Shown here: positions 1 to 64,000 of the stretch, in pieces
Numbering within the stretch: position 1 is the stretch's first letter
Layout of the letters: the number at the start of each line of letters is the position of its first letter
DNA from: Promethearchaeota archaeon
Lineage (GTDB): Archaea > Asgardarchaeota > Lokiarchaeia > Sigyniarchaeales > SOKP01
DNA: 64,000 bases
Direction: 5' to 3'
Assembly: GCA_016839705.1 (NCBI GenBank)
Contig: JAEOTR010000084.1
Location: 1 to 64,000 of the forward strand
The notes under the pieces: model-generated
The model's input: the letters and a program-made list of their open reading frames with translations, nothing else
Database searches by the model: none
What the model was told of the DNA's origin: nothing
Program-made: the position numbers and the translations under genes

Positions 1-140
1 CACTAAGAGATGCACAAGCTCATCCAGAAAAATATCCCGACCTATCAGTTAAGGTTACAGGCTACTCCGCTCGATTTATAGACATCGCAAGATCACTTCA
101 AGAGGATATTATCGCAAGAACAGTATTTAATGAACTATAG
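1..140 (+). CDS. 3' end of glycyl radical enzyme (PFL/GRE family), partial
   Basis: Frame from nt 3 reads LRDAQAHPEKYPDLSVKVTGYSARFIDIARSLQEDIIARTVFNEL*, the GRE C-terminal glycyl loop (V-[RK]-V-x-G-Y-S). Adjacent to an activating enzyme. Not in the ORF track. Confidence 0.92.
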   Translation, partial: LRDAQAHPEKYPDLSVKVTGYSARFIDIARSLQEDIIARTVFNEL

Positions 141-182
141 ACTTTTTTTTATATTTTTATTTTTTAGTTTTTTAGTTTTTCA
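141..182 (+). terminator. oligo-T tract, likely archaeal intrinsic terminator
   Basis: Several T runs directly after the GRE stop, between convergent genes. Confidence 0.45.
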
Positions 183-244
183 TCAAAAATTAAGAAGAAG
201 AGTGGTTGTTAATTAGGTTAAGATACAGAAATTGTATTATGCAA

Positions 245-1201
245 TTATCGAGTTAAGCCAGACCACTTAACGTTTTTTACTCCTGTACCTTTAGCAATTT
301 CGAGAAAATGTTCCATTTCTTCCTTCGTCATTAATGCTTCATCCCTTAAAGGCCATGATTTGCCTAATCTTGTATATTTAATTTCGCAGAGTTTATTAAA
401 ACTTAATAAATCCCATCGATCAGGAATATTATTTAATTCATTAACAATGAATTTTCCAATTCCTTTAACATTCTCTTCCGTGGCAGTATAGTTAGGTATT
501 ATTGGTGTCCTTATCCATATAATTTTTCCATTTTCTTTGGTGAACTGTGAAATCCATTTAGCATTTTCTAAAATTGTTTTATTTGAGACACCAGTATATT
601 CTTCATGCTTTTTAGGATCAATAACCTTTAAATCTAAAAGGATTATATCAACATAGGGTAATAAATCTTGATAAACTTTTATACTTGAATATCCACACGT
701 ATCTAAAGCAGTAGAAATACCTTTTGCCTTACATAATTTTAGTAGTCGTAAGAGAAAATCTGATTGTATTGTAGGTTCACCACCAGAAACGGTTATACCT
801 CCTTTGGTTTTATCAAAAAATATTTTCTCTTTCTCTATTTCATGAAAAAGAATTTCTAGATCCCACCACGTGCCAAGCATAGTTAATGCTGTACTGGGAC
901 AAGCTTCTACACAATCTCCACAACTATTACATTTCTCTCTATCAATATGTAAACCATCTTCTTCAAAAAATAAAACATCGTCTTGGCAAGCATCTATACA
1001 ACTATTGCAACCAATGCATTTACGATCTATCCATTGAAGTTGAGGTTTTTTCGGAATTGATTCTGGATTGTGACACCAAATGCATTTTAAGGGGCAATTG
1101 TTAAAAAAAATTGTGGTACGGACACCAGGACCATCGTCAGTCGCCATTCTCTCAATTTTAAAGATTAAACCTTTAGATTTTGACTCTACAATCGACACCA
1201 T
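245..1201 (-). CDS. glycyl-radical enzyme activating enzyme (radical SAM with 2x[4Fe-4S] insert)
   Basis: DGPGVRTTIF, CPLKCIWCHNPES, two CxxCxxCxxxC ferredoxin motifs, GGITVSGGEP. Start moved to ATG 1201 (MVSIVES); the upstream extension is AT-rich filler. Confidence 0.93.
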   Translation of the reverse strand: MVSIVESKSKGLIFKIERMATDDGPGVRTTIFFNNCPLKCIWCHNPESIPKKPQLQWIDRKCIGCNSCIDACQDDVLFFEEDGLHIDREKCNSCGDCVEACPSTALTMLGTWWDLEILFHEIEKEKIFFDKTKGGITVSGGEPTIQSDFLLRLLKLCKAKGISTALDTCGYSSIKVYQDLLPYVDIILLDLKVIDPKKHEEYTGVSNKTILENAKWISQFTKENGKIIWIRTPIIPNYTATEENVKGIGKFIVNELNNIPDRWDLLSFNKLCEIKYTRLGKSWPLRDEALMTKEEMEHFLEIAKGTGVKNVKWSGLTR

Positions 1202-1311
1202 TTTAATTTTTAAAATCTTGTTTAAAAAAAAGATCAAAAAGTACTTGAACAAAAAAATATTAATAAATATATTGTGTAAATTTAAACTCACTTTTATGTT
1301 CTGTGCAATCT

Positions 1312-2046
1312 ATGAATAATGTAAAAAATATTCCTAAGAGCAAAAAAAATACAAGAAGCAGATCCCCTGAAAAGAAAGCTCAAGAATTTGATAGAATTTT
1401 GGATGTAGGGTCACAATTATTTCAAGAACAGGGTCAAGATGGTTTTACACTACGAGGTTTGGCGAAAAGATTAGGGATGACTCCAAATAATCTTTATAAT
1501 TATGTAGAAAGTAAACGAGAACTATGGATTGCAATAAGAAAAAAATTTTATGAACAATTTCGCAATGAAAACCGGGAAATCATTAAAAACTTCAGTGGAT
1601 CAACTATTGAATTATTATTAAAAGTTTTTGAACATTTTTTCAAATTCGCAGAAAAAGATTATGTTGCTTTTCGAATGATGCATATTATCCGTTCTCCCCC
1701 ATCAGATAAAATAGGACCGTTTGAAAAGGAATATAAACAATTTGGTTTTCTAGATGGTACTACTAATCTAATTCAAGAAGCAATTGATAATGGGGAAATC
1801 AAAGAAAAGAATGCCGCAATACTCACATTCTTTCTATTTAGTATTTTATTAGGAAGTGCTATGGTGGAATACGTTATGCGGGATATCGAGGAGAATAGTA
1901 ATAAAAAAGGAAAAGAAATAGAAGAATTTGTGCAATTTGGATCTCAAAATTTCACCAGTAAGGAATTTCGGAAGTATGCGTTAAAGAAAATTGAAAAAGG
2001 ATTAAATGATCCTAATTTATTATTAGATGAATCTGAATATAAATAA
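1312..2046 (+). CDS. TetR/AcrR family transcriptional regulator
   Basis: N-terminal HTH GFTLRGLAKRLGMTPNNLYNYVESKREL; divergent from the activase. Confidence 0.88.
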   Translation: MNNVKNIPKSKKNTRSRSPEKKAQEFDRILDVGSQLFQEQGQDGFTLRGLAKRLGMTPNNLYNYVESKRELWIAIRKKFYEQFRNENREIIKNFSGSTIELLLKVFEHFFKFAEKDYVAFRMMHIIRSPPSDKIGPFEKEYKQFGFLDGTTNLIQEAIDNGEIKEKNAAILTFFLFSILLGSAMVEYVMRDIEENSNKKGKEIEEFVQFGSQNFTSKEFRKYALKKIEKGLNDPNLLLDESEYK

Positions 2047-2185
2047 GTGCCCAAATATTTCATTTCTTCTAAAAAATTTACTTCTGCATAATCTCCTCAA
2101 AATAATATTTGTTTAAAATTCAATAATAACAAGACTCTTTTCCAGAAACAAATTTAATCAAAAATAAAATTTGTTTTAAATTCAG

Positions 2186-2232
2186 ATTCTTTCAATTTTA
2201 AAGATTAATCCTTTAGATTTTAACTCTATAAT
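2186..2232. repeat. degenerate direct repeat of 1146-1192 (5' end of activase gene)
   Basis: attctttcaattttaaagattaatcctttagattttaactctataat versus attctctcaattttaaagattaaacctttagattttgactctacaat: 43/47 identical, with weaker similarity continuing downstream. Confidence 0.8.
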
Positions 2233-2675
2233 GCACCACTAATAAATTCTAAAATATATTTTAGTAAAAAACTAGTTACTTAAGTAGAAGTTATTAATTT
2301 TTAAATTTTTTCTATAATCATGTTAAGCTTTGTCGAAAAACTATATGTTTCGAAGCAGATTATTTCAGTTTTATTCATAATGTTTTAAGTCTTCATAAGA
2401 ATTAAACGGATAACTTTCTCAACTTTTAAAATCTACTCCCCCATTATAATGAGTTTTTATATATTTCTAAGATTCTTAAAGTGTTTATATGAATTTGGGA
2501 AAATTCCTTCAAAAATTTATTAATGAAGATGAAATCATTGATTAAGATGTTAATAATTCATAAATTGTATACCCAGATTCCGTATATTTTTTCTCAATGT
2601 TAATACCAGTATGAAGTTTTAAAATATCTTAGAAAAACTTTTTTGATTTCCACAATTAGATAGAAATAGCAGAAT

Positions 2676-5546
2676 ATGAATGAATTTATAGTCATTAAGG
2701 GTGCTAGACAGAATAACTTAAAGAATATTGATGTGGTAATACCACGTAATAAGCTTGTAGTTGTAACTGGTATCAGTGGAAGTGGGAAATCTAGTTTGGC
2801 AATGGATACGTTATATGCTGAAGGGCAAAGAAGATTTTTAGAATCTTTATCCAGTTATGCTAGACAGTTTTTAGGTGAGATGGATAAACCTGATGTAGAT
2901 TCAATTGAGGGATTATCTCCCGCGATCGCAATTGAGCAAAAAACACTTTCTAAAAACCCAAGAAGCACTGTAGGAACAGTTACAGAGATTTATGATTATT
3001 ATAGGCTATTATTTGCAAATATTGGAATTCCTCATTGTCCCATATGTGGAAAAGAAATAAATCCGCAAACACCTCAACAAATTATTCAAATTGTTTTAGA
3101 TTCAATCAAACCTAATCAGAAATTTATAATTAAAGCACCAATAATTAGGGATCGGAAAGGAGAGTATAAAGAACTCCTACAAGACTTAAAGAAACAAGGT
3201 TACGTGAGAATAGAAATTGATGGAATTCAGTATACTTTAGATGAAGAAATATCAATGGAGAAAAATATCAAACATAATATCAATGTAATTATTGATAGGC
3301 TCATAATGCGCAAAGAAATTAAAACCAGGTTAGCTGATTCAATTGAAACTGCATTAGAATTAGCAGAAGGTTTAGTTATTATTGAGATTATTGACAAGGG
3401 AGAACAAATTTTTTCAGAGCATCTTGCGTGCATTGATTGTAAAACATCTTTCCCACAATTAGATCCAAAAATGTTTTCATTCAATATTCCTCATGGAAGT
3501 TGTAAATACTGCAGCGGATTAGGTACTGTTATGGAATTTGATTATAGTTTAATAATAGGGAATGATTTAACGGTTCCGCTTAAAGAAACACCAATCAGAA
3601 ATATACCCGGATCTGGATCTTTAACTGGATATTTTTGGCAATCTATGACCCAAGTGGCAAAGCATTATGGATTTAATGCTAACAAAACACCACTTCAAGA
3701 TATTGAGCCTGCTATACTCAAAAAAATATTGTTTGGTTCTGAAAATGAGTCAATTGATCTTCATTTTGAAAGCAATGGGAACGACTATAGAAATCAAAAT
3801 GGTGAATTTAAATCATCATATGACGTTACTAGACCTTTTGAAGGAATTATTCCAATGTTACATAGAAGATACATGGAAACTCGTTCAGATTGGGCTCGAG
3901 ATACATATGAAAGTTTTATGAATCGTATCGATTGTCCTCAATGCAAAGGAAAAAGACTAAGACCAGAGAGCTTATCGGTAACTATTAGTAATTTGAATAT
4001 CGCACAATTAACTGATTTAGCTGTAAAAGAATCTGTCAAATTTTTTAAATCATTAAAGTTAAATGAGACTGAAGTATCGATCGTAAAAGAAGTTATGAAA
4101 GAAATTATGGATCGATTGTCTTTTTTAGAAAATGTAGGTTTAGATTATATTTCATTGAGTCGACGTTCGCATACTCTATCAGTTGGAGAAGCAGAAAGAA
4201 TTAGATTAGCAACTCAATTAGGTTCTAGTTTGGTAGGAGTATTATACGTTTTAGATGAACCAAGCGTTGGTTTACATCAAAGGGATATAAATCGTCTTAT
4301 TAATATGTTAAAAAAGTTAAGGGATTTGGGTAATACTGTCATTGTTGTCGAACATGATGAAGCGATAATGCAAAACGCTGATCATATTATTGACTTGGGA
4401 CCTTTAGCTGGTGTCCATGGAGGAGAAATAGTAGCTGAAGGGACATTGGAAGAGATCACAAAATCTGACACTCTCACAGGAAAATATCTATCAGGTAAAG
4501 AAAAAATAATAATCCCAAAAAATCGTCGTATATCAACTGATGAAAATCTTGAGATATTAGGGGCACGAGAAAACAACCTCAAAAATATAAATGTGAAAAT
4601 TCCTTTAGGAGTATTTTCTTGTGTAACAGGTGTTTCAGGAGCTGGAAAAACAAGCCTCATTATAGAATGCTTATATAAAGGTTTACATAATTTGATAAAT
4701 ACACGGAGTTCAAAAATAAAAGAAGGGGATTTTGACTCCATCAAGGGTTATGACAATATAGATAAAATCATAAATATAGATCAATCTCCGATTGGAAGAA
4801 CTCCAAGATCTGTACCGGCAACATATACAAAAGCATTAGATTACATTAGAGATCTTTTTGCAGGATTGCTAGAATCAAGAGAAAGAGGATATAATAAAGG
4901 TAGATTTAGTTTCAATACTAAATCCGGTCACTGTAAAAAATGCAAAGGTACAGGATATATACTTAAAGAAATGTATTTCTTACCTGATGTATATATTAAA
5001 TGTGATTTATGTAAAGAAAAAAGATATAATGCTGAAACTTTAGAAGTTAAATATAAAGAGAAAACGATTGCTGACGTCTTGAAAATGACATTCAACCAAG
5101 CTCTAGAATTTTTTGAAAATATTCCAAATCTAAAAAGAACCCTAAAGACTGTCGTAGATGTGGGATTAGGATACTTAGAACTAGGTCAATCATCAACAAC
5201 ATTAAGTGGGGGAGAATCCCAAAGATTAAAAATTGCGAGAGAGTTGCGGAAAACTAGCACAGGAAATACTCTTTATGTACTAGATGAGCCCACAACGGGT
5301 TTACATATGTATGATATTAAGTTTTTATTAGAAGTTCTTCAAAGATTAGTAGATAAAGGAAACACAGTTATAATTATTGAACACAATATGGATATTATAA
5401 AATCTGCTGATTATATTATAGATCTTGGACCTGAGGGTGGTGAAAAGGGTGGAAATATTGTTGTAACAGGCACTCCCGAAGAAATTATAAAAAATAATCA
5501 TTCTTTCACCGCTCAGTTTTTAAATGAATACTTAAATAATAAATAA
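2676..5546 (+). CDS. uvrA: excinuclease ABC subunit A
   Basis: GARQNNLKNI, two Walker A motifs (GISGSGKS, GVSGAGKT), zinc fingers, LSGGESQR, LDEPTTGLH. Confidence 0.98.
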   Translation: MNEFIVIKGARQNNLKNIDVVIPRNKLVVVTGISGSGKSSLAMDTLYAEGQRRFLESLSSYARQFLGEMDKPDVDSIEGLSPAIAIEQKTLSKNPRSTVGTVTEIYDYYRLLFANIGIPHCPICGKEINPQTPQQIIQIVLDSIKPNQKFIIKAPIIRDRKGEYKELLQDLKKQGYVRIEIDGIQYTLDEEISMEKNIKHNINVIIDRLIMRKEIKTRLADSIETALELAEGLVIIEIIDKGEQIFSEHLACIDCKTSFPQLDPKMFSFNIPHGSCKYCSGLGTVMEFDYSLIIGNDLTVPLKETPIRNIPGSGSLTGYFWQSMTQVAKHYGFNANKTPLQDIEPAILKKILFGSENESIDLHFESNGNDYRNQNGEFKSSYDVTRPFEGIIPMLHRRYMETRSDWARDTYESFMNRIDCPQCKGKRLRPESLSVTISNLNIAQLTDLAVKESVKFFKSLKLNETEVSIVKEVMKEIMDRLSFLENVGLDYISLSRRSHTLSVGEAERIRLATQLGSSLVGVLYVLDEPSVGLHQRDINRLINMLKKLRDLGNTVIVVEHDEAIMQNADHIIDLGPLAGVHGGEIVAEGTLEEITKSDTLTGKYLSGKEKIIIPKNRRISTDENLEILGARENNLKNINVKIPLGVFSCVTGVSGAGKTSLIIECLYKGLHNLINTRSSKIKEGDFDSIKGYDNIDKIINIDQSPIGRTPRSVPATYTKALDYIRDLFAGLLESRERGYNKGRFSFNTKSGHCKKCKGTGYILKEMYFLPDVYIKCDLCKEKRYNAETLEVKYKEKTIADVLKMTFNQALEFFENIPNLKRTLKTVVDVGLGYLELGQSSTTLSGGESQRLKIARELRKTSTGNTLYVLDEPTTGLHMYDIKFLLEVLQRLVDKGNTVIIIEHNMDIIKSADYIIDLGPEGGEKGGNIVVTGTPEEIIKNNHSFTAQFLNEYLNNK

Positions 5547-5572
5547 ATCCTTAAAAAATTAAGGTGTTCTAA

Positions 5573-6037
5573 ATGCAAATATTTTTAGCGGAAGAATCCC
5601 ATCTTTCAGGGATCTTGGAAATATGGAAAGAATTCATGGATTATCATAAGGATTTAGATTCTTTGTTTACTAGAAGAGAAGATGGTCATCTAAATTTCAA
5701 AAAATATATTAGAAATTTAATTAAATCAAATAACGCTCAGGTGTTAGTAGTTTTAGATAAAGAAGATGTTGTAGGATATTCAATATCTCTCATACAATTT
5801 TACCCTCCGGTCTTTAAACAAAGAGGTTATGGATTAATTAATGATATAGCTATAAAAGAAACCCATAGAAGGAAAGGTTTAGGGGAACAAATGCTTTCTA
5901 AAATGTTTCAATGGTTTGAATCTCATGGGTTAGATAGAATCGAATTACGTGTCTCTGTGAGAAATAAAATAGGCTATTCATTTTGGAAGAAAAATGGATT
6001 TAAAGATTATCAGCATATTTTATATTTAAAAAGGTAA
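5573..6037 (+). CDS. GNAT family N-acetyltransferase
   Basis: Motif A HRRKGLG; C-terminal N...FWKKNGF. Confidence 0.88.
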   Translation: MQIFLAEESHLSGILEIWKEFMDYHKDLDSLFTRREDGHLNFKKYIRNLIKSNNAQVLVVLDKEDVVGYSISLIQFYPPVFKQRGYGLINDIAIKETHRRKGLGEQMLSKMFQWFESHGLDRIELRVSVRNKIGYSFWKKNGFKDYQHILYLKR

Positions 6038-6206
6038 TAGAATAAGATTAGTTTCAGAAGCTAAAAGAAATTTCATTTTTATGCTTAACATATTCTTTAT
6101 TAAATCTTAAAATTTAGGATAAAATTCTAAACTTATAGTTGATATTTTTATACTATTAATATAGATTATATAGATTGTATTAATTATTCGAGATTCGTGG
6201 TAATTT

Positions 6207-8012
6207 ATGACAGAAGTTGAAAATAAGATAATTAGGGCTCCTATTACTTGTATTTTAGGTCACATAGATCATGGTAAAACCACTATCCTAGATTATATTA
6301 GAGGAACAATTGTTCAGCAAAGAGAGGCTGCGGGAATTACTCAACATATTGGAGCATCTTATTTTCCAACTGAAGATATTAAAAATTTTTTAAGGAAATC
6401 AAAACAGGAATTCGCAGAAAAAGATATTAAACTTCCAGGCATATTAGTGATCGATACACCAGGTCACGCTGCCTTTCTAAATCTACGACGTCGCGGTGGT
6501 GCAGTAGCAGACATAGCTATCTTAGTAATTGACGTGACTGCTGGTACTATGCCAATAACCTGGGAATCTGTGAGAATTTTAAGAGATCGAAAAACACCTT
6601 TTGTAATCGCAGCAAATAAAATTGATAGAATCTCTGGTTGGAAGTCTAAAAAAGATGCAGATTTTTTAGATTCATACAACAGTCAAAAACCCCATGTTAA
6701 AGAATTTTTAGACGAAAAAATATTTCAAATTATGGGAAATTTTTTAGAAGAGGGATTTAAGGGAATAGAAAGATATGATAAAATTAAAGATTTTACCAAG
6801 CAGGTGGCTATTGTTCCTACAAGTGGTAAAACTGGAGAGGGAATTTCCACCTTGCTGTTGATATTAATGGGATTAGTTCAACAATATCTAACGGAAAATC
6901 TGAAGTTTTCTGAAGGACCTGCTAAAGGTGTAGTATTGGAAGTTAAAAAGGAGAAGGGACAAGGGAAAACTATGGACGTCTTAATCTATGATGGTGTTAT
7001 TAATAAGGGAGATGAGTTTATAGTTGGGGGTTTAGAAAAACCGATTAAATCAAAAGTGAGAGCGTTATTAATACCAAAGCCATTAGACGAAATAAGAGAT
7101 CCAAGACAAAAATTTGATTCAGTTGATTTAGTAGCTGCAGCAGCAGGTATTAAAATTCTTTCACCAAATATAGAAAATGTTGTAGCTGGATCCCCTTTTA
7201 GGGGAATTGGAGATCCCTCTGAAGAAACTACTATATATAATGAAGTTGAATCTGAAGTAGAAAGCATTCGTATTAAAACTGATAAAGCTGGTGTTGTTTT
7301 AAAAGCAGATACATTAGGATCTCTTGAAGCTTTAGAAAATCATTTTACAAAAAATGGAGTTAAAATCAGCATTGCGGATGTAGGACCAATTAAAAAAGAA
7401 GATATAATCAATGCGAATATTGTAAAAGAATTTGACCCTTACTCTGCAACCGTGCTTGGATTTAATGTTCCGATACTTCCTGAAGCAAACGAGCAAGCAC
7501 TTACTGATAACATACGGATTTTTACTAATAATGTAATCTATCGATTATTAGAAGATTACATAGAATATTCTGATACAAGAAAAGCAGAAGATACTGCTAA
7601 AGGATTAAGTGAGTTAATTCTACCCGCAAAACTAAAAATGTTACCAGATTTTATCTTTAGAAATTCAAATCCCGCTGTGTTCGGTGTAAAAGTTGAAGCA
7701 GGAACGTTATATCCAAAAGTACCATTAATAACTGAAGAAGGCAAAAGGGTTAAAAGAATTCATCAAATTCAAGACAAAGGACAGACTGTGGAAAAAGCAG
7801 TAAGGGATTCGGAAGTTGCAGTGTCTATCCGTGGTATCGAAATAGGAAGAGATATTGGAAATGATGAAACTCTTTTTGTGAATCTCCCAGAATCTCATGT
7901 AAGGCAATTAATGGGAAAATTCCTTGATGAATTAACCACAGATCAAAAGGAGGCTCTTAGAGAATTTATTAAATTAAAAAGAACTCATGAACACCCATGG
8001 TGGGGGATGTAG
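6207..8012 (+). CDS. infB: translation initiation factor aIF5B (IF-2)
   Basis: LGHIDHGKT, EAAGITQHIGA, DTPGHAAF, NKID, KADTLGSLEAL, FRNSNPAVFGV. Confidence 0.97.
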   Translation: MTEVENKIIRAPITCILGHIDHGKTTILDYIRGTIVQQREAAGITQHIGASYFPTEDIKNFLRKSKQEFAEKDIKLPGILVIDTPGHAAFLNLRRRGGAVADIAILVIDVTAGTMPITWESVRILRDRKTPFVIAANKIDRISGWKSKKDADFLDSYNSQKPHVKEFLDEKIFQIMGNFLEEGFKGIERYDKIKDFTKQVAIVPTSGKTGEGISTLLLILMGLVQQYLTENLKFSEGPAKGVVLEVKKEKGQGKTMDVLIYDGVINKGDEFIVGGLEKPIKSKVRALLIPKPLDEIRDPRQKFDSVDLVAAAAGIKILSPNIENVVAGSPFRGIGDPSEETTIYNEVESEVESIRIKTDKAGVVLKADTLGSLEALENHFTKNGVKISIADVGPIKKEDIINANIVKEFDPYSATVLGFNVPILPEANEQALTDNIRIFTNNVIYRLLEDYIEYSDTRKAEDTAKGLSELILPAKLKMLPDFIFRNSNPAVFGVKVEAGTLYPKVPLITEEGKRVKRIHQIQDKGQTVEKAVRDSEVAVSIRGIEIGRDIGNDETLFVNLPESHVRQLMGKFLDELTTDQKEALREFIKLKRTHEHPWWGM

Positions 8013-8020
8013 TCAATTCA

Positions 8021-9478
8021 ATGTCCCCATTTGGTGAAATTTTTGAAGAAATTCTAAAGGAAATTACTCCCACTCAAAAAGAGATAGATTCAATTAATAA
8101 TATAGCTGAGATATTAAAAAAACAGCTGAAAAAAAGAGCCATTGAATTACAAATTAATTATACAAAGATCGAGCCTCAAGGTTCAACAGGAATCAAACAG
8201 ACACAATTAAAAGATGATTTTGATATCGATCTATTTATCGGATTAGATTATAAAGATTTTGAACCAAAATATCAGGGACTAAGCAGGAATAAATTAAAAA
8301 AAGAGTCTAAAAAGGATTTCTTGGATTTATGCAATAACTGGGTCATCCCAAGTTTGTCCTTGAGGGAATTTAAGAATCCTCGTCTTTTATATGCTGAACA
8401 TCCTTATGTAACAGTAGATTATCATAGTAGGGATGTAAGAATAAAGATTGATATTGTTCTGTATTTTGATTTAGAGTTAGAATTGATTCAAGAACAAGGA
8501 CCCATAACTGCTGTTGATAGATCTCCTTGGCATGGACGCTTTATACGAGATAATTTATCACAAGATCAAAAAAATAACGTTCGTCTTCTAAAACAATTTT
8601 TCAAATCTAATCATAGCTATGGTGATAAGAGCTCTTTAGGAAAAGTGGGTTTTATAGGATATAGTGCAGAATTACTCATTTATTATTTTAATAATATCTC
8701 AAACCTTTTTGATAACTTTATTAAACTGAGAACAACCCCATTAGATTATTACAATAGAAAAATCGAAGAATTAAAAAAAATTAAACATTTTCAAAATGAT
8801 TACTTAATTATTGTAGATCCCATTGATAAGAATAGAAATGTAGCTTCAGCAATATCAGAAAGAGCCTATAAATACTGTAACTATAGAATTAACAGTTTTT
8901 TAAAAAATCCAAGCAGAAGTTTTTTTGAAATAAAACCCATTCCTGAATTTGAATTAAAAAATTCAACAGAACTATCTCTCTCAAAAATTTTTATTATTGA
9001 AATAAGGAATCTTGATAGTAAAATTCATTACACAATAAATAGAGATAAACTACATTCTCTTGGAGAATACATTAAATCTGTAGGAGAAAAAGAGGCTACA
9101 CACGCAGAAAAATTTGGTACAATAATCTATGAAGTATATTTCGAAGATAATCTCAATGAATATAACATTGTTTTATATTGTGAAAAACCAGATATTACAA
9201 AAACTTATATTCGTAAGGGACCTTCAGTTAAAGATGGGTTTCATGCCAAAAATTTTAAAAAAAAAAATCCCAATCATTTTGAAAAAAACGGATATTTTTG
9301 GGTAGAAACTAAAAGAGATTTTAGCAATATCCTTCTCTTTTTACAATATATAATCAACCAGAGGATCCCCGAAAATTTCAAAGTTATCAATATCGCAAAT
9401 TGCTTAAATATAATTACCACTTCAGGAAAGAAAGCGACTACAATCCTTACTCGTATGGTGCTACCCTTTTATTTATAG
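8021..9478 (+). CDS. cca: class I (archaeal) CCA-adding enzyme
   Basis: GSTGIKQTQLKDDFDIDLF nucleotidyltransferase motif, YAEHPYV, TAVDRSPWH, GFIGYSAELL, DPIDKNRNVASA. Start at ATG 8021 preferred. Confidence 0.93.
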   Translation: MSPFGEIFEEILKEITPTQKEIDSINNIAEILKKQLKKRAIELQINYTKIEPQGSTGIKQTQLKDDFDIDLFIGLDYKDFEPKYQGLSRNKLKKESKKDFLDLCNNWVIPSLSLREFKNPRLLYAEHPYVTVDYHSRDVRIKIDIVLYFDLELELIQEQGPITAVDRSPWHGRFIRDNLSQDQKNNVRLLKQFFKSNHSYGDKSSLGKVGFIGYSAELLIYYFNNISNLFDNFIKLRTTPLDYYNRKIEELKKIKHFQNDYLIIVDPIDKNRNVASAISERAYKYCNYRINSFLKNPSRSFFEIKPIPEFELKNSTELSLSKIFIIEIRNLDSKIHYTINRDKLHSLGEYIKSVGEKEATHAEKFGTIIYEVYFEDNLNEYNIVLYCEKPDITKTYIRKGPSVKDGFHAKNFKKKNPNHFEKNGYFWVETKRDFSNILLFLQYIINQRIPENFKVINIANCLNIITTSGKKATTILTRMVLPFYL

Positions 9479-9481
9479 AAC

Positions 9482-10788
9482 TCAATATTGTTCAGGAATT
9501 AAGAGTATAACTTTAGTGCCTTTAGTATAATCTCATTTAATTCGATCCTCAGCCCAGATAATTCCTTTAAAACTGTGTATAACTTCCCTAACAAGTAATA
9601 GACCTAAACCAATTCTTTTATGGTCTTTAGGTTTATCATAGATAGTAAAAAAATACTCTCTTTCATCTTTTCTGGCATCCCTATACCATTATCTATGAAT
9701 TCTATCCTTATATAGTTTATATCCTTTTCTTGGTGCTTAGAAATCTTTATCGTTATCTCTATTTCTGGATTATTGTTATATCGAATTGCATTATTTAATA
9801 ATATTCTAAAAACATCGTATAAAATTTCATTTGCATATACTTTTGTAGGTTTTTCCATCGAATTGAAATTGATCTTAATTTTTTTTTCTAGAAATCTTGT
9901 CTTCACATATTCTATTGCTTCTTCTAAGATACTCTCTACTTGAATTATTGCTTTTTGAATATCCCCTGATTATAGATCTGAGAGTTTTCTTACATTTACT
10001 CTAAGTTCCGCCCCTCGATTGACTTGGGTTTTAGCAAGATTTACTAGTTCAGTTATTTTCTTTTCATTTATTTGTTTCCCCGCTTCTTGAGCAATAATTT
10101 CCAATGAAAATTCTAAATTTTGGAGAATATTATTGATGTCATGAACAAAAAGATCTTTATAAAATTCCACTCTGTTATATGCTAATCGATATTTAGATTC
10201 CGATTTAATTATTCTATCTTCAATAAGAGCAACTAAACCAGTAAGAAGTATATTTGTTGCCATAACAGCTGAAGAAAATAGGAAAAATTCTTCTGCTCCT
10301 TCAACAACCACATCTCTCAATACTATAGCGATTAAATTTAATATCCCACCCATTAAAATAAAACACAAAAAAGCATGTGTGGGAGTCTTTTTCTTCAAAT
10401 AAATTCTGAAATTTAAAAATAGCGCAATAATCAATAATAAGCCAATTATTACTTGTAAACTAATTGATAGTATTAGCTGAAGACCAAATTGTAGAACTAG
10501 AAGAAGTGCCCCAGATTTAATAGGACGTATAAAACTATTGTAATATTCATAGGAAACAGCCACGATAATCAAGAGAAGAGTGAGAGATGAAAATATAAGA
10601 CCTGTTAGGTAATATGCATCATAATCTTCCTGAGATATTAACCTAAAAAGCTCAGAGATAGAACCTGCAATAAAAGCAAAGAGCCAAGAAAATTGATCTC
10701 GCCGTTAAAAACATACTCCTGCAAATAATATTGTCCCAAGAAAAAACATGCCTGTAATTGAAAGCTTAAACATAAAATAAGTAATCAT
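9482..10788 (-). pseudogene. membrane sensor histidine kinase pseudogene
   Basis: TM region, H-box (FVHDINNILQ), N-box (NNAIRY), G1 (DNGIG), G2 (IGLGL, shifted frame). Broken by an in-frame TAA near 10705, a TAA at 9970, a frameshift in a T run near 9650 and a TGA near 9535. Confidence 0.88.
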
Positions 10789-10985
10789 AATTATCGGTCT
10801 TAATCCTTCTAAATTTTTTTGCTAAAATACTAATAGAGTTAACTGTTTTAAATTTAAACCTATCCTAAGATAAGTGTTCCTCCTAAGAATAAGAATTTAT
10901 AGCTTAAATTCATAAAACTTTTATGATTTCACGTATTCTATTCCTTAATTAGAATATGAAAATATAGATAAAAAGAATTTAACAA

Positions 10986-10990
10986 GGTGA
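10986..10990 (+). promoter_or_regulatory. SD-like GGTGA, 7 nt before the putative ATA start of the EF-2 paralog
   Basis: aaGGTGAaaaacttATAgtc; in-frame TAA at 10980-10982 excludes an upstream start. Confidence 0.65.
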
Positions 10991-10997
10991 AAAACTT

Positions 10998-13280
10998 ATA
11001 GTCAAAGTAAAAAACCCAGAAGAAATTGCTCAACTGGTAACTTCTGGTTCTTATGATAAGAAAAGGATCTTCAGCATCACTGCTCATATTGATCACGGAA
11101 AGACTACCGCAACGGATTACCTATTAAGAAGAGCAGGATTAATGAGACCCGAGGATGCCGGACAGCTCCAAATGACAGATTCAGATTTAGATTAAGATCT
11201 ACTTGATCTACTGAAAGACGAGGAGCAAGCCCGCGGTATTACTATTTTTACAAGTGTAGTGTTACTAGCATTCAATGACTCTAGAAAACCAGATGATCCT
11301 GAACCTTATATTATTCAATTAAATGATACTCCTGGTCATATTAGTTTTACCGGAGAAGTATCGCGAGCTCTTAGAGGTAGCGATGGTGCTATAATTCTGG
11401 TTGATGCGCTTGAAGGTGTTATGACCCAAACAGAGACTAATATTCGTTTATCTGTTGGTGAGGAATACTGTAAACCAGTTTTATTCATTAACAAAGTTGA
11501 CCGATTGATAAGTGAATTGAAGTTAAGTCCTCAAGACACGTTTGCTAGAATAGACAAAATCACACGCGAAGTTAATGAACTTATAAGAAAAATTCGACCC
11601 GAAGGTTCTGATTGGAGTATTGACTTCGCTAAAAATTCTGTTGCAGTTGGTTCAGCAAAACATGGTTGGGGTTTTACTTATGAAATCTTACTCGAAAAGG
11701 GACTAAAACCACAAGATGTTTTCGCAAAATATAACGAAGGAGATATCCAATGGTTAAGGGATAATCTACCATTAGACGAACCCATGTTAAGAATGATTGT
11801 TGATCATCTTCCTGATCCTATTACCGCTGCTAAATACAGGATCCCTCATATATGGGGAGGTGACCTAAGTTCAGAACTTGGACAATCTCTCGTGAAGAGT
11901 GACCCAAATGGTCCACTTTATGGGATGATTACAAAAATTTTTCTCGATCCTAAAAGGAATTATCAAGCTACACTTATCGGTCGTGTTTTTTCAGGCACAT
12001 TTGACCAAACTGACTCAATATACTTAATTAATAGTGATTCAAGCAATCGGGTAAAGAGGTTAGGTGTTATGGAAATAACAGATCTTTTAGATATTTCTAG
12101 GATCCCTGCTGGAAACCTGTTTGCATTGTTTGGTTTTGTATGCCCTGCAGGTGAAACATTTATGTTAACAAATGATGTACCAAAGGATAAAGAAGAAAGA
12201 AAATTGTTGCATCCCTTTGAAAAAATTCAATACGCATGCGAAGCGGTTGTATCAAGAAGCATTAAACCAAAAGATCCACATGAAATTGATAAATTAGACG
12301 AAGTAGTTGGAAAATGGCTTAAAGCGAATCCCGAGGCAGAATACCGAAGAGATGAAGAATCTGGTGAATTTGTACTCTCTGGAATAGACCCTCTCCAAAT
12401 TGAAATCTTAACTAAGAGAATTAATAACCAAGTAGAAATAAGCATTGGAGAACCAATTATTATTTACAGAGAAAAAATTACGAAAAGGAGTCCTGAATTT
12501 CATACAAAATCAGCAAATACACACAATCGTATTTTGTTATACATCGAACCTTTAGATGAAACTACAGAAAAATTAATCGAAACTGGTAAAATAAATGATT
12601 TGCAAAGTGAAAAAGATAGAGCTCAAATACTTAGGGAAGATGCAGGATGGGATGCAAAAGAAGCAAGACGAATTGTTGACGTGTATCAAGGAAGTCTACT
12701 TGTGAATGGTACTTCAGGATTACAGAGATTTGATCGTGTAAAATCCTATTTGAGTGCTGCTTTTAGGGATTGGATTGGTAATTGTATAATTGCGAAAGAA
12801 CCTGCGACGGGTATTAAAGCCGTCTTTTTGGACATGACTATACATGAAGACCCCCGTCATACGCAATATGGACAGATTGCAGGTATGCTGTTCTCAGGTT
12901 TAGCACTTGCCATGTTGGATGCAGGTCCTCATCTGTTTGAGCCTGTACAGAGAATCGATATAAAAACGCCCCAAGGTACGGAAGGAGGTGTAACTGCAAT
13001 AATCTCTAAGCGTCGAGGAAGAATAACTAACGTTATTCCTGAAGGTGAATACGTTAGAATCAAAGGTCAGATTCCTACTGCCGAACAAATCGGCATTGCG
13101 GATGATATCCGAGGCTCAACTCAAGGAAGGGCATTTTTTGGCTACGAGTTTAAGGGATTTGAAAAAGTACCTGCTTCTTCAGAAGAAGATCTAATTTTAG
13201 AGATTCGCAAACGTAAAGGAATGGCACTAGAAATGCCAAATAGAAAGAGTTGGGAGCGTTTTATTTATAAACGGACCTAA
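10998..13280 (+). CDS. elongation factor 2 family protein, probably Asgard paralog aEF-2p; join(10998..11186,11217..13280), about 750 aa
   Basis: Upstream of the tracked ORF the same frame encodes G1 AHIDHGKTT and QMTDSD. After a 30-nt insert it continues DEEQARGITI, DTPGH, NKVD and domains II-V. Diphthamide loop is divergent (HEDPRHTQYGQI). Putative ATA start. Confidence 0.92.
11187..11216 (+). other. putative BHB-type 30-nt mRNA intron in EF-2 paralog
   Basis: Central helix TCAG(11181-84)/CTGA(11211-14); 3-nt bulges ATT(11185-87) and AAG(11215-17); 9-bp stem TAGATTAAG/CTTGATCTA with a 5-nt loop. Contains an in-frame TAA; removal gives MTDSDDEEQARGITI. Confidence 0.85.
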
Positions 13281-13335
13281 TTTTTTTTAATTATCTTTAT
13301 TTGAAAATAGCAAAATAAAATATATTATATGATTA

Positions 13336-13934
13336 TTAAGAGAAACTGCTTATCTTAGCGATCATATATAATTTTTTCACTAGAGCTTGAAACGCATCGG
13401 TTACCCTTTGTCCTGTTAAAGCACTTGTTTTGTAATACCCTACAAATCTATTCTCTTTAGCAAATCGCTCTATATTACTATCTGATGTTGGTATATTTGG
13501 ATTCGAACCTAATTCCCCTTCATCAACCAAATCCACTTTATTTCCAAATAATACAATTGGTATATTCCCACAATGTGTTTTTAAGTCATTAAGCCATCTA
13601 GGAACATGTTCATAAGTCTGAGGTTGGTCATGAGAGTGAGAAAAAACAATTATAGCTCCACTACTCCCCGTATAGAATCTTTGGCGGAGTGCTTGAAAAG
13701 AATCTTGACCTGCTATATCCCAAAGATACAATTCAACTTTCTCACCATCAATAACCTCTTCATATTTAGAAAATTGCGTTCCAAGAGTTGAGATATACTC
13801 TTTCTGAAAAGCACCTTGAGTATATTTTTTGATTAATGATGTCTTTCCAACGGCTCCATCTCCAATAATTCCACTCTAAAGAATTTATTCAATAGATCTG
13901 TGATTTTGAAGCCGTAGCCTTTTTCAGTACTCAC
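13336..13934 (-). CDS. Rab/Ras-like small GTPase; complement(join(13336..13868,13898..13934)), 189 aa
   Basis: Spliced sequence MSTEKGYGFKITVIGDGAVGKTSLIKKY...YISTLG...WDIAGQ...GNKVD...KTSALTG is colinear with the neighbour paralog 14093-14647. The ORF track shows only the C-terminal part. Confidence 0.9.
13869..13897 (-). other. putative BHB-type 29-nt mRNA intron in Rab-like GTPase
   Basis: Minus strand aaaa-TCAC-aga-TCTA tt GAAT aa ATTC tt TAGA-GTGG-aat-tatt: 4-bp helix TCAC/GTGG (one G.U), 3-nt bulges AGA and AAT. Cutting after the second bulge base restores the frame and KITVIGDG. Confidence 0.85.
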
Positions 13935-14092
13935 TTTTTCCAACCACCGTTTTTTTAAATTTCTCTTTCTTTGATTAGTAAAAGTTAGATGTTTTAAATT
14001 TTTACAAAAGATTATCCTTCTAAAATCGAAATAAAAGACAATATTATCCGTATATGTTAAAAAAACTACTAATGTGGAATATAAAAAGTAAT

Positions 14093-14647
14093 TTAAATTG
14101 TAGCTCGTTGGTATAATCTAAATACTAAGGTTTGAAAAGCTTCTTTTACACCCTGACCTGTTAAAGCGCTTGTTTTATAATATTTAATAATCTTATGATC
14201 TTGGGCAAATTTCTTTACATGAACATCTGAAGTTGCATAATTTGGGCTTGTAGCTACTGCATTTTGATCGACTAAATCCGCTTTATTTCCAAATAAAATA
14301 ATAGGGATATTCCCACATGCTTCTCTAATATTTGACAACCATTTATCAATGTGTTGATACGTTTCAAGTTGTTCAGGAGCAAGAGAAAATACAATAATAG
14401 CACCGCTACTTCCTTTATAAAATCTGTCACGTAGAGTGCTAAATGACTCTTGACCCGCTAAATCCCATAAAAACAAATCAACCAATTCTCCATTCAGAAT
14501 TTCTTCATATTTCGAAAATTGCATACCTAACGTAGAAATATAATCTTTTTCAAATGTATTTGATGTATATCTTTTAATAAGTGAAGTTTTACCTACTGCT
14601 GCATCACCCACTACCGTTATTTTAAATCCAAAAGCCTTTTCACTCAT
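14093..14647 (-). CDS. Rab/Ras-like small GTPase (intron-less tandem paralog)
   Basis: GDAAVGKTS, YISTLG, WDLAGQE, GNKAD, KTSAL. Confidence 0.95.
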   Translation of the reverse strand: MSEKAFGFKITVVGDAAVGKTSLIKRYTSNTFEKDYISTLGMQFSKYEEILNGELVDLFLWDLAGQESFSTLRDRFYKGSSGAIIVFSLAPEQLETYQHIDKWLSNIREACGNIPIILFGNKADLVDQNAVATSPNYATSDVHVKKFAQDHKIIKYYKTSALTGQGVKEAFQTLVFRLYQRATI

Positions 14648-14809
14648 CTTTAAGGTTAAATATATTTTTTATCGTTTTTTCTAATAGTATAAATAAGAAT
14701 TTTTAAGCCTTACTAAGTTTATCAAGTATTTAAAAATCATTACTAATTATTCATTACCCACCGAAGCTTCTTATGAATGACAGATTGAATTTTTAAAAAA
14801 AATTCAATT

Positions 14810-15523
14810 TTAAAAACCAAATAGCTGTATCAATTCATTAGTGTCATTTACTAATATATCTGGTTTGTATTTTATCAAAATTTCTTTTTGGGCGAGACCT
14901 GAGGCAACACAAACCATTTTTACATTAGCAGCTCTTCCAGCATCTATATCCGTGGTCATATCTCCAATGAAAATTGCTTCTGATGTCTTTACACCCCACT
15001 TATCAAGAATTTTTAGGATGCCTTCAGGATTTGGTTTAGTTTCTGAAACATCGTTAAAACCAATAATTGTGTTAAAATATTTGGTGAGATTGAATTTTTC
15101 TAAAACATCTTCGGCATAAGTGCTTTTATTATTAGTAAGAATTGCTAAATTCAATCTCTTATTGTATAATTTTGAAATTAATTTATCAATACCCTCAAAA
15201 ATTGTCGATTCTTGATCTTTATATTTATTAAATTGATTAAATATGAATATAGCGATACGGATTTTTTTAAAGAAACTTAAGCCCTCTAAAAATTTCACTT
15301 TAAGTAACTCATAGGAATTAAGCAGTATTTTAGGCACAGGATAATTTTGAATTTCCTCAATTAAGTGAGCAATTTCTTCCATCACTTCATCACGATTAAT
15401 TGATAATTGATATTTTTCTATCCCATCGTCAACTGCCTTTTTAATTGATTCAGTAATGTCGTAAATAACTCCATCAAGATCGAAGATTATCCCTTTATAT
15501 TTTTCTAAATTAATTTTTTCCAT
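14810..15523 (-). CDS. HAD-superfamily phosphatase (Gph/PpaX-like)
   Basis: FDLDGV, LTN, KPNPEG, IGDMTTDI. Confidence 0.9.
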   Translation of the reverse strand: MEKINLEKYKGIIFDLDGVIYDITESIKKAVDDGIEKYQLSINRDEVMEEIAHLIEEIQNYPVPKILLNSYELLKVKFLEGLSFFKKIRIAIFIFNQFNKYKDQESTIFEGIDKLISKLYNKRLNLAILTNNKSTYAEDVLEKFNLTKYFNTIIGFNDVSETKPNPEGILKILDKWGVKTSEAIFIGDMTTDIDAGRAANVKMVCVASGLAQKEILIKYKPDILVNDTNELIQLFGF

Positions 15524-15645
15524 ACTAGAGTGATTAAATATTGAGACTAATTTTAATTATACGATTCCTCAATATTTATAGGACTAAAGCACTATTATAA
15601 TTATTATACTAAAAACTGTTTAATATTGTCTAAACTAAATAAGCT

Positions 15646-16530
15646 ATGAGCGAAAATCAAAAAGATTACAGTGAAAATGAGGTTATAAAAGAAGAAGAAG
15701 TAGAAGATGATGATTTAAAAACTTATTTAGAAGAAATAAAGACCCTCGAGGCGGATTTTTCCGATTTAGAGGATTTAGACATGGAAGAACTTCAAGAAAT
15801 CCAAGAAGCTATTACCCAAGTTAAAGAAAGCGAAGAATTACCTGAAGCTGAAATAACTGGTGAATCGGAACCTGAGGAAGAAACAAAGGGTGAGCTAAGA
15901 CAAGAAAAAGAGCTTAGGGAAGCAATGATTACAGATTTTTCTGATATGGATGAAATTGATTTTGACGAATTAAGAGATATGCAAGATGCAATCTCTTCTG
16001 TTAAACAAGAAGAATTGCAGGGAATGCCAGATGGAGAAAGTGAAATCCAGCCAACTCAGGCAGTTGCTAAAGAATTAGAGGATAGAATAAAACAAGAGTT
16101 ATTAAAACGAAAAGAAGTTGAAGAAGAAGTCATCACTCCAGAGAAATTTTTAGAGTATATTAAAAATAAACGCGATAAAATTTGGTATCATGCTCTTTAT
16201 TACTTATTATTCCATGTTGAAGATCATATTGCCTCAAAAATTCTACTATATGATGTGTTAAAAGAAGTAACAAGCAAATCTCCAATAGATCCGATCCCAG
16301 AACATCAGTTTTATTTCGGGTTAGGATATATATTAAGATTGAATTTGAATAATAAACAGATCGTACGATTTCTAAAAGATGGAAAGTTTAAAATTAATGT
16401 TAATATTGATAATTTAAAAGAGCTTTTAGAGGTTGCTGGTGAACCTATAAGCACACGTCCAGTTATAAAAGAGGAAGAAAAAAAAAAGATGTATAGGGAT
16501 TTTCTTGATGAAGATTTTTTTGATATCTGA
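15646..16530 (+). CDS. hypothetical protein with acidic duplicated N-terminal motif
   Basis: 294-aa ORF; repeat DFSDLEDLDMEELQEIQEAITQVK / DFSDMDEIDFDELRDMQDAISSVK; globular C-terminal part. Confidence 0.8.
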   Translation: MSENQKDYSENEVIKEEEVEDDDLKTYLEEIKTLEADFSDLEDLDMEELQEIQEAITQVKESEELPEAEITGESEPEEETKGELRQEKELREAMITDFSDMDEIDFDELRDMQDAISSVKQEELQGMPDGESEIQPTQAVAKELEDRIKQELLKRKEVEEEVITPEKFLEYIKNKRDKIWYHALYYLLFHVEDHIASKILLYDVLKEVTSKSPIDPIPEHQFYFGLGYILRLNLNNKQIVRFLKDGKFKINVNIDNLKELLEVAGEPISTRPVIKEEEKKKMYRDFLDEDFFDI

Positions 16531-16561
16531 ATTAATAGGATTCTTAGTAATTTGAAGCAAA

Positions 16562-17188
16562 ATGAGTGATAAACCTTCTCTATTGATTATCGGGAATTCT
16601 AATGTGGGGAAAAGTTCAATCACTAGATTATTATTACCAAATCCTAGGCAGTTTAAGGGTAAAATTGGTAAGTCTCCCGGTAGTACTTTATTGTTAAAGC
16701 CAATTGAGCAACATAACTTACCTTATAGAATAATAGATCTACCTGGGTTTGGTTATACTAGCCATTCTAGTCGACGAAGGGGAGAACATATCAAGAAACA
16801 AATTGTTCGTCATATCGAAAAACATAGTAGGGATTATTTTTTTGGCCTAGTAGTAATTAATATCTTAAGAATTGAAGATGAGCTTAATAAGTATTTTATA
16901 AAGGAAAAAAAAACTATCCCTTTAAGTTTTGAATTAATTCAATTTTTAAGCGAGTTTAAAATCCCTCTCTTGATAGTTTTAAATAAGATTGATAAACTTA
17001 CCATATTTGATAAGGATAGAATTATCCAAATATTTATTAATCATGCTAAGGAGTTCGGACTTAATTTGGTTCAATTAAATAAATGCAGTTATAAAGACCA
17101 ATTCGAGATCCCTTTCTTAGAGTTTTCGGCATTAAAAAAAAGTAATTTAAAAGAGTTAAAACAGGCTATTCAAAATCATCTAAAATAA
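16562..17188 (+). CDS. engB: EngB/YihA-family GTP-binding protein
   Basis: GNSNVGKSS, GKSPGST, DLPGFG, NKID, FSA. Confidence 0.85.
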   Translation: MSDKPSLLIIGNSNVGKSSITRLLLPNPRQFKGKIGKSPGSTLLLKPIEQHNLPYRIIDLPGFGYTSHSSRRRGEHIKKQIVRHIEKHSRDYFFGLVVINILRIEDELNKYFIKEKKTIPLSFELIQFLSEFKIPLLIVLNKIDKLTIFDKDRIIQIFINHAKEFGLNLVQLNKCSYKDQFEIPFLEFSALKKSNLKELKQAIQNHLK

Positions 17189-17197
17189 AGCTTCGAT

Positions 17198-17806
17198 TTA
17201 TTTAATTCCTAAATGATTAGAAATAAAGTTTTTTAGTTCAGTATATTCTGTGTTCACTTGAAATTGTGGAAATTCTTGCTTTACCTTTTCAGACGGTCTA
17301 AATAAGATACCATAATCAGCATTCTCTAACATCCCAATATCGTTATAAGAATCACCAATCGCAATAATAGTGTAATTTAAATCTTTAAAAGCTCTCACAG
17401 TTTCCTTTTTCATATCTCTCAGACGCAATTTATAATTAATTATAAACCCATTTTTGTCAACTTCAAGATTATGACAAAAGATCATTGGATATTTTAGTTT
17501 TTTTGCGAAAGGTTTAATAAACTCAACAAAACTATCAGTGACAATTATTAATTGAGCATTCAACTGAAGCCAATCAATAAATTCTATCGCTCCAGGCAAA
17601 AGATCCATTTTCTCAATAATACTTTGAATATCATTTAATGAAATATCATTATCTCTAAGAATTTTCAATCTTTGATTCATAAGCATATCATAATCAGGAA
17701 TATCTCTTGTGGTTAAGCTGAGTTTTTCAATTCCTGTCTTATAAGCCACAGCTTCCCATATTTCTGGAGTAAATATTCCTTCTAAATCTAAACAGATAAT
17801 ATACAT
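17198..17806 (-). CDS. thrH: phosphoserine phosphatase/homoserine phosphotransferase (ThrH-like HAD)
   Basis: CLDLEGIFTPEIW, TTRDIPDYDMLM, GDSYND. Confidence 0.9.
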   Translation of the reverse strand: MYIICLDLEGIFTPEIWEAVAYKTGIEKLSLTTRDIPDYDMLMNQRLKILRDNDISLNDIQSIIEKMDLLPGAIEFIDWLQLNAQLIIVTDSFVEFIKPFAKKLKYPMIFCHNLEVDKNGFIINYKLRLRDMKKETVRAFKDLNYTIIAIGDSYNDIGMLENADYGILFRPSEKVKQEFPQFQVNTEYTELKNFISNHLGIK

Positions 17807-17898
17807 TACATTTGGGAAAATAATGGGATCAATTTGAATCTTACGATTTCATTAGAGCTCTTCACATAAAAAGGAGGTGTAGCTTTTGCAGATATTAT

Positions 17899-19191
17899 TT
17901 ACAAGTTAGTTATTTTAGGGTCTTTATCTTTATCCCAATTTACTGCAAATAAAAAATCTCTACTAGCTTGGTTTTTATAAATCAGGGGGAAACCACTCAT
18001 TTCTTGAAATTTAAAAGCGAGATTTTCTAAGTATTTATATTCTGGAAAATAATACTGTAATGGTTTATCGCTCCTTAACCGTTCTTTTATTGATAAAGCT
18101 TTAGCTTGTAATGTAAAACCCTTTATTTCAAAAAAATTTGGGTTTGTTTTCTTAATAATATTTATATAATCCTTTAAGTATAGTTCATCAGTATTTAAGT
18201 TTTTAATCGCGATAAGTCTCACTACAGTTCTACAAGATAATGTATTTACAGATTCTAAGCTTTTATTAATTTTATCCCATCCATTTTTAATCATTGGACG
18301 ACAAACTTGTTTATAAATTCGCTCATTCGGAGCAGGTAAAGTAATATATAATTGACTCGGTAAAGAATCAAGCCCCATAATTCTTTCAGGGAGTGTTCCA
18401 TTTGTCACAATAAAGGTCGACATTGACCGATTTTTAAACTCTTGAATAAATTCTGACATTTTTGGGTATAACAATGGTTCTCCATCGAGGGAAATTGCAG
18501 CGTGATTAGGAGTCATAGCTTCATTATGAGTTTGCATAATTTCATCTGGAGACGTTAGCGCTCGATTAATTAAAACCTCTATTTCTTCTCTGGAGTTAAT
18601 GCAGCATCGAATATCATCATCCAGTTCAAATCCTGAAGGTGAATTATTATTAAGTGTAATGAAATGTTGATTTTTTAGTAGATTTATAGCTCTCTCAATT
18701 TTATTTTTTGAAACATGAATTCCATTCATTAATGAATTTAAACTGTGAGAATCATCTTTATTTAACAACATATAGTATAGGAGATCTTTCATTATTTCAT
18801 AATTGTCAAGATATCTTCTTAATGGTAAATGGTTCGTAATAATATCTTGTTGATGGCGCAGCATTTCTTGTACTATTTCTTTAGGTTCATCTGGTTTCAC
18901 AATAAACTCGCTCCCAAGAGATCCTATTTCAATATCTCGCCAACAAAAGACACATTGGTGATTACAAAATGGTAATGAAGGAGTGTTTTGTAAACATTTA
19001 TGGCTTTTTACTCCAAAAACTCCCTTATAACAATTACGGTTATCTCTTCCCGTCATTAATCTCTGTTCTAACCAATGACACGGTTTAATGGAGCTATGCT
19101 TATTTTCACCAATAACTCTGTATGTTGTTTTTGTATAGGTCTCGACAAATTTCGTTGTAATTTTGTTGTCAAGAATAAATTCATTTTTCAT
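17899..19191 (-). CDS. taw1: 4-demethylwyosine synthase Taw1/TYW1 (radical SAM) with about 90-aa insertion
   Basis: CHW, CYK, SHKCLQNTP, CNHQCVFCWR, HAAISLDGEP, FIVTNG. Confidence 0.9.
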   Translation of the reverse strand: MKNEFILDNKITTKFVETYTKTTYRVIGENKHSSIKPCHWLEQRLMTGRDNRNCYKGVFGVKSHKCLQNTPSLPFCNHQCVFCWRDIEIGSLGSEFIVKPDEPKEIVQEMLRHQQDIITNHLPLRRYLDNYEIMKDLLYYMLLNKDDSHSLNSLMNGIHVSKNKIERAINLLKNQHFITLNNNSPSGFELDDDIRCCINSREEIEVLINRALTSPDEIMQTHNEAMTPNHAAISLDGEPLLYPKMSEFIQEFKNRSMSTFIVTNGTLPERIMGLDSLPSQLYITLPAPNERIYKQVCRPMIKNGWDKINKSLESVNTLSCRTVVRLIAIKNLNTDELYLKDYINIIKKTNPNFFEIKGFTLQAKALSIKERLRSDKPLQYYFPEYKYLENLAFKFQEMSGFPLIYKNQASRDFLFAVNWDKDKDPKITNL

Positions 19192-19364
19192 TAGAAGAAC
19201 ACGTCAAACTCGAAATACTCAATAATATAAATAATTTTATTTTATTAAGATATTAAATTATATTCTTTAAAATTATAAGTACATTAGTAATTAGTAAAGA
19301 ACTTTTAAATTATAATTAAAAAAGAATAATAGATTAAGTAGAATAATTACTATTACGGTTTAAG

Positions 19365-20246
19365 ATGTTAAACAAAATCAAAAGTGAATTGCTGAATTTA
19401 GGTTTGAAATTTATTTCGGTTGATGAGAAAATAGTTAGAATGATATTAGAAACAAATCCTTCAAATATTAACGAAATCGTAATATTGCCAGCAGTAAAAC
19501 TTGTTATGAAAAAAATACTCAAAAAATTGGAAAATAAAAGAATATATGGAAGAGTATATAATGGAGAATTGAATAATGTTAAGGTCAGTGTCATCCGCTC
19601 ATTAATAGGAGCCCCAAATTGTGCGATCGCCGTAGAATGTTTAAAACGGTGTAAAACAAAGATTATAATCCGTCTAGATGTTTGTGGGGGAATAGAAAAT
19701 GTTGAGTCTAAAATTAATATAGGAGATATTTTAATTCCGCAATCAGTTTATTGTGATGATGGAACAAGCCCCCAATACATAAGAGAACATCCCTCTTTGG
19801 CAAACGATTTAGAGTGTATTACAAATCCCCTATCAAAATTTCAAAACCTTTTAACAGGAAACCAAACAATCTTTATTTCACAACCGAATAAACATTTGAA
19901 GGACTTATTGCTGGAAGTAGGAAATTCACTTTTTCCCAATAAGGTAAAACAAGTAAAATTATGGGGTACAGATGGAATGTTTTGTGAATCGTTAGATTTT
20001 ATTAGAGCATTACAATCAATCAATATACAAGCTATTGATATGGAATCCTCAATATTGTTTCTTTTAGGTAAATTATATAACTTAAAAACTGCATCGATTC
20101 TTTCTGTAACTGATTTACCCGGGGACTCAAAATATGATTTACTTGCATCCAAAGAGATACATCCAGATATGGAAAATGGGATTGATTATGCAATACGGAT
20201 TTTAATAAAGGCGCTGCCCAAATTTAAGTCGAGTTTATTGAATTAA
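19365..20246 (+). CDS. nucleoside phosphorylase family protein (PNP/UDP_1)
   Basis: IGAPNCAIAVE, IIRLDVCGG, IGDILIP, AIDMES. Confidence 0.8.
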   Translation: MLNKIKSELLNLGLKFISVDEKIVRMILETNPSNINEIVILPAVKLVMKKILKKLENKRIYGRVYNGELNNVKVSVIRSLIGAPNCAIAVECLKRCKTKIIIRLDVCGGIENVESKINIGDILIPQSVYCDDGTSPQYIREHPSLANDLECITNPLSKFQNLLTGNQTIFISQPNKHLKDLLLEVGNSLFPNKVKQVKLWGTDGMFCESLDFIRALQSINIQAIDMESSILFLLGKLYNLKTASILSVTDLPGDSKYDLLASKEIHPDMENGIDYAIRILIKALPKFKSSLLN

Positions 20247-20267
20247 TAAAAAATGAAAAACTAGAAT

Positions 20268-21161
20268 CTATAATCCTTGTAAGAGCTTGCTAAAATCTGG
20301 TTCTTTAAAGAATTCATTATACACTTTTAACAATTCGATATTTACTAAGAATATTTTTTTGCCAGCTTTATTTTTTGTTGATCTGACTAAATTAAGATCT
20401 TTTAATTTGTTAAGATGGTAGAGGATAGTCCCTGGATAAATTTGTAGAGTTTCTCCAATATTAGATACGGTAACAGTCTCCTCTTTTAAGATCTCTTCCA
20501 AAATATTGAGAATTAGTGAGTTTAGAAAAATAATTTTAAATCGATCATAATCTTCTGGGATATCAGGCAAAAAATAATGAAGGGTTTTTCCGATTTTTTT
20601 TGATCTTATAAGATTGAATCTTTCTAGAGTCATAATATGTTTTAAAAAAGGAGTTCTAGTGATCTTTAAAATTTCTCCAATCCTTTCGTCTCTTGCATGT
20701 ATACCCGGGTTTTTCTTTATAAAATTTAATATTGCTACCAGTTTCTCATTAGTAAGAATTTCCAATTTTGTTCGTCTTTCATTTGTTACAATCCAAGTTT
20801 TTTCTTCTAATCCTCTAATAGCGAGAAAAATTTCTTCTTTACTGTATCCTTTTTTATAAGATAATTTTGCGATACATTTGGCATATAACTTTTCGATTAT
20901 TGGATATTTCTGGATTTGACCCTCAGATTCAACTTCGAATTCGGCATCATATCGCTTTAATTTTAATATATTTTTAGCGATATCCAAAACGTCCTTTTCT
21001 ATTTCTGTTAATTCCTCTACTATTTGTTCCTCTTTTAATTTTTTCTTTTTCTGTTCTTTCAATTCATTCAGAGGACTAAAATCTAAACGCCTAAATGAGC
21101 TTTCTTTTAGTAAATCTTTTTCCTTTGGTTCTTTGATCTCTCTTCTTCTCTCAAGCGACAT
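20268..21161 (-). CDS. multi winged-helix transcriptional regulator
   Basis: ILNFIKKNPGIH...HIMTLERFNLIRSKKIGK and GTILYHLNKLKDLNLV wHTH patterns. Confidence 0.75.
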   Translation of the reverse strand: MSLERRREIKEPKEKDLLKESSFRRLDFSPLNELKEQKKKKLKEEQIVEELTEIEKDVLDIAKNILKLKRYDAEFEVESEGQIQKYPIIEKLYAKCIAKLSYKKGYSKEEIFLAIRGLEEKTWIVTNERRTKLEILTNEKLVAILNFIKKNPGIHARDERIGEILKITRTPFLKHIMTLERFNLIRSKKIGKTLHYFLPDIPEDYDRFKIIFLNSLILNILEEILKEETVTVSNIGETLQIYPGTILYHLNKLKDLNLVRSTKNKAGKKIFLVNIELLKVYNEFFKEPDFSKLLQGL

Positions 21162-21162
21162 T

Positions 21163-22740
21163 TTAAGCGTTTTCCTCTAAGAACAGTACAAATTTTAATT
21201 GTTCTTCCATATCCATTACCCTTAACTGCTCTACAATTTTATCCAAGTGTTTAGGGTCAACATTTGGGAGCTTCCGAATTCTCTCAATTAATTTTTTTGG
21301 TATTTCTTTATACAAATCTACAATTGCCTCGATATACCTAACCTGTTCTTCTTGGTTTAAGAATGCAAGTTCCTCCAATAATTCTCTTTTTTCTTTCTTA
21401 GAGATTTCTAGATTGATGATTTGTTCTCTTAAATCCTTCGATAATACCGCAAATATCTTCGAAAAATATTCCTTAACTAATTTCTTATCTTTTTCACCCT
21501 TCACCGGCAAAAGTGATTCATGTAGTCTTAATTCAATGTCCTTCCCTTTTTTTTCTCTTTCTATTTTCTCAATAGTCTCTACCGAATCTTCAACCTTTTC
21601 CAACTTTTGTTCAATTTTAGCATCAATTATAGGAGGTTCTTTTTCTATTGGTAAAATTTCTGGATGTAGTGGTTTTCCAACAGGTTCTTTTAGTAGTTCC
21701 TCTTTTCCTTCAGTTTCGGATTTTAATGAGGGCTCAATTACTTTATAAATCTGTTGAGTATAGGTGGATTTTTCTTCTTTTGATGTTATTTGAGGTTTTT
21801 CTGAAGGTTTAGTTACAAAAAGGAAGAATAGAAGAACTCCCTTTAACAAAGTAAATATCCCTGCAGCATAGAAAAGCACGCCCAGAACGCCAATGATTAC
21901 AATTTTAATGGAATCTCCAATTTCGAAGCTTTGTTTAGTTCCAATTAAAGATCTTAATTTTCTATCAATAAGCAAAGCTATAGATGAAATTATTAAAAAG
22001 CCAAAATAAATCAACAATATTATAGGGATTTCAAGGAAAAATGGATAATAAATCGTGATTGAATCTCCTGTTGGAATGTATAATCTATCAGAAAATACCG
22101 TAAAGATTCCAATAAGTATTATTACAAACCCGGCCTTGCTAGAAAAATAATTAATTGAATTTTTTGCTAACAATCCGTAGTCATAAGATTTAAGGTTTTT
22201 ATTTTCACTATTCACGATGACATAAATAAAAATAAATACCCCTTTTATCAAAATTATAACCCCAGTTCCATATAGAACACAACCCAGAATTCCCCAACAT
22301 AGGGAATCTAGAAAAATTTCATTATACTTTTTTTCCTTGATTTTAGGAGCAATATACGCCCTTTCATATACTAATAAGAGGAGCCCAATCAGACCTGGTA
22401 AAAACCGGTTAAAAAGGATAAAGCTCCAACTATTTAAATTAAATGCAATTTCAGCAATTAAACCGAATGATATAAATGTGAAGAAAAACAAAGGGAGAAA
22501 TGAGATTTTGTTTAAGAATTGAATCATCTTGTCAAGGTTCGAAGATTCTTTCTCAGATAAAGCAATAGTGTTAGTAAATTTTCTGGTAATCGGAGTTGGT
22601 GCTGGTTTAAATTTCACACCTTCTAAATTAAATGGGGAACCACACCTCTCACAATATACTTGAATTTGACTATCTATTAAATTTGATAGTTCACTTGGAA
22701 ATGAATAACCGCACTCTCTACAAATAAAAGTCTTTTTCAT
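21163..22740 (-). CDS. Zn-ribbon plus multi-pass membrane protein with charged C-terminal domain
   Basis: CRECG...CERCG at the N-terminus, hydrophobic core, helical C-terminus; abuts the wHTH gene. Confidence 0.75.
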   Translation of the reverse strand: MKKTFICRECGYSFPSELSNLIDSQIQVYCERCGSPFNLEGVKFKPAPTPITRKFTNTIALSEKESSNLDKMIQFLNKISFLPLFFFTFISFGLIAEIAFNLNSWSFILFNRFLPGLIGLLLLVYERAYIAPKIKEKKYNEIFLDSLCWGILGCVLYGTGVIILIKGVFIFIYVIVNSENKNLKSYDYGLLAKNSINYFSSKAGFVIILIGIFTVFSDRLYIPTGDSITIYYPFFLEIPIILLIYFGFLIISSIALLIDRKLRSLIGTKQSFEIGDSIKIVIIGVLGVLFYAAGIFTLLKGVLLFFLFVTKPSEKPQITSKEEKSTYTQQIYKVIEPSLKSETEGKEELLKEPVGKPLHPEILPIEKEPPIIDAKIEQKLEKVEDSVETIEKIEREKKGKDIELRLHESLLPVKGEKDKKLVKEYFSKIFAVLSKDLREQIINLEISKKEKRELLEELAFLNQEEQVRYIEAIVDLYKEIPKKLIERIRKLPNVDPKHLDKIVEQLRVMDMEEQLKFVLFLEENA

Positions 22741-22831
22741 ATATCTAAACTACACCTTGGTAATTAAATTTTAATTTGGTTGCTTTAATTTTTTTTTATA
22801 TTTTTTTTTCAATTAGAAAAACATTGAAGTA

Positions 22832-23308
22832 TTAGGGAGTTGGAATCAATGGTTCTTGATATTTAATTAACCTTAATCCCTTCCCACAGTTAACACAATA
22901 AGCAATATTCCGTAAAAGCATTTGATTAATCATTTTTTCAGTAAATCTTTTACCACATTCAGTGCAGTATAAATTGTTATTTCTAATACTCATTGCATTC
23001 TGAAGATTATCATTTTGTGTTTGTTTCTTAAGTTTTTTTTCTCCTGAAATTAAGTCATAAAATCCCTTACATAATTTATAAAATAACAGACCAATTCCCT
23101 TGAGAATATAATAGATACCCTTAAGAATATAATAAATTAAGTATGCTATACCCTTTATAATATAATATACAAGCGTTATGATTAGTGTCAGAATTGCAAT
23201 GATTCCGATAATAGATAAGATCTGTCCATAAATAGGTTGTACCAAATACCAATTAATAAACTCATTATACCACAGAGTTAAATTGTCAATAATATCTCTC
23301 CAATCCAT
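22832..23308 (-). CDS. membrane-anchored protein with C-terminal Zn ribbon
   Basis: Hydrophobic segment with YYI[IL]KGI repeats; CTECG...CVNCG. Confidence 0.7.
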   Translation of the reverse strand: MDWRDIIDNLTLWYNEFINWYLVQPIYGQILSIIGIIAILTLIITLVYYIIKGIAYLIYYILKGIYYILKGIGLLFYKLCKGFYDLISGEKKLKKQTQNDNLQNAMSIRNNNLYCTECGKRFTEKMINQMLLRNIAYCVNCGKGLRLIKYQEPLIPTP

Positions 23309-23449
23309 TTTTTATATCACATTTTATATAAATTTATTACTAATTAACAAGCATTAAAAGATGATTTTAAAAAATTTGGGGTCCAATGTTTATAAAAAAA
23401 TTGGAAATAACTGATACTAACAGAATTATTTACAAAATGACTACGAAAT

Positions 23450-23956
23450 TCAAGTGTCTAGAATTTTTTTTTGCCAATTTATTGAGGTGACAGTCTTGTG
23501 GAGAAAGTGATCATCATCTACGATATTATATGCTAAATTAGTAAAAAAATGTCGTGCTCTTTCTCGCGCTGGTTTATAGGGAACAGTTGAATCATTTTTT
23601 CCATGATAAACGGTTACTGGAATATCTACAGGTTTGTACATGTTTAGCTTAAGTTTACGGGACACGATAAAAGGTGCTAATAAGATTAATTGCTTAACAT
23701 TAGTAGGATTTTGCAACGCATATAAAGCACTCATTAACCCCCCAAAGCTAGAACCAATTATTATCCATTGTTTTTTTGAATTTAGTATAGCGTTCAATTC
23801 AGTCATTCTATATTCTAACAATTCATACATAGTGATATTTTCATTAGACTCCTTAAAATCAGGAGTGAGAATATCGGGAAACACACTTTTTAGGAATCTA
23901 CCTTTAAAACCTCGACCTGAACTTTCAAGTCCATGTATAAAAATTATATTTTGCAT
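23450..23956 (-). CDS. alpha/beta hydrolase (YqiA-like esterase)
   Basis: FIHGLES, GSSFGG nucleophile elbow, HGKND, DDHFL. Confidence 0.87.
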   Translation of the reverse strand: MQNIIFIHGLESSGRGFKGRFLKSVFPDILTPDFKESNENITMYELLEYRMTELNAILNSKKQWIIIGSSFGGLMSALYALQNPTNVKQLILLAPFIVSRKLKLNMYKPVDIPVTVYHGKNDSTVPYKPARERARHFFTNLAYNIVDDDHFLHKTVTSINWQKKILDT

Positions 23957-23993
23957 GAAATTTGACTTTAAAAAAATTTAATTTAAACTTCAA

Positions 23994-25070
23994 TCATTCA
24001 ACTTCAGACTTTGAAAGATAACTATAATCTTCCTCTCTTAGTAATCTCATTTCTTTCTTATGCCCAAAATAAACCAAGATACCAAACACACTAAAATATA
24101 TAATGAGAAACAATACAGTAAAGAAGTAATACTTATAGGTAAAACTCATAAAATGCAAAGCACTCCCTAAAATAAATCCAGTAAATAACCTTGATTTAGT
24201 AGTGCTTTTCCTAAATAATAGTCTTTGAGTACCCCAATCAATTATTGCGGGGATCGGTAAAATTATGATCAAAATTAAGGCAATCTCGTTACTGAACTGT
24301 ACCTGGAAAATCCTCTCCATTAAATAGGTAAAGAACATAGAGAAAAGTCCACCAAGTATTACACCGGAACATCTTGAACAAAAGTATATTTTCGTTCTCC
24401 CAAATTTTAGGTAAAAAGTATGATCAGAGTCGGATATTGGATGATGTGTTAAAAACATATAATACAAATGCCTTTCGCTTGCAGCAAAGGTTTTATCATA
24501 AAGAAATAACAATATTGGGATTATAAAGACAACAGAAATTAGAGCTTGAGTAAAATAATTAAAGCCATAATTGATGATCAATATTTCTAAGGTAAATTGA
24601 TCTAGATAAAACAATCCTTGAAGGATGGTAATTATTCCAGCCATGATAAAAGAGATAATAATTAAAACGACAAAGGTATAATATATTTTAATTCCCTCAA
24701 GGTACTTTGATGGCTTGTATTTATATAATCCTACTAATAATCCAAAAATAGCCACAATTAGGCACCACTCAAAGTAAATTTGATTATAAAAAGCCAATTG
24801 ATAGAGAAATTCTGCCATGAAACCATCTATTAAACCATGTATAGAACCCGCTAAAACTGATAAAAATCCAAATAACAATAGTGTAATACCAAACCTAAGG
24901 ATAAATCCTGGAGATTCTATAAAAATGGTTGAGATCGAGCCAAATGTCTCTGCAATATAGACATAAGAGATGATGATAAACATACTTATAAGTAGATTTA
25001 AAAAAATTAATCGAAAATAGCTATTTCTCTCTGCTTCTTGAGGAACTTCATTCAATGTAATTGAATACAC
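23994..25070 (-). CDS. membrane protein, ECF S-component-like N-terminal part fused to a DUF2085-like domain
   Basis: Multiple TM helices; HHP...DHTF...FCSRCSG...IDWGTQ...RLFTG. Confidence 0.65.
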   Translation of the reverse strand: MYSITLNEVPQEAERNSYFRLIFLNLLISMFIIISYVYIAETFGSISTIFIESPGFILRFGITLLLFGFLSVLAGSIHGLIDGFMAEFLYQLAFYNQIYFEWCLIVAIFGLLVGLYKYKPSKYLEGIKIYYTFVVLIIISFIMAGIITILQGLFYLDQFTLEILIINYGFNYFTQALISVVFIIPILLFLYDKTFAASERHLYYMFLTHHPISDSDHTFYLKFGRTKIYFCSRCSGVILGGLFSMFFTYLMERIFQVQFSNEIALILIIILPIPAIIDWGTQRLLFRKSTTKSRLFTGFILGSALHFMSFTYKYYFFTVLFLIIYFSVFGILVYFGHKKEMRLLREEDYSYLSKSEVE

Positions 25071-25104
25071 TCTTAATATTTATAGCTTTCAATTTATAAT
25101 CTTA

Positions 25105-25764
25105 TTAATTAAAGATAATATCAAGGTCTTCAATTAGTTGTTTTTTGGTTAACTCAAAACCTTTTCTGAGGACATTTAAAATGATTTTCTTCCCGATCGG
25201 CACGCTTAGAATACTATCATCCCGTTCAACTATTGATATTCCCTCATCATTATAATCCAATTGGCGTTTTAAAGCTTGGTACGCCTTTTCTTTTGTTTTG
25301 AATGCTGCTCTTGACAATTCTGCATAATCATTTATATCTTCATTAACTTTCAGTAATAAAACACTTTCTTCCACTTGTGTAATAAAACATTTCTTTGTTA
25401 CTTCCTTTAAAGATGTATAATTTCGATGATTCTTCTTACACTGTCTATCGGTTTGATCATTCTCCAAGTAGACTGGAAAATTTCTATTAATAATTCTATT
25501 ATATTGTTCTTTTGATATTTCCCCATTAGTAATTAATTCCTTAGCAGAATCAAGAGTTATCTTTATTTGTTCCCGAGTTCCTACACGAGCATCTTTATCA
25601 GACCAGTATTTATAAAAAGATTTTACGATGGGTTTCACAATCACGTTTAAAATCCCACTTTCTAGTTCATCATCAATTAATGACTTTCCATAATTAAGGG
25701 AAATATCCATTTGATCCATCATTCTTCTTTCTAAGATTTTATAATTTCTCTCGATACCTTCCAT
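25105..25764 (-). CDS. hypothetical protein (paralog of 25829-26491)
   Basis: Shares ERNY, LIDxELxxG, KPxVK, DQTxxQCxKxHxNY, PxGxKI, LRKGF with its neighbour. ATG 25764 aligns with the paralog start. Confidence 0.8.
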   Translation of the reverse strand: MEGIERNYKILERRMMDQMDISLNYGKSLIDDELESGILNVIVKPIVKSFYKYWSDKDARVGTREQIKITLDSAKELITNGEISKEQYNRIINRNFPVYLENDQTDRQCKKNHRNYTSLKEVTKKCFITQVEESVLLLKVNEDINDYAELSRAAFKTKEKAYQALKRQLDYNDEGISIVERDDSILSVPIGKKIILNVLRKGFELTKKQLIEDLDIIFN

Positions 25765-25828
25765 GCTAATTTTTCCAAAAAGCAATATAAGAATAATTGT
25801 TAGAATTTTTCATGAGTTTAATTTTTTA

Positions 25829-26491
25829 TTATTTTTGATTATATGTTTCATTTAGCGATTGAAAAAACTCCTTCTTTGTTTTTAAAAAACCTTTCCTTAG
25901 AGTTTTTACTATTATCTTTCTCCCCACAGGTATTTTTAAAATAGAAAGATCCTCTTCAACGATTTTAATTCCTCTATCTGTAAAATTTAATTGTTTCATC
26001 AAATTTTCCTCAGCAACTTCTTTTGATTTAAAAGCAACTCGGCATAAATCACCGTAATCTTCAACATCATCCTTTACTTCTAGAAGCTTTATTACTTCTT
26101 TTAAATAATTTATAAACGTTTTTCTTGCTACTTCTATTATTCTATTATAATTTTTATGCTGTTTACTACATTGTTGCGACGTTTGATCTGCTTCAAGATA
26201 TTTTGGTAAGCTCTCAGTAACAATTCTATTAAAATTGTCATCAGTAATTCCATTCTTTAATAACTTTATACCCGCATCTAAAGTTAGGTTAATTTGTTTA
26301 AGAGTATTTCCTCTTACATCGTTTTGAGCCCAGTTGTCATAGAAAATTTTAACAAGCGGTTTAATTAGAAAATTCAGAAGTCCTGTATCCAATTCCTCAT
26401 CAATAAGTTTTCTGCCCATTAAAATTGAATTTTCCATCTGTTGAATCATTCGTTGTTTTACCAGATGATAATTTCTTTCTAAATAATCCAA
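25829..26491 (-). CDS. hypothetical protein (paralog of 25105-25764)
   Basis: Same shared motifs; TTG start after GGAG. Confidence 0.8.
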   Translation of the reverse strand: MDYLERNYHLVKQRMIQQMENSILMGRKLIDEELDTGLLNFLIKPLVKIFYDNWAQNDVRGNTLKQINLTLDAGIKLLKNGITDDNFNRIVTESLPKYLEADQTSQQCSKQHKNYNRIIEVARKTFINYLKEVIKLLEVKDDVEDYGDLCRVAFKSKEVAEENLMKQLNFTDRGIKIVEEDLSILKIPVGRKIIVKTLRKGFLKTKKEFFQSLNETYNQK

Positions 26492-26676
26492 TGTTTAATC
26501 TCCGAATGGTTCAAAACAAAAATATAAATTTCTAAACTCAATTAATTATTATTAAAAGAGTTCTATTCTTTTAAAATAATTTCATAAGTTTTATACTATT
26601 AATTTTATGTGTTTAAAATTAAAAATGAGAAAGAATTAATTACAACAAAAGATTGTGAAAATAAAACTTTATAAAA

Positions 26677-29600
26677 ATGCCTTATCACTTAAAGGTTTTA
26701 ATCTTAGGAGATCCTGACATTATTCATTTCTATGTGTCTAGAGCTTTTGGTGAGCCCGGAGAAGATAAAGAAACATATTTTGAATGGTATAAAGAAGTAA
26801 AAGTATTAGAAGATACATGTGCTTTAGAAATAGATGCAATTACAAACATATCTGCTGATTTAGACGAAATACTAGACATGGTAGATGGGATCGTTTACTT
26901 TTTAAACCCTTTGAACGAGGAGGAATCTGAATTATTTCAAATGGTTCTTCCTGACATTTTTGCCGTGAAGCGAGAAATACCCACAGTTGTTATCTTTTAT
27001 GATCAAAATGGGATTCTTCCTTTATCGGTAAATGAGCTACTAACTAATATTTGGGTCAGTTATCCAAGTCTAGAAGCTTTTGTAAATCTGAATCCAAAAG
27101 AATTTCACCAAGCGCTTCAATCTCTATGTATGGCTATTATAAATGGGGATACTCCTTTAAATATAGAGAATGCCTGGATGAGATTTCCAATCTTTATTCA
27201 GATGGCTAACGTGTACTTTGCCAATAATAATTACTATTATGCAGCTCAAGCTGTAAAAAAAGCTGCAGCAATTGCAGAAATTTACAATAAAGAAGAATAT
27301 TATATTATATTAGACCAAGCAGCTAATCTTTATTCAAAAATTAACTTATATTTAGAAGCCAGCAAGATCTTAGAAGAAATAGATAAAAAAAAATCACTAA
27401 ATTTTAAGAAATTATATGCTGATGCCATGATTAGAGAGGGAAATATCCATTTTAATAAACGGGAATTTGAAACCGCTGCTAAGCAATATGAAAGAGCGGG
27501 CCAATGGTTAAGTATAGAATTATTAGATAAAGAAATGGTTAGTGAGGCATTTAGATTAGCTATCAATTCTTGGATATCTGCTTGCCAAGTTGAGAGAGCC
27601 TTTAGAATCCTTGAAAATTTACCTCACGAAGAATCACAAAATATATTAAATCGCATTTCTGAAAAAATTGGAGCCGCAGCAGAATTTTTAGTAGAGGCTA
27701 AAAAGTATGAGTTAGCAAGAGAGCAATTATACTTCGCAATAAATAAATATCAAAGAGAAGCACTTTCAGATCATCTAAAATACCTTACTGATAAATTAAC
27801 TGAAATTTTAATTCAGATTTTTAAAATTCAAGTAAAAACTAATGAAATTTATGCTGCAAAATATACTTATGATGAAATTGAGAATATGTGGGATTCTTAT
27901 AAAGTGGAAACAACTGATTTAGATTCAATTATAAAGATACTAATTAATTCATTCTTAGCAAAAAATAACTTTGGAATCGCAACAGTCTTAATAAACAAAT
28001 TAAATTCTTTGATGTTAAAACAAGATTTAAGCAAAATTAGTGCAGAATTAGAAGATAAATATAATGATTCAATAAAAAAAGAAATCAGGGATTATATTAA
28101 GAAAGGTGAAAAAATTCTTGCTGAGTTTGTTAAAGCTGAATTAGATATAATAACAGATATGAATAGAAATAAAATAGAAGAAGCTAACGCATTTATTACA
28201 GAGAATAAACACCTCAAAGCCGGAAATCTTTTATTGAACCAAGCGAATTACCTAAAAAAAATAGGAAAGGATGATATAACGGATCAAATCCTCACAAAAT
28301 CTTTGGACACATTTTTGGAAGGTGAAATTTTCGATGAATTTTTTATTACTTTTAACAGCTTGTCAAAAGAAATGAAAGGAAAGTACTTAATCAGGATTTT
28401 TCAGGTTTTTCTTGATAAATTAAAAGGTATTGAAAAATTAGACGATTATGAAAGAAAAGAAAAAATTTTAGAAGAATCAAATCGGATTTATCGTAGCCAT
28501 GAATTATATGATGAATCAAAGGAAATCAGTTTAATGTTCATAAAAAATATCAAAAAAGAAGCTTTAGTAATACTCGAAAATGAAGAAAATAGTTCTGGGA
28601 TTAAAAAAGTTAATGAATTAGTAAAGAAAGCTGCTAATGTATCATCAGCTTATTTAGATAAGGAAGAAAGAGCTCAAGTAAATTTTGATGAAATATATAA
28701 GAAGATTTCCGAAATTTATATTGATTTAGACGACTTACATTCTGCTCAAACATATAATGATAGAATTGAGAATAAAGCTTATACCAAAGAGATTCATAAA
28801 AAGATAGCTGAACTTGAAGCGGAAAAAAGTAGTGAGTGGACAAAAAAAGCAGAAGAATCCCGAGAAGAAGAGGTTTCGAAAGAAAGTCTTTCAATTATTG
28901 AAAGTAAAGCGAGAGAAGCCTTTTTAGACAAAAGTAACGAATATAAAGGAAGGAAAGCCCTAATAAAATCATATTTTCAAGAATGCTTAAATCATCTCAA
29001 AAACAACGAATTTGAAAAATCAATCTTAGAGTACAAAAATACAATCAGTCGGTTAATTAATATAAAAAAATATAATCTAGCAGGTGTTTCATTAGCAGTA
29101 GTAAGCTTATTGCTAATAAGGGAAAATAAATTTGAAGAAATTAAAGAAATATTAGAAAAAACAAAAGAAAAACTTTCTGGATTGGATATAGAAACTTTCT
29201 CAGTTACCTTAATAGAATACATAATTCTAGTAAAAAAGTTCCAAGATAAAAACAAGGTTGACAAGGTTATTTCGCTCATGAAAAATCTCCCATTATTTGA
29301 AGAAGAATTGAAAATTCTTTATGATTATCTAGGAGAAGAATATAAGAAAGAAGGAAAAGGTGAACCAATTGAAAAAAAAAAATTGGTGGAAATAGATCAA
29401 AGATATGGTAAACTCGAATCTAAAAAGGGAGATGCTAGAACAAGTAAGGATATTCTATTCAAGCAAAGAAAAGTAATGAGAAAACGATTATATTCAACCA
29501 TATTAGAGTTATTAGAAGCGCAAGAATACGAAGCAGCGGCAACAGAATATTTACAATTAGCAAACTCACGTTTAAAAATGAAAGACTTCGGAACTAGTTC

Positions 29601-29859
29601 TTTAATGATACTCTTACATGGATTAAGCCTCTTAAAGGCAGAAGAATCTTTAAAATTAATTAAAAAGAACATAACTGATTTTTTAAATAGCCTAGGAGTT
29701 AATAAGAAATTGATTGAAGAAACATTTTATATTATGCTTATAATGTTTATAATTGATATTAAAATATACTCTTTAGATAAGTATTTACCAAAAATTAAAG
29801 AGATGTTAGATTTACTACCGTTATTTGAGAAAGAAAATCAGCTTATAGATATCTTATAA
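26677..29859 (+). CDS. large protein: degenerate small-GTPase-like N-terminal domain plus TPR/SNAP-like helical repeats
   Basis: LKVLILGD...DGIVYFLNP...PTVVIF topology without GKT/NKxD; repeated motifs such as EFETAAKQYERAG and EYEAAATEY. Confidence 0.65.
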   Translation: MPYHLKVLILGDPDIIHFYVSRAFGEPGEDKETYFEWYKEVKVLEDTCALEIDAITNISADLDEILDMVDGIVYFLNPLNEEESELFQMVLPDIFAVKREIPTVVIFYDQNGILPLSVNELLTNIWVSYPSLEAFVNLNPKEFHQALQSLCMAIINGDTPLNIENAWMRFPIFIQMANVYFANNNYYYAAQAVKKAAAIAEIYNKEEYYIILDQAANLYSKINLYLEASKILEEIDKKKSLNFKKLYADAMIREGNIHFNKREFETAAKQYERAGQWLSIELLDKEMVSEAFRLAINSWISACQVERAFRILENLPHEESQNILNRISEKIGAAAEFLVEAKKYELAREQLYFAINKYQREALSDHLKYLTDKLTEILIQIFKIQVKTNEIYAAKYTYDEIENMWDSYKVETTDLDSIIKILINSFLAKNNFGIATVLINKLNSLMLKQDLSKISAELEDKYNDSIKKEIRDYIKKGEKILAEFVKAELDIITDMNRNKIEEANAFITENKHLKAGNLLLNQANYLKKIGKDDITDQILTKSLDTFLEGEIFDEFFITFNSLSKEMKGKYLIRIFQVFLDKLKGIEKLDDYERKEKILEESNRIYRSHELYDESKEISLMFIKNIKKEALVILENEENSSGIKKVNELVKKAANVSSAYLDKEERAQVNFDEIYKKISEIYIDLDDLHSAQTYNDRIENKAYTKEIHKKIAELEAEKSSEWTKKAEESREEEVSKESLSIIESKAREAFLDKSNEYKGRKALIKSYFQECLNHLKNNEFEKSILEYKNTISRLINIKKYNLAGVSLAVVSLLLIRENKFEEIKEILEKTKEKLSGLDIETFSVTLIEYIILVKKFQDKNKVDKVISLMKNLPLFEEELKILYDYLGEEYKKEGKGEPIEKKKLVEIDQRYGKLESKKGDARTSKDILFKQRKVMRKRLYSTILELLEAQEYEAAATEYLQLANSRLKMKDFGTSSLMILLHGLSLLKAEESLKLIKKNITDFLNSLGVNKKLIEETFYIMLIMFIIDIKIYSLDKYLPKIKEMLDLLPLFEKENQLIDIL

Positions 29860-29888
29860 AATTAGAATAATTGGTAGTTTTTTTAGAA

Positions 29889-30812
29889 TTAATCTACAAT
29901 ATTTGCGTACTTTTGCAAGTCCTTTACTCTCATCCGCAAAGTCACTTCAGTTACACGTGCTAATTTTGAGATTTCCTTCTGGGTTCTGTTTTCATTGCTT
30001 ATTTTTGAAGCGATATAAATAGCGGCGGCAGCAATTCCTTTTGGGTCCTTACCTGCTGAATTAAATCCACTCTCTCTTGCTTTATCAATCAATTTTACCG
30101 CTATATTCCTACATTGCATTGAAAGTTTTAACTCTTCATTAAATTTATCAACATAGCGATCTGCTGAGAAGTGTTGGACTTTCATTCCTAATTTTGGGAG
30201 AACTTCCATAAGTATTAAGCGATAACTTTTAATGACTTTCTTTTTAGGAATTTGTGCGACTTTAGTTATTTCTTCGGCAGTTCTAGGTATTCCATGAACT
30301 CTTAATGCCGCAAATATCGAGGCTGATAATAATGTATCTATACTTCTTCCCATGGTTAATTTCTTTTTAACGGTTTGGGTATAGATTCGAAGGGCATCCT
30401 CTGCAACAGCATCCGGAATTCCTAATCTTTTCTGTAAACGTTGTAAATTTGGTAAAGCTATCCATAAATTTCTCTCATAACTGGTTGTTAAAGATCTATG
30501 GATTTTCGCTAACCGGTTAAATTTCGATTTATATTTAGGACTTAGTAAGGTACCTCTTGCGTCTCTTGATCCTCTGATAATCGTTCTGGGACCTATAGGG
30601 CTATAAACTCTTTCACTACTTTTCCTCTTCTGAATTTCTTCTTGCGTGAAAGCTCTCCGAGGACTATCATCAAGAATTCTAGAATATACAAAACCACAGT
30701 TTAAACAAACGTAAAATCCATCTTCTTCACTAATCTTTGAATTATCACAACAAGGTCTTCCTTCCTCTCCATTCTCTTCAAAAAAATCATTATCTTCAGA
30801 ATGAGACGGCAT
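29889..30812 (-). CDS. tfb: transcription initiation factor IIB (TFB)
   Basis: Zn ribbon (CC...VCLNCG), ERNL, GRSI, GKDPKGIAAAAIY, RTQKEI...VTEVTLRMR. Confidence 0.95.
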   Translation of the reverse strand: MPSHSEDNDFFEENGEEGRPCCDNSKISEEDGFYVCLNCGFVYSRILDDSPRRAFTQEEIQKRKSSERVYSPIGPRTIIRGSRDARGTLLSPKYKSKFNRLAKIHRSLTTSYERNLWIALPNLQRLQKRLGIPDAVAEDALRIYTQTVKKKLTMGRSIDTLLSASIFAALRVHGIPRTAEEITKVAQIPKKKVIKSYRLILMEVLPKLGMKVQHFSADRYVDKFNEELKLSMQCRNIAVKLIDKARESGFNSAGKDPKGIAAAAIYIASKISNENRTQKEISKLARVTEVTLRMRVKDLQKYANIVD

Positions 30813-31017
30813 AATTACTTAAATTATTAAGGGATGAATATGGAATTTTCCATTTTTAGTATAAAATACATAATCTAATAAATATTTAAGTGTGATTAAT
30901 AAAAAAATTAAGTTGTGAAAATTTAAATCAAAACCTTTTAACTAGTATAATAAAATTATAATAATAATTATAAAAACGAAATTACCCTATAATTATTTAA
31001 AAAAACCTTGATATACT

Positions 31018-32256
31018 ATGTCTTCTGAAAGTTCTGATATAATCGACGTGTTTTCTAAGTTTTTAGATCCGAAATTAACAAAGGTTAATAAATTACACTC
31101 AATTGATGATGTATTAAAATTACCAATTCACTCATATAAGTTTGTAGATAAAGAAGAATCAACTATAATGAAACAGTTACTAGAGATTTCTAGTATAGGG
31201 GATGCTTCTAAACTGAATAAGGAAAATCCTTTTGAAAGTCTGATTAAAATAGAAGAATCAGACGAATCTTTAGAATTGACGGAGAACTTGAAGAAAAAGA
31301 TTGAAGCGTTAAAAAAAAAATACCCAACCTTAGAAAAAACATTGAAAAAAACAATTACAATAAGCTCACTCATTTCAAGTGTTAATAAAGAAAAAGAAGG
31401 AATAGAAGTAATAGGACAAAAAGTTCTCGTGGCAGGACTCGATGAAGCAGGCAAAACCGCTACACTTTCAAAATTCGGTGGCCGACTAGGTATTACTGAT
31501 ACTATTGCAACACACCCAACAAGAGGAGTTGTTCGGATGAAATTTGGGAGTTCCAATTTGAACTTATACATTTGGGATCTAGGAGGGCAGGAAGAATATC
31601 GTGAAAGGTATTTAAGCAATCCAGAGCAATATTTTATTCAATTAGATTTACTCCTCTATGTAATTGATGTGCAAAACCCAGACCGATTCGATGAATCTCT
31701 CGAATACTTTGATGGAATCCTTGATTCAATAATAATGTTAGAAGAAAAACCTTACATTTTAATTTTCATCCATAAATTTGACCCAGATATTAAAGGGGAC
31801 CCAAAGATTCAGCTAAATGTTGAACTATTGAAGGATAATTTAAACGAACTTATTAAAGGCAAGGATTATGATTTTGATATTGAGATCTATTTAACATCTA
31901 TATATTCGATGATTTCCCGTGAACCACAATTTGCTAAATATCTTAAAAATCTCATGAGCTCACATTATTCCCTTACAGATCCAACAGTTAAGAAAGTTGA
32001 AGGTCTTGGAAAAACTTTAGAAGAAACTCTTAATGCGGTTATTCGTTTATCAGAAAGCATTTCTTCACAGTTAAATGATCTTGATAGTCGTCTTCGTGCC
32101 TTAGAGGCGGGTGCATTCCAAGCGGCTCAAAGTGGATTACCTTTGGAAATATCTAATCCTTCCCAAAGTACATCTAGACAAGAGGGAAATGCAAGATTAA
32201 ATGTTCTCAATGAATTAAAAGATCTTTTTAGCAAGAGAAAAAGCCTAGACCTTTAA
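31018..32256 (+). CDS. Arf/Rag-like small GTPase with N-terminal extension and C-terminal coiled coil
   Basis: GLDEAGKT, PTRG, WDLGGQEEYR, HKFD, TSIY. Confidence 0.88.
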   Translation: MSSESSDIIDVFSKFLDPKLTKVNKLHSIDDVLKLPIHSYKFVDKEESTIMKQLLEISSIGDASKLNKENPFESLIKIEESDESLELTENLKKKIEALKKKYPTLEKTLKKTITISSLISSVNKEKEGIEVIGQKVLVAGLDEAGKTATLSKFGGRLGITDTIATHPTRGVVRMKFGSSNLNLYIWDLGGQEEYRERYLSNPEQYFIQLDLLLYVIDVQNPDRFDESLEYFDGILDSIIMLEEKPYILIFIHKFDPDIKGDPKIQLNVELLKDNLNELIKGKDYDFDIEIYLTSIYSMISREPQFAKYLKNLMSSHYSLTDPTVKKVEGLGKTLEETLNAVIRLSESISSQLNDLDSRLRALEAGAFQAAQSGLPLEISNPSQSTSRQEGNARLNVLNELKDLFSKRKSLDL

Positions 32257-32258
32257 AA

Positions 32259-32984
32259 CTAATTCTTCCATCTTTTAAAATTGTCTATAATTATCTTGTA
32301 AGTAGCAGATAAGAAGATTATCAAAAATATTAAAATACATATAATTAAATACCAAAAGTGCTCATTTAACATTGAATTTATTTTATGATAATCGATTTCA
32401 TATACGACAAATTGCTCAAAATATGTTACAATTATTTGGAGCAATGGAGACATTAAATAAATTGAAAATAGGAAACCAATTATTCCTAATAGACTTCCAA
32501 TAATCACATCGGTGGGATAGTGAACACCTAATTGAATTCTTGAAAAAGAAACTAAAGCTGCTAATATCAACATTAAAAATGTCATAAATGGTGATTTCAA
32601 AAAATATACTCCGAATAATAATCCATAAGCCATTATATTAAATGAATGCCAAGATGGAAAACTGCGAGATCTTGGTTTTCTTTCAAGAACTATAATCTTG
32701 CCTTCTTCTAATTTTTCAAATGGTCTTTGTCTATTAAAAATTTTTTTAAATACTGCAATAAAAAGCAAACCCGTCAAAAATATCGCAGATATATTAGTAA
32801 GTAAAAAAGGATCATACCAAATAAACAAGAAAAATGCAATTAAAGAAATCCATAAAGTTTCTCTCCCAAAGAAAGATAAACACTTAAAAATGAATGTAAC
32901 TGATTTTCCTCCAAAATTATTATATTTTAAAATTATCTTTTGGTCCCAGGTGTCTACCTTCTTAGGGAAATCTTTAAGTTCCAT
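32259..32984 (-). CDS. PAP2 family phosphatase
   Basis: KKIFNRQRP, SFPSWH, SRIQLGVHYPTD. Confidence 0.92.
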   Translation of the reverse strand: MELKDFPKKVDTWDQKIILKYNNFGGKSVTFIFKCLSFFGRETLWISLIAFFLFIWYDPFLLTNISAIFLTGLLFIAVFKKIFNRQRPFEKLEEGKIIVLERKPRSRSFPSWHSFNIMAYGLLFGVYFLKSPFMTFLMLILAALVSFSRIQLGVHYPTDVIIGSLLGIIGFLFSIYLMSPLLQIIVTYFEQFVVYEIDYHKINSMLNEHFWYLIICILIFLIIFLSATYKIIIDNFKRWKN

Positions 32985-32985
32985 G

Positions 32986-33801
32986 TTATTTATCGGATAG
33001 GTGATTTCTTATTGAATTTAAATATTTATATGCATCTTTTACTTTAGGAATCTGCTTCTCAAAATAATTTAATGAATGTGAATCGGAACCAACAAAGTAT
33101 TTTCCTCCTTCTTTAACTAATTGAGTGATTATTGCTTTTGAAGGAAATGGACGTCCAATTGGAAATCTTTCACCCGAAATATTGTATTCTATCCTTAAAT
33201 TATTCTTTATGCACATTCGTCCTAATTCCAACACTCTTTCTTCCGATATATTACAATCTTTTGTAGGTTTTATATCATTTTCATTAATATAACGGAAAAT
33301 AGTATCGATGTGACAAATATTTTTAAATATTTTTGAATTAACCATCATCTCACATGTCTCAAAATATTCATCAATAATGGTTTTTATCTCTTTTATATCT
33401 AGTAATTTTAATAGCTTTTCCCTCGTTGTGATTGGATAACCTGGAATCCATTCATGAATTGTACCCCCAATGAAATCTAATTCTCTGTTATAATCATCCA
33501 TGAACTCTAATAATTCAATTTCTCTATCTCTGTAGTATTCAACTTCAAGCCCGCTAAATATGAAATCATAAGTTTCTTTCAATTCATCGATCTCTTCAAG
33601 GTAATTATCGATGTTTCCATCAGAGAAAGGATTTGTTTTATCCTCTTCAATCGAATATAGTTCGAAATGGTCAAGGAAACAAACGTTAATTTCATGAATT
33701 TCTGCTAATTTTATATAATCTTCGAAATAAGGCCCGTTTCTGTCAATATCCGTACTCCATTTTGCAGTATGGACATGATAATCAGTGAATTTAAACTTCA
33801 T
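32986..33801 (-). CDS. PHP-family phosphatase (HisJ/HisK histidinol-phosphatase-like)
   Basis: DYHVHT, DH, GLEVE, CHID, GSDSH. Confidence 0.87.
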   Translation of the reverse strand: MKFKFTDYHVHTAKWSTDIDRNGPYFEDYIKLAEIHEINVCFLDHFELYSIEEDKTNPFSDGNIDNYLEEIDELKETYDFIFSGLEVEYYRDREIELLEFMDDYNRELDFIGGTIHEWIPGYPITTREKLLKLLDIKEIKTIIDEYFETCEMMVNSKIFKNICHIDTIFRYINENDIKPTKDCNISEERVLELGRMCIKNNLRIEYNISGERFPIGRPFPSKAIITQLVKEGGKYFVGSDSHSLNYFEKQIPKVKDAYKYLNSIRNHLSDK

Positions 33802-33850
33802 ATTCTAACAAGGTTAATAATTAAGAAAGAGAAATAAAAATAATGATTAA

Positions 33851-35743
33851 CTAATCATCTGAATCTTCTTGGTCAAAAAAAACTTCATAAAAAAGTTCTT
33901 TTTCACCACTTTCTGGAGGTGTTATTTTTGTACGCCCCCCCCGCTGTATAATACGAACAGTGCTTTTGTTCTGAAGATGAATTGTTCCGTAGAATCCCTT
34001 TATTCCTTTTTCTTTTGCGATGATAATTAAATGTTGGTAAAGAAATGTACCGATTCCTTCTCCTCTCCATTTTTCAGATACAATAAAACTGTATTCCGCC
34101 ATGTTTAAAGAAGGGTTAAAATAATATGTTGCGTTTCCTATCATATTCTCTCTCCCAATTTCCCCTGTAAAAGCACCAATAGAGAAAACTTTATCATAAT
34201 CAATATTTACTTCATCTTGAGTCTTAGAATGGGTAAACTCCTTCCTTACTTCAAAAAATCGTAAATATCTATCTGTTTCGTTCAAGGCGTAATATAAATC
34301 TTTAAGTAAGGGTTCATCTGTAGTTTTAACAGGTCTTACTCTAATTTTTTCATTATTCCTGGCAGTGTAAATCGTTTCATATCCAGAAGGATATAAACAT
34401 ATTCGTCCATCTTCGTCACATGGAAGTAATTGATCCGAATAAACATATTTTAATTTTTTTGCTTTGTCCAATAATGATTGTCGAAAGTCTGGATGAGCAA
34501 CACATATCAATTCAAGCACCCTTTCTCTTATCGTTTTCCCATGAAGATAAGCTACACCCCATTCAGTTACAACATAATACACATCTCCACGAGAAAGCAT
34601 TATTCCTGCACCCTCATCTAAATGTGGAACTATTCGTGACTTTTTGCCATCTCTAGATGTTGAAGGCATAATTATGATAGGTTTCCCCCGTTTAGAAAAG
34701 GCTGCTCCCCTCATAAAATCAATCGTTTCTCCTAACCCTGAATAAAATTTATAGCCTTCTGTTGCTGCATTTACTTGTCCAGTAAGGTCTATTTGTCGAG
34801 CAGAATTAATTGAGACCATACTTTTGTTCATTCCAATATTCCTAGGGTTACACACATAATCAGAAGGGAAAAATTCAATATAGGGATTATTATGAACGAA
34901 TTCGTATAATTTTCTAGTACCTAGAGCATAACTCGTAATTATTTTTTCTGGATGAAAATTTTTTTTTCTACAAGTAAGAATGCCCTCTTCGATAAGAGGT
35001 ATGATATTATCTGTAATATAGTGAGAGTGCATTCCAAGGTCTTTTTTATCCTTTAAATATTTTAGTGCTGCATTTGGCAAATCACCAAAACCAATATGAA
35101 TCGTCGATTTATTTTCAATAATATTCGCAAGATTTTTACCAATTCTTTCAGCTATATCATCAGGTTCCTCAAAGAAAAACTCTAATAAAGGTTGATTGTT
35201 ATAAACAAAAAAATCAATTTCTTTCATATGCATAAAACTGTTTCCTAAAGTACGAGGCATTTGAGGATTGATCTCAGCTATAGTTAGATAAGATGATTGT
35301 GCCAAGGTTTTTGCGATATCGACATTAATACCTAAAGAACAAAAACCGTATGGATCTGGGGGGGAGACTTGTATAAGAGCAACATCTATATGTTTTCGAC
35401 CAGTTAAAAATAGTGAAGGTATTTCACTCGCATAAATCGGGGTGTAGTCTGCTTGACCATTATTGATTTCTTCACGAAGATTTGATCCTATAAAAAATAC
35501 ATTATGTCTAAAAAGATCCTCCGCTTTATTTTTAAAATATTTCTCAGGGCCAATTGTTAGAAAGTGAAGAATCTCCGTGTCGATTAACTTCTCTGAATGT
35601 TTAATCAATTCGGTTGTTAATAATTGAGGTTCAGAACATCCAGAATCAATAAAAACTCTATTCCCCGGTATTATTTTCTTTATGGCATCTTCTGCATTGA
35701 TTTGTTTATCCTTCCATTTTTCTCTCCATTTCTCATCTATCAA
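33851..35743 (-). CDS. acetyl-CoA hydrolase/CoA-transferase fused to C-terminal GNAT domain
   Basis: DVALIQVSPPDPYGFCSLG, SINSARQIDLTGQV, DFMRGA, VVTEWG; GNAT WRGEGIGT. Confidence 0.9.
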   Translation of the reverse strand: MIDEKWREKWKDKQINAEDAIKKIIPGNRVFIDSGCSEPQLLTTELIKHSEKLIDTEILHFLTIGPEKYFKNKAEDLFRHNVFFIGSNLREEINNGQADYTPIYASEIPSLFLTGRKHIDVALIQVSPPDPYGFCSLGINVDIAKTLAQSSYLTIAEINPQMPRTLGNSFMHMKEIDFFVYNNQPLLEFFFEEPDDIAERIGKNLANIIENKSTIHIGFGDLPNAALKYLKDKKDLGMHSHYITDNIIPLIEEGILTCRKKNFHPEKIITSYALGTRKLYEFVHNNPYIEFFPSDYVCNPRNIGMNKSMVSINSARQIDLTGQVNAATEGYKFYSGLGETIDFMRGAAFSKRGKPIIIMPSTSRDGKKSRIVPHLDEGAGIMLSRGDVYYVVTEWGVAYLHGKTIRERVLELICVAHPDFRQSLLDKAKKLKYVYSDQLLPCDEDGRICLYPSGYETIYTARNNEKIRVRPVKTTDEPLLKDLYYALNETDRYLRFFEVRKEFTHSKTQDEVNIDYDKVFSIGAFTGEIGRENMIGNATYYFNPSLNMAEYSFIVSEKWRGEGIGTFLYQHLIIIAKEKGIKGFYGTIHLQNKSTVRIIQRGGRTKITPPESGEKELFYEVFFDQEDSDD

Positions 35744-35974
35744 ATTAGGGTTTACCTTTATTGTTGTTTAATCTAAAATCATTGATTTTTTAATTTATAA
35801 AAATTTACTTCAATCTCGTTATTAAATGTATTTTCCTCAATATAATGTTTTTGAAATTATAAATAAAATGTTTAAATTCAATTCATATCTTATTTGATTT
35901 AGAAGTATACTTGTAAGATGAAAATATTAAAAAAATTTAAAGTTATAATTCAAGATTCAAAAGTGTAAAAGACT

Positions 35975-37954
35975 ATGTCTAAAGAAGAAAGAATGGAAAG
36001 CATTCTTACTGAAAATCGTATTTTTAATCCTGTTGACCTTAATCCTGAATACGTTAAAACCGGAATGTCAATGGAAGAATATAAAAAGCTATATAAGCAA
36101 TCGATTGAAGATATGGAAGGATTTTGGGGTGAACAAGCAAAATCTCTTGATTGGTTTAAACCCTATGATAAAGTATGGGAAAAAACGGACTTGTTTCCAG
36201 GAAAGTGGTTTGTTGGTGGAAAACTTAATGTTGCTTATAACTGTTTAGATAGGCATGTGAAAGCAGGAAAAGGAAAGAGGACTGCTCTAATTTGGGAAGC
36301 TGATGAGCCAGGACAAGTTAGAACATATTCTTACGATGAGTTATTAAAAGAGGTTTCAAAGGTTGCGAATGGGATGAAAAAACTTGGGTTAGAAAAAGGA
36401 GATAGAGTTACTATTTGGTTACCCATGATTCCTGAGCTTGCAATAATTATGTTGGCATGCGCTAGAATCGGTGTCATACATTCTATTGTATTTGGTGGAT
36501 TTTCTAAAGAAGCAGTGAAAGATAGAATAAAAGATTCAGATTCTCGACTTCTCTTTACGAGCGATGAAACTGTAAGGGCTGGAAAGTATTATCCTAAATT
36601 AGCTGATGTTGTTAATATCATTGATGATGTTCCAACTATAGAACACATTATAGTTGTAAAGCGATCCGGAAGAGATATACCCCACACAAATAAGGATATC
36701 TGGTATCATGACTTTATCGAAGGGATGAGTGAAGAAAATGAACCTGAAGAAATGGATTCTGAAGATACCTTGTTTATCTTATATACAAGCGGAACTACTG
36801 GTAAACCAAAGGGAGTAAAACATACCACCGCAGGATATATCCTATATACATCATTCACCCATAGAATAGTTTTTAATTATCATGAAGGTGATATTTGGTA
36901 TTGCACTGCGGATATCGGGTGGATCACTGGACATTCTTATATTGTTTATGGACCTCTAGCAAATGGTGCTACAAGTCTAATGTTCGAAGGAGTTCCAACT
37001 TACCCTGAAGTCGATCGGTTTTGGGATATCGTTGAATCCAATAAAGTCACTCATTTCTATACAGCTCCTACTGCAATTAGAGCGTTAATGAGATATGGGG
37101 ATGATCCTGTGAAGAAACACGATGTGAGCTCACTGAAAATCTTAGGAACTGTTGGAGAACCTATAAATCCCGAAGCATGGACGTGGTATCATAGAGTGGT
37201 TGGACAAAATAGATGTCCCATTGTTGATACATACTGGCAAACTGAAACAGGGGGATTTATCATGACACCTATAGCAACCGCAACACCAACCAAACCAGGA
37301 TCTTGCTGTATGCCTTTCTTGGGTATAAAACCAATAATCTTTGACCTTGAAGGAGAAGAAGTCACTGAACCTGATGAGGGGGGATATTTTGCGATGGCCC
37401 AACCATGGCCAGGGATATTGAGAGACGTTTGGGGCAATACTGAGCGATTTAAATCAACCTATCTCGCAAAATATCCGGGATATTATTATACAGGTGATGG
37501 AGCACGACGAGATCAGGATGGTTATTATTGGATTTTAGGCAGACTTGATGATGTTATTAAAGTATCAGGGCATAGAATAGGAACCATGGAAGTAGAATCT
37601 GCTCTTGTAAGTCATCCAAGCGTTGCGGAAGCCGCAGTTGCTCCATTTCCGCATAAAATAAAAGGTCAGGCAATCTGGGCCTACGTAACTCTAATGCAAG
37701 GAGTTGAGAAATCAGCGAAACTATCTAAAGAGATACGTATGCATGTAAGAAATGAAATTGGACCTGTATTCCAACCTGATGTAATTCAATTTGCTGATGC
37801 TTTACCTAAAACGAGAAGCGGTAAGATAATGCGTAGAATCTTAAAAGCTATCGCAGCAGGTACAGATATTGGAAATGTTACAACATTGGCAGATCCATCT
37901 GTAGTAGATACTCTATTAGAAGAACGTAAGAAAATAGACGTTGAAATAGGTTAA
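35975..37954 (+). CDS. acs: acetyl-CoA synthetase (AMP-forming)
   Basis: LYTSGTTGKPKG, TADIGWITGH, YWQTETGG, PKTRSGKIMRR. Confidence 0.97.
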   Translation: MSKEERMESILTENRIFNPVDLNPEYVKTGMSMEEYKKLYKQSIEDMEGFWGEQAKSLDWFKPYDKVWEKTDLFPGKWFVGGKLNVAYNCLDRHVKAGKGKRTALIWEADEPGQVRTYSYDELLKEVSKVANGMKKLGLEKGDRVTIWLPMIPELAIIMLACARIGVIHSIVFGGFSKEAVKDRIKDSDSRLLFTSDETVRAGKYYPKLADVVNIIDDVPTIEHIIVVKRSGRDIPHTNKDIWYHDFIEGMSEENEPEEMDSEDTLFILYTSGTTGKPKGVKHTTAGYILYTSFTHRIVFNYHEGDIWYCTADIGWITGHSYIVYGPLANGATSLMFEGVPTYPEVDRFWDIVESNKVTHFYTAPTAIRALMRYGDDPVKKHDVSSLKILGTVGEPINPEAWTWYHRVVGQNRCPIVDTYWQTETGGFIMTPIATATPTKPGSCCMPFLGIKPIIFDLEGEEVTEPDEGGYFAMAQPWPGILRDVWGNTERFKSTYLAKYPGYYYTGDGARRDQDGYYWILGRLDDVIKVSGHRIGTMEVESALVSHPSVAEAAVAPFPHKIKGQAIWAYVTLMQGVEKSAKLSKEIRMHVRNEIGPVFQPDVIQFADALPKTRSGKIMRRILKAIAAGTDIGNVTTLADPSVVDTLLEERKKIDVEIG

Positions 37955-38108
37955 ATCTATATTTTTTTATATTCTTTATGCCTTTGTTAGGGAACTCAGA
38001 AATTTATTATATTTAAGTTTTATAATTTTATTTTATTTTTTAGGCATGTCAACTCTTTAATAGTTTTTTATTCTTCTTATAAATAGGAATTTTGATAAAA
38101 AGGAAAGA

Positions 38109-39110
38109 TTGATTAAAAAGTTAAAAAATATTGATCTAATGAAATCAATTTTAGTATTTATAGATGGTACTATTTGCGATACAAGGCAGAGACATCATTT
38201 TGGGATAAATACACTAGAATTTAATAAACGTGAAGCAATAATCAAAGATAAGGCTGTAGCTAATAGTGTAAATTGCTTAAATAATCTATCAACTAGATAT
38301 GTGATTGTTTATATTGGGGCAAGACCAAAATTCACAATCGACTCTACGAAAGAATGGTTAGAGAAAGAAGGATTTCCAAAAGGAGATGTGTATTTAGGCA
38401 AAACTAAAAAAGACCGAGTTGAAATAATAAAGAAAATAAATAAGAAGTATAATTTTGTTGCAGGGATAGGTGATCGATGGGATGATAATGAATTGCATTT
38501 AGAAATAGGATGTTTGAGCATTATATTAGAAGAATTTAATGGTAAGTGGGATTTTGTAAGTGATTACATTATGAATTATGAACGGAAAATAAAAATTAGC
38601 CAAAATGAAATCCATTTAAAAGGAAAAATTGAAGGTTTAGCCCGTGTACTACCAAAGCTCCACAATAAATATAGAGATGCAATGTGGGAAGTATATCTCA
38701 ATGCAGTTCTTAAAAAGGCAGAAGAAACCAGGGAAGAAAGAAGAAAAGAAGATCTTGAATTATTTGAAAGATTTAATCTGAATCCTCGAGATTTAAGAGA
38801 TGTGGCAAAATGGGAAAAATCAGTAGATGAAAAAGAATGGGAAATTAATGAGGCTTATGGTTTGCAAGATAAAGAAATAGTAGAAGCAACAAAAAATCGT
38901 TTTGAAATGAAAATAACACGATGTCGATATGCAGAAATTTGGAAAGAGTTTGGTTTTCCTGAAATTGGATATCAAATTCATTGTCGAACAGACATAGCTT
39001 GGTGGGATCGTCCCGTATGGGATCCGAGTGTGCGATTTAAACAGCCAAAAACTCTTATGAAAGGTGACGAATATTGTTTATTTATACAATATAGACCTGA
39101 TGCAGATTAA
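38109..39110 (+). CDS. HAD-like phosphatase domain fused to ATC-hydrolase/V4R-like domain
   Basis: FIDGTICD...GIGDRWDD; C-terminal ITRCRYAEIW...IHCRTD...TLMKGDEYC. Confidence 0.75.
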   Translation: MIKKLKNIDLMKSILVFIDGTICDTRQRHHFGINTLEFNKREAIIKDKAVANSVNCLNNLSTRYVIVYIGARPKFTIDSTKEWLEKEGFPKGDVYLGKTKKDRVEIIKKINKKYNFVAGIGDRWDDNELHLEIGCLSIILEEFNGKWDFVSDYIMNYERKIKISQNEIHLKGKIEGLARVLPKLHNKYRDAMWEVYLNAVLKKAEETREERRKEDLELFERFNLNPRDLRDVAKWEKSVDEKEWEINEAYGLQDKEIVEATKNRFEMKITRCRYAEIWKEFGFPEIGYQIHCRTDIAWWDRPVWDPSVRFKQPKTLMKGDEYCLFIQYRPDAD

Positions 39111-39303
39111 CGTTAATGCAAATCCTAATCAAATAGCACCATACTCTTTAATAATTTTCTAAATCTCATCATTTAATATAACAAATTAATCACTCCTAGT
39201 TTTGAAAATGTAGAAAAACCTTGAATTATTATAACCTTAAATACTTGCTTTTTTTAAAAAAAGATTTTAATTTATCAAAGGCAATGCATTATGGATTCCA
39301 ATC

Positions 39304-41088
39304 ATGAATAAGGATAAGGAAACGAATAAGGGATATCGGAAGTGGCTTTTTAAACACTTATATAAACAATTTCATTTAGTAATACTAGTAATTATTGGGA
39401 TTTTTTTTGTTAGTCTGACACTTACCTTAATTCCGATTATAATCGGTGATATAATTGATAATGTCCTTATTGTACGTGATTTAGCAAATTTATTATTAAT
39501 GTTAGGAATCGGACTTATTGTTTCTCTTCTTTATGCTGTTCTAGATTACGGAGTTATGATGCTCGGACATTTTCTTGGCTTAAAAATTGAAAAAGATATG
39601 AGACAAGAATTTTTTGATACTATTCAATTAAAACCACTAAGTTACCACGATAATGTACGAACAGGTGATTTGCTAGCCCTAGCTACTAATGATGTTCGAG
39701 TAATTAACACAATGGTGGCTCATGGAAGTTTTTTTATTTATCCTTTCATGCAAATTTTTATAACAATATATCTGTTGATTCAGTTCTTAGATTACCGCTT
39801 AGCTTTATTTTGTATACCATTTATTATTAGCTATATCTACTTTGTTTTGGATTATCGTAAAAAACTTTCTCCTTATGTTACTAACCGAATGAAAAAGTAT
39901 TCAAATTTGGCAGTAGTTTTACAAGACTCTATAAGTGGTGCGTCAACTGTTAGGAGCTTTACTGCTGAGAAGCTGGAGCGTAAAAAATTTAGACGCTCCG
40001 TACTTGATTTTAAGAATAATATGATAGGAGAAAATAGAGTTCAAGCTAGGTACTACCCCCTACTTGCACTTAACCTTGTAATCGGCAGCACATTTTTTAT
40101 TGGCTCTATATTTGTTTATCAGAATACTCTATATCCTGGGGATCTAGTTGCAGCAAACTTACTTTTAATAGCACTTCTCGAGCCTACCAGAATGATTCAT
40201 TGGTCTACCAATGATATGATGAGTGGGTTTGCAGCTTGTTCGCGTCTGTATACTTCACTTACTAAAGGAGATAGTGAAAATACTCGTAAAGAGTCTGAGG
40301 AGTGGCCAGAACAATTTAAAGGAAAAATTGAATTCAAAAATATAACATTTATTCATCAAAACGGAAAAGATAACAAACGTCCTACTCTAAATAATTTGAA
40401 TTTTACTATTGAACCATTTCAACGAGTTGCTCTCGTCGGCCCTACAGGATGTGGAAAATCGACTCTTGCGAAGTTAATATTATCTCTTTACACACCCCAA
40501 AAAGGATCGATTCTTTTAGATGGAATAGATATTCAAAATATTCCTCTTGAAACCTTACGTAAACACATTGGTTATATAGAGCAAGAAATTTACCTTTATC
40601 CTAGATCTATAAAGGAGAATATTATGTTTGGAAAACCAGATGCATCTGAAGAAAAAGTATTAAACGCTGCGAAACTCGCTCAAGTAGAGGATTTTGTGAA
40701 GGATTTTCCAAACGATTATAATACTATTGTCGGAGAGCGAGGGACAAGACTCTCTGGAGGAGAAAAACAGCGAATTGCAATAGCACGGGCTTTTTTAACT
40801 GATCCTGCAATTCTTATACTTGATGATTCTGTTTCAGCTGTAGATAGTGAAACAGAAGAAAAAATAGGGCGTGCAATGGAAAATATCTTAAAAAATAGGA
40901 CTACAATAATCATAACTCACAGGTTACATACAATAAGAACCTCTGATAAGATAATTGTCTTAAAACACGGGGAGCTTGTCGCAGAGGGAAGTCATAAAGA
41001 ATTATTACAAAGTTCAGAAGATTACCGCCGAATTTTTGGTAAAAAATTAAGTTTAACAGACTCAAAAATTAAAATAAAGACAGTGTGA
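39304..41088 (+). CDS. ABC exporter, fused TMD-NBD (heterodimer subunit A)
   Basis: TMD, GPTGCGKS, LSGGEKQR, degenerate Walker B LILDDS. Confidence 0.95.
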   Translation: MNKDKETNKGYRKWLFKHLYKQFHLVILVIIGIFFVSLTLTLIPIIIGDIIDNVLIVRDLANLLLMLGIGLIVSLLYAVLDYGVMMLGHFLGLKIEKDMRQEFFDTIQLKPLSYHDNVRTGDLLALATNDVRVINTMVAHGSFFIYPFMQIFITIYLLIQFLDYRLALFCIPFIISYIYFVLDYRKKLSPYVTNRMKKYSNLAVVLQDSISGASTVRSFTAEKLERKKFRRSVLDFKNNMIGENRVQARYYPLLALNLVIGSTFFIGSIFVYQNTLYPGDLVAANLLLIALLEPTRMIHWSTNDMMSGFAACSRLYTSLTKGDSENTRKESEEWPEQFKGKIEFKNITFIHQNGKDNKRPTLNNLNFTIEPFQRVALVGPTGCGKSTLAKLILSLYTPQKGSILLDGIDIQNIPLETLRKHIGYIEQEIYLYPRSIKENIMFGKPDASEEKVLNAAKLAQVEDFVKDFPNDYNTIVGERGTRLSGGEKQRIAIARAFLTDPAILILDDSVSAVDSETEEKIGRAMENILKNRTTIIITHRLHTIRTSDKIIVLKHGELVAEGSHKELLQSSEDYRRIFGKKLSLTDSKIKIKTV

Positions 41089-41094
41089 TATAAA

Positions 41095-42882
41095 GTGGGA
41101 CTCTACGCAGGATTAATGGCAGAGGAGCATAAAAGAAAATACTCTGATCGAGAATTATTTAGTAGATACATTAAAAGAATTATTCCTTTTAAAAAGAGTG
41201 TTATACGAATTGCACTTTTTATAGTAATTTCAGCAGTAGCGGATATCATTAGTCCATTATTGATAGGATTTGGCGTAGATGAATTGGCTAAACCAAATCC
41301 CAATCTTCTTTTAGTAATCAATGCTACGGTAGTTTACATTTTGTTATATGTGATTATTTGGGTTATGTTTTTCCTGCAATATAAGGAGATTGCCAAATTT
41401 GTTCCATTTTTTTCAGAAAGGCTCCGTATGGATATCTTTGATAAGTTACAGGAACAAGATATGAGTTTTTTTGATAAAAAACAGACTGGTGAATTAAATA
41501 CAAGAGTTACTAATGATGTCTCTGATTTTGGAAATATTACCTTTTTAATAGTAGAGACAATAGGCAATCTTATTCTTAGTGGCTTTACGTTTGCTATTTT
41601 GGTATGGTTAAACATATCTCTTGCCCTTATTGCTTTAATTACTGTTCCTTTAATCTTATTGTTGATGTTCTCTCTTAGAAAAATAGCTAGAATTGTAAGT
41701 AGGGCATATAGAAGCTCCCTAGATGATGTTAATATCGCAATGGTTGAATTAGTAGAGGGAATTCATGTTTGCAAAAGCTATGGCCAGGAAGCTATAGTAT
41801 CTGAACAATTTAATGAAATTAATAAAAAATATTTCAAAAGAGGATTTAAATTAACTGCTGTAACACATCTGTGGAGAAGACTTCTTGGAATTATATCGAC
41901 ACTAACTTTTATTATCATTATGTATGTGGGTGGACAACTTGTTTTCAATGGTTTGATGAGTCCTGGACGTGTTTTCATCTTTTATCTCTACTTACCTAAA
42001 TTTTTTCGTCCAATTATGGTGCTAGCTACCTTTTTTCCTCAATTTAGTACAGGTATGGCTGCATTCGAACGAATTCTTGATATCCTTGATTCAGCACCAT
42101 TAGTTACTCAATATCCTAATGCCTATGATGTAGGTGGATTAGAAGGAGAGATTGAATTCGAAAATGTAGATTTTAGTTATAAAAATGATGAATGGGTTTT
42201 TAAAGGATTGAATCTTAAAATTGAAAAGGGGGAGAAAATGGCAATAGTTGGGCATACTGGTTCAGGAAAAACATCCATAGTTTCACTTCTTGCACGATAT
42301 TATGAATTTCAAGGAGGATCAATTAAGATTGATGGAATTGATATTAGAAATATGAAATTAGAATCATACAGAAAGAATATTGGCATCGTTCAACAAGATG
42401 TTTTTCTTTTTTCAGGAACAATAGAGGAAAATATCCTGTACGGAAGGCAAGATGCGTCTGAAGATGATTTGTGGAAAGCAGTTACCGCTGTCCACGCTGA
42501 AGAACTAATTGAATATTTACCAGAAGGTTTACAAACTCAAGTAGGAGAAAGAGGAAAAGGAGTGTCAGCAGGGCAAAGACAGCTTATTAGTTTTGCTCGA
42601 GCATTACTTACAAATCCTAACATTCTTATCCTTGATGAAGCGACTTCAAGTGTAGATGCCTATACTGAAGCAATCATCCAAGAAGCTCTGGAAGTGCTTT
42701 TATCTGATCGAACTTCAATAATAATCGCTCACAGACTTTCTACTGTAATCAACGCCGATAGGATTATCGTTATGGACAATGGGAGAATAATAGAGGAAGG
42801 CAATCATAGGTCATTACTTTCACAAGGAGGTAAATATGCTCAGTTGTATAAACAATATTTTGAACATCAAAAGTTAGAGTAG
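41095..42882 (+). CDS. ABC exporter, fused TMD-NBD (heterodimer subunit B)
   Basis: GHTGSGKT, VSAGQRQ, LILDEATS. Confidence 0.95.
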   Translation: MGLYAGLMAEEHKRKYSDRELFSRYIKRIIPFKKSVIRIALFIVISAVADIISPLLIGFGVDELAKPNPNLLLVINATVVYILLYVIIWVMFFLQYKEIAKFVPFFSERLRMDIFDKLQEQDMSFFDKKQTGELNTRVTNDVSDFGNITFLIVETIGNLILSGFTFAILVWLNISLALIALITVPLILLLMFSLRKIARIVSRAYRSSLDDVNIAMVELVEGIHVCKSYGQEAIVSEQFNEINKKYFKRGFKLTAVTHLWRRLLGIISTLTFIIIMYVGGQLVFNGLMSPGRVFIFYLYLPKFFRPIMVLATFFPQFSTGMAAFERILDILDSAPLVTQYPNAYDVGGLEGEIEFENVDFSYKNDEWVFKGLNLKIEKGEKMAIVGHTGSGKTSIVSLLARYYEFQGGSIKIDGIDIRNMKLESYRKNIGIVQQDVFLFSGTIEENILYGRQDASEDDLWKAVTAVHAEELIEYLPEGLQTQVGERGKGVSAGQRQLISFARALLTNPNILILDEATSSVDAYTEAIIQEALEVLLSDRTSIIIAHRLSTVINADRIIVMDNGRIIEEGNHRSLLSQGGKYAQLYKQYFEHQKLE

Positions 42883-42929
42883 CACTACTCTTCATTAAAA
42901 AAAGTGGATGAATCTAGTGACAAATGTCT

Positions 42930-43406
42930 TCATTGATTCGAATTTTCACTTGATTTTGATAATAAAAGAGTTTTTAAATGATTTTTTAATTCCTTTTCTA
43001 ATTTAGGGTCTGCAGGATAACCCAATTTTATCTTACCCATAATTTTTTTATTCAGATAGTTCTCAAGAGTTCTACAGTCTTCAAATTTTTTAATCAAATT
43101 ATCTAAATTTTCTCCTGTTTTGGTTATCTGAGACAGGTAAACATATTTTATTATGTTTTTTGCCTCTTCAGTATCTCCAGAGCCAATAACTAATATTGTG
43201 TTGTGATTAAATAAATCACCTAAATAACTAAAAATATTTGAATTCCCCCAATTCTCAATTTTATACTTAAGAAAGTCTAATACGCCAATAATCTCCGTTG
43301 GATCTTTGCCTTTCTCAATTTTAAAGAAGATTCCACACTTTTCCTCATCTTTATAGGCTAATAGTAAGTTTTCTATACATTTTAGAATTTGTTCTTTCAT
43401 AGACAT
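42930..43406 (-). CDS. hypothetical protein
   Basis: 158-aa ORF filling the gap; no recognised motif. Confidence 0.65.
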   Translation of the reverse strand: MSMKEQILKCIENLLLAYKDEEKCGIFFKIEKGKDPTEIIGVLDFLKYKIENWGNSNIFSYLGDLFNHNTILVIGSGDTEEAKNIIKYVYLSQITKTGENLDNLIKKFEDCRTLENYLNKKIMGKIKLGYPADPKLEKELKNHLKTLLLSKSSENSNQ

Positions 43407-43565
43407 GACATTAATGCATTAGATATAATTATTACTTATGATTGGCTCAAATCAGTTTTTTGTATTAATAAATAAATAAAAATAAATAAATCTACTTTTA
43501 TGAATATTTCAAGGATTATATTTTCTTTTTGTTAATTAAATCTCACAAATTTAAGGTTATTCAAC

Positions 43566-45236
43566 TTGAGCCATAATGATAAGCAATTGTTTGAAAAAAT
43601 AGAGACCATGGATCAAGAAGAAGCTGTGAATTTCCTTCTCTCTATCCTATCATCTTCCGAAAATTTAGAAGATAAAGTTAAATCTGTTAAAATTTTAGCA
43701 AAGTTTGAAGATAATGAGAATTCTCGATTACAAGATTTAAAAAACTTATTTTTGAATGACAGGCATCCCCAATTACGCATTAAATTAATTGATCTGCTCG
43801 CGAAGATTTATGGGAATGAAGGTATTAAATTTTTAAAAGAACAGTATAAGAATTGTAGTGATGGTACTGTTAGGAAAACCCTTATTGAAAAAGTTGGAAA
43901 TGCAGATCTTAATGGCTCAATACCTTTCTTCATTAAAGTTTTAGGTGATCCAAACATCGAAGCAATTGAATTAGTTATTACATTTTTGGGAAATTCAGGT
44001 GCAAAAGAAGCCTTAGCACCCTTAATTGAACGTTTGCACTTTAGAAATCCTGAAATCTATGTTCCATTAATTAATTCAATTGTTAAAATCGGAAAAAAAG
44101 GGCATCAACAGCCTATATTTAATTATATAGATAGTGATGATGTATATATTAAAAGAGAAATTCCCGTTATCTTAGGAAAAATAGGAAACAAGGAGAGTGA
44201 AACCGTTTTAATTAATTTTTTGAAAGATGGAAATCCACTTATTAGAAAAAATTCCTTGAAAGCCTTAGAAAAAATAATTGAACTAAAAAACATTAAATAT
44301 ATTTTAGCAACGCTTAAAGATCAAAACATAGATGTGAGAAAGGAATCCATTCGAGTATTAGGAAATATTGGAAGTAAAAGAGCAATTAATCCCTTAACAG
44401 AAATTCTAAAAGATAAGGATGTCAAAGTAAGAAATCTTTCTAAAAACGCACTATACAAGATCTTTAAGAAAATCAAATCAAACGATGTACTTTATGATAT
44501 CTTGAAAGGAAAAAACATCAATGCGAGAAGAGAAGCAATAAAATTACTAGGAATGTTGAAAGATGTAAATGCCATTGAGTATTTAATAAAGACCTTCGAT
44601 AGCACAGTAGCGAGTATAAGAAGAGCATCCTATCGAGCAATTCTTCGAATTTTGCAAAATAGAATTGATGAAAAGATAATAGATTCACTAGCAGAAAAAT
44701 CTTGGCGTGTAAGGATGTATTGTACTAAAATATTAGGTGAAATTGGAGATCCTGCTGCTATTGAAACTGTTTTTGAATTAATCCAAGATGAAAACGGAAG
44801 TGTTAGAAAGGCAGCGATTGATGCGTTAATTAATTTCAAGTCGGATAAAGTAATTGAAATGGCAAAAAGCTCTTTGAAAAACACAAACTGGAAAATTAGA
44901 AGGGCTGGAGTCAAATTATTAATAAGAGTTGGAAGTAAGGAATCTATCAATTCTCTCATTTCTTGCTTGGATGACAATGATGTATATATTAAAAGTTGGG
45001 CGGCCATGGCTTTAGGAAAAATAAAAGATGTTGATTCAATCGAACCCTTTATTCAATTATTAAAAGAAACCGATGATAAGATCCGACTATCAGCAATTAA
45101 GGCTTTGGGTGAAATAGGAAACAAAGATGCTATAAAATCCCTTATCGAAATACTAGGCGACGATAATTGGGATGTCAAGAAAGAAGTAGAAAACTCTTTA
45201 AATCGTATAAATCCTGATTGGATGGAAGATTTATAA
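43566..45236 (+). CDS. HEAT/PBS-lyase repeat protein
   Basis: Many LxD.N..VR..A...LG.IG repeats. Confidence 0.9.
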   Translation: MSHNDKQLFEKIETMDQEEAVNFLLSILSSSENLEDKVKSVKILAKFEDNENSRLQDLKNLFLNDRHPQLRIKLIDLLAKIYGNEGIKFLKEQYKNCSDGTVRKTLIEKVGNADLNGSIPFFIKVLGDPNIEAIELVITFLGNSGAKEALAPLIERLHFRNPEIYVPLINSIVKIGKKGHQQPIFNYIDSDDVYIKREIPVILGKIGNKESETVLINFLKDGNPLIRKNSLKALEKIIELKNIKYILATLKDQNIDVRKESIRVLGNIGSKRAINPLTEILKDKDVKVRNLSKNALYKIFKKIKSNDVLYDILKGKNINARREAIKLLGMLKDVNAIEYLIKTFDSTVASIRRASYRAILRILQNRIDEKIIDSLAEKSWRVRMYCTKILGEIGDPAAIETVFELIQDENGSVRKAAIDALINFKSDKVIEMAKSSLKNTNWKIRRAGVKLLIRVGSKESINSLISCLDDNDVYIKSWAAMALGKIKDVDSIEPFIQLLKETDDKIRLSAIKALGEIGNKDAIKSLIEILGDDNWDVKKEVENSLNRINPDWMEDL

Positions 45237-45252
45237 GAATCTCTTGAATTCT

Positions 45253-45651
45253 TCAGATCACCATACTGATTTTTTGGATATAATCTTCCATATGATTAAA
45301 AATGAAACTAGAATCTACTTGATTATCTATTATGAATATCAAAAATACCTTTTTCTCTTTAATTTCTACCATTAATATTGACGTCTTCTCTAACTCAGCA
45401 ATAATTTTAACAATTGTTTGATTACCCATTGTTTCACCAAGACCAACTGCACTCTCAAAAACTGATGCACACATAGATGTTAATTTTTTACAATCTGCCT
45501 TATTTCCAATATTCTCATAAATAATTTCCCCGTTTCTATTTGCAAATATAATCCCTTTAAATTTCCCTTTTACCTTTAATTCATCCAGTATTAAAATTAA
45601 TTCACTGATATCATCTTTGTTAATTTTCGTTGGTGTGGTCATAATCTGCAA
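45253..45651 (-). CDS. roadblock/LC7-like protein
   Basis: GIIFANRNGEII, LTSMCASVFESAVGLG, size and alpha/beta pattern. Confidence 0.75.
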   Translation of the reverse strand: MQIMTTPTKINKDDISELILILDELKVKGKFKGIIFANRNGEIIYENIGNKADCKKLTSMCASVFESAVGLGETMGNQTIVKIIAELEKTSILMVEIKEKKVFLIFIIDNQVDSSFIFNHMEDYIQKISMVI

Positions 45652-45708
45652 TAGTCTAAGTATAGATAATTAAATTAATTAATTACTACATTTAACTATT
45701 GAATATAT

Positions 45709-47115
45709 ATGAAATCAATTAATACCATTGAGAACAAATTGAAAATAAGCAATGAAAAATTCATTGAAACAGATCTTCTACCTTTTTTAAGAATTCCTAG
45801 TGAAACTCTTAATAAAGAAGGAATAATAAAGGCTAAAGATTTTATTATTTCCTATCTCTCAGATTTTTGTAAAGAAGTTGAGGAATATCCCGGAAAAATC
45901 AATCCCTTAATCTTAGCTAAAGTTAATGGGAAATCCCAGAAATGCCTATTAATTTATATGATGTATGATACTCAACCAATAAGTCGGGAAAATGAATGGG
46001 TTAGTAACCCATATGAGGCGAGAATTCATATACTCCCTCCTCCTTTGGATGTTATAGGAAACTGTATTATAGCAAGGGGAGCTTACAATTCGAAAACTCC
46101 ACTAATATGCTTTTTAAATATAGTAAAATTACTAAAAAACGAAAATAAGTTACCATTATCACTTCTACTATTATTTGATGGTGAGGAAGAACTTGGTTCT
46201 CCCAGTCTGTTAAAAATGCTTGAGAATAATAAAAATAAGTTTAAAGATTGTATAGATGTGTATTATCCTTCTACAAAACAAAATATTAATGGAAAGCTAA
46301 TTTTAAAGCTTGGTTATAAGGGAATTTTATCTATAACTATAAAAGTGTCGTCTAAAAACAAGGAACCACATTCAGCTTTCAGTGCAATAATTCCCAATCC
46401 CGCAATTGATTTAGTTGCTTTACTAAACGCTATTTATACCAATAATGAATTTTTGATTACTTCCTTGAAAAAGCCTTATAATCTTTCTAAAGAGGAACAT
46501 TTAATTTTTGATAGGTTAATGAAAACACTTGATTTAGAAAAAATTAAGGAAAAAGCAGGGATTTCACATACTCATGAAACTGATCCAAGGAAATTTTTTA
46601 TGAATTACCTATTTAAACCAACATTTAATATTTCGACTTTAAAATCGGGTTTTATGAAAGAAGGAACAAAAAATTTTGTACCTAACGAAGCACTGTGTAA
46701 TATTGATATCAGGTTTGCTCACAAAATACCTGAAAATGTTATATTTAAAGAAATTAAAGAAAAAATCGAAGAATTTTCTCAAACCTCAAAATCTAAAATC
46801 GATGTTATCAAAAATATTGGTTATGAAAGTTCTCGGGTTACAAAAGAATCTAGGCTAGTAAAAAGTCTGATTGAAAGTGCAAAGAACTTAGGAGTTAAAA
46901 CTGAGATCTGGCCGATAAGTGCCGCGGCTGCCCCTTTAACAATAATTCAAAACACTTTAGGACTAAATTATATCACTGGTGGTTTAGGAATAGGAGGATA
47001 TGCTCATTCAGCAAATGAATTTATTCAATATAGTTCCATTATTGATATAAGATTGTTTTATTCCGAATTTCTACAATTATATTCAAGATTTTTGAACGAT
47101 CTAAATTCTACTTAA
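45709..47115 (+). CDS. M20/M25/M40 family metallopeptidase/deacylase
   Basis: YDTQP, ARGAYNSK, DGEEELGS, GYKG, AHSANE. Confidence 0.87.
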   Translation: MKSINTIENKLKISNEKFIETDLLPFLRIPSETLNKEGIIKAKDFIISYLSDFCKEVEEYPGKINPLILAKVNGKSQKCLLIYMMYDTQPISRENEWVSNPYEARIHILPPPLDVIGNCIIARGAYNSKTPLICFLNIVKLLKNENKLPLSLLLLFDGEEELGSPSLLKMLENNKNKFKDCIDVYYPSTKQNINGKLILKLGYKGILSITIKVSSKNKEPHSAFSAIIPNPAIDLVALLNAIYTNNEFLITSLKKPYNLSKEEHLIFDRLMKTLDLEKIKEKAGISHTHETDPRKFFMNYLFKPTFNISTLKSGFMKEGTKNFVPNEALCNIDIRFAHKIPENVIFKEIKEKIEEFSQTSKSKIDVIKNIGYESSRVTKESRLVKSLIESAKNLGVKTEIWPISAAAAPLTIIQNTLGLNYITGGLGIGGYAHSANEFIQYSSIIDIRLFYSEFLQLYSRFLNDLNST

Positions 47116-47117
47116 TA

Positions 47118-48275
47118 TTAGTGAAATAATCCTGATAAACCTCTAGTTTTTGCCTCAATAGCGATCTCACTACATAATTCGGCACAACAAAAACAGGAGA
47201 TGCATTTATTCCTTAAAAATATAGGAAAATCCCCTTCTTTAAATTCTATAGCTGCAGCGGGACAATTTTGAGCACATTCGCCACATTTGATACATTTCGC
47301 TTTTAATAATTTGGGAAATTTTTTATATATTTTATATCCGATATGTCCGGTCATATAAGCAATAAAACTTGTAAAAGTACCTCCAGGTACTTTAAATTTA
47401 GGAACTTGTTTCTTCGCTTCTTCTAAAGACACCCCTAAAATTTCAATTTCTTCTACATTTCCAATGCCTAAACCTCTTTCCATGGCATTTTTAAGATGAG
47501 GAACACTACTCGGTTTTATCTTCCCTATTTCCATGGCAACTATATCTAAAGCTAATTCATCTGTCCCAACCAATATCAAATCCCAATCTACCATTTTCCC
47601 TCCTCCAGGGCCCATGGATCCTTCCATTATATTCTGTAAATCATAGACAGTAAATCGCTTTTGTTTATTTTTTACTACCCATGAAAAATTATCCGCGAGA
47701 ACTTCCCCGAATTGTTTTGCTGTTTTTCCATACAAATGATAATTAGCTTTTAAACCTCCCGGTATAATACCCCAATAATTCTTTATTGCCCCCGTCATCG
47801 TTGCTTCTATATGGGATTTTAAGCGTGGAAGATTAATCAATATATCACATTCTTTAACTGCTCTAGCAACACGTATTTCTTTTAAACTAGAGGCTCCTTC
47901 AATTTTCTCAATTATAGGTTTATTAGCTTCAAAGTTAATAAAATTTATTCCATGAACTTCGCATAGGTCATAAATTCCAATTTCCTTCGCGACATCAGAA
48001 CCGAATTTTTCAGATTGGCCTGGTGAATCTCCTAAATACACATTACTCATCGGAACACCAACCTCTTTGAGATAAGAAATTACACCTTCAACAAACGCAG
48101 GTTGAGTACACGCATCTTTTTTTGATGTTAATAAATTTGGTTTTAGGAGAATTTTTTCTGATTGTGTAATATCAAAACCTAAGTCATTTTCTATTAATTT
48201 TATTGCACTTATTACTGCTTCGGGAATTGTTTCAAATTCTTTAACATTTACAATACTAATTTTTGTTGACATCAC
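47118..48275 (-). CDS. DUF362 protein with C-terminal 2x[4Fe-4S] ferredoxin
   Basis: ILLKPNLL, LPRLKSH, TGAIKNYWG, CIKCGECAQNCP, CISCFCCAELC. Confidence 0.9.
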   Translation of the reverse strand: MMSTKISIVNVKEFETIPEAVISAIKLIENDLGFDITQSEKILLKPNLLTSKKDACTQPAFVEGVISYLKEVGVPMSNVYLGDSPGQSEKFGSDVAKEIGIYDLCEVHGINFINFEANKPIIEKIEGASSLKEIRVARAVKECDILINLPRLKSHIEATMTGAIKNYWGIIPGGLKANYHLYGKTAKQFGEVLADNFSWVVKNKQKRFTVYDLQNIMEGSMGPGGGKMVDWDLILVGTDELALDIVAMEIGKIKPSSVPHLKNAMERGLGIGNVEEIEILGVSLEEAKKQVPKFKVPGGTFTSFIAYMTGHIGYKIYKKFPKLLKAKCIKCGECAQNCPAAAIEFKEGDFPIFLRNKCISCFCCAELCSEIAIEAKTRGLSGLFH

Positions 48276-48496
48276 TTATCAAATTTGAAAGTCAAGTAAA
48301 AAATTAAAACCTGATCCTTACCCATTGGTATTTTTTCATAGTTAATATGATGTGTTTGTATTCCTTAATTTCAGATACCAATTATTTTTAAGAATTGAAT
48401 ATATTATATTTTAAAAAAACAACAACAATTTTTATTCAATTCTACAGTTAAACCCAGATAGGTCAATTAATATTAATTAAAAGGTGAAGATATAGT

Positions 48497-49036
48497 ATTC
48501 CGTCTAGTGATCTAACGTATAAAGTCTGTATTTTCGGTGATGGTGGTGTCGGGAAAACCACGTTAATTGGACGTTATTTAACCGGTGTATTTCAAAGTAA
48601 TTCGGAAATTACTATAGGAGTCGACTTTCATATTAAGAGATTAGAGATTCAGGATAAACGAGTCACATTACAAATCTGGGATTTTGCTGGTGAGGACAGG
48701 TTTAGATTTTTATTACCCAGTTATGTACTTGGTGCTTCAGGTGGAATTTTCATGTATGATATAACTCGTTATAGTTCACTTAAGAATTTTCAAGATTGGT
48801 TATATATTTTTAAACAAGGCTATAAGGGGCCAATTGCTCAAATACCTATCATAATGGTCGGAAGTAAATTAGATCTGGAATATAAAAGAGCTGTTTCTAG
48901 GAAAGACGCATATGAACTGGCAAAACAAAATGATTTATTTGGATATATTGAATGTTCCTCTAAAAATGGTCAAAATGTAGAAGAAGTTTTTGCTGAAATT
49001 GCTAGGTTGATGATGAAGAATACTAAAAATGATTAA
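48497..49036 (+). CDS. Rab-like small GTPase, putative ATT start, 179 aa
   Basis: Open frame upstream of the tracked ORF: YKVCIFGDGGVGKTT, TIGVDF, QIWDFAGEDRFRF; then GSKLD, ECSSK. In-frame TGA at 48485 lies within the SD-like GGTGA. Confidence 0.92.
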   Translation: MPSSDLTYKVCIFGDGGVGKTTLIGRYLTGVFQSNSEITIGVDFHIKRLEIQDKRVTLQIWDFAGEDRFRFLLPSYVLGASGGIFMYDITRYSSLKNFQDWLYIFKQGYKGPIAQIPIIMVGSKLDLEYKRAVSRKDAYELAKQNDLFGYIECSSKNGQNVEEVFAEIARLMMKNTKND

Positions 49037-49067
49037 ATCTAAACCTGAAAAAATAAATCTTCACGAA

Positions 49068-49904
49068 TCAATTGCTCTTATAGATTTCTCCTAAATTTTC
49101 TAAAACTAAATCTGGGATAAGATTATTATCAAATTTACTCTCCTTGTTTTTGACCTCTTCAATCATTTCTCTTGTGACAACCCCTGTCAAAACTGCTATT
49201 GACATAATCCCCACCCTGTTTCCCGCTAGAATATCGGTATTTAATCGATCTCCAAAAATGCATGCTTGTTCAGGAGGGATTTGAGTATCCTGCAAAATTA
49301 ATTCTATACCAAAAGGTTCAGGTTTCCCAAATACCCTAATTGGATTTTGTCCTGTACAAGTAATCAAAGCATTCACCATTGAACCCGCTCCCGGTTTAAA
49401 ACCTCTAGCAACTGGTAAGGTAGAATCTGCATTTGTTGCATAAAATTGCGCTCTTCCCTCTAAGATACATTTTTGAGCAATCGATAATTTCTCATAGGTA
49501 AAATCTCTATCTAGTCCGACTATTACAAAATCGATATCCTCAATTGACGGATTAGTTTGGACTCTGTGACCCGCAAGTTCTAGTTCTTCTCTTAATCCAT
49601 TTTCCCCAATTACATAAATATTTGCATTCTTCTTTAATTTTGTGATTTCAGCAGACGCAATTGAGGCGCTGGTGTAAAAATCAGTTCTCTCACTCGAAAT
49701 TTTAAAACTTTTCAGTCTCTCAACGTAGGCTTGCCGTGAAATTGTGGAATTATTAGAGTTATATACTACCTTGATAGAGAGATTTTTAAGCTCATTTATG
49801 ATCTTATCAACATTTTGGATTAATTTATTTCCACGGTACACAACCCCATCAAGATCAAAAATAGCCAGTCTGATTTGTTTTAATGAGTCTATAAATTCTC
49901 GCAT
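49068..49904 (-). CDS. HAD-IIA hydrolase (NagD family)
   Basis: FDLDGVVY, SNNS, ATNAD, GKP, GDRLNTDI. Confidence 0.93.
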   Translation of the reverse strand: MREFIDSLKQIRLAIFDLDGVVYRGNKLIQNVDKIINELKNLSIKVVYNSNNSTISRQAYVERLKSFKISSERTDFYTSASIASAEITKLKKNANIYVIGENGLREELELAGHRVQTNPSIEDIDFVIVGLDRDFTYEKLSIAQKCILEGRAQFYATNADSTLPVARGFKPGAGSMVNALITCTGQNPIRVFGKPEPFGIELILQDTQIPPEQACIFGDRLNTDILAGNRVGIMSIAVLTGVVTREMIEEVKNKESKFDNNLIPDLVLENLGEIYKSN

Positions 49905-49939
49905 GGTTTTAAATTAGATAAATATTTTTTAAGATGTTT

Positions 49940-51094
49940 CTACCAGCCTACTGGCAATCCTAGTAATAATATAAAAAGCTGGATACCAATAGGGATGAAA
50001 ATTGGGTTTAAAAGATTATCCGCTGTAAATTTGGGAAAGTAATCTGTTATAAAAAATATAACTGCCCCAATTATTGCGTATATTGGTCCTACAAGGATTA
50101 AGCCTATTAAATACGCTACAATCATGCCTGCAAGAAAACCTTCTATGGATTTTTTATCTTTACTCCTTACCTTGACTTTATGTTTTCCGTATTTTCTACC
50201 AATTAACGCAGCAGCAGCATCCGATAGACAGGCAATAAGAATCCCCGAAAATACCGCTTTTATATGAACTAAATTTACCATATAGAGCATGTATGAAAAA
50301 ACAAAACCTGTAATTATATAAATTTGCGGTCCAGCAGCATTTCTTTCCTTTTTTCTTAACATGGATTTTGTTAAAAAGTTAAAGACTGAATACTCTGGTC
50401 CCCAAAAAATTCTGATTAAATCTGAGATTATAGCAAATATTAACGCTCCAATCAGCGCCATCATTGTAAGGTAAACAACTGCGAAATAATTGGATATTGG
50501 GTCTCCAATCGTAAATGGAAATAAGGTTAAATCCCCCCATATAAGGTTATACGCAGGTTCGATATTATGTATTAATTCAATCACTCCATCGCTTATTATC
50601 CGTGTAACAGGGTACATAAAAGGTAATCCAAAATAAGCTAACACTAGTAAAAGTCCTGTTAAATGAAAACTTTTTCTTATATACTCCATTCTCATAGTAA
50701 TTTCTTCTCCGTATTGGTTCTCTTTTGTCATTCTTTCAACGTATCTTCTTAACAGTGGTTTTTCCCCTTCTTCAATAATTACTCCATCGTCTTCTCTATT
50801 CATTTTCTTTTTTACTCTTTTGATCAAGAAAGAAAAAATAAAGTTTACGAGTAAAATAATACCGATCCACCATACCATAAATCCATTATAAGGATAAACA
50901 AAAAATCTTACAAGAGAATTATAATATCCAAAAATCAAGAAACAAATACCACTTAAAATAGAGGAAATCCCACCATACCGATTGCCTAATTTATATCCCC
51001 TTTTCCCTATAAAAAACATTAAAAGGGCTAAAATGAAAAATGTGAGAGATAAAGTAACATTGTAAGCTTCACCAATAGCAGTCCAGTAATCCAT
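49940..51094 (-). CDS. dolichol/phytol kinase (CTP-transferase) family membrane protein
   Basis: RKSFH, SDAAAALIGRKYGK, KKSIEG, DNLLNP. Confidence 0.85.
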   Translation of the reverse strand: MDYWTAIGEAYNVTLSLTFFILALLMFFIGKRGYKLGNRYGGISSILSGICFLIFGYYNSLVRFFVYPYNGFMVWWIGIILLVNFIFSFLIKRVKKKMNREDDGVIIEEGEKPLLRRYVERMTKENQYGEEITMRMEYIRKSFHLTGLLLVLAYFGLPFMYPVTRIISDGVIELIHNIEPAYNLIWGDLTLFPFTIGDPISNYFAVVYLTMMALIGALIFAIISDLIRIFWGPEYSVFNFLTKSMLRKKERNAAGPQIYIITGFVFSYMLYMVNLVHIKAVFSGILIACLSDAAAALIGRKYGKHKVKVRSKDKKSIEGFLAGMIVAYLIGLILVGPIYAIIGAVIFFITDYFPKFTADNLLNPIFIPIGIQLFILLLGLPVGW

Positions 51095-51440
51095 ATCTAA
51101 TCACCAAAAGAATGGTATTAATTAATTTAATAATTCACAATCTAATAATTATTCTTTGATTTCAGAATAAAATTAAAATAGAGGTAAAGAAAATCATTGA
51201 TAACCATTTATTATCTAAATTTTGAAAAAAGGATTATCCTAAGTTCTTAAAAGGTATATCCTCTTCTAAATCATTACAATACAAAAATTTCAAAACTAAA
51301 TTAATAAAGAACTAATAATATATTTTATTAGAGAATAAGTAATACAAAAAAATAAATAAAATTAAAATAAGTTAATTATAACTAGTATATTATAATTTTT
51401 TCTATCTCTAAATCGATTTTAATACTAAATAACAGGTAAA

Positions 51441-51818
51441 ATGATGGGAATAGAGCCAACTACAGAGAATCTTGACGAAATTTTAAAGAAACTTTTAGCT
51501 GCTATGCCAGAAGTTAGAGCCGCAGCGATAGTTTCTGCAGAAGGGCTACCCATTGCATCTGCGCTACCTCAAGGAGTTGATGAAACAAGAATTGCGGCAA
51601 TGACTGCTGCGTTGCTCTCCTTAGCCGAAAGGGCAGTTATCGAGATGGATAAAGGTGAATTCTCAGAATTATACGTAAAGGGAACCGATGGATATCTTCT
51701 AGTCATGGAAGCAGGTCCCAACGCAGTATTAACGGTCTCTACTACGAAAGATGTAAGGTTAGGTTTAATTTTTCTGGATTGTAAGCGTACTTGCGAAAAA
51801 ATCGCTAAGTTAATTTAG
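51441..51818 (+). CDS. roadblock/LC7 domain protein
   Basis: AAAIVSAEGLPIASALP...RIAAMTAALLSLAERA...LGLIFLD. Confidence 0.93.
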   Translation: MMGIEPTTENLDEILKKLLAAMPEVRAAAIVSAEGLPIASALPQGVDETRIAAMTAALLSLAERAVIEMDKGEFSELYVKGTDGYLLVMEAGPNAVLTVSTTKDVRLGLIFLDCKRTCEKIAKLI

Positions 51819-51916
51819 ATTAATTCTTACTCTATTACTGAGATTTTTTATTTATCACTTAGTGATATTTGTTATCCTAAGAGGTTTCTAAAGAAATTAA
51901 GAAATGTAAATCAATA

Positions 51917-52225
51917 ATGCCGAAAAAGAATCATTTTTATGCTATTATAAGACCTTATCGTAAAGATTTTATTACAAGACCGAATGAAGAAGAGGAAAAA
52001 ATCATGATTGATCATTTAAACTATCTAAAATCTTTGATGAATCAGAAGAAACTATATCTAGCCGGTCCAACATTAATCGCGGAGGATCCTTTTGGTGTAG
52101 TGATCTTTGAAACAGAAAATGCAGATGAGGCAAAATCCTTACTTGAAAACGATCCTTCAGTAAAAGCAGGAATACAGAAAATAGCAGACTTTAGGCCTAT
52201 TAGATTATCATTAATAAGAAAGTAA
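51917..52225 (+). CDS. YciI family protein
   Basis: HLNYL, LAGP, DPSV. Confidence 0.85.
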   Translation: MPKKNHFYAIIRPYRKDFITRPNEEEEKIMIDHLNYLKSLMNQKKLYLAGPTLIAEDPFGVVIFETENADEAKSLLENDPSVKAGIQKIADFRPIRLSLIRK

Positions 52226-52245
52226 TCTGTATTATAAATTTAATA

Positions 52246-53049
52246 TTAAAGGTTCAACTCTTTTATTGCGTCTTCTACTTCATAACCTTTTTGAACTATT
52301 AGATATAATGCTCTTACAAATTTTGTGGGATCATCTGCTTGAAAAACGTTTCTCCCAAATGCTACTCCAGCGCCTCCTACTTCAATTGATTGTTTTGTGA
52401 TTTCTAATATGTCTTTAATTCCTGACTTTTCTCCCCCTGCTATTATTACTGGTGCCATACAACCCTCAACAACTTCTTTAAACGAATCAGGATCTCCCGT
52501 CCAATTAGTTTTAACAATATCTGCTCCCAATTCGGCTGCAACTCTTGCGGCAATCTTTACTACTTCGACGTCTTGTTCATTTTCTATATTTTCACCTCTC
52601 GGATACATCATGGCAATAAGCGGCATACCAAGATCACGACATTCCCTTGATACCCCTCCTAGTATCTCAAGCATTTCAGGATCTGATTTTGTACCAACGT
52701 TGATATGAATCGATACTCCATCTGCTCCAAATTTGACTGCTTCTAAAACCGTATTTACAAGAACTTTATAATTTGAATCGGGGCTTAAAGATGTCGAACC
52801 AGATAAATGAAGAATTAATCCTATATCTGGTCCATACCCTCTATGAGCGTATAAAGGTATACCTACATGCCCCAAAATTGCATTAGCTCCACCTAATGCA
52901 ATCTTATTTACTACTTCTCCTAAGTTTTTTTCAATTCCCTTAATTGGTCCTAAAGTTAGACCGTGATCCATGGGGATGATGATTGATTTTTTAGTTTCTC
53001 GATTAATTATCCTTTCCAATCTAATTTTTTTACCAATATAGCCAGACAA
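52246..53049 (-). CDS. class I DhnA-type aldolase (ADH synthase / fructose-bisphosphate aldolase)
   Basis: GKKIRLERI, PMDHG, AMMYPRG, AELGADIVKT, GRNVFQ. Start moved to TTG 53049. Confidence 0.9.
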   Translation of the reverse strand: MSGYIGKKIRLERIINRETKKSIIIPMDHGLTLGPIKGIEKNLGEVVNKIALGGANAILGHVGIPLYAHRGYGPDIGLILHLSGSTSLSPDSNYKVLVNTVLEAVKFGADGVSIHINVGTKSDPEMLEILGGVSRECRDLGMPLIAMMYPRGENIENEQDVEVVKIAARVAAELGADIVKTNWTGDPDSFKEVVEGCMAPVIIAGGEKSGIKDILEITKQSIEVGGAGVAFGRNVFQADDPTKFVRALYLIVQKGYEVEDAIKELNL

Positions 53050-53270
53050 GCTTAAAATTCCCTCATTTTTTATTTTAATTAAAATTATTTGACTAAATAG
53101 AATATTAGAAAATACCTTTAATAATTCTTTCAAACACTCTAAATATTTCTTTAAGCACAAAACCACAAACTATTAATTTTTTCTTTCATATAATAAAATA
53201 CAAAACTTCGTTTTGCTTCATTATACAAACAGTTTAGCAAATATATCATTATCAATTAATTTTTGAACAG

Positions 53271-53882
53271 GTGTTTAATATCTTTAAACTTTTTACAATT
53301 GAAGGAAAAATTGAGATACCACCATTTCTTTTTGACCAGGAAAAGAGTGTAAGTGCCAGAATAATCTTAAGTGAAGATTATGAAGGCATTATCACAAGAG
53401 ACTTTGGATTTATTATTGCTGTTGTTGATGTTATAAATGTTGGAATGGGAATAATTATTCCAGGGAATGCTAATACGTTCCATGAGGTTGAATTTACGAT
53501 CCTTACATTTAAACCAATTGTTTCAGAAGTAGTTGAAGGAACTGTAGTTGAAATTGTGGATTTTGGCTCTTTCATTCGTTTAGGTCCTTTGGACGGTTTG
53601 GTTCATGTATCTCAAATTTGTGATGATTATATTTCTTACGAACAAGTAGGGAATAGATTTATCGGTAAGGAAACTGGAAAGATCCTTGAAGTAAATGATC
53701 AAGTAAGAGCAAAAATTATTGCAGTCTCTTTAGGAACAGGAAGAAGTGGAAAGCTTGGATTGACGATGCGTCAGAGGTATTTGGGAAAGGAAGAATGGAT
53801 TGAAAATGATCTCGAGGAAGATATTACTAACCAACAAACCGATCAAACAAAAGTTGATGAAGAAGAAAGTGCAACTGAATGA
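53271..53882 (+). CDS. rpoE1: RNA polymerase subunit E' (Rpo7)
   Basis: IEIPP, EVVEGTVVEIVDFGSFIRLGPLDGLVHVSQI, LTMRQRYLGK. True start may be ATC 53280. Confidence 0.96.
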   Translation: MFNIFKLFTIEGKIEIPPFLFDQEKSVSARIILSEDYEGIITRDFGFIIAVVDVINVGMGIIIPGNANTFHEVEFTILTFKPIVSEVVEGTVVEIVDFGSFIRLGPLDGLVHVSQICDDYISYEQVGNRFIGKETGKILEVNDQVRAKIIAVSLGTGRSGKLGLTMRQRYLGKEEWIENDLEEDITNQQTDQTKVDEEESATE

Positions 53883-53916
53883 TTAGTTAAAAAAAAACGA
53901 GGTTCAAGGTGAGGAT

Positions 53917-54105
53917 ATGAAAGAGAGAGCGTGCAAAAACTGTCATTTGATAACCAAGAACGAAACAGTTTGTCCTAAATGCAAAACCCACACTTTAAGT
54001 GAGGATTATACAGGCGAGGTTATAATCATAAATCCTAAAGAATCGAAATTTGCTGCTCATTTGAAAGTGCACTACCCCGGTAAGTACGCTTTAAGAGTAC
54101 GTTAA
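53917..54105 (+). CDS. spt4: transcription elongation factor Spt4 (RpoE'')
   Basis: ACKNCH...CPKC...PGKYALRVR; follows rpoE1. Confidence 0.95.
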   Translation: MKERACKNCHLITKNETVCPKCKTHTLSEDYTGEVIIINPKESKFAAHLKVHYPGKYALRVR

Positions 54106-54159
54106 GCTTATAACCCATTTTAGTTATCATATTTTCCTATATAATAAAACTTGATTTTC

Positions 54160-54744
54160 ATGAACGATAATCTAAAGGTTCCAAAGAGAACTCGGAGATC
54201 ATTTGCACAACCACTGGATATGCTAATCGCTGGGAGTCGAGAAGATACTATCCCCCAAGTCGAAAATATGTTTAGAGATCTTCTACAACTTGGGAGATCA
54301 TTAAACTTTTATATAGTTGGGGATATTGTTGCCCAAGATTTCTTATCAAACTCATTTTTAAAGTCATTCATTAAAATCTGTGTTATAGATGAAAAAACTC
54401 AGAGGAACCAAATTAATATCGAGTATGGAGGTTTTTTTGAAGTAGAAATTGAATTAACCAATCCAGCAGGTTCAATTAATAAGGAGAGTTGGGAAATTTT
54501 TCGAACATCTATAGCTTCGAATAAAAGAACATTGATAAAAGTAACGGAAGGAGAGGAAGATTTGCTAATTCTTCCTCTAATAGATGAACTCCCCCTTGAT
54601 GATCGAGGACATTTTGCTTTTTATGGTCAACCTCCTATTACTGATTCCCGTTTTATTATTCCCGAAGGGATTGTCATTGTAAATGTTGATAAGAATATTA
54701 AAGAAAAGGTAAAGAGAGCTTTAGCGGTTATGGATTCGATTTGA
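54160..54744 (+). CDS. GTP-dependent dephospho-CoA kinase (DUF359)
   Basis: VGDIV, NPAG, GEEDL, YGQP; conserved position after spt4. Confidence 0.88.
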   Translation: MNDNLKVPKRTRRSFAQPLDMLIAGSREDTIPQVENMFRDLLQLGRSLNFYIVGDIVAQDFLSNSFLKSFIKICVIDEKTQRNQINIEYGGFFEVEIELTNPAGSINKESWEIFRTSIASNKRTLIKVTEGEEDLLILPLIDELPLDDRGHFAFYGQPPITDSRFIIPEGIVIVNVDKNIKEKVKRALAVMDSI

Positions 54745-54895
54745 GGATTCGAGTTTATTTCTTCCTCTTTTATTTGAAGCTTTATACTAATAAAAAGCAA
54801 AATTTTATTTTTTATCTCTCCTTTTGATTTTTATTAAAAAGAAATAAAGATAATATTACTTTTTAGATAATATCAAATTTGAAAAAAGGTTCAAA

Positions 54896-55249
54896 ATGTC
54901 CCTAAATATTGAGATTAAAGAGGAAAAGAAAAATCCCCTAATAGATAGAATAGAAGTGACATTTATAATAGATCATTTCCAGCAGGGAACCCCAAATAGA
55001 TTAGAAGTGAAAAAAAAAATAGCTGCAATGCAAGGTTCTGATGAAAAATTAACTATTATTAAATCCCTGAACACTCATTTCGGTAGATCTTCTACCCAGG
55101 GAGTTGCTTATATTTATGATAATTCAAAAGAACTACAATTCTACGAACCTTTTCATATCCAAGTTCGAAATCTTAGAAAAGACAAGCGAACTGAAATAAT
55201 ACAGCTAAAGAAAAGAAAGGAATCTTATAAACATCTTTTTGAATATTAA
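54896..55249 (+). CDS. rps24e: 30S ribosomal protein S24e
   Basis: NPLIDRIEV, TPNR, THFG...G.A.IY. Confidence 0.93.
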   Translation: MSLNIEIKEEKKNPLIDRIEVTFIIDHFQQGTPNRLEVKKKIAAMQGSDEKLTIIKSLNTHFGRSSTQGVAYIYDNSKELQFYEPFHIQVRNLRKDKRTEIIQLKKRKESYKHLFEY

Positions 55250-55274
55250 CAATTACAAAAATCATGGAATAAAA

Positions 55275-55493
55275 ATGGATGCATCAAAATATTATAAATT
55301 GGAAGGAGACAAGTTAGTACGAACTCATAGATCGTGCCCTAAGTGTGGACCAAGTTATTTTCTTGCAAACCACTATGACCGGTCGAGTTGTGGAAAATGT
55401 GGTTACACTGTATTTAAGAGAAAAGGAATTGCTAAAGGAAAAACCACTAGAAGGGCTCCTCGTAAACGTATGAAATCAATAGACGGGAGTTAA
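55275..55493 (+). CDS. rps27ae: 30S ribosomal protein S27ae
   Basis: CPKCGPSYFLANHYDRSSCGKCGYT; ATG 55275. Confidence 0.93.
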   Translation: MDASKYYKLEGDKLVRTHRSCPKCGPSYFLANHYDRSSCGKCGYTVFKRKGIAKGKTTRRAPRKRMKSIDGS

Positions 55494-55594
55494 TCTCAAA
55501 ATTTAAAGAAATCTAAAAAAAAATACCTCTTTAAACATATTGATTTTCATTTTAAAAAATTTTAGATTTCAATAAGGAAAATACGGCGAAATTA

Positions 55595-56605
55595 ATGCAA
55601 AAATATTGTTTGGGTATTGAAAGTACTGCACACACATTTGGAATAGGAATTGTTGATTTTGAAGGAATAGTTCATAGTTTGATAAACGATATCTTTATAC
55701 CCGAAGAAGGAGGACTCCATCCTGCTTTAGTACGTGAACAACATTTAAATAATTTTAAAACGGTAATAATTAAAGCACTCAAAGAGTCAGAATTATCAAT
55801 AAAAGATATAGATCTAATTGCTTTCAGTCAAAGTCCTGGATTAGGACCTGTTCTAAAAATTGGAGCTTTAATTGCTCGAATGTTAAGCCAAGTTCTAAAC
55901 ATTCCACTTGTAGGTGTAAATCATTGTATAGCTCATGTAGAAATTGGACGTTTAATGTGTAAAATTGATGATCCCCTTACTTTATATGTATCTGGAGGTA
56001 ATACTATTGTCAGTGCTTTTGAATCTGATAGATATCAAATTTTTGGAGAAACACTTGATTTAGCTGTTGGGAATATGATTGATTCCTTTGCTCGAGATGC
56101 GGGACTAAGTCATCCTGGGGGTCCAAAGATCGAGAAACTGGCGCTAAAATCAGATAAATATCTTCCATTGCCTTATACTGTCAAAGGTATGGATTTATCA
56201 TTTTCAGGACTATATACGGCATCAAAAAGATTATTAGAATCTCAAGACTTTAATGTTAAGTATAACTTAAATGACGTCGCTCGATCTCTTCAAGAAACCG
56301 CTTTTTCTATGCTTGTTGAAGTTACTGAACGAGCTCTTGCACACACAGAGAAGAAAGAAGTGTTATTAACAGGAGGTGTAGCAGCAAATAAAAGATTGCA
56401 ACAAATGGTTCATTCTATTAGTAACGAGCATGGAGCAAGATTCGCAGTAGTTCCTTTAAAGTATGCAGGAGATAATGGAGCCATGATAGCTTGGGCGGGA
56501 ATATTACGATATCAGTCTGAAGGTGAGCATGAAATAGGCAATACAATAATCAAACCAAAAGAGAGAATGGATTATATCAAAATTCCTTGGAGGTCAGGGG
56601 ATTAA
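55595..56605 (+). CDS. kae1: KEOPS t6A threonylcarbamoyltransferase Kae1
   Basis: GIESTAH, VNHCIAHVE, YVSGGNT, GGVAAN, DNGAMIA. Confidence 0.97.
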   Translation: MQKYCLGIESTAHTFGIGIVDFEGIVHSLINDIFIPEEGGLHPALVREQHLNNFKTVIIKALKESELSIKDIDLIAFSQSPGLGPVLKIGALIARMLSQVLNIPLVGVNHCIAHVEIGRLMCKIDDPLTLYVSGGNTIVSAFESDRYQIFGETLDLAVGNMIDSFARDAGLSHPGGPKIEKLALKSDKYLPLPYTVKGMDLSFSGLYTASKRLLESQDFNVKYNLNDVARSLQETAFSMLVEVTERALAHTEKKEVLLTGGVAANKRLQQMVHSISNEHGARFAVVPLKYAGDNGAMIAWAGILRYQSEGEHEIGNTIIKPKERMDYIKIPWRSGD

Positions 56606-56606
56606 G

Positions 56607-57278
56607 ATGAGTTCTGAAATAACTACAGAAAAACTTATCCATAAGGGTGCTGAAGCAAGTTTATTCTATGGTCATTGGTTTGGTAGAAACGTAATTTTTA
56701 AGCATCGAATTCCTAAAAAATATAGACTAGAAGAACTCGATAAAAAAATTCGAAGCGAGAGAACATTAAACGAAGGAAAAGCACTGATAAAGGTAAAAGG
56801 TTATGGATTAAATGTACCTCAAATTTACGAAATTGACACCCAGAATTCTATTCTCATCATGAAATATATCGAAGGAAAAAAATTGAAAAATATCTTAGAA
56901 AGCCTTAGTAAAAATAAAAAAGAAAAATATTTTAAGAAAATTGGTCGAGACATCGCAGTTTTACATAAGAATGGACATATTCACGGCGACATAACTACAA
57001 GTAATTTAATCGTTACAGATGAAGAAGAAATATTCCTCATCGATTTTGGACTACATGAATATTCTGATACAATAGAAGATAAAAGCGTTGATCTTCATCT
57101 TTTCAAGAGGGTCTTGATTTCTAGTCATGGTGATGATTTTGAATTCTGCTTTAATGCCTTCCTTGAGGGTTATAAGTCTGAATATGAGATTATCAACAAA
57201 ACAGATTGTGATCAGATTATTAAAAACATTAATGCAATAGAGTCAAGAGGTAGGTATGTAAAACCAGAGGATAGATAA
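56607..57278 (+). CDS. bud32: KEOPS kinase Bud32
   Basis: KGAEA, HGDITTSN, IDFGL, EDKSVDL, RGRY. Confidence 0.96.
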   Translation: MSSEITTEKLIHKGAEASLFYGHWFGRNVIFKHRIPKKYRLEELDKKIRSERTLNEGKALIKVKGYGLNVPQIYEIDTQNSILIMKYIEGKKLKNILESLSKNKKEKYFKKIGRDIAVLHKNGHIHGDITTSNLIVTDEEEIFLIDFGLHEYSDTIEDKSVDLHLFKRVLISSHGDDFEFCFNAFLEGYKSEYEIINKTDCDQIIKNINAIESRGRYVKPEDR

Positions 57279-57664
57279 TATGGTAAAATCCTCATATAAG
57301 AGATTTGAATTTATCTAGAAAATAGTATATTTTTGTTTTAAAAGGTAGATTTATTCTAAAAAGAGGAAATATAAAAGAAATGATGATTTTTTAATAAGAA
57401 TAAAATTTTTTCAGTCACTCATTTATTTATTCATATAAAATGTTCATCTAAATAGTTAAACATTTAAAATAATGTATATCTGGTATAGAATACTTTAAAT
57501 ACTTTAAATAGAGACAAATAACTTTATAAATTTATTTTACTTATACTATATTAGTGGAAAAGAGTGAATAACAGTAAGGGCAAAGCATATATCTGCGTTT
57601 CTTATTCACATTTTGATTTTTTATAAAAATAGTTTTCAACTCTAGATTACTTGGAGTAAATCTA

Positions 57665-57868
57665 ATGACAGACATGAAGAAAAAGAAACCTAAGATGATC
57701 AATATTACAATAAACATACCGGAAATTTATGATGAAAATATTCAGAATCTTATTAAAAAAAAAATTGTACCAAGTCGATCTGAAGCTATAAGAATTGCCC
57801 TTAGAGAATTTTTACACAATGAGTATAAGAACTTAAAATTACTTGGCTTTTTTGAAAATACTTCTTAG
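57665..57868 (+). CDS. ribbon-helix-helix (CopG/MetJ-like) regulator
   Basis: ITINIPE...PSRSEAIRIALREFL. Confidence 0.88.
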   Translation: MTDMKKKKPKMINITINIPEIYDENIQNLIKKKIVPSRSEAIRIALREFLHNEYKNLKLLGFFENTS

Positions 57869-58003
57869 TCTTTTAATCTACTCATATTAAGCTTCCTTTA
57901 AAGTAAGATGTCTTATTTTATGTTTATTTTTGATAAGTTAAAATTAAAAACACTATTTTATTTAGTTTTACTATACAAATTTTAAACTAATGAGAGAAAC
58001 TCC

Positions 58004-58606
58004 ATGAAATTATTTACTATATATGAAAATGGTGTTCTAAAGAAAATTGATAAAGTAGACTTTAACGATAAGAAAGTTTATCTGATTGATGATTTTAAAG
58101 TTTATTATTTATGGTTTGGTTCACACTGCTCTGAGAAGAAGAAAGAATTCGGAAAAAAAAGAGCAAAAGATCTAAATAATAAACGTAAATCCCCCGCTAA
58201 AATTCAAATTATTCATCAAAATAAGGAGTATGGAGCCTTTCTGGCTATTATGGATATCTTAAAGGAAGGATTAAACAGTGAGGATTCTAGAATAAAAAGA
58301 GACGAATTAGTTTTTGAGTTAGAAGAAACACTAGAACTTATTGATGCGGGATTAGAATTGGATTTAGAAGCCGAGATAACTCTAAAGGCCCACAAACTAT
58401 CACAAGAAGGAATATCATATGAAGATTTATCTAAGCGACTAGCAGAAACACAACTAATTCTCTTAAAGGGAAAAGAAAAGCCTTTAGAAAGTGAAATTAA
58501 GAAAAAAACTGAAGAGATACTAAATTCTTCTTCTACGTTTGAGGAATTGGCCTGGCTTGTATCAGAACTTGAAATTTTAATTATAAAAAAACAATTGAAA
58601 CAGTAA
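58004..58606 (+). CDS. single gelsolin-like domain protein with helical C-terminal extension
   Basis: FNDKKVYLIDDFKVYYLWFGSHCS...IIHQNKEYGAF matches the gelsolin repeat pattern (F..DVYILD...IY.W.G...QG.E...F). Confidence 0.72.
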   Translation: MKLFTIYENGVLKKIDKVDFNDKKVYLIDDFKVYYLWFGSHCSEKKKEFGKKRAKDLNNKRKSPAKIQIIHQNKEYGAFLAIMDILKEGLNSEDSRIKRDELVFELEETLELIDAGLELDLEAEITLKAHKLSQEGISYEDLSKRLAETQLILLKGKEKPLESEIKKKTEEILNSSSTFEELAWLVSELEILIIKKQLKQ

Positions 58607-58658
58607 TGAATTACTAAGTGAGGTTCAATCTATATTTAAATTATAGCCGTCTTTGTTT

Positions 58659-58901
58659 TTATCTTCTTGTTCGAATTTTTCTTGCTTCCCGTTCTACTTC
58701 TCTTAAAATTACAACATCATTCATTTTAATAGGCCCCTTGACATTACGAGTTAAGATTCGATTTTTATCTGGTCCATCTAAGATCCGAACCTTAATTTGT
58801 GTTATTTCTCCTGTAAGACCAGTTCGACCAATTATTTGAATAACCTGAGCTGGTGTAGACTGATCTTTAACTGAAACCTTAGATTTATCTAATTTTACTA
58901 T
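58659..58901 (-). CDS. rps28e: 30S ribosomal protein S28e, putative ATA start, 80 aa
   Basis: [61 protein letters not shown]; GGTGA 6 nt before ATA. Missed by the ORF track. Confidence 0.96.
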
Positions 58902-58920
58902 GATTATTCACCAAGTTGTT

Positions 58921-59292
58921 CTATTTTTTTATTTCTTCCAAATTCTTAATTACATCATTTAAAATACCATCATTTCCGGTTCCAACGTTTTCTATAGCTA
59001 TAGCACTTGCTGATACATTAATTCTAGCAGTATTACCAAGCTCTTTCTTTGTTGTTAAATAACCATAAGGAATACCTTTTTCTTCGCACAATAATGGTAT
59101 GTGGAATAATATCTCTGGGGGACTAACATCTTCAGCCATGATAACGATTTTAGCTTGTACTCTTTCGATTGATTTAGTAACTTCATTCATCCCTTTTCGT
59201 AATTTAGAATCTCTAGTCTCTGCGATTTTACTTAAGGCATTCTTAAGCTGATTTTTTAATTTATCCGGAATTTTAAATTTAATATATGAAAT
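58921..59292 (-). CDS. rpl7ae: 50S ribosomal protein L7Ae, putative ATT start, 123 aa
   Basis: (M)SYIKFKIPDKL...KLRKGMNEVTKSIER...AEDVSPPEI...LCEEKGIPY; GGAGATGA upstream. Confidence 0.96.
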   Translation of the reverse strand: MSYIKFKIPDKLKNQLKNALSKIAETRDSKLRKGMNEVTKSIERVQAKIVIMAEDVSPPEILFHIPLLCEEKGIPYGYLTTKKELGNTARINVSASAIAIENVGTGNDGILNDVIKNLEEIKK

Positions 59293-59702
59293 ATTTAATC
59301 ATCTCCTTCAAATATACATTAATATATTTTCATAAATCATCGATATTCGATACACTTTTTAATACAAGATTAAAGATAAAATTTGTCATTTGGGACAAAA
59401 AGCCTAAAAATTTTTCTTTATATACTCTTGAGGGATTAAGTGATAAACATTCCAAATAATTGTGAATTTATCATGAAAGTTAGTCTGAAAAAATTAAAAG
59501 GATTAAAAAAAATTAATAATTTATTTGCACTTATAATTTGGCTAGGGTTATTAACAGAAGCAATTATCTGTATGTGGATTTGAGAAATGGAAAAACTTAT
59601 TTTTAATGAATTACTTGATAACATACATTTAGAATAATTCTAATTTTATTATCAAATCTATTAAATACATAAAGCAAATTAACCCAAAGGAGGAGATGTA
59701 TC

Positions 59703-59903
59703 ATAATTATACCGATCCGCTGCTTTTCATGCGGAAAATTAATAGCTCATATTTACGAGCCTTATTTGGAGCTTTTGGAGAAAGGTGAATCATCCGAAAA
59801 AGCCTTTAAAGAATTAGGGATTGAAAGGTTCTGTTGTAAAAGAATGGTGGTTAGCCACGTGGATTTAATAGATGAGTTACTTAAATTTCCACGCTTGCAA
59901 TAA
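59703..59903 (+). CDS. rpoN: RNA polymerase subunit N (Rpo10), ATA start, 66 aa
   Basis: (M)IIPIRCFSCGK...LGIERFCCKRMVVSHVDLID; GGAGGAG upstream. Missed by the ORF track. Confidence 0.96.
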   Translation: MIIPIRCFSCGKLIAHIYEPYLELLEKGESSEKAFKELGIERFCCKRMVVSHVDLIDELLKFPRLQ

Positions 59904-59951
59904 TTTTTTCTTTTTTTAAATATTAATAAGATTTAATTAGAATAAAATTTT

Positions 59952-60134
59952 CTATTCTTTTCCGTAATAAGCAGTCCATCTGGTCTTTCTTGCTTTTTTC
60001 TTAAATATCAACATTGATTTTTTACACTTATTAGTACAAAAATTTAGAATTGTACCGTCTCTTCTAATAAACATAATTCCACGACCAATCGGTATGTCAT
60101 ACCCACAAAATGAGCAACGCTTGACTTTTGCCAT
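59952..60134 (-). CDS. rpl24e: 50S ribosomal protein L24e
   Basis: CSFCGYDIPIGRGIMFIRRDG...FCTNKC...RKTRWT. Confidence 0.96.
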   Translation of the reverse strand: MAKVKRCSFCGYDIPIGRGIMFIRRDGTILNFCTNKCKKSMLIFKKKARKTRWTAYYGKE

Positions 60135-60156
60135 ATTATATCATCCTAATATTTGA

Positions 60157-60561
60157 TTATTCTTTTTCTTTCTTAAAGAGTTCGGCTTCTCCGTATTTCA
60201 TAACCTTTAAATTGATTAAAGTCATATCAGATGTGACTTCATTGCCTCGTACTGTTTTTCTCCTCTTTTCCCCTTGCCTTCTTGGTTTGTATCCAATACC
60301 ACGTTTGGAAACAAGAATTTTCTTTTTCACAGGCCCATGAACATCTTTTCTCATTGGAAAGCCACTTGAATCACTTCCACCTGTAATTTCAAACTCATAG
60401 TTAGGAAATCCGATTAAACCTCCCTTAATGATCTCGCCCATTTTCATACCTTCAAATCGAAATTTTTTTTCATCGATCTCAATAAGTTTAGTCATTCCTT
60501 TTCCAGAGCCTTCCTTTCCACCACTAATATTTAGCTTGTAAACAATTTTTTCCGAAGACAC
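60157..60561 (-). CDS. rps6e: 30S ribosomal protein S6e
   Basis: ITGGSDSSGFPM, GEKRRKTVRGN. Confidence 0.96.
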   Translation of the reverse strand: MSSEKIVYKLNISGGKEGSGKGMTKLIEIDEKKFRFEGMKMGEIIKGGLIGFPNYEFEITGGSDSSGFPMRKDVHGPVKKKILVSKRGIGYKPRRQGEKRRKTVRGNEVTSDMTLINLKVMKYGEAELFKKEKE

Positions 60562-60733
60562 GATACATCATATTCGAACTTGAAAAAATAAGATTAACTT
60601 CAGAAATGTATATTTTCATAAAAATTTTATGGATTAGGACTAGATTAATATTCTGAATTAATATATATAATGAAATTTATTTTAACAATAATTTCCTATA
60701 AAAATTATAGAAAATTTTCATGTATTATCTTTT

Positions 60734-61576
60734 ATGCAGATTTTTGAAGTAATTGAGCTGAAAGAGTTTCCTTTTATGGAAACAAGAGAAATTGTAGAGG
60801 GTACAACAGTTCGTGATATATTAAAAAATGGGTGCATTAATAGGGTATTTTTACTTGTTGATCACGATACGAAAAGAATTTTAATATATAATTGTCCCCA
60901 GAGTTCAATAAAAAAACAAATCTATGGTGGAATTTTAGCAGGAAAGTTCCGTCAACAATTAAAAGGGTTTTATAGAGTTTATCCCTTAAATATGTATTCC
61001 ACTACTGATAAAGAATTTCAAGAAATAATAGATAAACCATTGGGTCCTGGGAGAACAAAACCAATTGAGAAAGAAGATTTTTCAAAGCCAACACCAGACC
61101 GATTTATTGTTAATGTCTCAACCCAAAATCCGAATATGAAAAAAGCAATTGAATATATTTCTCAACTTCCAAAACAAGAAAATTTGGTTAGAAGATTTAT
61201 GATAATTGGAGGCCAAATTTTTACTGATGAAGAAATTACAGAAACTTTTCTTAAAGAGGAGAGACACATTATAAAACCTATAAAATTAGGACGATTGAAT
61301 AATGGTTTTACGTTCTTTAAAGATCATAATTATGCTACTAGACTAATAATAAAAGATCGCAAAATACAGGGAATTGAATTATATGTTGATAAAGATGACC
61401 AATCTCCTCCATTGGAATTGCAAATCCCAATAATTTATGAGGAAAAATTCAATAAACCAGGTTCGATTAAAACGTTAATAAATGCTTTTCAAATCCCAGA
61501 TAAAATGCCAGAAGAAACAGAAGTACAAAAAGAAAAGGATATTCTCTCAAAAGATGATTTTACTAATCAACCCTAA
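60734..61576 (+). CDS. hypothetical protein with possible gelsolin-like N-terminal domain
   Basis: RVFLLVDHDTKRILIYNCPQSSIKKQ loosely resembles the gelsolin core. Confidence 0.55.
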   Translation: MQIFEVIELKEFPFMETREIVEGTTVRDILKNGCINRVFLLVDHDTKRILIYNCPQSSIKKQIYGGILAGKFRQQLKGFYRVYPLNMYSTTDKEFQEIIDKPLGPGRTKPIEKEDFSKPTPDRFIVNVSTQNPNMKKAIEYISQLPKQENLVRRFMIIGGQIFTDEEITETFLKEERHIIKPIKLGRLNNGFTFFKDHNYATRLIIKDRKIQGIELYVDKDDQSPPLELQIPIIYEEKFNKPGSIKTLINAFQIPDKMPEETEVQKEKDILSKDDFTNQP

Positions 61577-62897
61577 AACTTCTAAAGTATCAGAAGTTCA
61601 AAGAGAATTTTTTAGAGAACCAAATTTGGGATTGCTATATTTAGCCGCAATATTAGATTTTAACAATATTTCTGTTGATATCTTAGATCTAGAGCAGTAT
61701 TTAGATTTTACAGATTTAGAAATAAAAGATATCATTAAGGAGAAGTCAAAAAATTACTCTATTTTTGGAATTACATCATTGACAAACACATTCCATCTAG
61801 CTCTTGATATCGCACGAATTATTAAAGGACAAAACAGGAACAGTTTCATTATGTTAGGTGGTCCACATGTCACATTTATGTATAATGAAATCTTGGAAAA
61901 TGATAAAAATTCAGAAAACTTAATCGATTTCATTTGTATTGGAGAAGCTGAAATTTCAATGCTTACATTAGTAAAAATCTTAGTCTCTCATAATCAAACC
62001 AACAAAAAATTAAACATTTATGAGGATAGATTAAAAAAGATTAAGGGACTAGCTTTCTATGATTCAAAAGGGAAGCTCAATGTGAATTTAGGGACCAATG
62101 AAATCGATCTAGAAAATTTACCCTTACCTGCTCGTTATAAATTATCTCAAGATTATTATTATTACACTATCGCTAACGTAATAGTTAATAGAGGATGCCC
62201 TAATCAATGCTCATTTTGTTCAAGACAAAAATTATTCAAAAAAACAAAAATCAGAAGTATTTCATCAATATTATCAGAGATAAGAGCAATTCAAGCCTTG
62301 CAAACGTACAAATACATAAACTTTTACGATAATATCAACATTAATAGTGCCTTCCTTAGAGAATTTTGCAACATGTTCATTGAAAATAAGATCGATATTC
62401 CTTGGGGTTGTGAAATTCGTGTGGATACCATAACTTTTGAAGAAGCTCGCTTGTTAAAATCGGCTGGTTGTATGCTTATAGCGACGGGTATAGAATCTGC
62501 TAGTATTGATGTACTCAATAAAAACTTTAAATTCCAGGAACCAGAAAAAGTAAAAAAAGGAATAGAAAATTTAAAAAAAAACAAGATTCCAATCCAAGCA
62601 TATTTTGTGTTAGGATTACCAGGCGAGACTGAAAAAACCTTTCAAAAAACGATTAATTATATTAAAAATTTACCTTTAGATGAAAATGATAAATTGAATT
62701 ACTTCGTAGCAACGCCCTATCCTGGATCTCGATTATGGGATGAAAAAAATCAATTTAATATAAATATTATAGAAACCAATTTTGCTAATTACGATTGCGA
62801 ACATTTGATTTTTGAAACAACAGAATTAAACCAAAGCAAGTTAGAAAATCTCTACCATACCGCAAAGGAAATAGAAAATCAATTTAATAGAAAATAG
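61554..62897 (+). CDS. B12-binding radical SAM protein
   Basis: MILLINP, PNLGLLYLAA, GGPHVT, RGCPNQCSFC, GIES, TPYPGS. Start at ATG 61554. Confidence 0.92.
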   Translation: MILLINPKTSKVSEVQREFFREPNLGLLYLAAILDFNNISVDILDLEQYLDFTDLEIKDIIKEKSKNYSIFGITSLTNTFHLALDIARIIKGQNRNSFIMLGGPHVTFMYNEILENDKNSENLIDFICIGEAEISMLTLVKILVSHNQTNKKLNIYEDRLKKIKGLAFYDSKGKLNVNLGTNEIDLENLPLPARYKLSQDYYYYTIANVIVNRGCPNQCSFCSRQKLFKKTKIRSISSILSEIRAIQALQTYKYINFYDNININSAFLREFCNMFIENKIDIPWGCEIRVDTITFEEARLLKSAGCMLIATGIESASIDVLNKNFKFQEPEKVKKGIENLKKNKIPIQAYFVLGLPGETEKTFQKTINYIKNLPLDENDKLNYFVATPYPGSRLWDEKNQFNINIIETNFANYDCEHLIFETTELNQSKLENLYHTAKEIENQFNRK

Positions 62898-62956
62898 AAA
62901 TTTCTAAAAATAAAAACAAGAGGTGCATTGAGGTTCCTAGTGAGTTTACTAAAAAT

Positions 62957-63259
62957 GTGATCAATATTATTCAAAAAATCCCAAAAGGAAAAGTTCTAAC
63001 CTATGGTTTTATAGCTAGATTAGCAGGAAATCCAAGAGCTGCGCGGCAAGTTTCATGGATTTTACACTCGTCTAGCAAGAAATATCACTTACCCTGGCAC
63101 CGTGTTATAAGCTCAAATGGGTCATTATCAATGAAATCAATTGAAGATAGACAATATCACAAAAAACTTCTGGAATTAGAAGATATCACGTTTTTAGATA
63201 ATTTTAAAATAAATCTAGAGAAATATCTTTGGAAACCCAAGATGGGTGAATTGGTTTAA
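62957..63259 (+). CDS. alkyltransferase-like protein (ATL, MGMT family)
   Basis: IPKGKVLTYG, AARQV, PWHRV (Trp in place of the catalytic Cys). The frame is open upstream to about 62933. Confidence 0.9.
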   Translation: MINIIQKIPKGKVLTYGFIARLAGNPRAARQVSWILHSSSKKYHLPWHRVISSNGSLSMKSIEDRQYHKKLLELEDITFLDNFKINLEKYLWKPKMGELV

Positions 63260-63289
63260 GTAATTTAACCTAATAAGGTTCCGGGTTTT

Positions 63290-63646
63290 TTAACGATTTG
63301 ATCTATGTGGAAGACAAGTTGGATATGTCTGAAAAAATAATGAAAACGCCATATCTTCTTTACCCACTTTAATCAGTTTCCTAATACCTTCTAAACTTTG
63401 TTTTTGGGCAAAATGTATTTTACGGTCATTAATTACTTGAGTAGGTAGCACAAATTGCTCATTTAAGAACTCATTTATCTTACTTTCTTCAATATCTTTA
63501 AATTTCCTGAAATCCTTTCTACAAATCTCTAAGTAATTACCATATTCAGGTTTTTTAGGGAACTTCCCCTCAGCAATCGTATAAGCCATTTGTTTTTCAC
63601 TCTTTCTATCTTTAAATTTTATTTGATTCTTTGATATTAATGTCAA
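63290..63646 (-). CDS. hypothetical protein
   Basis: 118-aa ORF filling the gap; no motif recognised. Confidence 0.45.
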   Translation of the reverse strand: MTLISKNQIKFKDRKSEKQMAYTIAEGKFPKKPEYGNYLEICRKDFRKFKDIEESKINEFLNEQFVLPTQVINDRKIHFAQKQSLEGIRKLIKVGKEDMAFSLFFQTYPTCLPHRSNR

Positions 63647-63797
63647 TTTTAGTATATATAATTTTTTAATTTAGATTTAAAACGGCTTTATGATTGATTT
63701 CACCTTTAATTATAAAACTAAAAAAAAAGTTTATGTTAAGAATGAACAATTTAAAACATATTTCATATATTAGTTCAAAATTAAAAATATTGAAAAA

Positions 63798-64000
63798 ATG
63801 CCAAAATTTCAACCCTTTCTTATGGAACGTTGGATGTCTAAATATGAGCAAGATGTTGAATTCAACCTATCAGAAAGCGGTGTTCACCCAATCTTACTCA
63901 AAGAGTTGTTATCTGATGATTCTAATTATATTGACCAATTACTTGCGACGGATCTAAATTACCCCCATGTTAATGGCATCCCAAGTTTAAGAAAAAATAT
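63798..64000 (+). CDS. class I/II PLP-dependent aminotransferase, 5' partial
   Basis: MPKFQPFLMERWMSKYEQDVEFNLSESGVHP...LNYPHVNGIPSLRKNI runs off the window end. Confidence 0.85.
   Translation, partial: MPKFQPFLMERWMSKYEQDVEFNLSESGVHPILLKELLSDDSNYIDQLLATDLNYPHVNGIPSLRKN

Follow-up and report, generated by a model that had tools for sequence, protein, structure and literature searches.

NCBI table 11 lists ATT, ATC, ATA and CTG as alternative initiators, and in the AT-rich genomes of mitochondria initiation at ATN codons (ATA, ATT, ATC) is routine. In E. coli only two genes with a near-cognate start are confirmed, infC and pcnB (10.1101/063800), and an annotation-based survey of 36 prokaryote groups found one change to AUU and two to CUG among 61,358 ancestral AUG codons (PMC5622118). 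IF3 controls its own synthesis through the AUU or AUC start of infC (PMC5499595). According to the account of Ivanov 2010 given in PMC6237735, eIF1 also autoregulates, via a poor start context, and in Sulfolobus aIF1 discriminates against non-canonical starts (PMC6237735).

The window considered here is a stretch of 64,000 nucleotides from a Lokiarchaeial genome, a MAG with 31% GC that is 93% complete with 6.8% contamination. The first-pass annotation proposed that five genes in it have a conserved N-terminus without a standard start, with rpoE1 and an alkyltransferase-like (ATL) gene as weaker cases.

Near-cognate codons at seven genes of the window

Gene identities of the seven loci were assigned by NCBIfam. 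A direct check of the window letters recovered all seven start codons, and the SD motifs listed with them, at the positions given by the first-pass annotation. The features, with the starts proposed for them, are as follows.

10986..10990, plus strand: SD motif GGTGA of the aEF-2 paralogue (EF-2p), matching the anti-SD at the 3' end of the 16S in this genome
10998..13280, plus strand: aEF-2 paralogue, ATA start at 10998, 7 nt after the SD; 751 aa without the 30-nt insert at 11187-11216
48483..48487, plus strand: SD motif GGTGA of the Rab-like GTPase
48497..49036, plus strand: Rab-like small GTPase, probable ATT start at 48497, 9 nt after the SD
53269..53273, plus strand: SD motif AGGTG of rpoE1
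53280..53882, plus strand: rpoE1 (Rpo7), ATC start at 53280, 6 nt after the SD; ATG in this column in four congeners and one outgroup
58659..58901, minus strand: rps28e, ATA start at 58901, 6 nt after the SD; TTG, GTG or ATG in this column in 23 congeners
58908..58912, minus strand: SD motif GGTGA of rps28e
58921..59292, minus strand: rpl7ae, ATT start at 59292, 6 nt after the SD
59299..59306, minus strand: SD motif GGAGATGA of rpl7ae
59688..59693, plus strand: SD motif AGGAGG of rpoN, absent from the first-pass list
59703..59903, plus strand: rpoN (Rpo10), ATA start at 59703
62920..62925, plus strand: SD motif GAGGTG of the ATL gene
62933..63259, plus strand: ATL gene, probable GTT start at 62933, 7 nt after the SD; ATT or ATC in this column in five relatives

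In the five main genes no ATG, GTG or TTG precedes the essential N-terminal residues, in agreement with the first-pass claim. The first canonical codon is number 49 in EF-2p, past the P-loop, 86 in the Rab-like GTPase, 60 of 80 in S28e, 35 in L7ae and 22 in RpoN, past the CxxC motif; EF-2p also has an in-frame TAA six codons upstream of its ATA. The near-cognate codon of the window genes sits in the Met1 column of the orthologues, with an approximate match for the Rab-like GTPase, whose orthologues begin 0-3 codons from the ATT. This column holds ATG in 27/27 relatives of EF-2p parsed. For L7ae it reads ATT in 21 and ATA in 3 of the 24 genus loci (24/24) and ATG in six outgroups, and at rpoN congeners that have an SD carry ATH, those that lack it ATG. 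The two weaker cases gained support from their orthologue columns, which carry ATG (rpoE1) or ATT/ATC (ATL). Taken alone rpoE1 is weaker because of an in-frame GTG inside its SD, and ATL has a GTG at codon 9, so it is a weaker example of a gene without a canonical start. The exact start is least certain for ATL, the single GTT case, and for the Rab-like GTPase, where it may be the ATT at 9 nt or an ACG at 48515.

Logan contigs of runs X1-X4 show no difference at six of the start codons (stretch 48300-63300, with EF-2p outside), and the correction to ATG that the first-pass annotation had allowed for does not appear at these sites. X1 is possibly the source run of the assembly, but the Rab, rpoE1, S28e, L7ae and ATL codons are also covered by contigs of X2, X3 or X4; for the RpoN codon a piece is listed from X1 only. 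Contigs of other samples agree, so that the six codons are not sequencing errors, and the near-cognate codons observed at the seven genes are confirmed as a real feature of the DNA. It is extremely unlikely that they reflect an assembly error or a pseudogene, or that they are bypassed by RNA editing to AUG or by initiation at an out-of-frame ATG/GTG in the SD followed by a frameshift. The MAG origin of the genome would allow for the former; the latter could draw on an ATG/GTG that lies out of frame within the L7ae SD and on an ATG, likewise out of frame, 7 nt ahead of rpoN. However, besides the agreement among samples, the codons are conserved across species, and the genes for L7ae (which has a single match in the genome), S28e and RpoN are both essential and intact. 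Editing would call for a number of distinct base changes. As for a frameshift, the linker that follows the out-of-frame ATG lacks the character of a conserved slippery run, and congeners do not have the one at rpoN. On these grounds all four variants were rejected.

SD-led near-cognate codons in the genome and its relatives

The genome-wide count covered 2840 ORFs. Behind SD sites without a canonical codon, ATH was found 4-8 nt downstream 80 times against 29.9 expected (p=2.4e-13), whereas four control motifs gave no enrichment in the same test (p=0.26-1.0). The spacing of ATH peaks 6 nt behind the SD (33/69), in a zone shared with ATG starts, and ATA and ATT are commoner than ATC. CTG (7 versus 0.5 expected) and ACG (5 versus 1.6) also occur behind SD motifs. 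The excess amounts to about 60 near-cognate sites, 50 of them ATH, which corresponds to at least 2% of genes (at least 2-3% for this genome and its relatives) and to ~12% of SD-led starts (about one in eight), and it goes beyond one or two regulatory genes. A genome-wide SD tally that is not conditioned on a missing canonical codon gave a weak signal only. The enrichment test was run on Asgard genomes within one order (this genome, G006 and G032); it gave 25 ATH versus 9.6 expected in G006 (p=3e-5) and, weakly, 15 versus 7.5 (p=0.016) in G032, which belongs to another family. Three G032 near-cognate cases align with ATG in G000, and CTG and ACG starts interchange with TTG and ATG among orthologues. 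A list of forced-start pairs, filtered for antisense shadows and for selenoprotein-like cases with in-frame TGA, left ~8-10 of 347 pairs convincing by eye, and the pairwise spectrum of codons facing start ATG versus internal ATG gave no usable signal (p=0.82).

Ribosomal protein genes provide a closer view of the coupling to the SD. Across 80 loci surveyed, uS14 starts with ATH in 42/74, and near-cognate alleles number 10 for uS8, 4 for uL22 and 2 for uL14. An SD of 5 or more nt precedes 41/42 near-cognate uS14 alleles versus 3/25 ATG alleles, and 10/10 versus 16/44 for uS8. At least five codon switches on the tree are required for uS14 and at least four for uS8; the independent pairs, ~4:0 and 2:0 with none in the opposite direction, do not reach significance because of their small number (median p 0.125 and 0.5). 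The coupling is not absolute, because none of the four near-cognate uL22 alleles has a 5-nt SD and the same SD precedes both ATA and canonical codons in S28e. The tally at the conserved Met1 of ribosomal and RNA polymerase proteins, which the first-pass annotation recommended, thus yields near-cognate codons in L7ae, S28e, uS14, uS8, uL22, uL14, RpoN and rpoE1.

The aIF1 gene itself starts with ATT, ATC or ATA in most of the class (genus g1, 14/14 parsed; g13-g17; three other families). By family, this start is found in all parsed f1 genomes and in several of f2, f5 and f7, and some f2 and f6 genomes use TTG or ATG. Its alignment with PDB 4MO0 begins at residue 5 of the protein, opposite residue 3 of the structure. 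Orthologue columns, the SD test, aIF1 and the uS14 and uS8 counts together support the lineage-wide, SD-tied habit proposed at first, and judged from these comparisons the near-cognate codons are almost certainly genuine translation starts.

Initiation machinery and possible explanations

The 16S 3' end, located by pattern at a contig end (GGATCACCTCCT), carries a canonical anti-SD that is complementary to the SD motifs at normal spacing, a comparison that the first-pass annotation had suggested; an Rfam search of this genome did not detect the 16S. The initiator tRNA gene is canonical with a CAT anticodon. The Zn knuckle and basic loop of aIF1 are preserved (RRKWG versus RRYG/RRFG, the Tyr to Trp change being conservative), and aIF1A, like the uS9 tail, is intact and ordinary-looking. 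The changes in aIF1, aIF1A or initiator tRNA that had been envisaged were thus not seen. Regex searches, a weak method that does not demonstrate absence, gave no match for aIF2alpha, aIF5B, uS13, eS26 or TiaS. Of the earlier proposal of relaxed third-position stringency compensated by an SD, the reality of the starts and their tie to the SD stand; third-position wobble alone does not, since CTG, ACG and GTT starts also occur, and no machinery change was seen.

Third-position reading could be widened to AUA, AUU and AUC if the initiator tRNA carried a modification at its wobble base, such as the formylcytidine of animal mitochondria. Such a modification would be invisible in DNA and ATH makes up most of the excess, but it is very improbable here: CTG, ACG and GTT require first- or second-position tolerance, and the near-cognate codons need an SD. 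ATA is also not read as Met internally, as internal ATG faces ATA 165, ATT 149 and TTA 172 times. A mitochondrial-type code with AUA as Met was rejected, since internal ATG faces ATA no oftener than the other two.

The starts could also be real under ordinary archaeal stringency, with a low-efficiency leak that sediment cells of very slow growth either tolerate (drift under AT bias) or use for throttling single genes. Cultured Lokiarchaeia indeed grow very slowly, no altered initiation component was found, and AT bias predicts the observed preference for ATA and ATT over ATC. In E. coli AUA, AUC, AUU and CUG already initiate at 1-2% of AUG (10.1101/063800), in one in vitro system AUA matched the activity of AUG (PMC5499595), and SD strengthening with GUG and UUG is general in prokaryotes (PMC5622118). 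We nevertheless consider this explanation rather unlikely, because some of the genes encode subunits that the ribosome and RNA polymerase need 1:1 and share operons with ATG-start neighbours, ATG and ATH swap repeatedly, and L7ae is fixed as ATT/ATA in 24 genomes.

Low initiation stringency with aIF1 feedback across the lineage is the probable explanation. Following known archaeal initiation, the SD duplex would fix the 30S so that the near-cognate codon occupies the P site, where ordinary Met-tRNAi (CAU anticodon) would pair with one mismatch and give Met1. In the weakest step, discrimination would be set low lineage-wide, such that these starts suffice for stoichiometric L7ae, S28e, uS14, uS8, Rpo10 and Rpo7. 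The set point would probably be held by aIF1, whose own gene has a near-cognate start: higher aIF1 would lead to less aIF1 synthesis, as with IF3 and the AUU start of infC. Mutation of the third base of ATG under AT bias may supply the codons, and a strong SD may let them persist. In its full form, with a low set point in Promethearchaeia maintained by aIF1 negative feedback and SD-led AUH, CUG and ACG almost on a par with AUG, ribosomal proteins included, the proposal is more tentative.

Annotation and comparison with known systems

The expectation that standard annotation would miss or truncate such genes is borne out in part. Among the best 120 database matches of L7ae, 17 are shorter forms of 112 aa that begin at codon 12, but an NCBI record annotates an ATT-start L7ae full-length with Met1. 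Exact look-ups with Ile or Val at position 1 gave no database match, as expected because databases write Met there. Callers restricted to ATG, GTG and TTG cut off the P-loops and Zn motifs of Asgard proteins (EF-2p, Rab, Rpo10, aIF1), with consequences for marker-gene sets and for the choice of expression constructs.

If correct, the feedback would place an archaeal equivalent of the IF3 and eIF1 autoregulatory loops among the closest relatives of eukaryotes. As in those loops, the gene of a fidelity factor has a conserved poor start. The fold of IF3 is unrelated to that of aIF1, an eIF1 homologue (PMC4705826), and the eIF1 loop uses Kozak context whereas the Lokiarchaeial aIF1 gene uses a near-cognate codon with an SD. 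A literature search turned up neither a report of aIF1 autoregulatory feedback in archaea nor a publication on ATH starts in the Asgard group, with most subscription journals outside its coverage. With the near-cognate starts, including that of aIF1, cultured Asgard archaea would allow tests of how start-codon stringency evolved towards the eukaryotic state.

Like mitochondria, Lokiarchaeia use ATA, ATT and ATC starts in an AT-rich genome, but here AUA is not reassigned to Met, the starts depend on an SD and the full archaeal factor set is retained. The apparent pairing of a weaker codon with a stronger SD resembles the compensation of GUG and UUG (Belinky, Rogozin, Koonin 2017, PMC5622118); that study omitted CUG and AUU starts as too few, and the coupling in Lokiarchaeia would extend it to ATH, CTG and ACG. 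The E. coli hierarchy of AUA, AUC, AUU and CUG (10.1101/063800) agrees with the codons enriched here. The AUU starts of infC and pcnB likewise lie behind an SD and are presumably read by initiator tRNA, whereas Lokiarchaeia would use ~60 such genes per genome, including those for ribosomal proteins and RNA polymerase subunits, with repeated swapping. Near-cognate initiation as such is thus known from infC and pcnB; what appears to be new is its genome-wide scale, which includes core genes and aIF1.

Near-cognate starts and their frequency

The window spans C82:1-64000 of the source genome (G000), a metagenome-assembled genome of 3.36 Mb (GC 31%, completeness 93%, contamination 6.8%), and the runs containing the window sequence are marine sediment metagenomes. 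The first-pass annotation had described ATA, ATT or ATC (ATH) starts behind Shine-Dalgarno-like (SD) motifs in core genes, and proposed a relaxed start stringency compensated by the SD. Start codons and motifs were found as described in all seven window genes, whose identities are supported by NCBIfam: an aEF-2 paralogue (EF-2p), a Rab-like GTPase (Rab), rpoE1, S28e, L7ae, RpoN and the alkyltransferase-like ATL. For rpoN the ATA stood, with the addition that the gene lies on the + strand and has an SD of its own. The earliest canonical codon (ATG, GTG or TTG) is codon 49 in EF-2p, beyond the P-loop, 86 in Rab, 60 in S28e, 35 in L7ae and 22 in RpoN, beyond the CxxC motif, and each of these five genes has a stop in frame, 2-10 codons before the start. 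Read errors were checked with Logan contigs from four runs of a single study, which left the codons unchanged at six sites (48300-63300); the RpoN site is covered by a listed piece in one run only (X1), possibly the source run.

EF-2p carries a 30-nt insert (window 11187-11216, +) with an in-frame TAA at 11193. Its sequence is compatible with a bulge-helix-bulge that has a 4-bp helix (TCAG/CTGA), two bulges of 3 nt and an inner stem of 9 bp; an insert occurs at the same position in six congeners and is missing from 15. Its removal restores S-D-D-E and a 751-aa frame. It is probably an mRNA intron of the tRNA-endonuclease type and shows that EF-2p is not a pseudogene. A second EF-2, matched in most relatives, was not found in the 93% complete assembly with the query used. 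In rpoN of G024 and G017 (L332, near 12290, +; L333) the same 31-nt hairpin insert separates Val from Ser-His; it is a candidate mini-intron whose predicted fold is no clean bulge-helix-bulge.

With the 16S 3' end of G000 (GGATCACCTCCT) as reference, SD matches of at least 5 nt close to ORF 5' ends were collected wherever no canonical codon was within reach, and the in-frame codon 4-8 nt downstream was scored against an expectation from positions 13-31. ATH was observed 80 times against 29.9 expected (p=2.4e-13), CTG 7 against 0.5 and ACG 5 against 1.6, and four control motifs gave no enrichment in the same test (p=0.26-1.0). Among the 64 codons ATT, ATA and CTG alone stand out, and spacing peaks at 6 nt (33/69). 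The near-cognate excess of about 60 sites, against 426 for canonical codons, corresponds to roughly 12% of SD-led starts and to 2.1% or more of the 2840 ORFs. This is a lower bound that leaves out weak SDs and SDs with an in-frame GTG (as in rpoE1), although a few genes enter through two or more sites. When orthologues were compared pairwise with a congener, about 8-10 of 347 (about 3%) were near-cognate cases as judged by eye. The signal recurs in the congener G006 (ATH 25 against 9.6) and weakly in G032, a genome of another family (15 against 7.5, p=0.016), where an ATC and two ACG starts align with ATG in G000. The trait is thus probably order-wide, and used more in core genes of G000's family.

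Four contigs of G000 (C15, C5, C81, C34) hold in-frame TGA codons inside conserved reading frames, common to G006 and in sequence consistent with selenoproteins; a tRNA-Sec was called on C18.

Start columns and SD coupling

All 24 L7ae loci of the genus have a near-cognate start, ATT in 21 and ATA in 3, preceded by a stop at a distance of 1-2 codons; six genomes from other families have ATG. The ATL column reads ATT/ATC in five relatives, against GTT in G000. RpoN has ATA, ATT or ATC with a purine-rich SD in six genomes, whereas eight congeners have ATG without one. For three further genes the column is canonical in the relatives compared: S28e (ATA in G000) has TTG, GTG or ATG in 23 congeners, rpoE1 has ATG in an outgroup and four congeners, and EF-2p has ATG in 27/27 parsed relatives and an SD match that is longer in G000 than in most congeners. 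Rab orthologues begin at an ATG no more than a few codons away from the G000 site, and the exact start codon of Rab in G000 is less sure.

Over 80 related loci of the spc cluster the start column alternates among ATG, GTG, TTG, ATA, ATT, ATC and ACG, with ATH in 42/74 for uS14, ATA 8 and ACG 2 for uS8, ATT 4 for uL22 and ATC 2 for uL14; seven genomes of other families gave at most one, doubtful, near-cognate case. The uS14 gene of G000 starts with ATT (G000:C16:7313, +), with GGTGA 6 nt before.

An SD of at least 5 nt precedes 41/42 near-cognate alleles of uS14 but 3/25 ATG alleles, and 10/10 against 16/44 for uS8, counts that include kin and are not independent. In a 77-locus tree there were at least five (uS14) and four (uS8) switches. 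About 4/5 and 2/4 independent pairs, respectively, run in the same direction and none in the opposite one, numbers too small for significance. Three G000/G006 pairs set a near-cognate codon with SD against ATG without SD; uL22 and S28e are exceptions.

Initiation machinery and possible mechanism

The position, conservation and frequency of near-cognate starts, and their association with an SD, are shown at the level of sequence. To explain them, the SD would anchor the mRNA, after which normal Met-tRNAi would decode the near-cognate codon in the P site. The initiator tRNA (G000:C76, ~9715) carries A1-U72, a CAT anticodon and an anticodon stem with three G-C pairs. An intron follows position 37 in its gene (~9715-9840, +), which was overlooked by ARAGORN (default settings) and Rfam. 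Both aIF1A and the terminal Arg of uS9 were found. There are two divergent aIF1A genes in G000 (L342 on C97, L346 on C38), against one in four relatives; the second is either a paralogue or contamination (6.8%). The aIF2-gamma gene (G000:C97, near 40385, +) is a 539-codon ORF with an N-terminal extension that by eye is helix-hairpin-helix-like.

aIF1 is complete in G000 and keeps the Zn knuckle and basic loop. The loop reads RRKWG or similar in two examined families of the order, and other orders retain Tyr-Gly. Since Tyr32 of Pyrococcus aIF1 stabilises the 30S:mRNA complex (PMC6237735), the loop change is a candidate, yet a conservative substitution only. The aIF1 gene itself has no canonical start:

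L031:1477-1791 (G000:C76), - strand, aIF1, ATT start behind a GTGAT motif

Its start is ATT in 14/14 parsed genus genomes, ATT, ATC or ATA in five further genera of the family, and ATA in genomes of f2 (three), f5 (two) and f7 (one); two f2 genomes and those of f6 have TTG or ATG. The near-cognate start is conserved over most of the class, a wider range than that of L7ae, which suggests that the putative aIF1 feedback loop predates the L7ae case. It parallels IF3 autoregulation (PMC5499595), and, speculatively, aIF1 feedback could maintain a low discrimination set point. The main rival is that the machinery is ordinary and slow growth tolerates a low-level leak. Sequence alone cannot tell the two apart; we regard the leak as unlikely, though a serious contender, and a low set point as the preferred reading.

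Annotation and known systems

That standard annotation misses such genes holds in part: other L7ae records are shortened to 112 aa, but NCBI sets L7ae Met1 at ATT in GCA_048938005.1, and individual cases are therefore already present, without remark, in databases. [quoted passage not shown] In E. coli two near-cognate starts are confirmed, infC and pcnB, and in reporters such codons reach 1-2% of AUG (10.1101/063800); SD compensation is known for GUG and UUG starts (PMC5622118). Near-cognate starts as such are known, and the novelty is their scale and the genes affected.

What the first reader, a model, noticed from the sequence alone, without database searches (positions are those of the whole stretch)
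11181..11217. 30-nt BHB intron with in-frame TAA in switch I of the EF-2 paralog
Genomic frame reads QMTDSD-LD*DLLDLLK-DEEQARGITI. Structure: TCAG(11181-84) pairs with CTGA(11211-14); bulges AT|T and AA|G; stem TAGATTAAG/CTTGATCTA (9 bp, one G.U); loop ATCTA. Removing 11187-11216 gives TDSDDEEQARGITI, the same spacing as the canonical EF-2 TDxxxxEQxRGITI. The outer exon-exon helix is weak (one clear U-A pair), so this is a relaxed BHB.
Basis: partly seen in the sequence, partly recalled or inferred. Interest (0 to 1): 0.93.

Follow-up and report, generated by a model that had tools for sequence, protein, structure and literature searches.

The report
tRNA-type mini-intron in Asgard EF-2
The gene for the essential translation factor EF-2 of this Loki-type Asgard archaeon is broken by a 30-base insert with a stop codon and the shape that the tRNA-splicing enzyme cuts, and three more genes in the same genome carry such inserts, so mRNA splicing, documented for only one archaeal protein gene in the papers I could search, is probably routine here, although no spliced RNA has been seen yet.

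Summary
Observation confirmed. The 30-nt insert (11187-11216) has an in-frame TAA. The bulge-helix-bulge (BHB) cut sites match exactly the only possible gap against intron-less orthologs. It occurs in 15 of 54 same-genus genomes and in further contigs, always 30 nt, with an invariant 4-bp helix and compensatory stem changes. The gene is under purifying selection (dN/dS 0.03-0.06).

Corrections: this is the canonical aEF-2, not the aEF-2p paralog, and the only EF-2 in the assembly.

Additions: the genome encodes EndA with the loop linked to relaxed BHB cleavage, and RtcB. Three more genes carry BHB inserts (two small GTPases, one IscU). Relatives carry 30-nt inserts at two other EF-2 sites. Presence is scattered on the gene tree (15 changes), and one allele looks like a lateral gain with 12 co-converted bases.

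Best reading (0.9): an EndA/RtcB-spliced mRNA intron. Splicing is not shown; the RNA contigs were uninformative. This scan noted the same kind of intron before on other DNA. In print I found only cbf5.

The parts
10984..10990 (+). Shine-Dalgarno-like site, 7 nt before the inferred ATA start
   Evidence: Sequence. ATA also stands at this position behind GGTGA in G063 and G074, where 58 other loci have ATG.
10998..11186 (+). aEF-2 exon 1 (63 codons; P-loop and first half of switch I)
   Evidence: Matches TIGR00490 positions 15-60; translation.
11165..11169 (+). 5' strand of the outer exon-exon helix (GCUCC)
   Evidence: Pair probability 0.91-1.0. Codons CAG and CTC in 21/23 and 22/23 intron-bearing alleles versus 8/36 and 6/36 intron-less ones.
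11181..11184 (+). Exonic strand of the 4-bp BHB central helix
   Evidence: Invariant and paired in 22/22 distinct alleles. The Ser codon is TCA in 23/23 with the intron and varies without it.
11187..11216 (+). 30-nt BHB intron: 1 nt, 9-bp stem with 5-nt loop, 4-nt helix strand, 2 nt; in-frame TAA at 11193-11195
11211..11214 (+). Intronic strand of the central helix
   Evidence: Invariant in 23/23.
11222..11226 (+). 3' strand of the outer exon-exon helix (GGAGC)
   Evidence: GAG GAG in 19/23 and 20/23 intron-bearing alleles versus 6/36 and 10/36.
11217..13280 (+). aEF-2 exon 2 (687 codons; rest of switch I, domains II-V with Loki-type canonical domain IV loops)
   Evidence: TIGR00490 positions 62-720, E 2.5e-171; loops.
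13869..13897 (-). Second BHB intron, 29 nt and frameshifting, in the convergent Rab-like small GTPase gene (about 13336-13934, minus strand)
   Evidence: Removal restores KITV-IGDG as in orthologs. Shared with G012, G027, G029 and G035, with stem variants.

Best explanation
The insert is a genuine archaeal BHB intron in the mRNA of the canonical, presumably essential aEF-2. In the pre-mRNA the insert folds into a 9-bp hairpin, and its last bases pair with the exonic TCAG. A 5-bp helix between the exons holds the two exon ends together. The tRNA-splicing endonuclease EndA, which here carries the Crenarchaea-specific (L1) loop that permits relaxed motifs, cuts after nt 11186 and 11216. RtcB joins the exons and restores switch I. 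Unspliced mRNA gives only a 65-aa stub. Shown here: the anatomy, the exact gap, conserved pairing, purifying selection, and the presence of both enzymes. Inferred: cleavage, ligation and translation of the joined mRNA. The intron looks like a tolerated, repeatedly gained and lost passenger rather than a required regulator, since about two thirds of congeners lack it. It belongs to a set of 27-36-nt BHB inserts in conserved motifs of several genes.
For: Exact, unslidable gap against 36 intron-less alleles. 15 of 54 genus genomes carry it, and so do 10 metagenome contigs and 16 GTDB records, partly overlapping. 95% of cells paired; central helix invariant; G-C to A-U in 5 alleles; U-A to A-U in 3; covariation 0.094 versus 0.059 +/- 0.007, 0/500 shuffles, with the caveat that kin are not independent. 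The loop varies freely. Synonymous exon sites that pair are tied to the intron, while the unpaired Thr wobble nearer to it is free; 10 of the 14 associated codons among 749 lie within -8..+7. dN/dS 0.03-0.057 for G000, median 0.052 among intron-bearing pairs. One private change at an otherwise invariant column. Only EF-2 in the assembly. EndA alpha has the catalytic Tyr/His/Lys and a loop aligned to the A. pernix CSL with its Lys (PMC5829648, PMC6379350); RtcB is present. The same geometry recurs at two other EF-2 sites, in two small GTPases, one insert being frameshifting, and in IscU.
Against: No spliced RNA seen. The three metatranscriptome runs are held as contigs, and none spans the junction at strain identity. 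The one RNA contig that leaves the reference at 11186 may come from an intron-less relative. The 3' bulge is not a strict 3-nt bulge in the predicted ensemble. No EndA beta subunit was detected in this 93%-complete assembly. The start codon is an unusual ATA.
Confidence: 0.9

Rival explanations
1. Recoding without splicing: the ribosome reads through the TAA, adding 10 residues to switch I, or hops from the Asp codon before the stop to the Asp codon after the hairpin, as in T4 gene 60.
For: The insert is 30 nt and in frame. In G000 a GAT precedes the stop inside a hairpin and a GAC follows the insert.
Against: The would-be take-off codon varies among Asp, Asn, Glu, Val and Ala, and the stop among TAA, TGA and TAG. 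The insert conserves pairing, not residues. The sister insert in the neighbouring GTPase is 29 nt. The 4-bp helix to the exon has no role in readthrough.
Confidence: 0.03
2. Dead or split gene: the insert inactivates aEF-2, or a 65-aa and a 673-aa piece (restart at GTG 11259) work together.
For: Databases call two ORFs here. The start codon is ATA. aEF-2p exists in congeners.
Against: dN/dS about 0.04. The 14 codons between the insert and the GTG are conserved as protein although a split gene would not translate them. aEF-2p lacks the translocase loops (PMC6143161). ATA also starts the intron-less G074 allele. The same insert persists across alleles about 23% divergent.
Confidence: 0.03
3. A DNA-level palindromic element that is excised from the chromosome in part of the population, or an intron removed by an enzyme other than EndA.
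For: Presence and absence differ among close relatives. A DNA contig with the joined form exists in the same sample.
Against: That contig has other codons than G000's exon 2, so it is a relative. There are no target-site repeats or recombinase sites. G.U pairs and U.U mismatches are tolerated as in RNA. The cut sites obey the BHB two-nucleotide rule in every insert family examined.
Confidence: 0.04

Closest known systems
BHB intron of the cbf5 (aCbf5 pseudouridine synthase) pre-mRNA in Desulfurococcales and Sulfolobales (PMC2738675)
   Same: Short intron inside the coding sequence at a catalytic motif; relaxed BHB at the borders; cut between the second and third bulge bases; host EndA of the CSL type; patchy gain and loss; misannotated as split genes.
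   Different: Other gene (canonical aEF-2, switch I), other phylum (Asgard), at least four genes per genome and three sites in one gene. cbf5 of this genome is uninterrupted. cbf5 splicing is shown by cDNA; this one is not.
Non-canonical BHB (HBh') tRNA introns of Asgard and Thermoproteales (PMC11291895; bioRxiv 10.64898/2026.10.13.758758; PMC5829648)
   Same: Size, BHB borders, repeated gains, same enzymes. tRNA genes of G000 appear to carry introns outside the anticodon loop.
   Different: The substrate is an mRNA. A word search of the preprint found no mention of mRNA or cbf5. Here exon pairing must be met through synonymous codons.
Mobile BHB introns of archaeal rRNA genes with LAGLIDADG homing endonucleases (own knowledge)
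   Same: Patchy distribution, conserved target motifs, and a hint of flank co-conversion.
   Different: No endonuclease ORF in the intron and no convincing one next to EF-2. The three LAGLIDADG hits in G000 lie inside two long ORFs elsewhere, one MCM-like, probably inteins.
Lokiarchaeota aEF-2 and aEF-2p (PMC6143161)
   Same: The host gene has the H-T-Q diphthamide loop and the modified second loop of canonical Loki aEF-2.
   Different: The paper reports no intron. The gene is not aEF-2p.

Membership tests
Archaeal BHB (EndA/RtcB) intron | 4-bp central helix between exon and intron | tested here: met
   Four Watson-Crick pairs, p 0.98-1.0, invariant in 22/22.
Archaeal BHB (EndA/RtcB) intron | 3-nt bulge closed by an intron helix (Bh') | tested here: met
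   Bulge 11185-87, 9-bp stem with compensatory changes.
Archaeal BHB (EndA/RtcB) intron | Strict second 3-nt bulge closed by an adjacent exon helix (canonical hBHBh') | tested here: not met
   Only one possible adjacent pair, not favoured in the ensemble; an outer helix lies beyond a 10x3 internal loop. Relaxed HBh', a recognised form (PMC5829648).
Archaeal BHB (EndA/RtcB) intron | Cuts after the second bulge base give the exact exon junction | tested here: met
   Equals the unslidable gap against 36 intron-less alleles.
Archaeal BHB (EndA/RtcB) intron | Host has an EndA able to cut relaxed motifs, and RtcB | tested here: inconclusive
   Alpha subunit with L1/CSL loop and Lys and RtcB present; beta subunit not found; activity not testable.
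Archaeal BHB (EndA/RtcB) intron | Spliced RNA exists in the cell | tested here: inconclusive
   RNA contigs do not span the junction at strain identity.
Archaeal BHB (EndA/RtcB) intron | Cleavage by EndA in vitro | not testable with these tools
   Needs a bench assay.
Canonical Lokiarchaeota aEF-2 | Domain IV loop 1 keeps H701, with T702 and Q/S703 | tested here: met
   HEDPRHTQ (PMC6143161).
Canonical Lokiarchaeota aEF-2 | Loop 2 retained, K584 not conserved | tested here: met
   SANTHN.
aEF-2p paralog | Loss of both domain IV loops, including H701 | tested here: not met
   Met instead by the 729-aa, 33%-identical copy of four congeners.
Homing-endonuclease-encoding mobile intron | Encodes or neighbours a homing endonuclease | tested here: not met
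   30 nt long; the neighbours seen in 23 loci are not endonucleases, apart from one loose motif match that I did not confirm.

The most novel reading that the evidence does not exclude
A Lokiarchaeia lineage runs general mRNA splicing through its tRNA-splicing enzymes. A mobile class of about 30-nt BHB micro-introns, with no endonuclease of their own, invades conserved motifs of several genes (aEF-2 at three sites, Rab-like GTPases, IscU). It spreads laterally between co-occurring species with short co-conversion tracts, and it reshapes nearby synonymous codons into a helper helix.
Probability: 0.5. Interest if true: 0.87.

Novelty: new variant of a known kind. Interest (0 to 1): 0.76.

Why it matters
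[quoted passage not shown] An intron in the only translocase of an Asgard archaeon, with three more in the same genome, would make EndA/RtcB an obligatory step of protein synthesis in close relatives of eukaryotes. It would offer a prokaryotic parallel, by analogy only, to RtcB-dependent XBP1/HAC1 splicing. Gains and losses between close species make the open question of how BHB introns arrive testable on protein genes, where synonymous sites record co-conversion. In practice these genes are mis-called as fragments, which affects EF-2 phylogenies and inventories of Asgard small GTPases.

Tried and rejected
Read laying on three metatranscriptome runs and one DNA run: contigs only. One RNA contig leaves the reference at 11186, but it cannot be told from an intron-less relative, so it is not used. 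A protein search for spliced fragments returned no RNA-derived junction, only stubs ending at the stop. Rfam: no match. The promoter and terminator scan gave nothing beyond chance and does not cover archaeal promoters.

Structure-only genome scans are dominated by noise: 7963 folds, and a family-pattern scan gave 17 real versus 28 control hits. Candidates C29:9244 and C88:93282 lie in intact ORFs and were dropped, and C43:10190 has no supporting homolog. Only paralog- or ortholog-validated candidates were kept, so four introns is a lower bound.

A single gain inherited without loss is rejected (AU p 0.004). An ancestral intron with many losses is not excluded. No EndA beta subunit was found. 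cbf5, EF-1alpha and aIF5B of this genome are uninterrupted. I did not show that the inserts derive from tRNA introns; I only looked at 12 tRNA-like loci. Eight literature searches found no report of this intron; the library lacks most subscription papers.

Full report
Observation. TCAG 11181-84 can pair with CTGA 11211-14. ATT 11185-87 is the 5' bulge. A 9-bp stem (11188-96 with 11202-10) closes a 5-nt loop. The TAA lies at 11193-95. Cutting after the second base of each bulge removes 11187-11216. The joined frame runs without a stop from an ATA at 10998 to 13280, 750 codons. The two exons match adjoining parts of the aEF-2 profile TIGR00490, 15-60 and 62-720. A Logan DNA contig, possibly from the source sample, carries the insert with no difference. 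The fold alone proves little, since a loose scan finds 7963 such folds in this AT-rich genome. The proof is comparative.

Host and gene. Matching records are titled Promethearchaeota, so this is a Loki-type Asgard archaeon. The gene is not the EF-2 paralog. Narrowe et al. (PMC6143161) define the bona fide aEF-2 of these archaea by H701 kept, R702 to T, G703 to Q or S, and loss of K584; aEF-2p lacks both loops. The window protein has HEDPRHTQ and SANTHN. The second, 33%-identical copy in four congeners has neither loop. That copy is absent from the G000 assembly, together with orthologs of its neighbours, which suggests an assembly gap. The interrupted gene is the only EF-2 present.

Comparative evidence. 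Of 54 genomes in the genus, 15 carry the insert at this site. So do contigs from other studies, including the Loki's Castle record LAZR01 (identified from my own knowledge) and lineages that branch outside the genus sample. Fourteen loci from other families of the order lack it. Across 23 intron-bearing and 36 intron-less alleles the insert is always 30 nt, and the gap cannot slide. The central helix never varies. The inner stem shows G-C to A-U in five alleles and U-A to A-U in three, and 95% of cells pair. The covariation score exceeds all 500 shuffles, though related sequences inflate that test. The loop varies freely. Further variants keep pairing while the stop changes to TGA or TAG. The gene is not decaying: dN/dS is 0.03-0.057 for G000 against six relatives, with medians of 0.052 among intron-bearing and 0.038 among intron-less pairs. 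The odd ATA start also occurs in G063 and in the intron-less G074.

RNAfold does not favour the single U-A pair next to the 3' bulge. It pairs 11165-69 with 11222-26 at p 0.91-1.0. The four synonymous positions in this helix take the pairing base in 19-22 of 23 intron-bearing alleles but in only 6-10 of 36 intron-less ones. The unpaired Thr wobble closer to the intron is free. Ten of the 14 codons (of 749) associated with the intron lie within -8..+7. I read this as selection for a clamp that holds the exon ends together. Hitchhiking contributes too, since unpaired sites at 0, +3 and +5 are also associated.

Machinery. G000 encodes an EndA alpha subunit whose best structural relative is A. pernix EndA. 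The catalytic residues and the Crenarchaea-specific loop with its Lys align. That loop confers cleavage of relaxed motifs and is reported for Asgard EndA (PMC5829648, PMC6379350). RtcB is present. I found no beta subunit.

Not a single case. Relatives carry 30-nt inserts of the same geometry at two other EF-2 sites: in the P-loop (five alleles) and six bases upstream of this site. My own scan with paralog validation found two more. One is a 30-nt insert in a small GTPase on C97, shared with five congeners. The other is a 27-nt stop-containing full BHB (-32 kcal/mol) in an IscU gene on C85. G068 has an unrelated 36-nt BHB insert at the same IscU position. The scan only sees genes with a paralog or a fetched ortholog, so four is a lower bound.

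History. On a tree built from the gene beyond the intron region, the trait needs 15 changes, at least 11 forced by strong branches. This is not clearly fewer than shuffles give (130 of 500), and one clade is rejected (AU p 0.004). G063 and G012 are identical for 138 nt after position +12. They differ by the intron and by four third positions in the first 12 nt. G063's intron and its flank (-24..+11) equal those of G001, which is about 25% divergent elsewhere, while G012 matches its intron-less sisters. That points to a lateral gain with a short co-conversion tract. It is one case, chosen after the fact, from MAGs. Intron distance also tracks gene distance weakly (Mantel r 0.31, p 0.016), so vertical descent with losses plays a part. 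No homing endonuclease was identified. These EF-2 genes are mosaic, so ordinary recombination between congeners may suffice. The route of spread remains open.

Mechanism and rivals. Most likely (0.9), EndA cuts the pre-mRNA after 11186 and 11216 and RtcB ligates the exons. Anatomy, gap, covariation, selection and enzymes are shown; cleavage and ligation are inferred. Readthrough or ribosome hopping fails on the variable take-off and stop codons and on the 29-nt sister insert. A dead or split gene fails on dN/dS and on the conserved codons between the insert and the next start. DNA excision lacks repeats and a same-strain joined allele. A regulatory role cannot be excluded, but most congeners live without the intron. 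RNA evidence is missing: the RNA contigs do not span the junction at strain identity.

Novelty. Eight searches found no paper on this intron. The 2009 cbf5 paper names cbf5 as the only confirmed archaeal pre-mRNA splicing and says others were predicted. A 2026 preprint on Asgard tRNA introns reports repeated gains by unknown routes and does not mention mRNA. This scan's earlier notes describe the same kind of insert in EF-2 and EF-1alpha of other genomes; they are unchecked AI notes and are not counted as support. Verdict: a new variant of a known kind, works like the cbf5 intron, strong comparative support, splicing unproven. Interest 0.76.

Noticed in passing
window 13869-13897 (-): 29-nt frameshifting BHB insert in the Rab-like GTPase next to aEF-2; shared with G012, G027, G029, G035.
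   Followed up: yes
G000:C97:90070-90099 (-), locus L139: 30-nt BHB insert just before the P-loop of another small GTPase; similar inserts in G066, G067, G077, G034, G019.
   Followed up: partly
G000:C85:74326-74352 (+), locus L141; G068 locus L145: 27-nt stop-containing full BHB insert in an IscU/NifU_N gene; G068 has an unrelated 36-nt BHB insert at the same codon position.
   Followed up: partly
L018, L070, L094, L095, L110 (P-loop); L151-L156 (6 nt upstream of this site): Two further EF-2 intron sites, both 30 nt with the same 1+9+5+9+4+2 layout. The upstream site sits in a CAGAT tandem repeat, and the L155 insert ends like the present one, as if it had slid by 6 nt.
   Followed up: partly
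window 10998-11000: ATA start codon for aEF-2 behind a Shine-Dalgarno-like site; also in G063 and G074, with GTG or TTG in three other genomes.
   Followed up: partly
G000 assembly: aEF-2p and orthologs of its usual neighbours are missing, probably an assembly gap; ARAGORN finds only 18 tRNAs, and some tRNA genes seem to carry introns outside the anticodon loop (C49 near 6187, C92 near 56681).
   Followed up: partly
window 9604-10572 (-): A histidine-kinase-like gene appears split into two ORFs (membrane/HisKA-like part and HATPase-like part); frameshift or decay not examined.
   Followed up: no
G000:C49:91992-92498 and C88:110251-110487: LAGLIDADG domains inside two long ORFs, one MCM-like; probably inteins.
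   Followed up: no
L061, L067 (G007): The G007 assembly breaks exactly at the intron, with the insert at the end of two contigs; it may reflect mixed intron-bearing and intron-less strains.
   Followed up: no
EF-2 genes of G063, G012, G029: Strongly mosaic divergence along the gene (0-35% by 150-nt window), pointing to frequent recombination among congeners.
   Followed up: partly

What the first reader, a model, noticed from the sequence alone, without database searches (positions are those of the whole stretch)
13868..13903. 29-nt frameshifting BHB intron just before the P-loop of a Rab-like GTPase, with an intron-less paralog next door
Minus strand TTCAAAA-TCAC-AG|A-TCTAttGAATaaATTCttTAGA-GTGG-AA|T-TATTGGAGAT. 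Removing 13869-13897 creates a Val codon across the junction (G|TT) and gives GFKITVIGDGAVGKTS, matching GFKITVVGDAAVGKTS of the tandem paralog at 14093-14647. The paralog has no insert and serves as an internal control. Unspliced, the frame stops at TAA 13833-13835. This would be an intron in a eukaryotic-signature-type gene.
Basis: partly seen in the sequence, partly recalled or inferred. Interest (0 to 1): 0.92.

Follow-up and report, generated by a model that had tools for sequence, protein, structure and literature searches.

The report
Mobile mini-intron in Asgard GTPase genes
A small GTPase gene of an Asgard archaeon is broken by a 29-base hairpin shaped like the introns that archaea cut out of tRNAs; the gene is clearly alive, so its messenger RNA is very probably spliced, and the same mini-intron sits at the same codon of a different GTPase gene in related species, which suggests that it is copied between genes.

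Summary
Observation confirmed. Removing 13869-13897 restores a 189-aa Ras/Rab-like GTPase (B); unspliced it stops after 33 codons. The host is a Promethearchaeota (Loki-type) archaeon with intact EndA and RtcB genes. The gene is under purifying selection (dN/dS 0.065 against the one other species with the insert in B); 39 other B orthologues have none. The same intron, at the same codon, occurs in a distant paralogue (C) of 4 genomes and 4 metagenome contigs, including a 28-nt form. It falls in four separate places on the gene tree, always with the same 21-nt exon context, which none of 129 intronless genes has. The alignment folds de novo into the bulge-helix-bulge. This genome holds at least 7 such 27-32-nt inserts. 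Best reading: an mRNA intron spliced by EndA/RtcB (0.88), probably spread by short gene-conversion patches (0.55). No spliced read was seen: the one RNA run does not cover the junction. This copy folds 2 kcal/mol off its predicted minimum. The scan has noted such introns before on other DNA, including one in a Rab-like GTPase; I found no note on sharing between paralogues. In print I found only cbf5 and a Haloferax 5' UTR case.

The parts
13898..13934 (-). Exon 1 of small GTPase B: GTG start, 12 codons plus 1 base, most of strand beta1
   Evidence: the orthologue in G027 starts with ATG at the same place
13869..13897 (-). 29-nt bulge-helix-bulge intron (I1), phase 1 in a Val codon, frameshifting
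13336..13868 (-). Exon 2 of GTPase B: P-loop to C-terminus, no C-terminal Cys
   Evidence: Pfam Ras E 1.4e-40; dN/dS 0.065 against G027
13900..13903 (-). Central 4-bp helix, 5' strand (exon)
   Evidence: Paired in 100% of cells over 9 copies, with U-G/U-A exchange at one pair
13871..13874 (-). Central 4-bp helix, 3' strand (intron)
13897..13899 (-). 5' bulge; predicted cut between 13898 and 13897
   Evidence: cut position inferred from the known EndA rule and from the codon alignment
13868..13870 (-). 3' bulge; predicted cut between 13869 and 13868
   Evidence: as above
13875..13896 (-). Intron hairpin: 4-bp stem, variable 2x2 region, 3-bp stem, 4-nt loop (3 nt in the 28-nt form)
13904..13919 (-). 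5' arm of the long exon-exon helix, made of coding sequence
13852..13867 (-). 3' arm of the exon-exon helix (P-loop codons)
13944..13948 (-). GGTGG, a possible ribosome-binding site 9 nt before the GTG start
   Evidence: Read from the sequence; function inferred
14093..14647 (-). Tandem paralogue A, 184 aa, no insert
11187..11216 (+). Second, unrelated 30-nt bulge-helix-bulge insert with an in-frame stop in the neighbouring EF-2 paralogue gene

Best explanation
The 29 nt are an intron in a protein-coding mRNA. The transcript folds into a long hairpin: an exon-exon helix of about 12 bp, a 4-bp helix flanked by two 3-nt bulges, and an intron stem-loop. The tRNA splicing endonuclease EndA cuts after the second base of each bulge and RtcB joins the exons, which restores the Val codon and lets the 189-aa GTPase be made; unspliced RNA yields a 33-aa junk peptide. 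Shown: the insert, the fold of the family, the live gene, the enzyme genes. Inferred: cutting and joining in the cell, and which enzymes do it. History (inferred, about 0.55): the intron arose at this codon in one GTPase gene and moved as a short DNA patch (intron plus about 20-30 nt of flank) by gene conversion or recombination between look-alike beta1/P-loop sequences, within paralogue C across lineages and once between C and B. Direction C to B is the more economical reading but is not shown. No benefit to the host is needed: it can be a tolerated, splice-able insert that persists because it sits where any leftover would kill the protein.
For: (1) Exact frame repair, 112/189 identity to paralogue A. 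(2) 39 of 41 B orthologues lack the insert exactly; the two carriers are sisters, 100/92. (3) Exon 2, G000 vs G027: dN 0.066, dS 1.02, ratio 0.065, while the insert keeps 25/29 bases. (4) The same intron in paralogue C of G012, G029, G035, G089 (21-24/29 identical to the B copies; 7-14/29 to six other introns of this genome) and in contigs L283-L286. (5) A 28-nt form, one base lost in the apical loop, gives the same joined protein. (6) In G035 and G089 both reading frames are closed inside the insert. (7) RNAalifold predicts the motif unprompted; 93% of cells pair against 39-50% for slid partners. (8) Exon-exon helix -22.3 to -27.5 kcal/mol in 6 carriers against means of -11.4 to -12.5 (best -19.4) in 129 non-carriers, same linker for all. 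(9) EndA and RtcB without stops. (10) Motif-free comparison with G022: 6 of 60 insertions have the motif, all 27-32 nt, 0 of 60 in mirror geometry. (11) For transfer: four separate places on the exon-2 tree, one clade rejected (AU 1.5e-27 for all carriers, 2.6e-5 within C). G012/G029 differ from their sister G063 at 6 of 7 synonymous sites just upstream, against 12% in exon 2 (binomial 1.9e-5).
Against: No spliced RNA was seen. The window's own copy prefers another register by 2.1 kcal/mol in ViennaRNA; z-scores against shuffles are only -0.8 to -1.4. Formal covariation is weak: 2 pairs with changes on both sides, 18-154 of 500 shuffles as high, most pairs invariant. Only one EndA subunit gene was found, and a single-subunit enzyme may need a stricter motif than the one-pair exon-side closure here. 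For transfer: most of the shared flank bases also pair in the hairpin, so selection on structure could make them converge; the variable intron sites look saturated, so identity cannot date anything; carriers are few and related, so the energy contrast and the binomial overstate.
Confidence: 0.88

Rival explanations
1. Same splicing, other history: the intron is older than the split of paralogues B and C (or than the genus) and was lost many times by recombination with intronless alleles or cDNA; nothing was copied between genes.
For: Precise loss does occur: G027 C lacks the second intron (I2) although nested among carriers, 100/82 and 100/99, and keeps their codon pattern. Counts of changes on a tree cannot tell gain from loss. 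Intron distances look saturated.
Against: It needs loss in paralogue A (0/36), in several B branches and in many C branches. Intronless sisters (G077 B, G063 and G032 C) show no trace of the carrier codons, and G063 and its outgroup G032 share the ordinary codons. No intronless gene with the carrier context was found in GTDB genomes or JGI metagenomes (0 of 10 hits with a gap of 0 allowed).
Confidence: 0.3
2. The insert is removed, but not by EndA/RtcB on mRNA (another nuclease or ligase, or excision at the DNA level in part of the population).
For: The own copy folds weakly into the motif and the exon-side closure is short; the enzyme assignment is by analogy.
Against: The codon-defined ends fall exactly on the EndA cut positions in three different introns here (I1, I2, EF-2). 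There are no terminal repeats or mobile-element genes nearby. No intronless DNA with this context was found.
Confidence: 0.05
3. No splicing: the protein is made by ribosomal frameshifting, hopping, or a start at the ATT codon before the P-loop.
For: In G000 and G027 the exon-1 frame runs open through the insert; an ATT codon precedes the P-loop.
Against: In G035 and G089 the first frame stops at the third insert codon and the second frame stops near the insert end, so no single shift works; L283-L285 have the same early stop. The 28- and 29-nt forms would need different shifts. There are no matching take-off and landing codons. An ATT start would drop strand beta1, a core strand of the Ras fold (established knowledge), and exon 1 stays conserved as protein.
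Confidence: 0.04
4. Dead gene: the insert inactivated a redundant paralogue.
For: The genome has about 50 small-GTPase matches, and an intact paralogue lies next door.
Against: dN/dS 0.065 over dS of about 1 between the two carriers, and 0.04-0.12 among C carriers; no other lesion in any carrier.
Confidence: 0.02

Closest known systems
Bulge-helix-bulge intron in the cbf5 pre-mRNA of Crenarchaeota (Watanabe 2002; Yokobori 2009, PMC2738675)
   Same: A short intron inside a coding sequence, splitting a codon in a conserved functional region; ends at the EndA cut positions; patchy gain and loss among relatives.
   Different: Asgard host; small GTPase gene; at least 7 such inserts in one genome instead of one gene; one intron shared by two paralogous genes; two different introns at sites 2 nt apart in one gene family; splicing not yet shown here, whereas cDNA confirmed it for cbf5.
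HVO_1309 5' UTR substrate of the Haloferax volcanii splicing endonuclease (PMC7714728)
   Same: An mRNA cut by EndA at a bulge-helix-bulge motif.
   Different: That motif is in the untranslated leader; here the reading frame depends on removal.
tRNA intron transposition in Thermoproteales (Fujishima 2010, as cited in bioRxiv 10.64898/2026.10.13.758758)
   Same: Near-identical bulge-helix-bulge introns at matching positions of different genes.
   Different: Here protein-coding paralogues, with shared exon flanks. The same preprint found no such copying among Asgard tRNA introns and leaves the route of arrival open. No copy of this intron was found outside the GTPase site in 154 genomes.
Asgard Rab-like small GTPases (Ras superfamily; PMC4915359, PMC10933270, abstracts only)
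   Same: Pfam Ras; best solved matches Ypt31 and Rab11.
   Different: No C-terminal Cys; about 8 extra residues after the G4 motif; no intron mentioned in what I read.

Membership tests
Archaeal BHB (EndA-type) intron | 4-bp central helix flanked by two 3-nt bulges on opposite strands | tested here: met
   Predicted de novo from 9 copies; central helix 100% paired
Archaeal BHB (EndA-type) intron | Cuts after the second base of each bulge coincide with the ends of the insert | tested here: met
   The 29-nt removal so defined restores the codons of intronless orthologues
Archaeal BHB (EndA-type) intron | Closing helix on the intron side | tested here: met
   4-bp stem, pair probability 0.86-1.0 in all copies
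Archaeal BHB (EndA-type) intron | Closing helix on the exon side directly after the 3' bulge (strict hBHBh') | tested here: inconclusive
   One A-U pair, an A.A mismatch, then a long helix; RNAalifold draws a 2x5 loop, so the motif is relaxed
Archaeal BHB (EndA-type) intron | The motif is the favoured fold of this very transcript | tested here: inconclusive
   2.1 kcal/mol above the minimum in the window copy; equal to the minimum in 8 other copies
Archaeal BHB (EndA-type) intron | Host encodes EndA and RtcB | tested here: met
   PF01974 E 1e-27 and PF01139 E 1.8e-169, no stops; 197-aa EndA with Tyr, His and Lys in the expected motifs, judged by eye
Archaeal BHB (EndA-type) intron | Spliced RNA exists in vivo | tested here: inconclusive
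   The only RNA run served has no contig over the junction
Archaeal BHB (EndA-type) intron | Cleavage by EndA in vitro | not testable with these tools
   Bench experiment
Group I or II self-splicing intron, or insertion sequence | Ribozyme core of hundreds of bases, or terminal repeats with a transposase | tested here: not met
   29 nt, a single hairpin, no ORF
Ras-superfamily small GTPase | G1-G5 motifs and Pfam Ras match | tested here: met
Eukaryotic Rab | C-terminal prenylation cysteines | tested here: not met
   The protein ends without Cys; Rab-like only

The most novel reading that the evidence does not exclude
Loki-type Asgard archaea splice many mRNAs with the tRNA machinery, and their mini-introns spread laterally as short DNA patches between paralogous genes and between lineages. 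This locus would then show a route of intron gain in Asgard archaea, which a 2026 preprint on their tRNA introns leaves open, in a eukaryotic-signature gene family.
Probability: 0.5. Interest if true: 0.86.

Novelty: new variant of a known kind. Interest (0 to 1): 0.74.

Why it matters
The papers I could search document splicing inside an archaeal coding sequence for one gene (cbf5). Several splice-dependent protein genes per genome in the closest prokaryotic relatives of eukaryotes would mean that translation there must wait for RNA processing, without a spliceosome or nucleus. It also means that gene callers truncate these proteins: this one is called as 131 aa without its P-loop. The sharing of one intron by two old paralogues makes the question of how such introns arrive directly testable, on a defined 70-nt patch with intronless sister alleles for comparison. 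The chemistry (protein endonuclease plus RtcB) is that of tRNA and XBP1-type splicing, not of spliceosomal introns, so it is no evidence for their origin.

Tried and rejected
RNA evidence: one metatranscriptome (X1, share 0.06, contigs only). It holds one 246-nt piece identical to the EF-2 paralogue gene, but nothing over either junction and nothing on exon 1 or the intron of B; no joints. Uninformative. A pattern allowing a gap of 0-29 nt found no joined form in JGI metagenomes or GTDB genomes; these are DNA collections, so this says nothing on splicing. A first homology-free genome scan timed out and was replaced by a comparison with G022, which misses introns shared with G022, very short first exons and genes absent from that 81%-complete genome. 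A tRNA intron or other gene as source of this intron: no look-alike in the own genome at up to 8 mismatches or in 154 genomes by an exact core pattern. Paralogue A as donor or ancestor: 0 of 36 carry it. L288, labelled Hodarchaeota, is 98% identical to the G012 region and ends at a contig edge; probably misbinned, not counted as a transfer between classes. A second EndA subunit was not found. Seven literature searches found no paper on Asgard mRNA introns; the library lacks most subscription journals. No structure or complex prediction was run, as no claim needed one.

Full report
Observation. A GTG at 13934 opens 12 codons that match the N-terminus of small GTPases; 29 nt follow (13897-13869); the rest, from the P-loop on, lies in another frame and ends at 13336. 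Joined, the gene gives 189 aa, 112 of them identical to the tandem paralogue A at 14093-14647. Unspliced it ends after 33 codons at TAA 13835-13833. Exon 2 and paralogue A match Pfam Ras; the best solved matches of A are Ypt31 and Rab11. Named records of the closest relatives are Promethearchaeota. The ends of the insert fall after the second base of two 3-nt bulges around a 4-bp helix; 0.15% of random genomic 29-mers do as well in any of six registers.

The gene is alive. Of 41 orthologues of this gene (B) collected in the genus, only G000 and G027 carry the insert; the other 39 lack it exactly. The two carriers are sisters on the exon-2 tree (100/92), with intronless G077 next. Between them exon 2 has dN 0.066 and dS 1.02 (ratio 0.065), and the insert keeps 25 of 29 bases while 56% of synonymous sites differ. 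A dead gene would not behave so.

The same intron in another gene. A pattern search of 154 genomes of the order found six carriers. Four of them (G012, G029, G035 and G089, the last in another genus) hold the intron not in B but in paralogue C, about 51% identical to B and at another locus, at the same Val codon. Metagenome contigs L283-L286 add four more C copies; two near-identical ones are 28 nt long, with one base lost in the apical loop and the same joined protein. B and C copies share 21-24 of 29 bases; six other introns of this genome share 7-14 with it. In G035 and G089 both frames are closed inside the insert, so no single ribosomal frameshift can pass.

Structure. RNAalifold predicts from nine copies, unprompted, the exon-exon helix, the 4-bp helix, the 5' bulge and the intron stem. 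93% of cells pair against 39-50% for slid partners; the central helix always pairs, with a U-G/U-A exchange. Formal covariation is weak because most pairs never vary. The exon side closes with one A-U pair and an A.A mismatch before the long helix, so the motif is slightly relaxed. In eight copies the motif equals the minimum free energy at 37 C; in the window copy it is 2.1 kcal/mol above. The codons around the site are tuned: the exon-exon helix scores -22.3 to -27.5 kcal/mol in six carriers against means of -11.4 to -12.5 in 129 intronless genes. The genome encodes EndA and RtcB without stops; no second EndA subunit was found.

Not a single case. The EF-2 paralogue next door has a 30-nt insert with an in-frame stop at 11187-11216, kept in 14 of 30 relatives and absent exactly in the rest, with a G-C to A-U exchange in its stem. 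Paralogue C of this genome (contig C97) has a different 30-nt motif-bearing insert (I2) two bases upstream of the I1 site, shared with five other genomes. A motif-free comparison with G022 gave 60 insertions of 12-75 nt; 6 have the motif, all 27-32 nt, and none has the mirror geometry. With the EF-2 insert, which G022 shares, that is at least 7 in this genome, and a lower bound.

History. On the exon-2 tree I1 needs four changes, all forced by well-supported branches; one clade is rejected for all carriers (AU 1.5e-27) and for the C carriers alone (2.6e-5). The six genome carriers share an identical 21-nt exon context that none of 129 intronless genes has (nearest: 2 mismatches; most: 4-8). 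No intronless gene with that context turned up in GTDB genomes or JGI metagenomes. G012 and G029 differ from their intronless sister G063 at 6 of 7 synonymous sites just upstream of the junction, against 12% in exon 2, and G063 shares its codons with the outgroup G032. This is what a short converted patch would leave. The rival is an old intron lost many times: precise loss is seen for I2 in G027, and most shared flank bases are also under selection to pair. I put lateral spread at about 0.55.

RNA. The one run served is a sediment metatranscriptome kept as contigs. It touches the EF-2 gene but neither junction, so splicing is untested here.

Known and new. Closest is the cbf5 mRNA intron of Crenarchaeota (PMC2738675), called the only such mRNA case in 2020, when a Haloferax 5' UTR substrate was added (PMC7714728). 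A 2026 preprint finds Asgard tRNA genes rich in such introns, does not mention mRNA, and finds no route of arrival, copying included (10.64898/2026.10.13.758758). I found no paper on Asgard mRNA introns, but the library is incomplete. The scan's own notes report the phenomenon in many other genomes, some with joined RNA, and one in a Rab-like GTPase; I did not check their RNA claims and do not count them as evidence. A search of the notes for sharing between paralogues found nothing.

Verdict. A real insert, very probably an EndA/RtcB-spliced mRNA intron (0.88), one of several in this genome; a new variant of a known kind. Its special value is the evidence that one intron occupies the same codon of two paralogous genes. 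Interest 0.74.

Noticed in passing
window 11187-11216 (+): 30-nt bulge-helix-bulge insert with an in-frame stop in the GTPase domain of the EF-2 paralogue; present in 14 of 30 relatives, with one compensatory pair change.
   Followed up: yes
L051 (G017) and L053 (G077), EF-2 paralogue, just before the HIDHGK motif: Another 30-nt stop-containing insert at a second site of the same gene; G017 has both inserts.
   Followed up: no
G000 contig C97, about 90070-90099 (-); locus L100: Paralogue C carries a different 30-nt intron (I2) two bases upstream of the I1 site; also in G019, G034, G066, G067, G077; precisely absent in nested G027.
   Followed up: partly
G000 contigs C85:74326, C29:8703, C56:55470, C56:61216, C49:124157: Further 27-32-nt inserts relative to G022. 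Four have the motif (iscU-like, mevalonate-kinase-like, a CoA-activase-like gene and one unidentified gene); the thioredoxin one is imperfect. Gene names are from motif memory.
   Followed up: partly
L028 (G013): A single gene with the N-terminus of paralogue A and the C-terminus of B, with a 1-nt frameshift near residue 44; a recombined pair or a collapsed assembly.
   Followed up: no
L288, 140-197: A contig labelled Hodarchaeota holds 322 nt 98% identical to the G012 intron-bearing gene at its edge; probably misbinned or chimeric.
   Followed up: partly
whole genome: ARAGORN finds only 31 tRNA genes, many with implausible introns or anticodons, as expected if tRNAs carry introns at non-canonical sites; a tRNA-Sec is called.
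   Followed up: no
window 13336-14647 (-): Both tandem GTPases lack C-terminal cysteines and have about 8 extra residues after the G4 motif compared with Ypt31.
   Followed up: no
window about 10985-13280 (+): The EF-2-like protein has a divergent diphthamide region, like the Asgard EF-2 paralogue recalled from the literature; not tested.
   Followed up: no

Follow-up and report, generated by a model that had tools for sequence, protein, structure and literature searches.

A probable AUA start codon behind a strong Shine–Dalgarno site in rpoN, within a Lokiarchaeia lineage with recurrent near-cognate starts

The window analysed here, a stretch of 64,000 nucleotides of contig JAEOTR010000084.1 from a Promethearchaeota archaeon of the Lokiarchaeia, carries at 59703–59903 on the forward strand the 66-codon rpoN (rpo10) gene for archaeal RNA polymerase subunit N. 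Its product scores 92.1 bits against the archaeal Rpo10 profile NF003089 (cut-off 79) and 96.5 bits against PF01194, matches Rpb10/Rpo10 chains of the PDB and, in the alignment, keeps its zinc ligands, an N-terminal CxxC and a C-terminal CC, intact; the NF003089 match rules out sigma-54 as the meaning of the gene name. The letters given in the initial annotation are those present: from 59703 the gene reads ATA ATT ATA CCG ATC CGC TGC, and its stop codon ends at 59903. The opening ATA (59703–59705, +) aligns with the ATG of 39 orthologues, and codon 2 pairs with residue 2 of the solved chains, bearing out the proposal that ATA stands exactly at the conserved initiator-methionine position and is probably the start codon. 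The frame is closed by an in-frame stop 11 codons upstream, and back to that stop no in-frame ATG, GTG or TTG precedes the ATA. Downstream, the first canonical codons are TTG at codons 22 and 25 and ATG at codon 48, the earliest of which already falls beyond the CxxC motif, so the stated lack of a nearby canonical alternative holds. A profile search with PF01194 found rpoN in a single copy, with no second gene, ATG-started or otherwise, in the assembly, which is 93% complete and 6.8% contaminated.

The GGAGGAG reported ahead of the gene lies at 59689–59695, inside a Shine–Dalgarno (SD) site (59688–59697, +) that matches the 3′ tail of the genome's own 16S rRNA, taken from contig C76, at 9 of 10 positions, with a duplex energy of −12.9 kcal/mol. 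The first G of this site stands 14 nt before the ATA, the same spacing as in a P. abyssi model mRNA (PMC6237735). The ATG at 59696–59698 is indeed out of frame, as first described; it opens a 30-codon frame (59696–59788, +) from within the SD, and we judge it non-functional because only 7 nt separate it from the SD's first G and because an ATG at the equivalent place occurs in only 6 of the 32 near-cognate orthologues. Further upstream, a putative promoter motif of the BRE/TATA type (59590–59607, +), which is the best-conserved part of the upstream region in leadered orthologues, places the predicted transcript start near 59625. The putative 5′ leader (59625–59687, +) is AT-rich and weakly structured, with no notable fold (z-score −0.86) and no ATG, and it is missing from ATG-start sister genomes. 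A scan for sigma-70 promoters, a model unsuited to archaea, stayed at chance level.

The same upstream region contains a second promoter-like motif near 59406 (+), which resembles that of relatives with the short form of rpoN. Downstream of it lies an ATG frame of 36 codons (59473–59583, +), hydrophobic in its C-terminal half, for which the 73 related loci gave no match. The stretch 59400–59583 is missing from the related metagenome contig L359, whose similarity to the window starts just 5′ of the motif at 59590–59607, and it looks like a recent insertion. The gene 5′ of rpoN varies widely among close relatives (L061–L133), being a divergent L7Ae, L24e or unrelated frames of 280–780 codons, and the site therefore seems prone to insertion and rearrangement.

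An alignment of Lokiarchaeia rpoN starts, a check that the initial annotation had proposed, reveals near-cognate codons at the initiator position in many of 73 orthologues: ATG occurs 39 times, ATA 14, ATT 12, ATC 3 and TTG twice, with GTC, GTT and TTC once each, the last three differing from AUG at two bases. This set was retrieved partly by a pattern with Ile at position 1; a Pfam-based sample gives a similar non-NTG share, namely 8 of 17 in the genus against none of 11 in the order's other families, whose rpoN genes had ATG or TTG there. The middle base of the initiator codon is T in 73/73 orthologues, compared with 35/73 at codon −1 and 24/73 at codon −2, and its conservation therefore goes beyond chance. 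Codon 3 of the window's gene, also ATA, aligns with a conserved Ile, and the start position of orthologues is also filled by ATT and ATC, points that were considered for rpoN only with regard to a recoding of AUA as Met. The reading of the rpoN ATA thus stands, but not the view of it as a single case, as it belongs to a lineage-wide pattern in which a leader and a strong SD accompany near-cognate starts.

Start codon, SD and leader change together. All 32 non-NTG starts have an SD duplex of −7.8 kcal/mol or stronger, whereas 38 of the 39 ATG starts lack a strong SD. That no ATG is found among the strong-SD rpoN genes, with 1 of the 39 reaching −5 kcal/mol or stronger, leans towards selected tuning over tolerated drift. 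A promoter-like motif lies 34–37 nt before the ATG in 33 of the 39 ATG genes and in 0 of the 32 non-NTG genes; this is a leaderless distance, and the 33 genes are probably transcribed without a leader. In the leadered genes that were aligned, a like motif sits approximately 90–130 nt upstream of the start, and what distinguishes sister genomes is a stretch of some 55–100 nt, comprising leader and SD, that lies between the start and a shared promoter-like motif. Six sister pairs contrast in this state. A concatenated tree spanning 72 taxa has 18 changes between ATG and non-ATG, 19 in the SD state and 22 in the two combined, with 20–28 changes under shuffled labels and 14 on the short rpoN tree; because recombination may transfer the upstream block and kin are not independent, the 18 changes are not a count of independent mutations. 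These comparisons indicate that rpoN flips repeatedly between a short ATG form and a long form with a strong SD and ATA, ATT or ATC. The sister pairs represent a natural experiment, in which near-identical coding sequences and promoter-like motifs are combined with two initiation modes.

Ten relatives (L104, L124–L132) carry an insert of 30–31 nt after rpoN codon 50, which the copy in the window lacks. The insert can adopt a bulge-helix-bulge shape, with 6–7 of 7 pairs in the exon stem, 3–4 of 4 in the central helix and 3–4 of 4 in the intron stem, and its excision at the bulges would restore the frame and the conserved C terminus in 10/10 cases. We regard it as a candidate intron of the tRNA type, here within a protein-coding gene that is essential.

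The initial annotation had singled out rpoN as the cleanest case of its type in the window, yet two others within 1.3 kb are equally clean. In L7Ae (58921–59292, −), the initiator position is ATT and follows a strong SD (duplex −12.2 kcal/mol); a stop lies 3 codons upstream, the first canonical codon is codon 35, and the orthologues start with ATT (32), ATG (24) or ATA (5). S28e (58659–58901, −) has ATA, again with a stop 3 codons upstream and with the first canonical codon at 60; its orthologues start mostly with TTG (34), ATG (11) and GTG (6). Elsewhere in the window, rpoE′ (Rpo7; 53280–53882, +) has ATC at the initiator position and a profile match from residue 1, with a GTG three codons upstream that sits inside the SD (orthologues: ATG 14, ATT 14, ATC 3, TTG 2), and a methylated-DNA methyltransferase-like gene of the MGMT family (62933–63259, +) has GTT behind an SD of −9.5 kcal/mol, its first canonical codon being GTG at codon 9 (orthologues: ATT 18, ATC 9, ATG 4, GTT 2). 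The S6e gene (60157–60561, −) has a GTG start and a weak SD, and its orthologues use GTG (37) and ATG (28).

When 12 genes are pooled, ATG accounts for 38 of 140 strong-SD starts versus 263 of 355 weak-SD starts, and 69 of the 81 non-canonical codons behind a strong SD follow its first G by exactly 14 nt, with ATG starts ranging from 11 to 18 nt. Genome-wide, at 13–15 nt from a strong SD, ATA occurs 27 times against 9.6 expected and ATT 23 times against 11.7 expected; there is no excess of TTH, GTH or CTH in these positions. The near-cognate excess amounts to 32 among 2663 long ORFs (1.2%), compared with an excess of 159 for canonical codons, and a looser count gives 49 of 2448 (2%); both rates are lower bounds, as they cover only long ORFs with a strong SD. 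A pairwise census against the genomes G022 and G006 was kept out of these rates, being contaminated by antisense frames, conserved leaders and genes interrupted by TGA or TAG. Near-cognate codons would on these counts start at least 1–2% of the genome's genes. A TATA-like profile upstream of ATG genes gave no clear peak genome-wide, and leaderless status is therefore proposed for the rpoN orthologues only.

The initiation machinery of this genome appears standard. The initiator tRNA gene (C76:9715–9842) has the anticodon CAU and the three G–C pairs; it also contains a 49-nt intron adjoining the anticodon, and ARAGORN mis-calls the gene as tRNA-Ser. The aIF1 gene is present and full length, its product scoring 94.6 bits against a solved archaeal aIF1 and keeping the basic loop; the genes for aIF2 beta and gamma were found, as were two aIF1A-like genes (C97:32668–32874 and C38:3142–3348), each starting with ATG and bearing a basic extension at the N terminus. 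We thus rejected relaxed fidelity through lost or damaged factors, since the initiator tRNA and all of these factors are present and none is visibly altered, with room for subtle changes. The aIF1 gene itself starts with ATT in 21/21 genus members read, behind a conserved upstream element in all 21 (for example, L044:1789–1791 (−); contig C76 in this genome) and with an in-frame stop 2–4 codons upstream; in other families TTG, ATG or GTG is found near that position. As archaeal aIF1 destabilizes non-AUG complexes (PMC6237735), its own ATT start makes a feedback loop on near-cognate starts plausible, by analogy with E. coli infC, which is likewise a start-codon fidelity factor gene that starts with ATT.

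We propose, with a probability of roughly 87%, that rpoN is initiated at its AUA by the normal initiator tRNA through SD-positioned near-cognate initiation. The rpoN mRNA would begin with a leader of some 80 nt that has the strong SD at its 3′ end, and pairing of this SD with the 16S tail would fix the small subunit with AUA in the P site; the ordinary initiator tRNA (CAU) would then pair with two of the three bases of AUA, and Rpo10 would begin with Met, as M-I-I-P. A leaderless form would need AUG, having no SD anchor, and the SD form would tolerate or even prefer a weaker codon. Indeed, GUG and UUG are known to be compensated by an SD, and leaderless mRNAs to require AUG (PMC5622118). In E. 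coli reporters, AUA, AUU and AUC give approximately 0.1–3% of the output of AUG (10.1101/063800), and the yield therefore looks low for a stoichiometric polymerase subunit; in vitro, AUA reportedly performs like AUG in an optimized context (PMC5499595). The proposal draws on sequence, namely on the codon, the SD, their spacing, the single copy, the purifying selection, the way codon and SD go together across orthologues and the standard initiator tRNA, aIF1, aIF1A and aIF2 beta and gamma; from these we infer the transcript start and the act of initiation at AUA.

The sequence alone does not fix the exact start codon, as codons 2 and 3 of rpoN are near-cognate too, and initiation at codon 2 (ATT, 17 nt from the SD) or at codon 3, giving M-I-P with codon 1 as a spacer, has to be weighed. 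ATG starts are known up to 17–18 nt from an SD, in the solved Rpo10 chain 1ef4 it is residue 1 that pairs with residue 2 of the query, and such a start would account for the GTC, GTT and TTC orthologues without two mismatches. It is nonetheless unlikely, given that the middle T is invariant at codon 1 and not at codons −1 and −2, that non-canonical starts cluster at 14 nt from the SD, and that L7Ae, S28e and MGMT follow the same pattern, L7Ae and MGMT without a near-cognate codon 2. We deem it very unlikely that the transcript is recoded, be it by editing of AUA to AUG, by an upstream AUG that is spliced in or by a frameshift from the out-of-frame ATG at 59696. That ATG lies 7 nt upstream of the ATA, and the bulge-helix-bulge inserts within the rpoN genes of relatives make mRNA splicing plausible in the lineage; however, no single editing chemistry turns ATA, ATT, ATC, GTC, GTT and TTC into ATG, an ATG in the SD is confined to the 6 of 32 near-cognate cases mentioned above, and the predicted leader has neither another ATG nor notable structure.

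Least probable, to the point of being negligible, is an assembly error or a dead rpoN copy whose working counterpart is absent from the assembly. The completeness and contamination values of the assembly leave some space for it, but the same SD and the same ATA recur in the independent contig L359, whose rpoN coding part differs at many synonymous sites, 32 of the 73 orthologues are non-NTG, and no second copy is present in the assembly. Furthermore, median pN and pS are 0.115 and 0.82 for the 32 non-NTG orthologues and 0.105 and 0.82 for the 39 ATG orthologues, which indicates purifying selection on rpoN that is equal in near-cognate- and ATG-start copies. This selection and the ATA shared with L359 also ruled out a pseudogene.

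Starting from SD-positioned initiation at AUA, a wider generalization is conceivable, which we put forward tentatively and rather doubt: that in this Lokiarchaeia family SD position outweighs codon identity, any N-U-N codon (including GUU, GUC and UUC) 14 nt behind a strong SD initiating enough for essential genes; that an infC-like loop through the AUU of aIF1 tunes this tolerance; and that genes switch between leaderless-AUG and SD-near-cognate modes to set or regulate expression. Near-cognate starts that are frequent in core genes, that of aIF1 included, offer a testable handle on the evolution of fidelity control.

In other Asgard families, ATA or ATT occupies the rpoN initiator position in 7 of 36 cases, 3 of them without a canonical alternative. 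Outside Asgard, with three centre genomes left out, the counts are 2/29 in Nanoarchaeia, 1/29 in Thermoproteota and 0/27 in Thermoplasmatota, and in each of these non-Asgard cases the SD contains a GTG three codons upstream of that position. The trait thus turns up sporadically across archaea and is frequent within this Lokiarchaeia family. The M-I-I-P start, in which ATH codons adjoin the initiator, may predispose rpoN to it.

ATT, ATC, ATA and CTG are alternative initiators in NCBI translation table 11, and the codons are thus formally allowed. AUU starts, compensation by the SD and one Asgard ATT start were already known; our analysis shows in addition that start codon, SD and leader of a single essential gene are tightly linked and that this gene switches repeatedly, and it extends the comparison to other archaea. 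Near-cognate A-U-H starts like those described here are used by infC and pcnB in E. coli (10.1101/063800) and reportedly by ebpA of Enterococcus with ATT (PMC4447247). In E. coli, however, there are two confirmed exceptions, compared with at least 1–2% of genes here, polymerase subunits and ribosomal proteins among them, and unlike in the AUU-initiated bacterial genes the codon varies among orthologues (ATA, ATT, ATC, rarely GTH or TTC). Belinky, Rogozin and Koonin (2017) likewise found stronger SDs with non-AUG starts and a need for AUG in leaderless mRNAs, but for GUG and UUG, as a weak trend and with 1 AUG-to-AUU switch in 61,358 (PMC5622118), whereas the coupling in rpoN is near-absolute, involves ATH codons and has the whole leader gained or lost. 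The start of atubA, an Asgard gene from a Kariarchaeaceae (Heimdallarchaeia) genome, was moved to an ATT on the grounds of homology and its distance from the SD, the record in the database being truncated; this concerned one gene, was called rare and came with no lineage-wide analysis (PMC13394414). Ribosome profiling in Haloferax treated near-cognate sites as putative alternatives, set aside as possible false positives, and not as the main starts of essential genes (PMC7261190). Our literature search, confined mostly to papers outside subscription, found no report of systematic ATH starts in Lokiarchaeia.

Current annotation accepts some near-cognate rpoN starts and mis-calls others: the record UCC21334.1 is a full 66-aa Rpo10 with a Met start, and other Rpo10 records are wrongly cut or extended, at 62, 73 and 78 aa. 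Gene callers thus cut, extend or miss genes of this kind. SD sites have been reported as rare in Lokiarchaea (PMC7531240, PMC12993045), an impression to which mis-called starts may contribute, in part only, since a strong SD precedes only a minority of canonical starts too in this genome.

Some genes of this genome are interrupted in frame. A tRNA-SeC gene was called on contig C18, and on contigs C5 and C81 conserved frames continue straight after an in-frame TGA, both here and in a relative; by resemblance these may be HdrA-like selenoproteins. Three further conserved frames, on contigs C1, C17 and C73, have an in-frame TAG and continue straight behind it, again both here and in a relative; the ribosome may read through the TAG, an intron may remove it, or translation may start at a near-cognate CTG.
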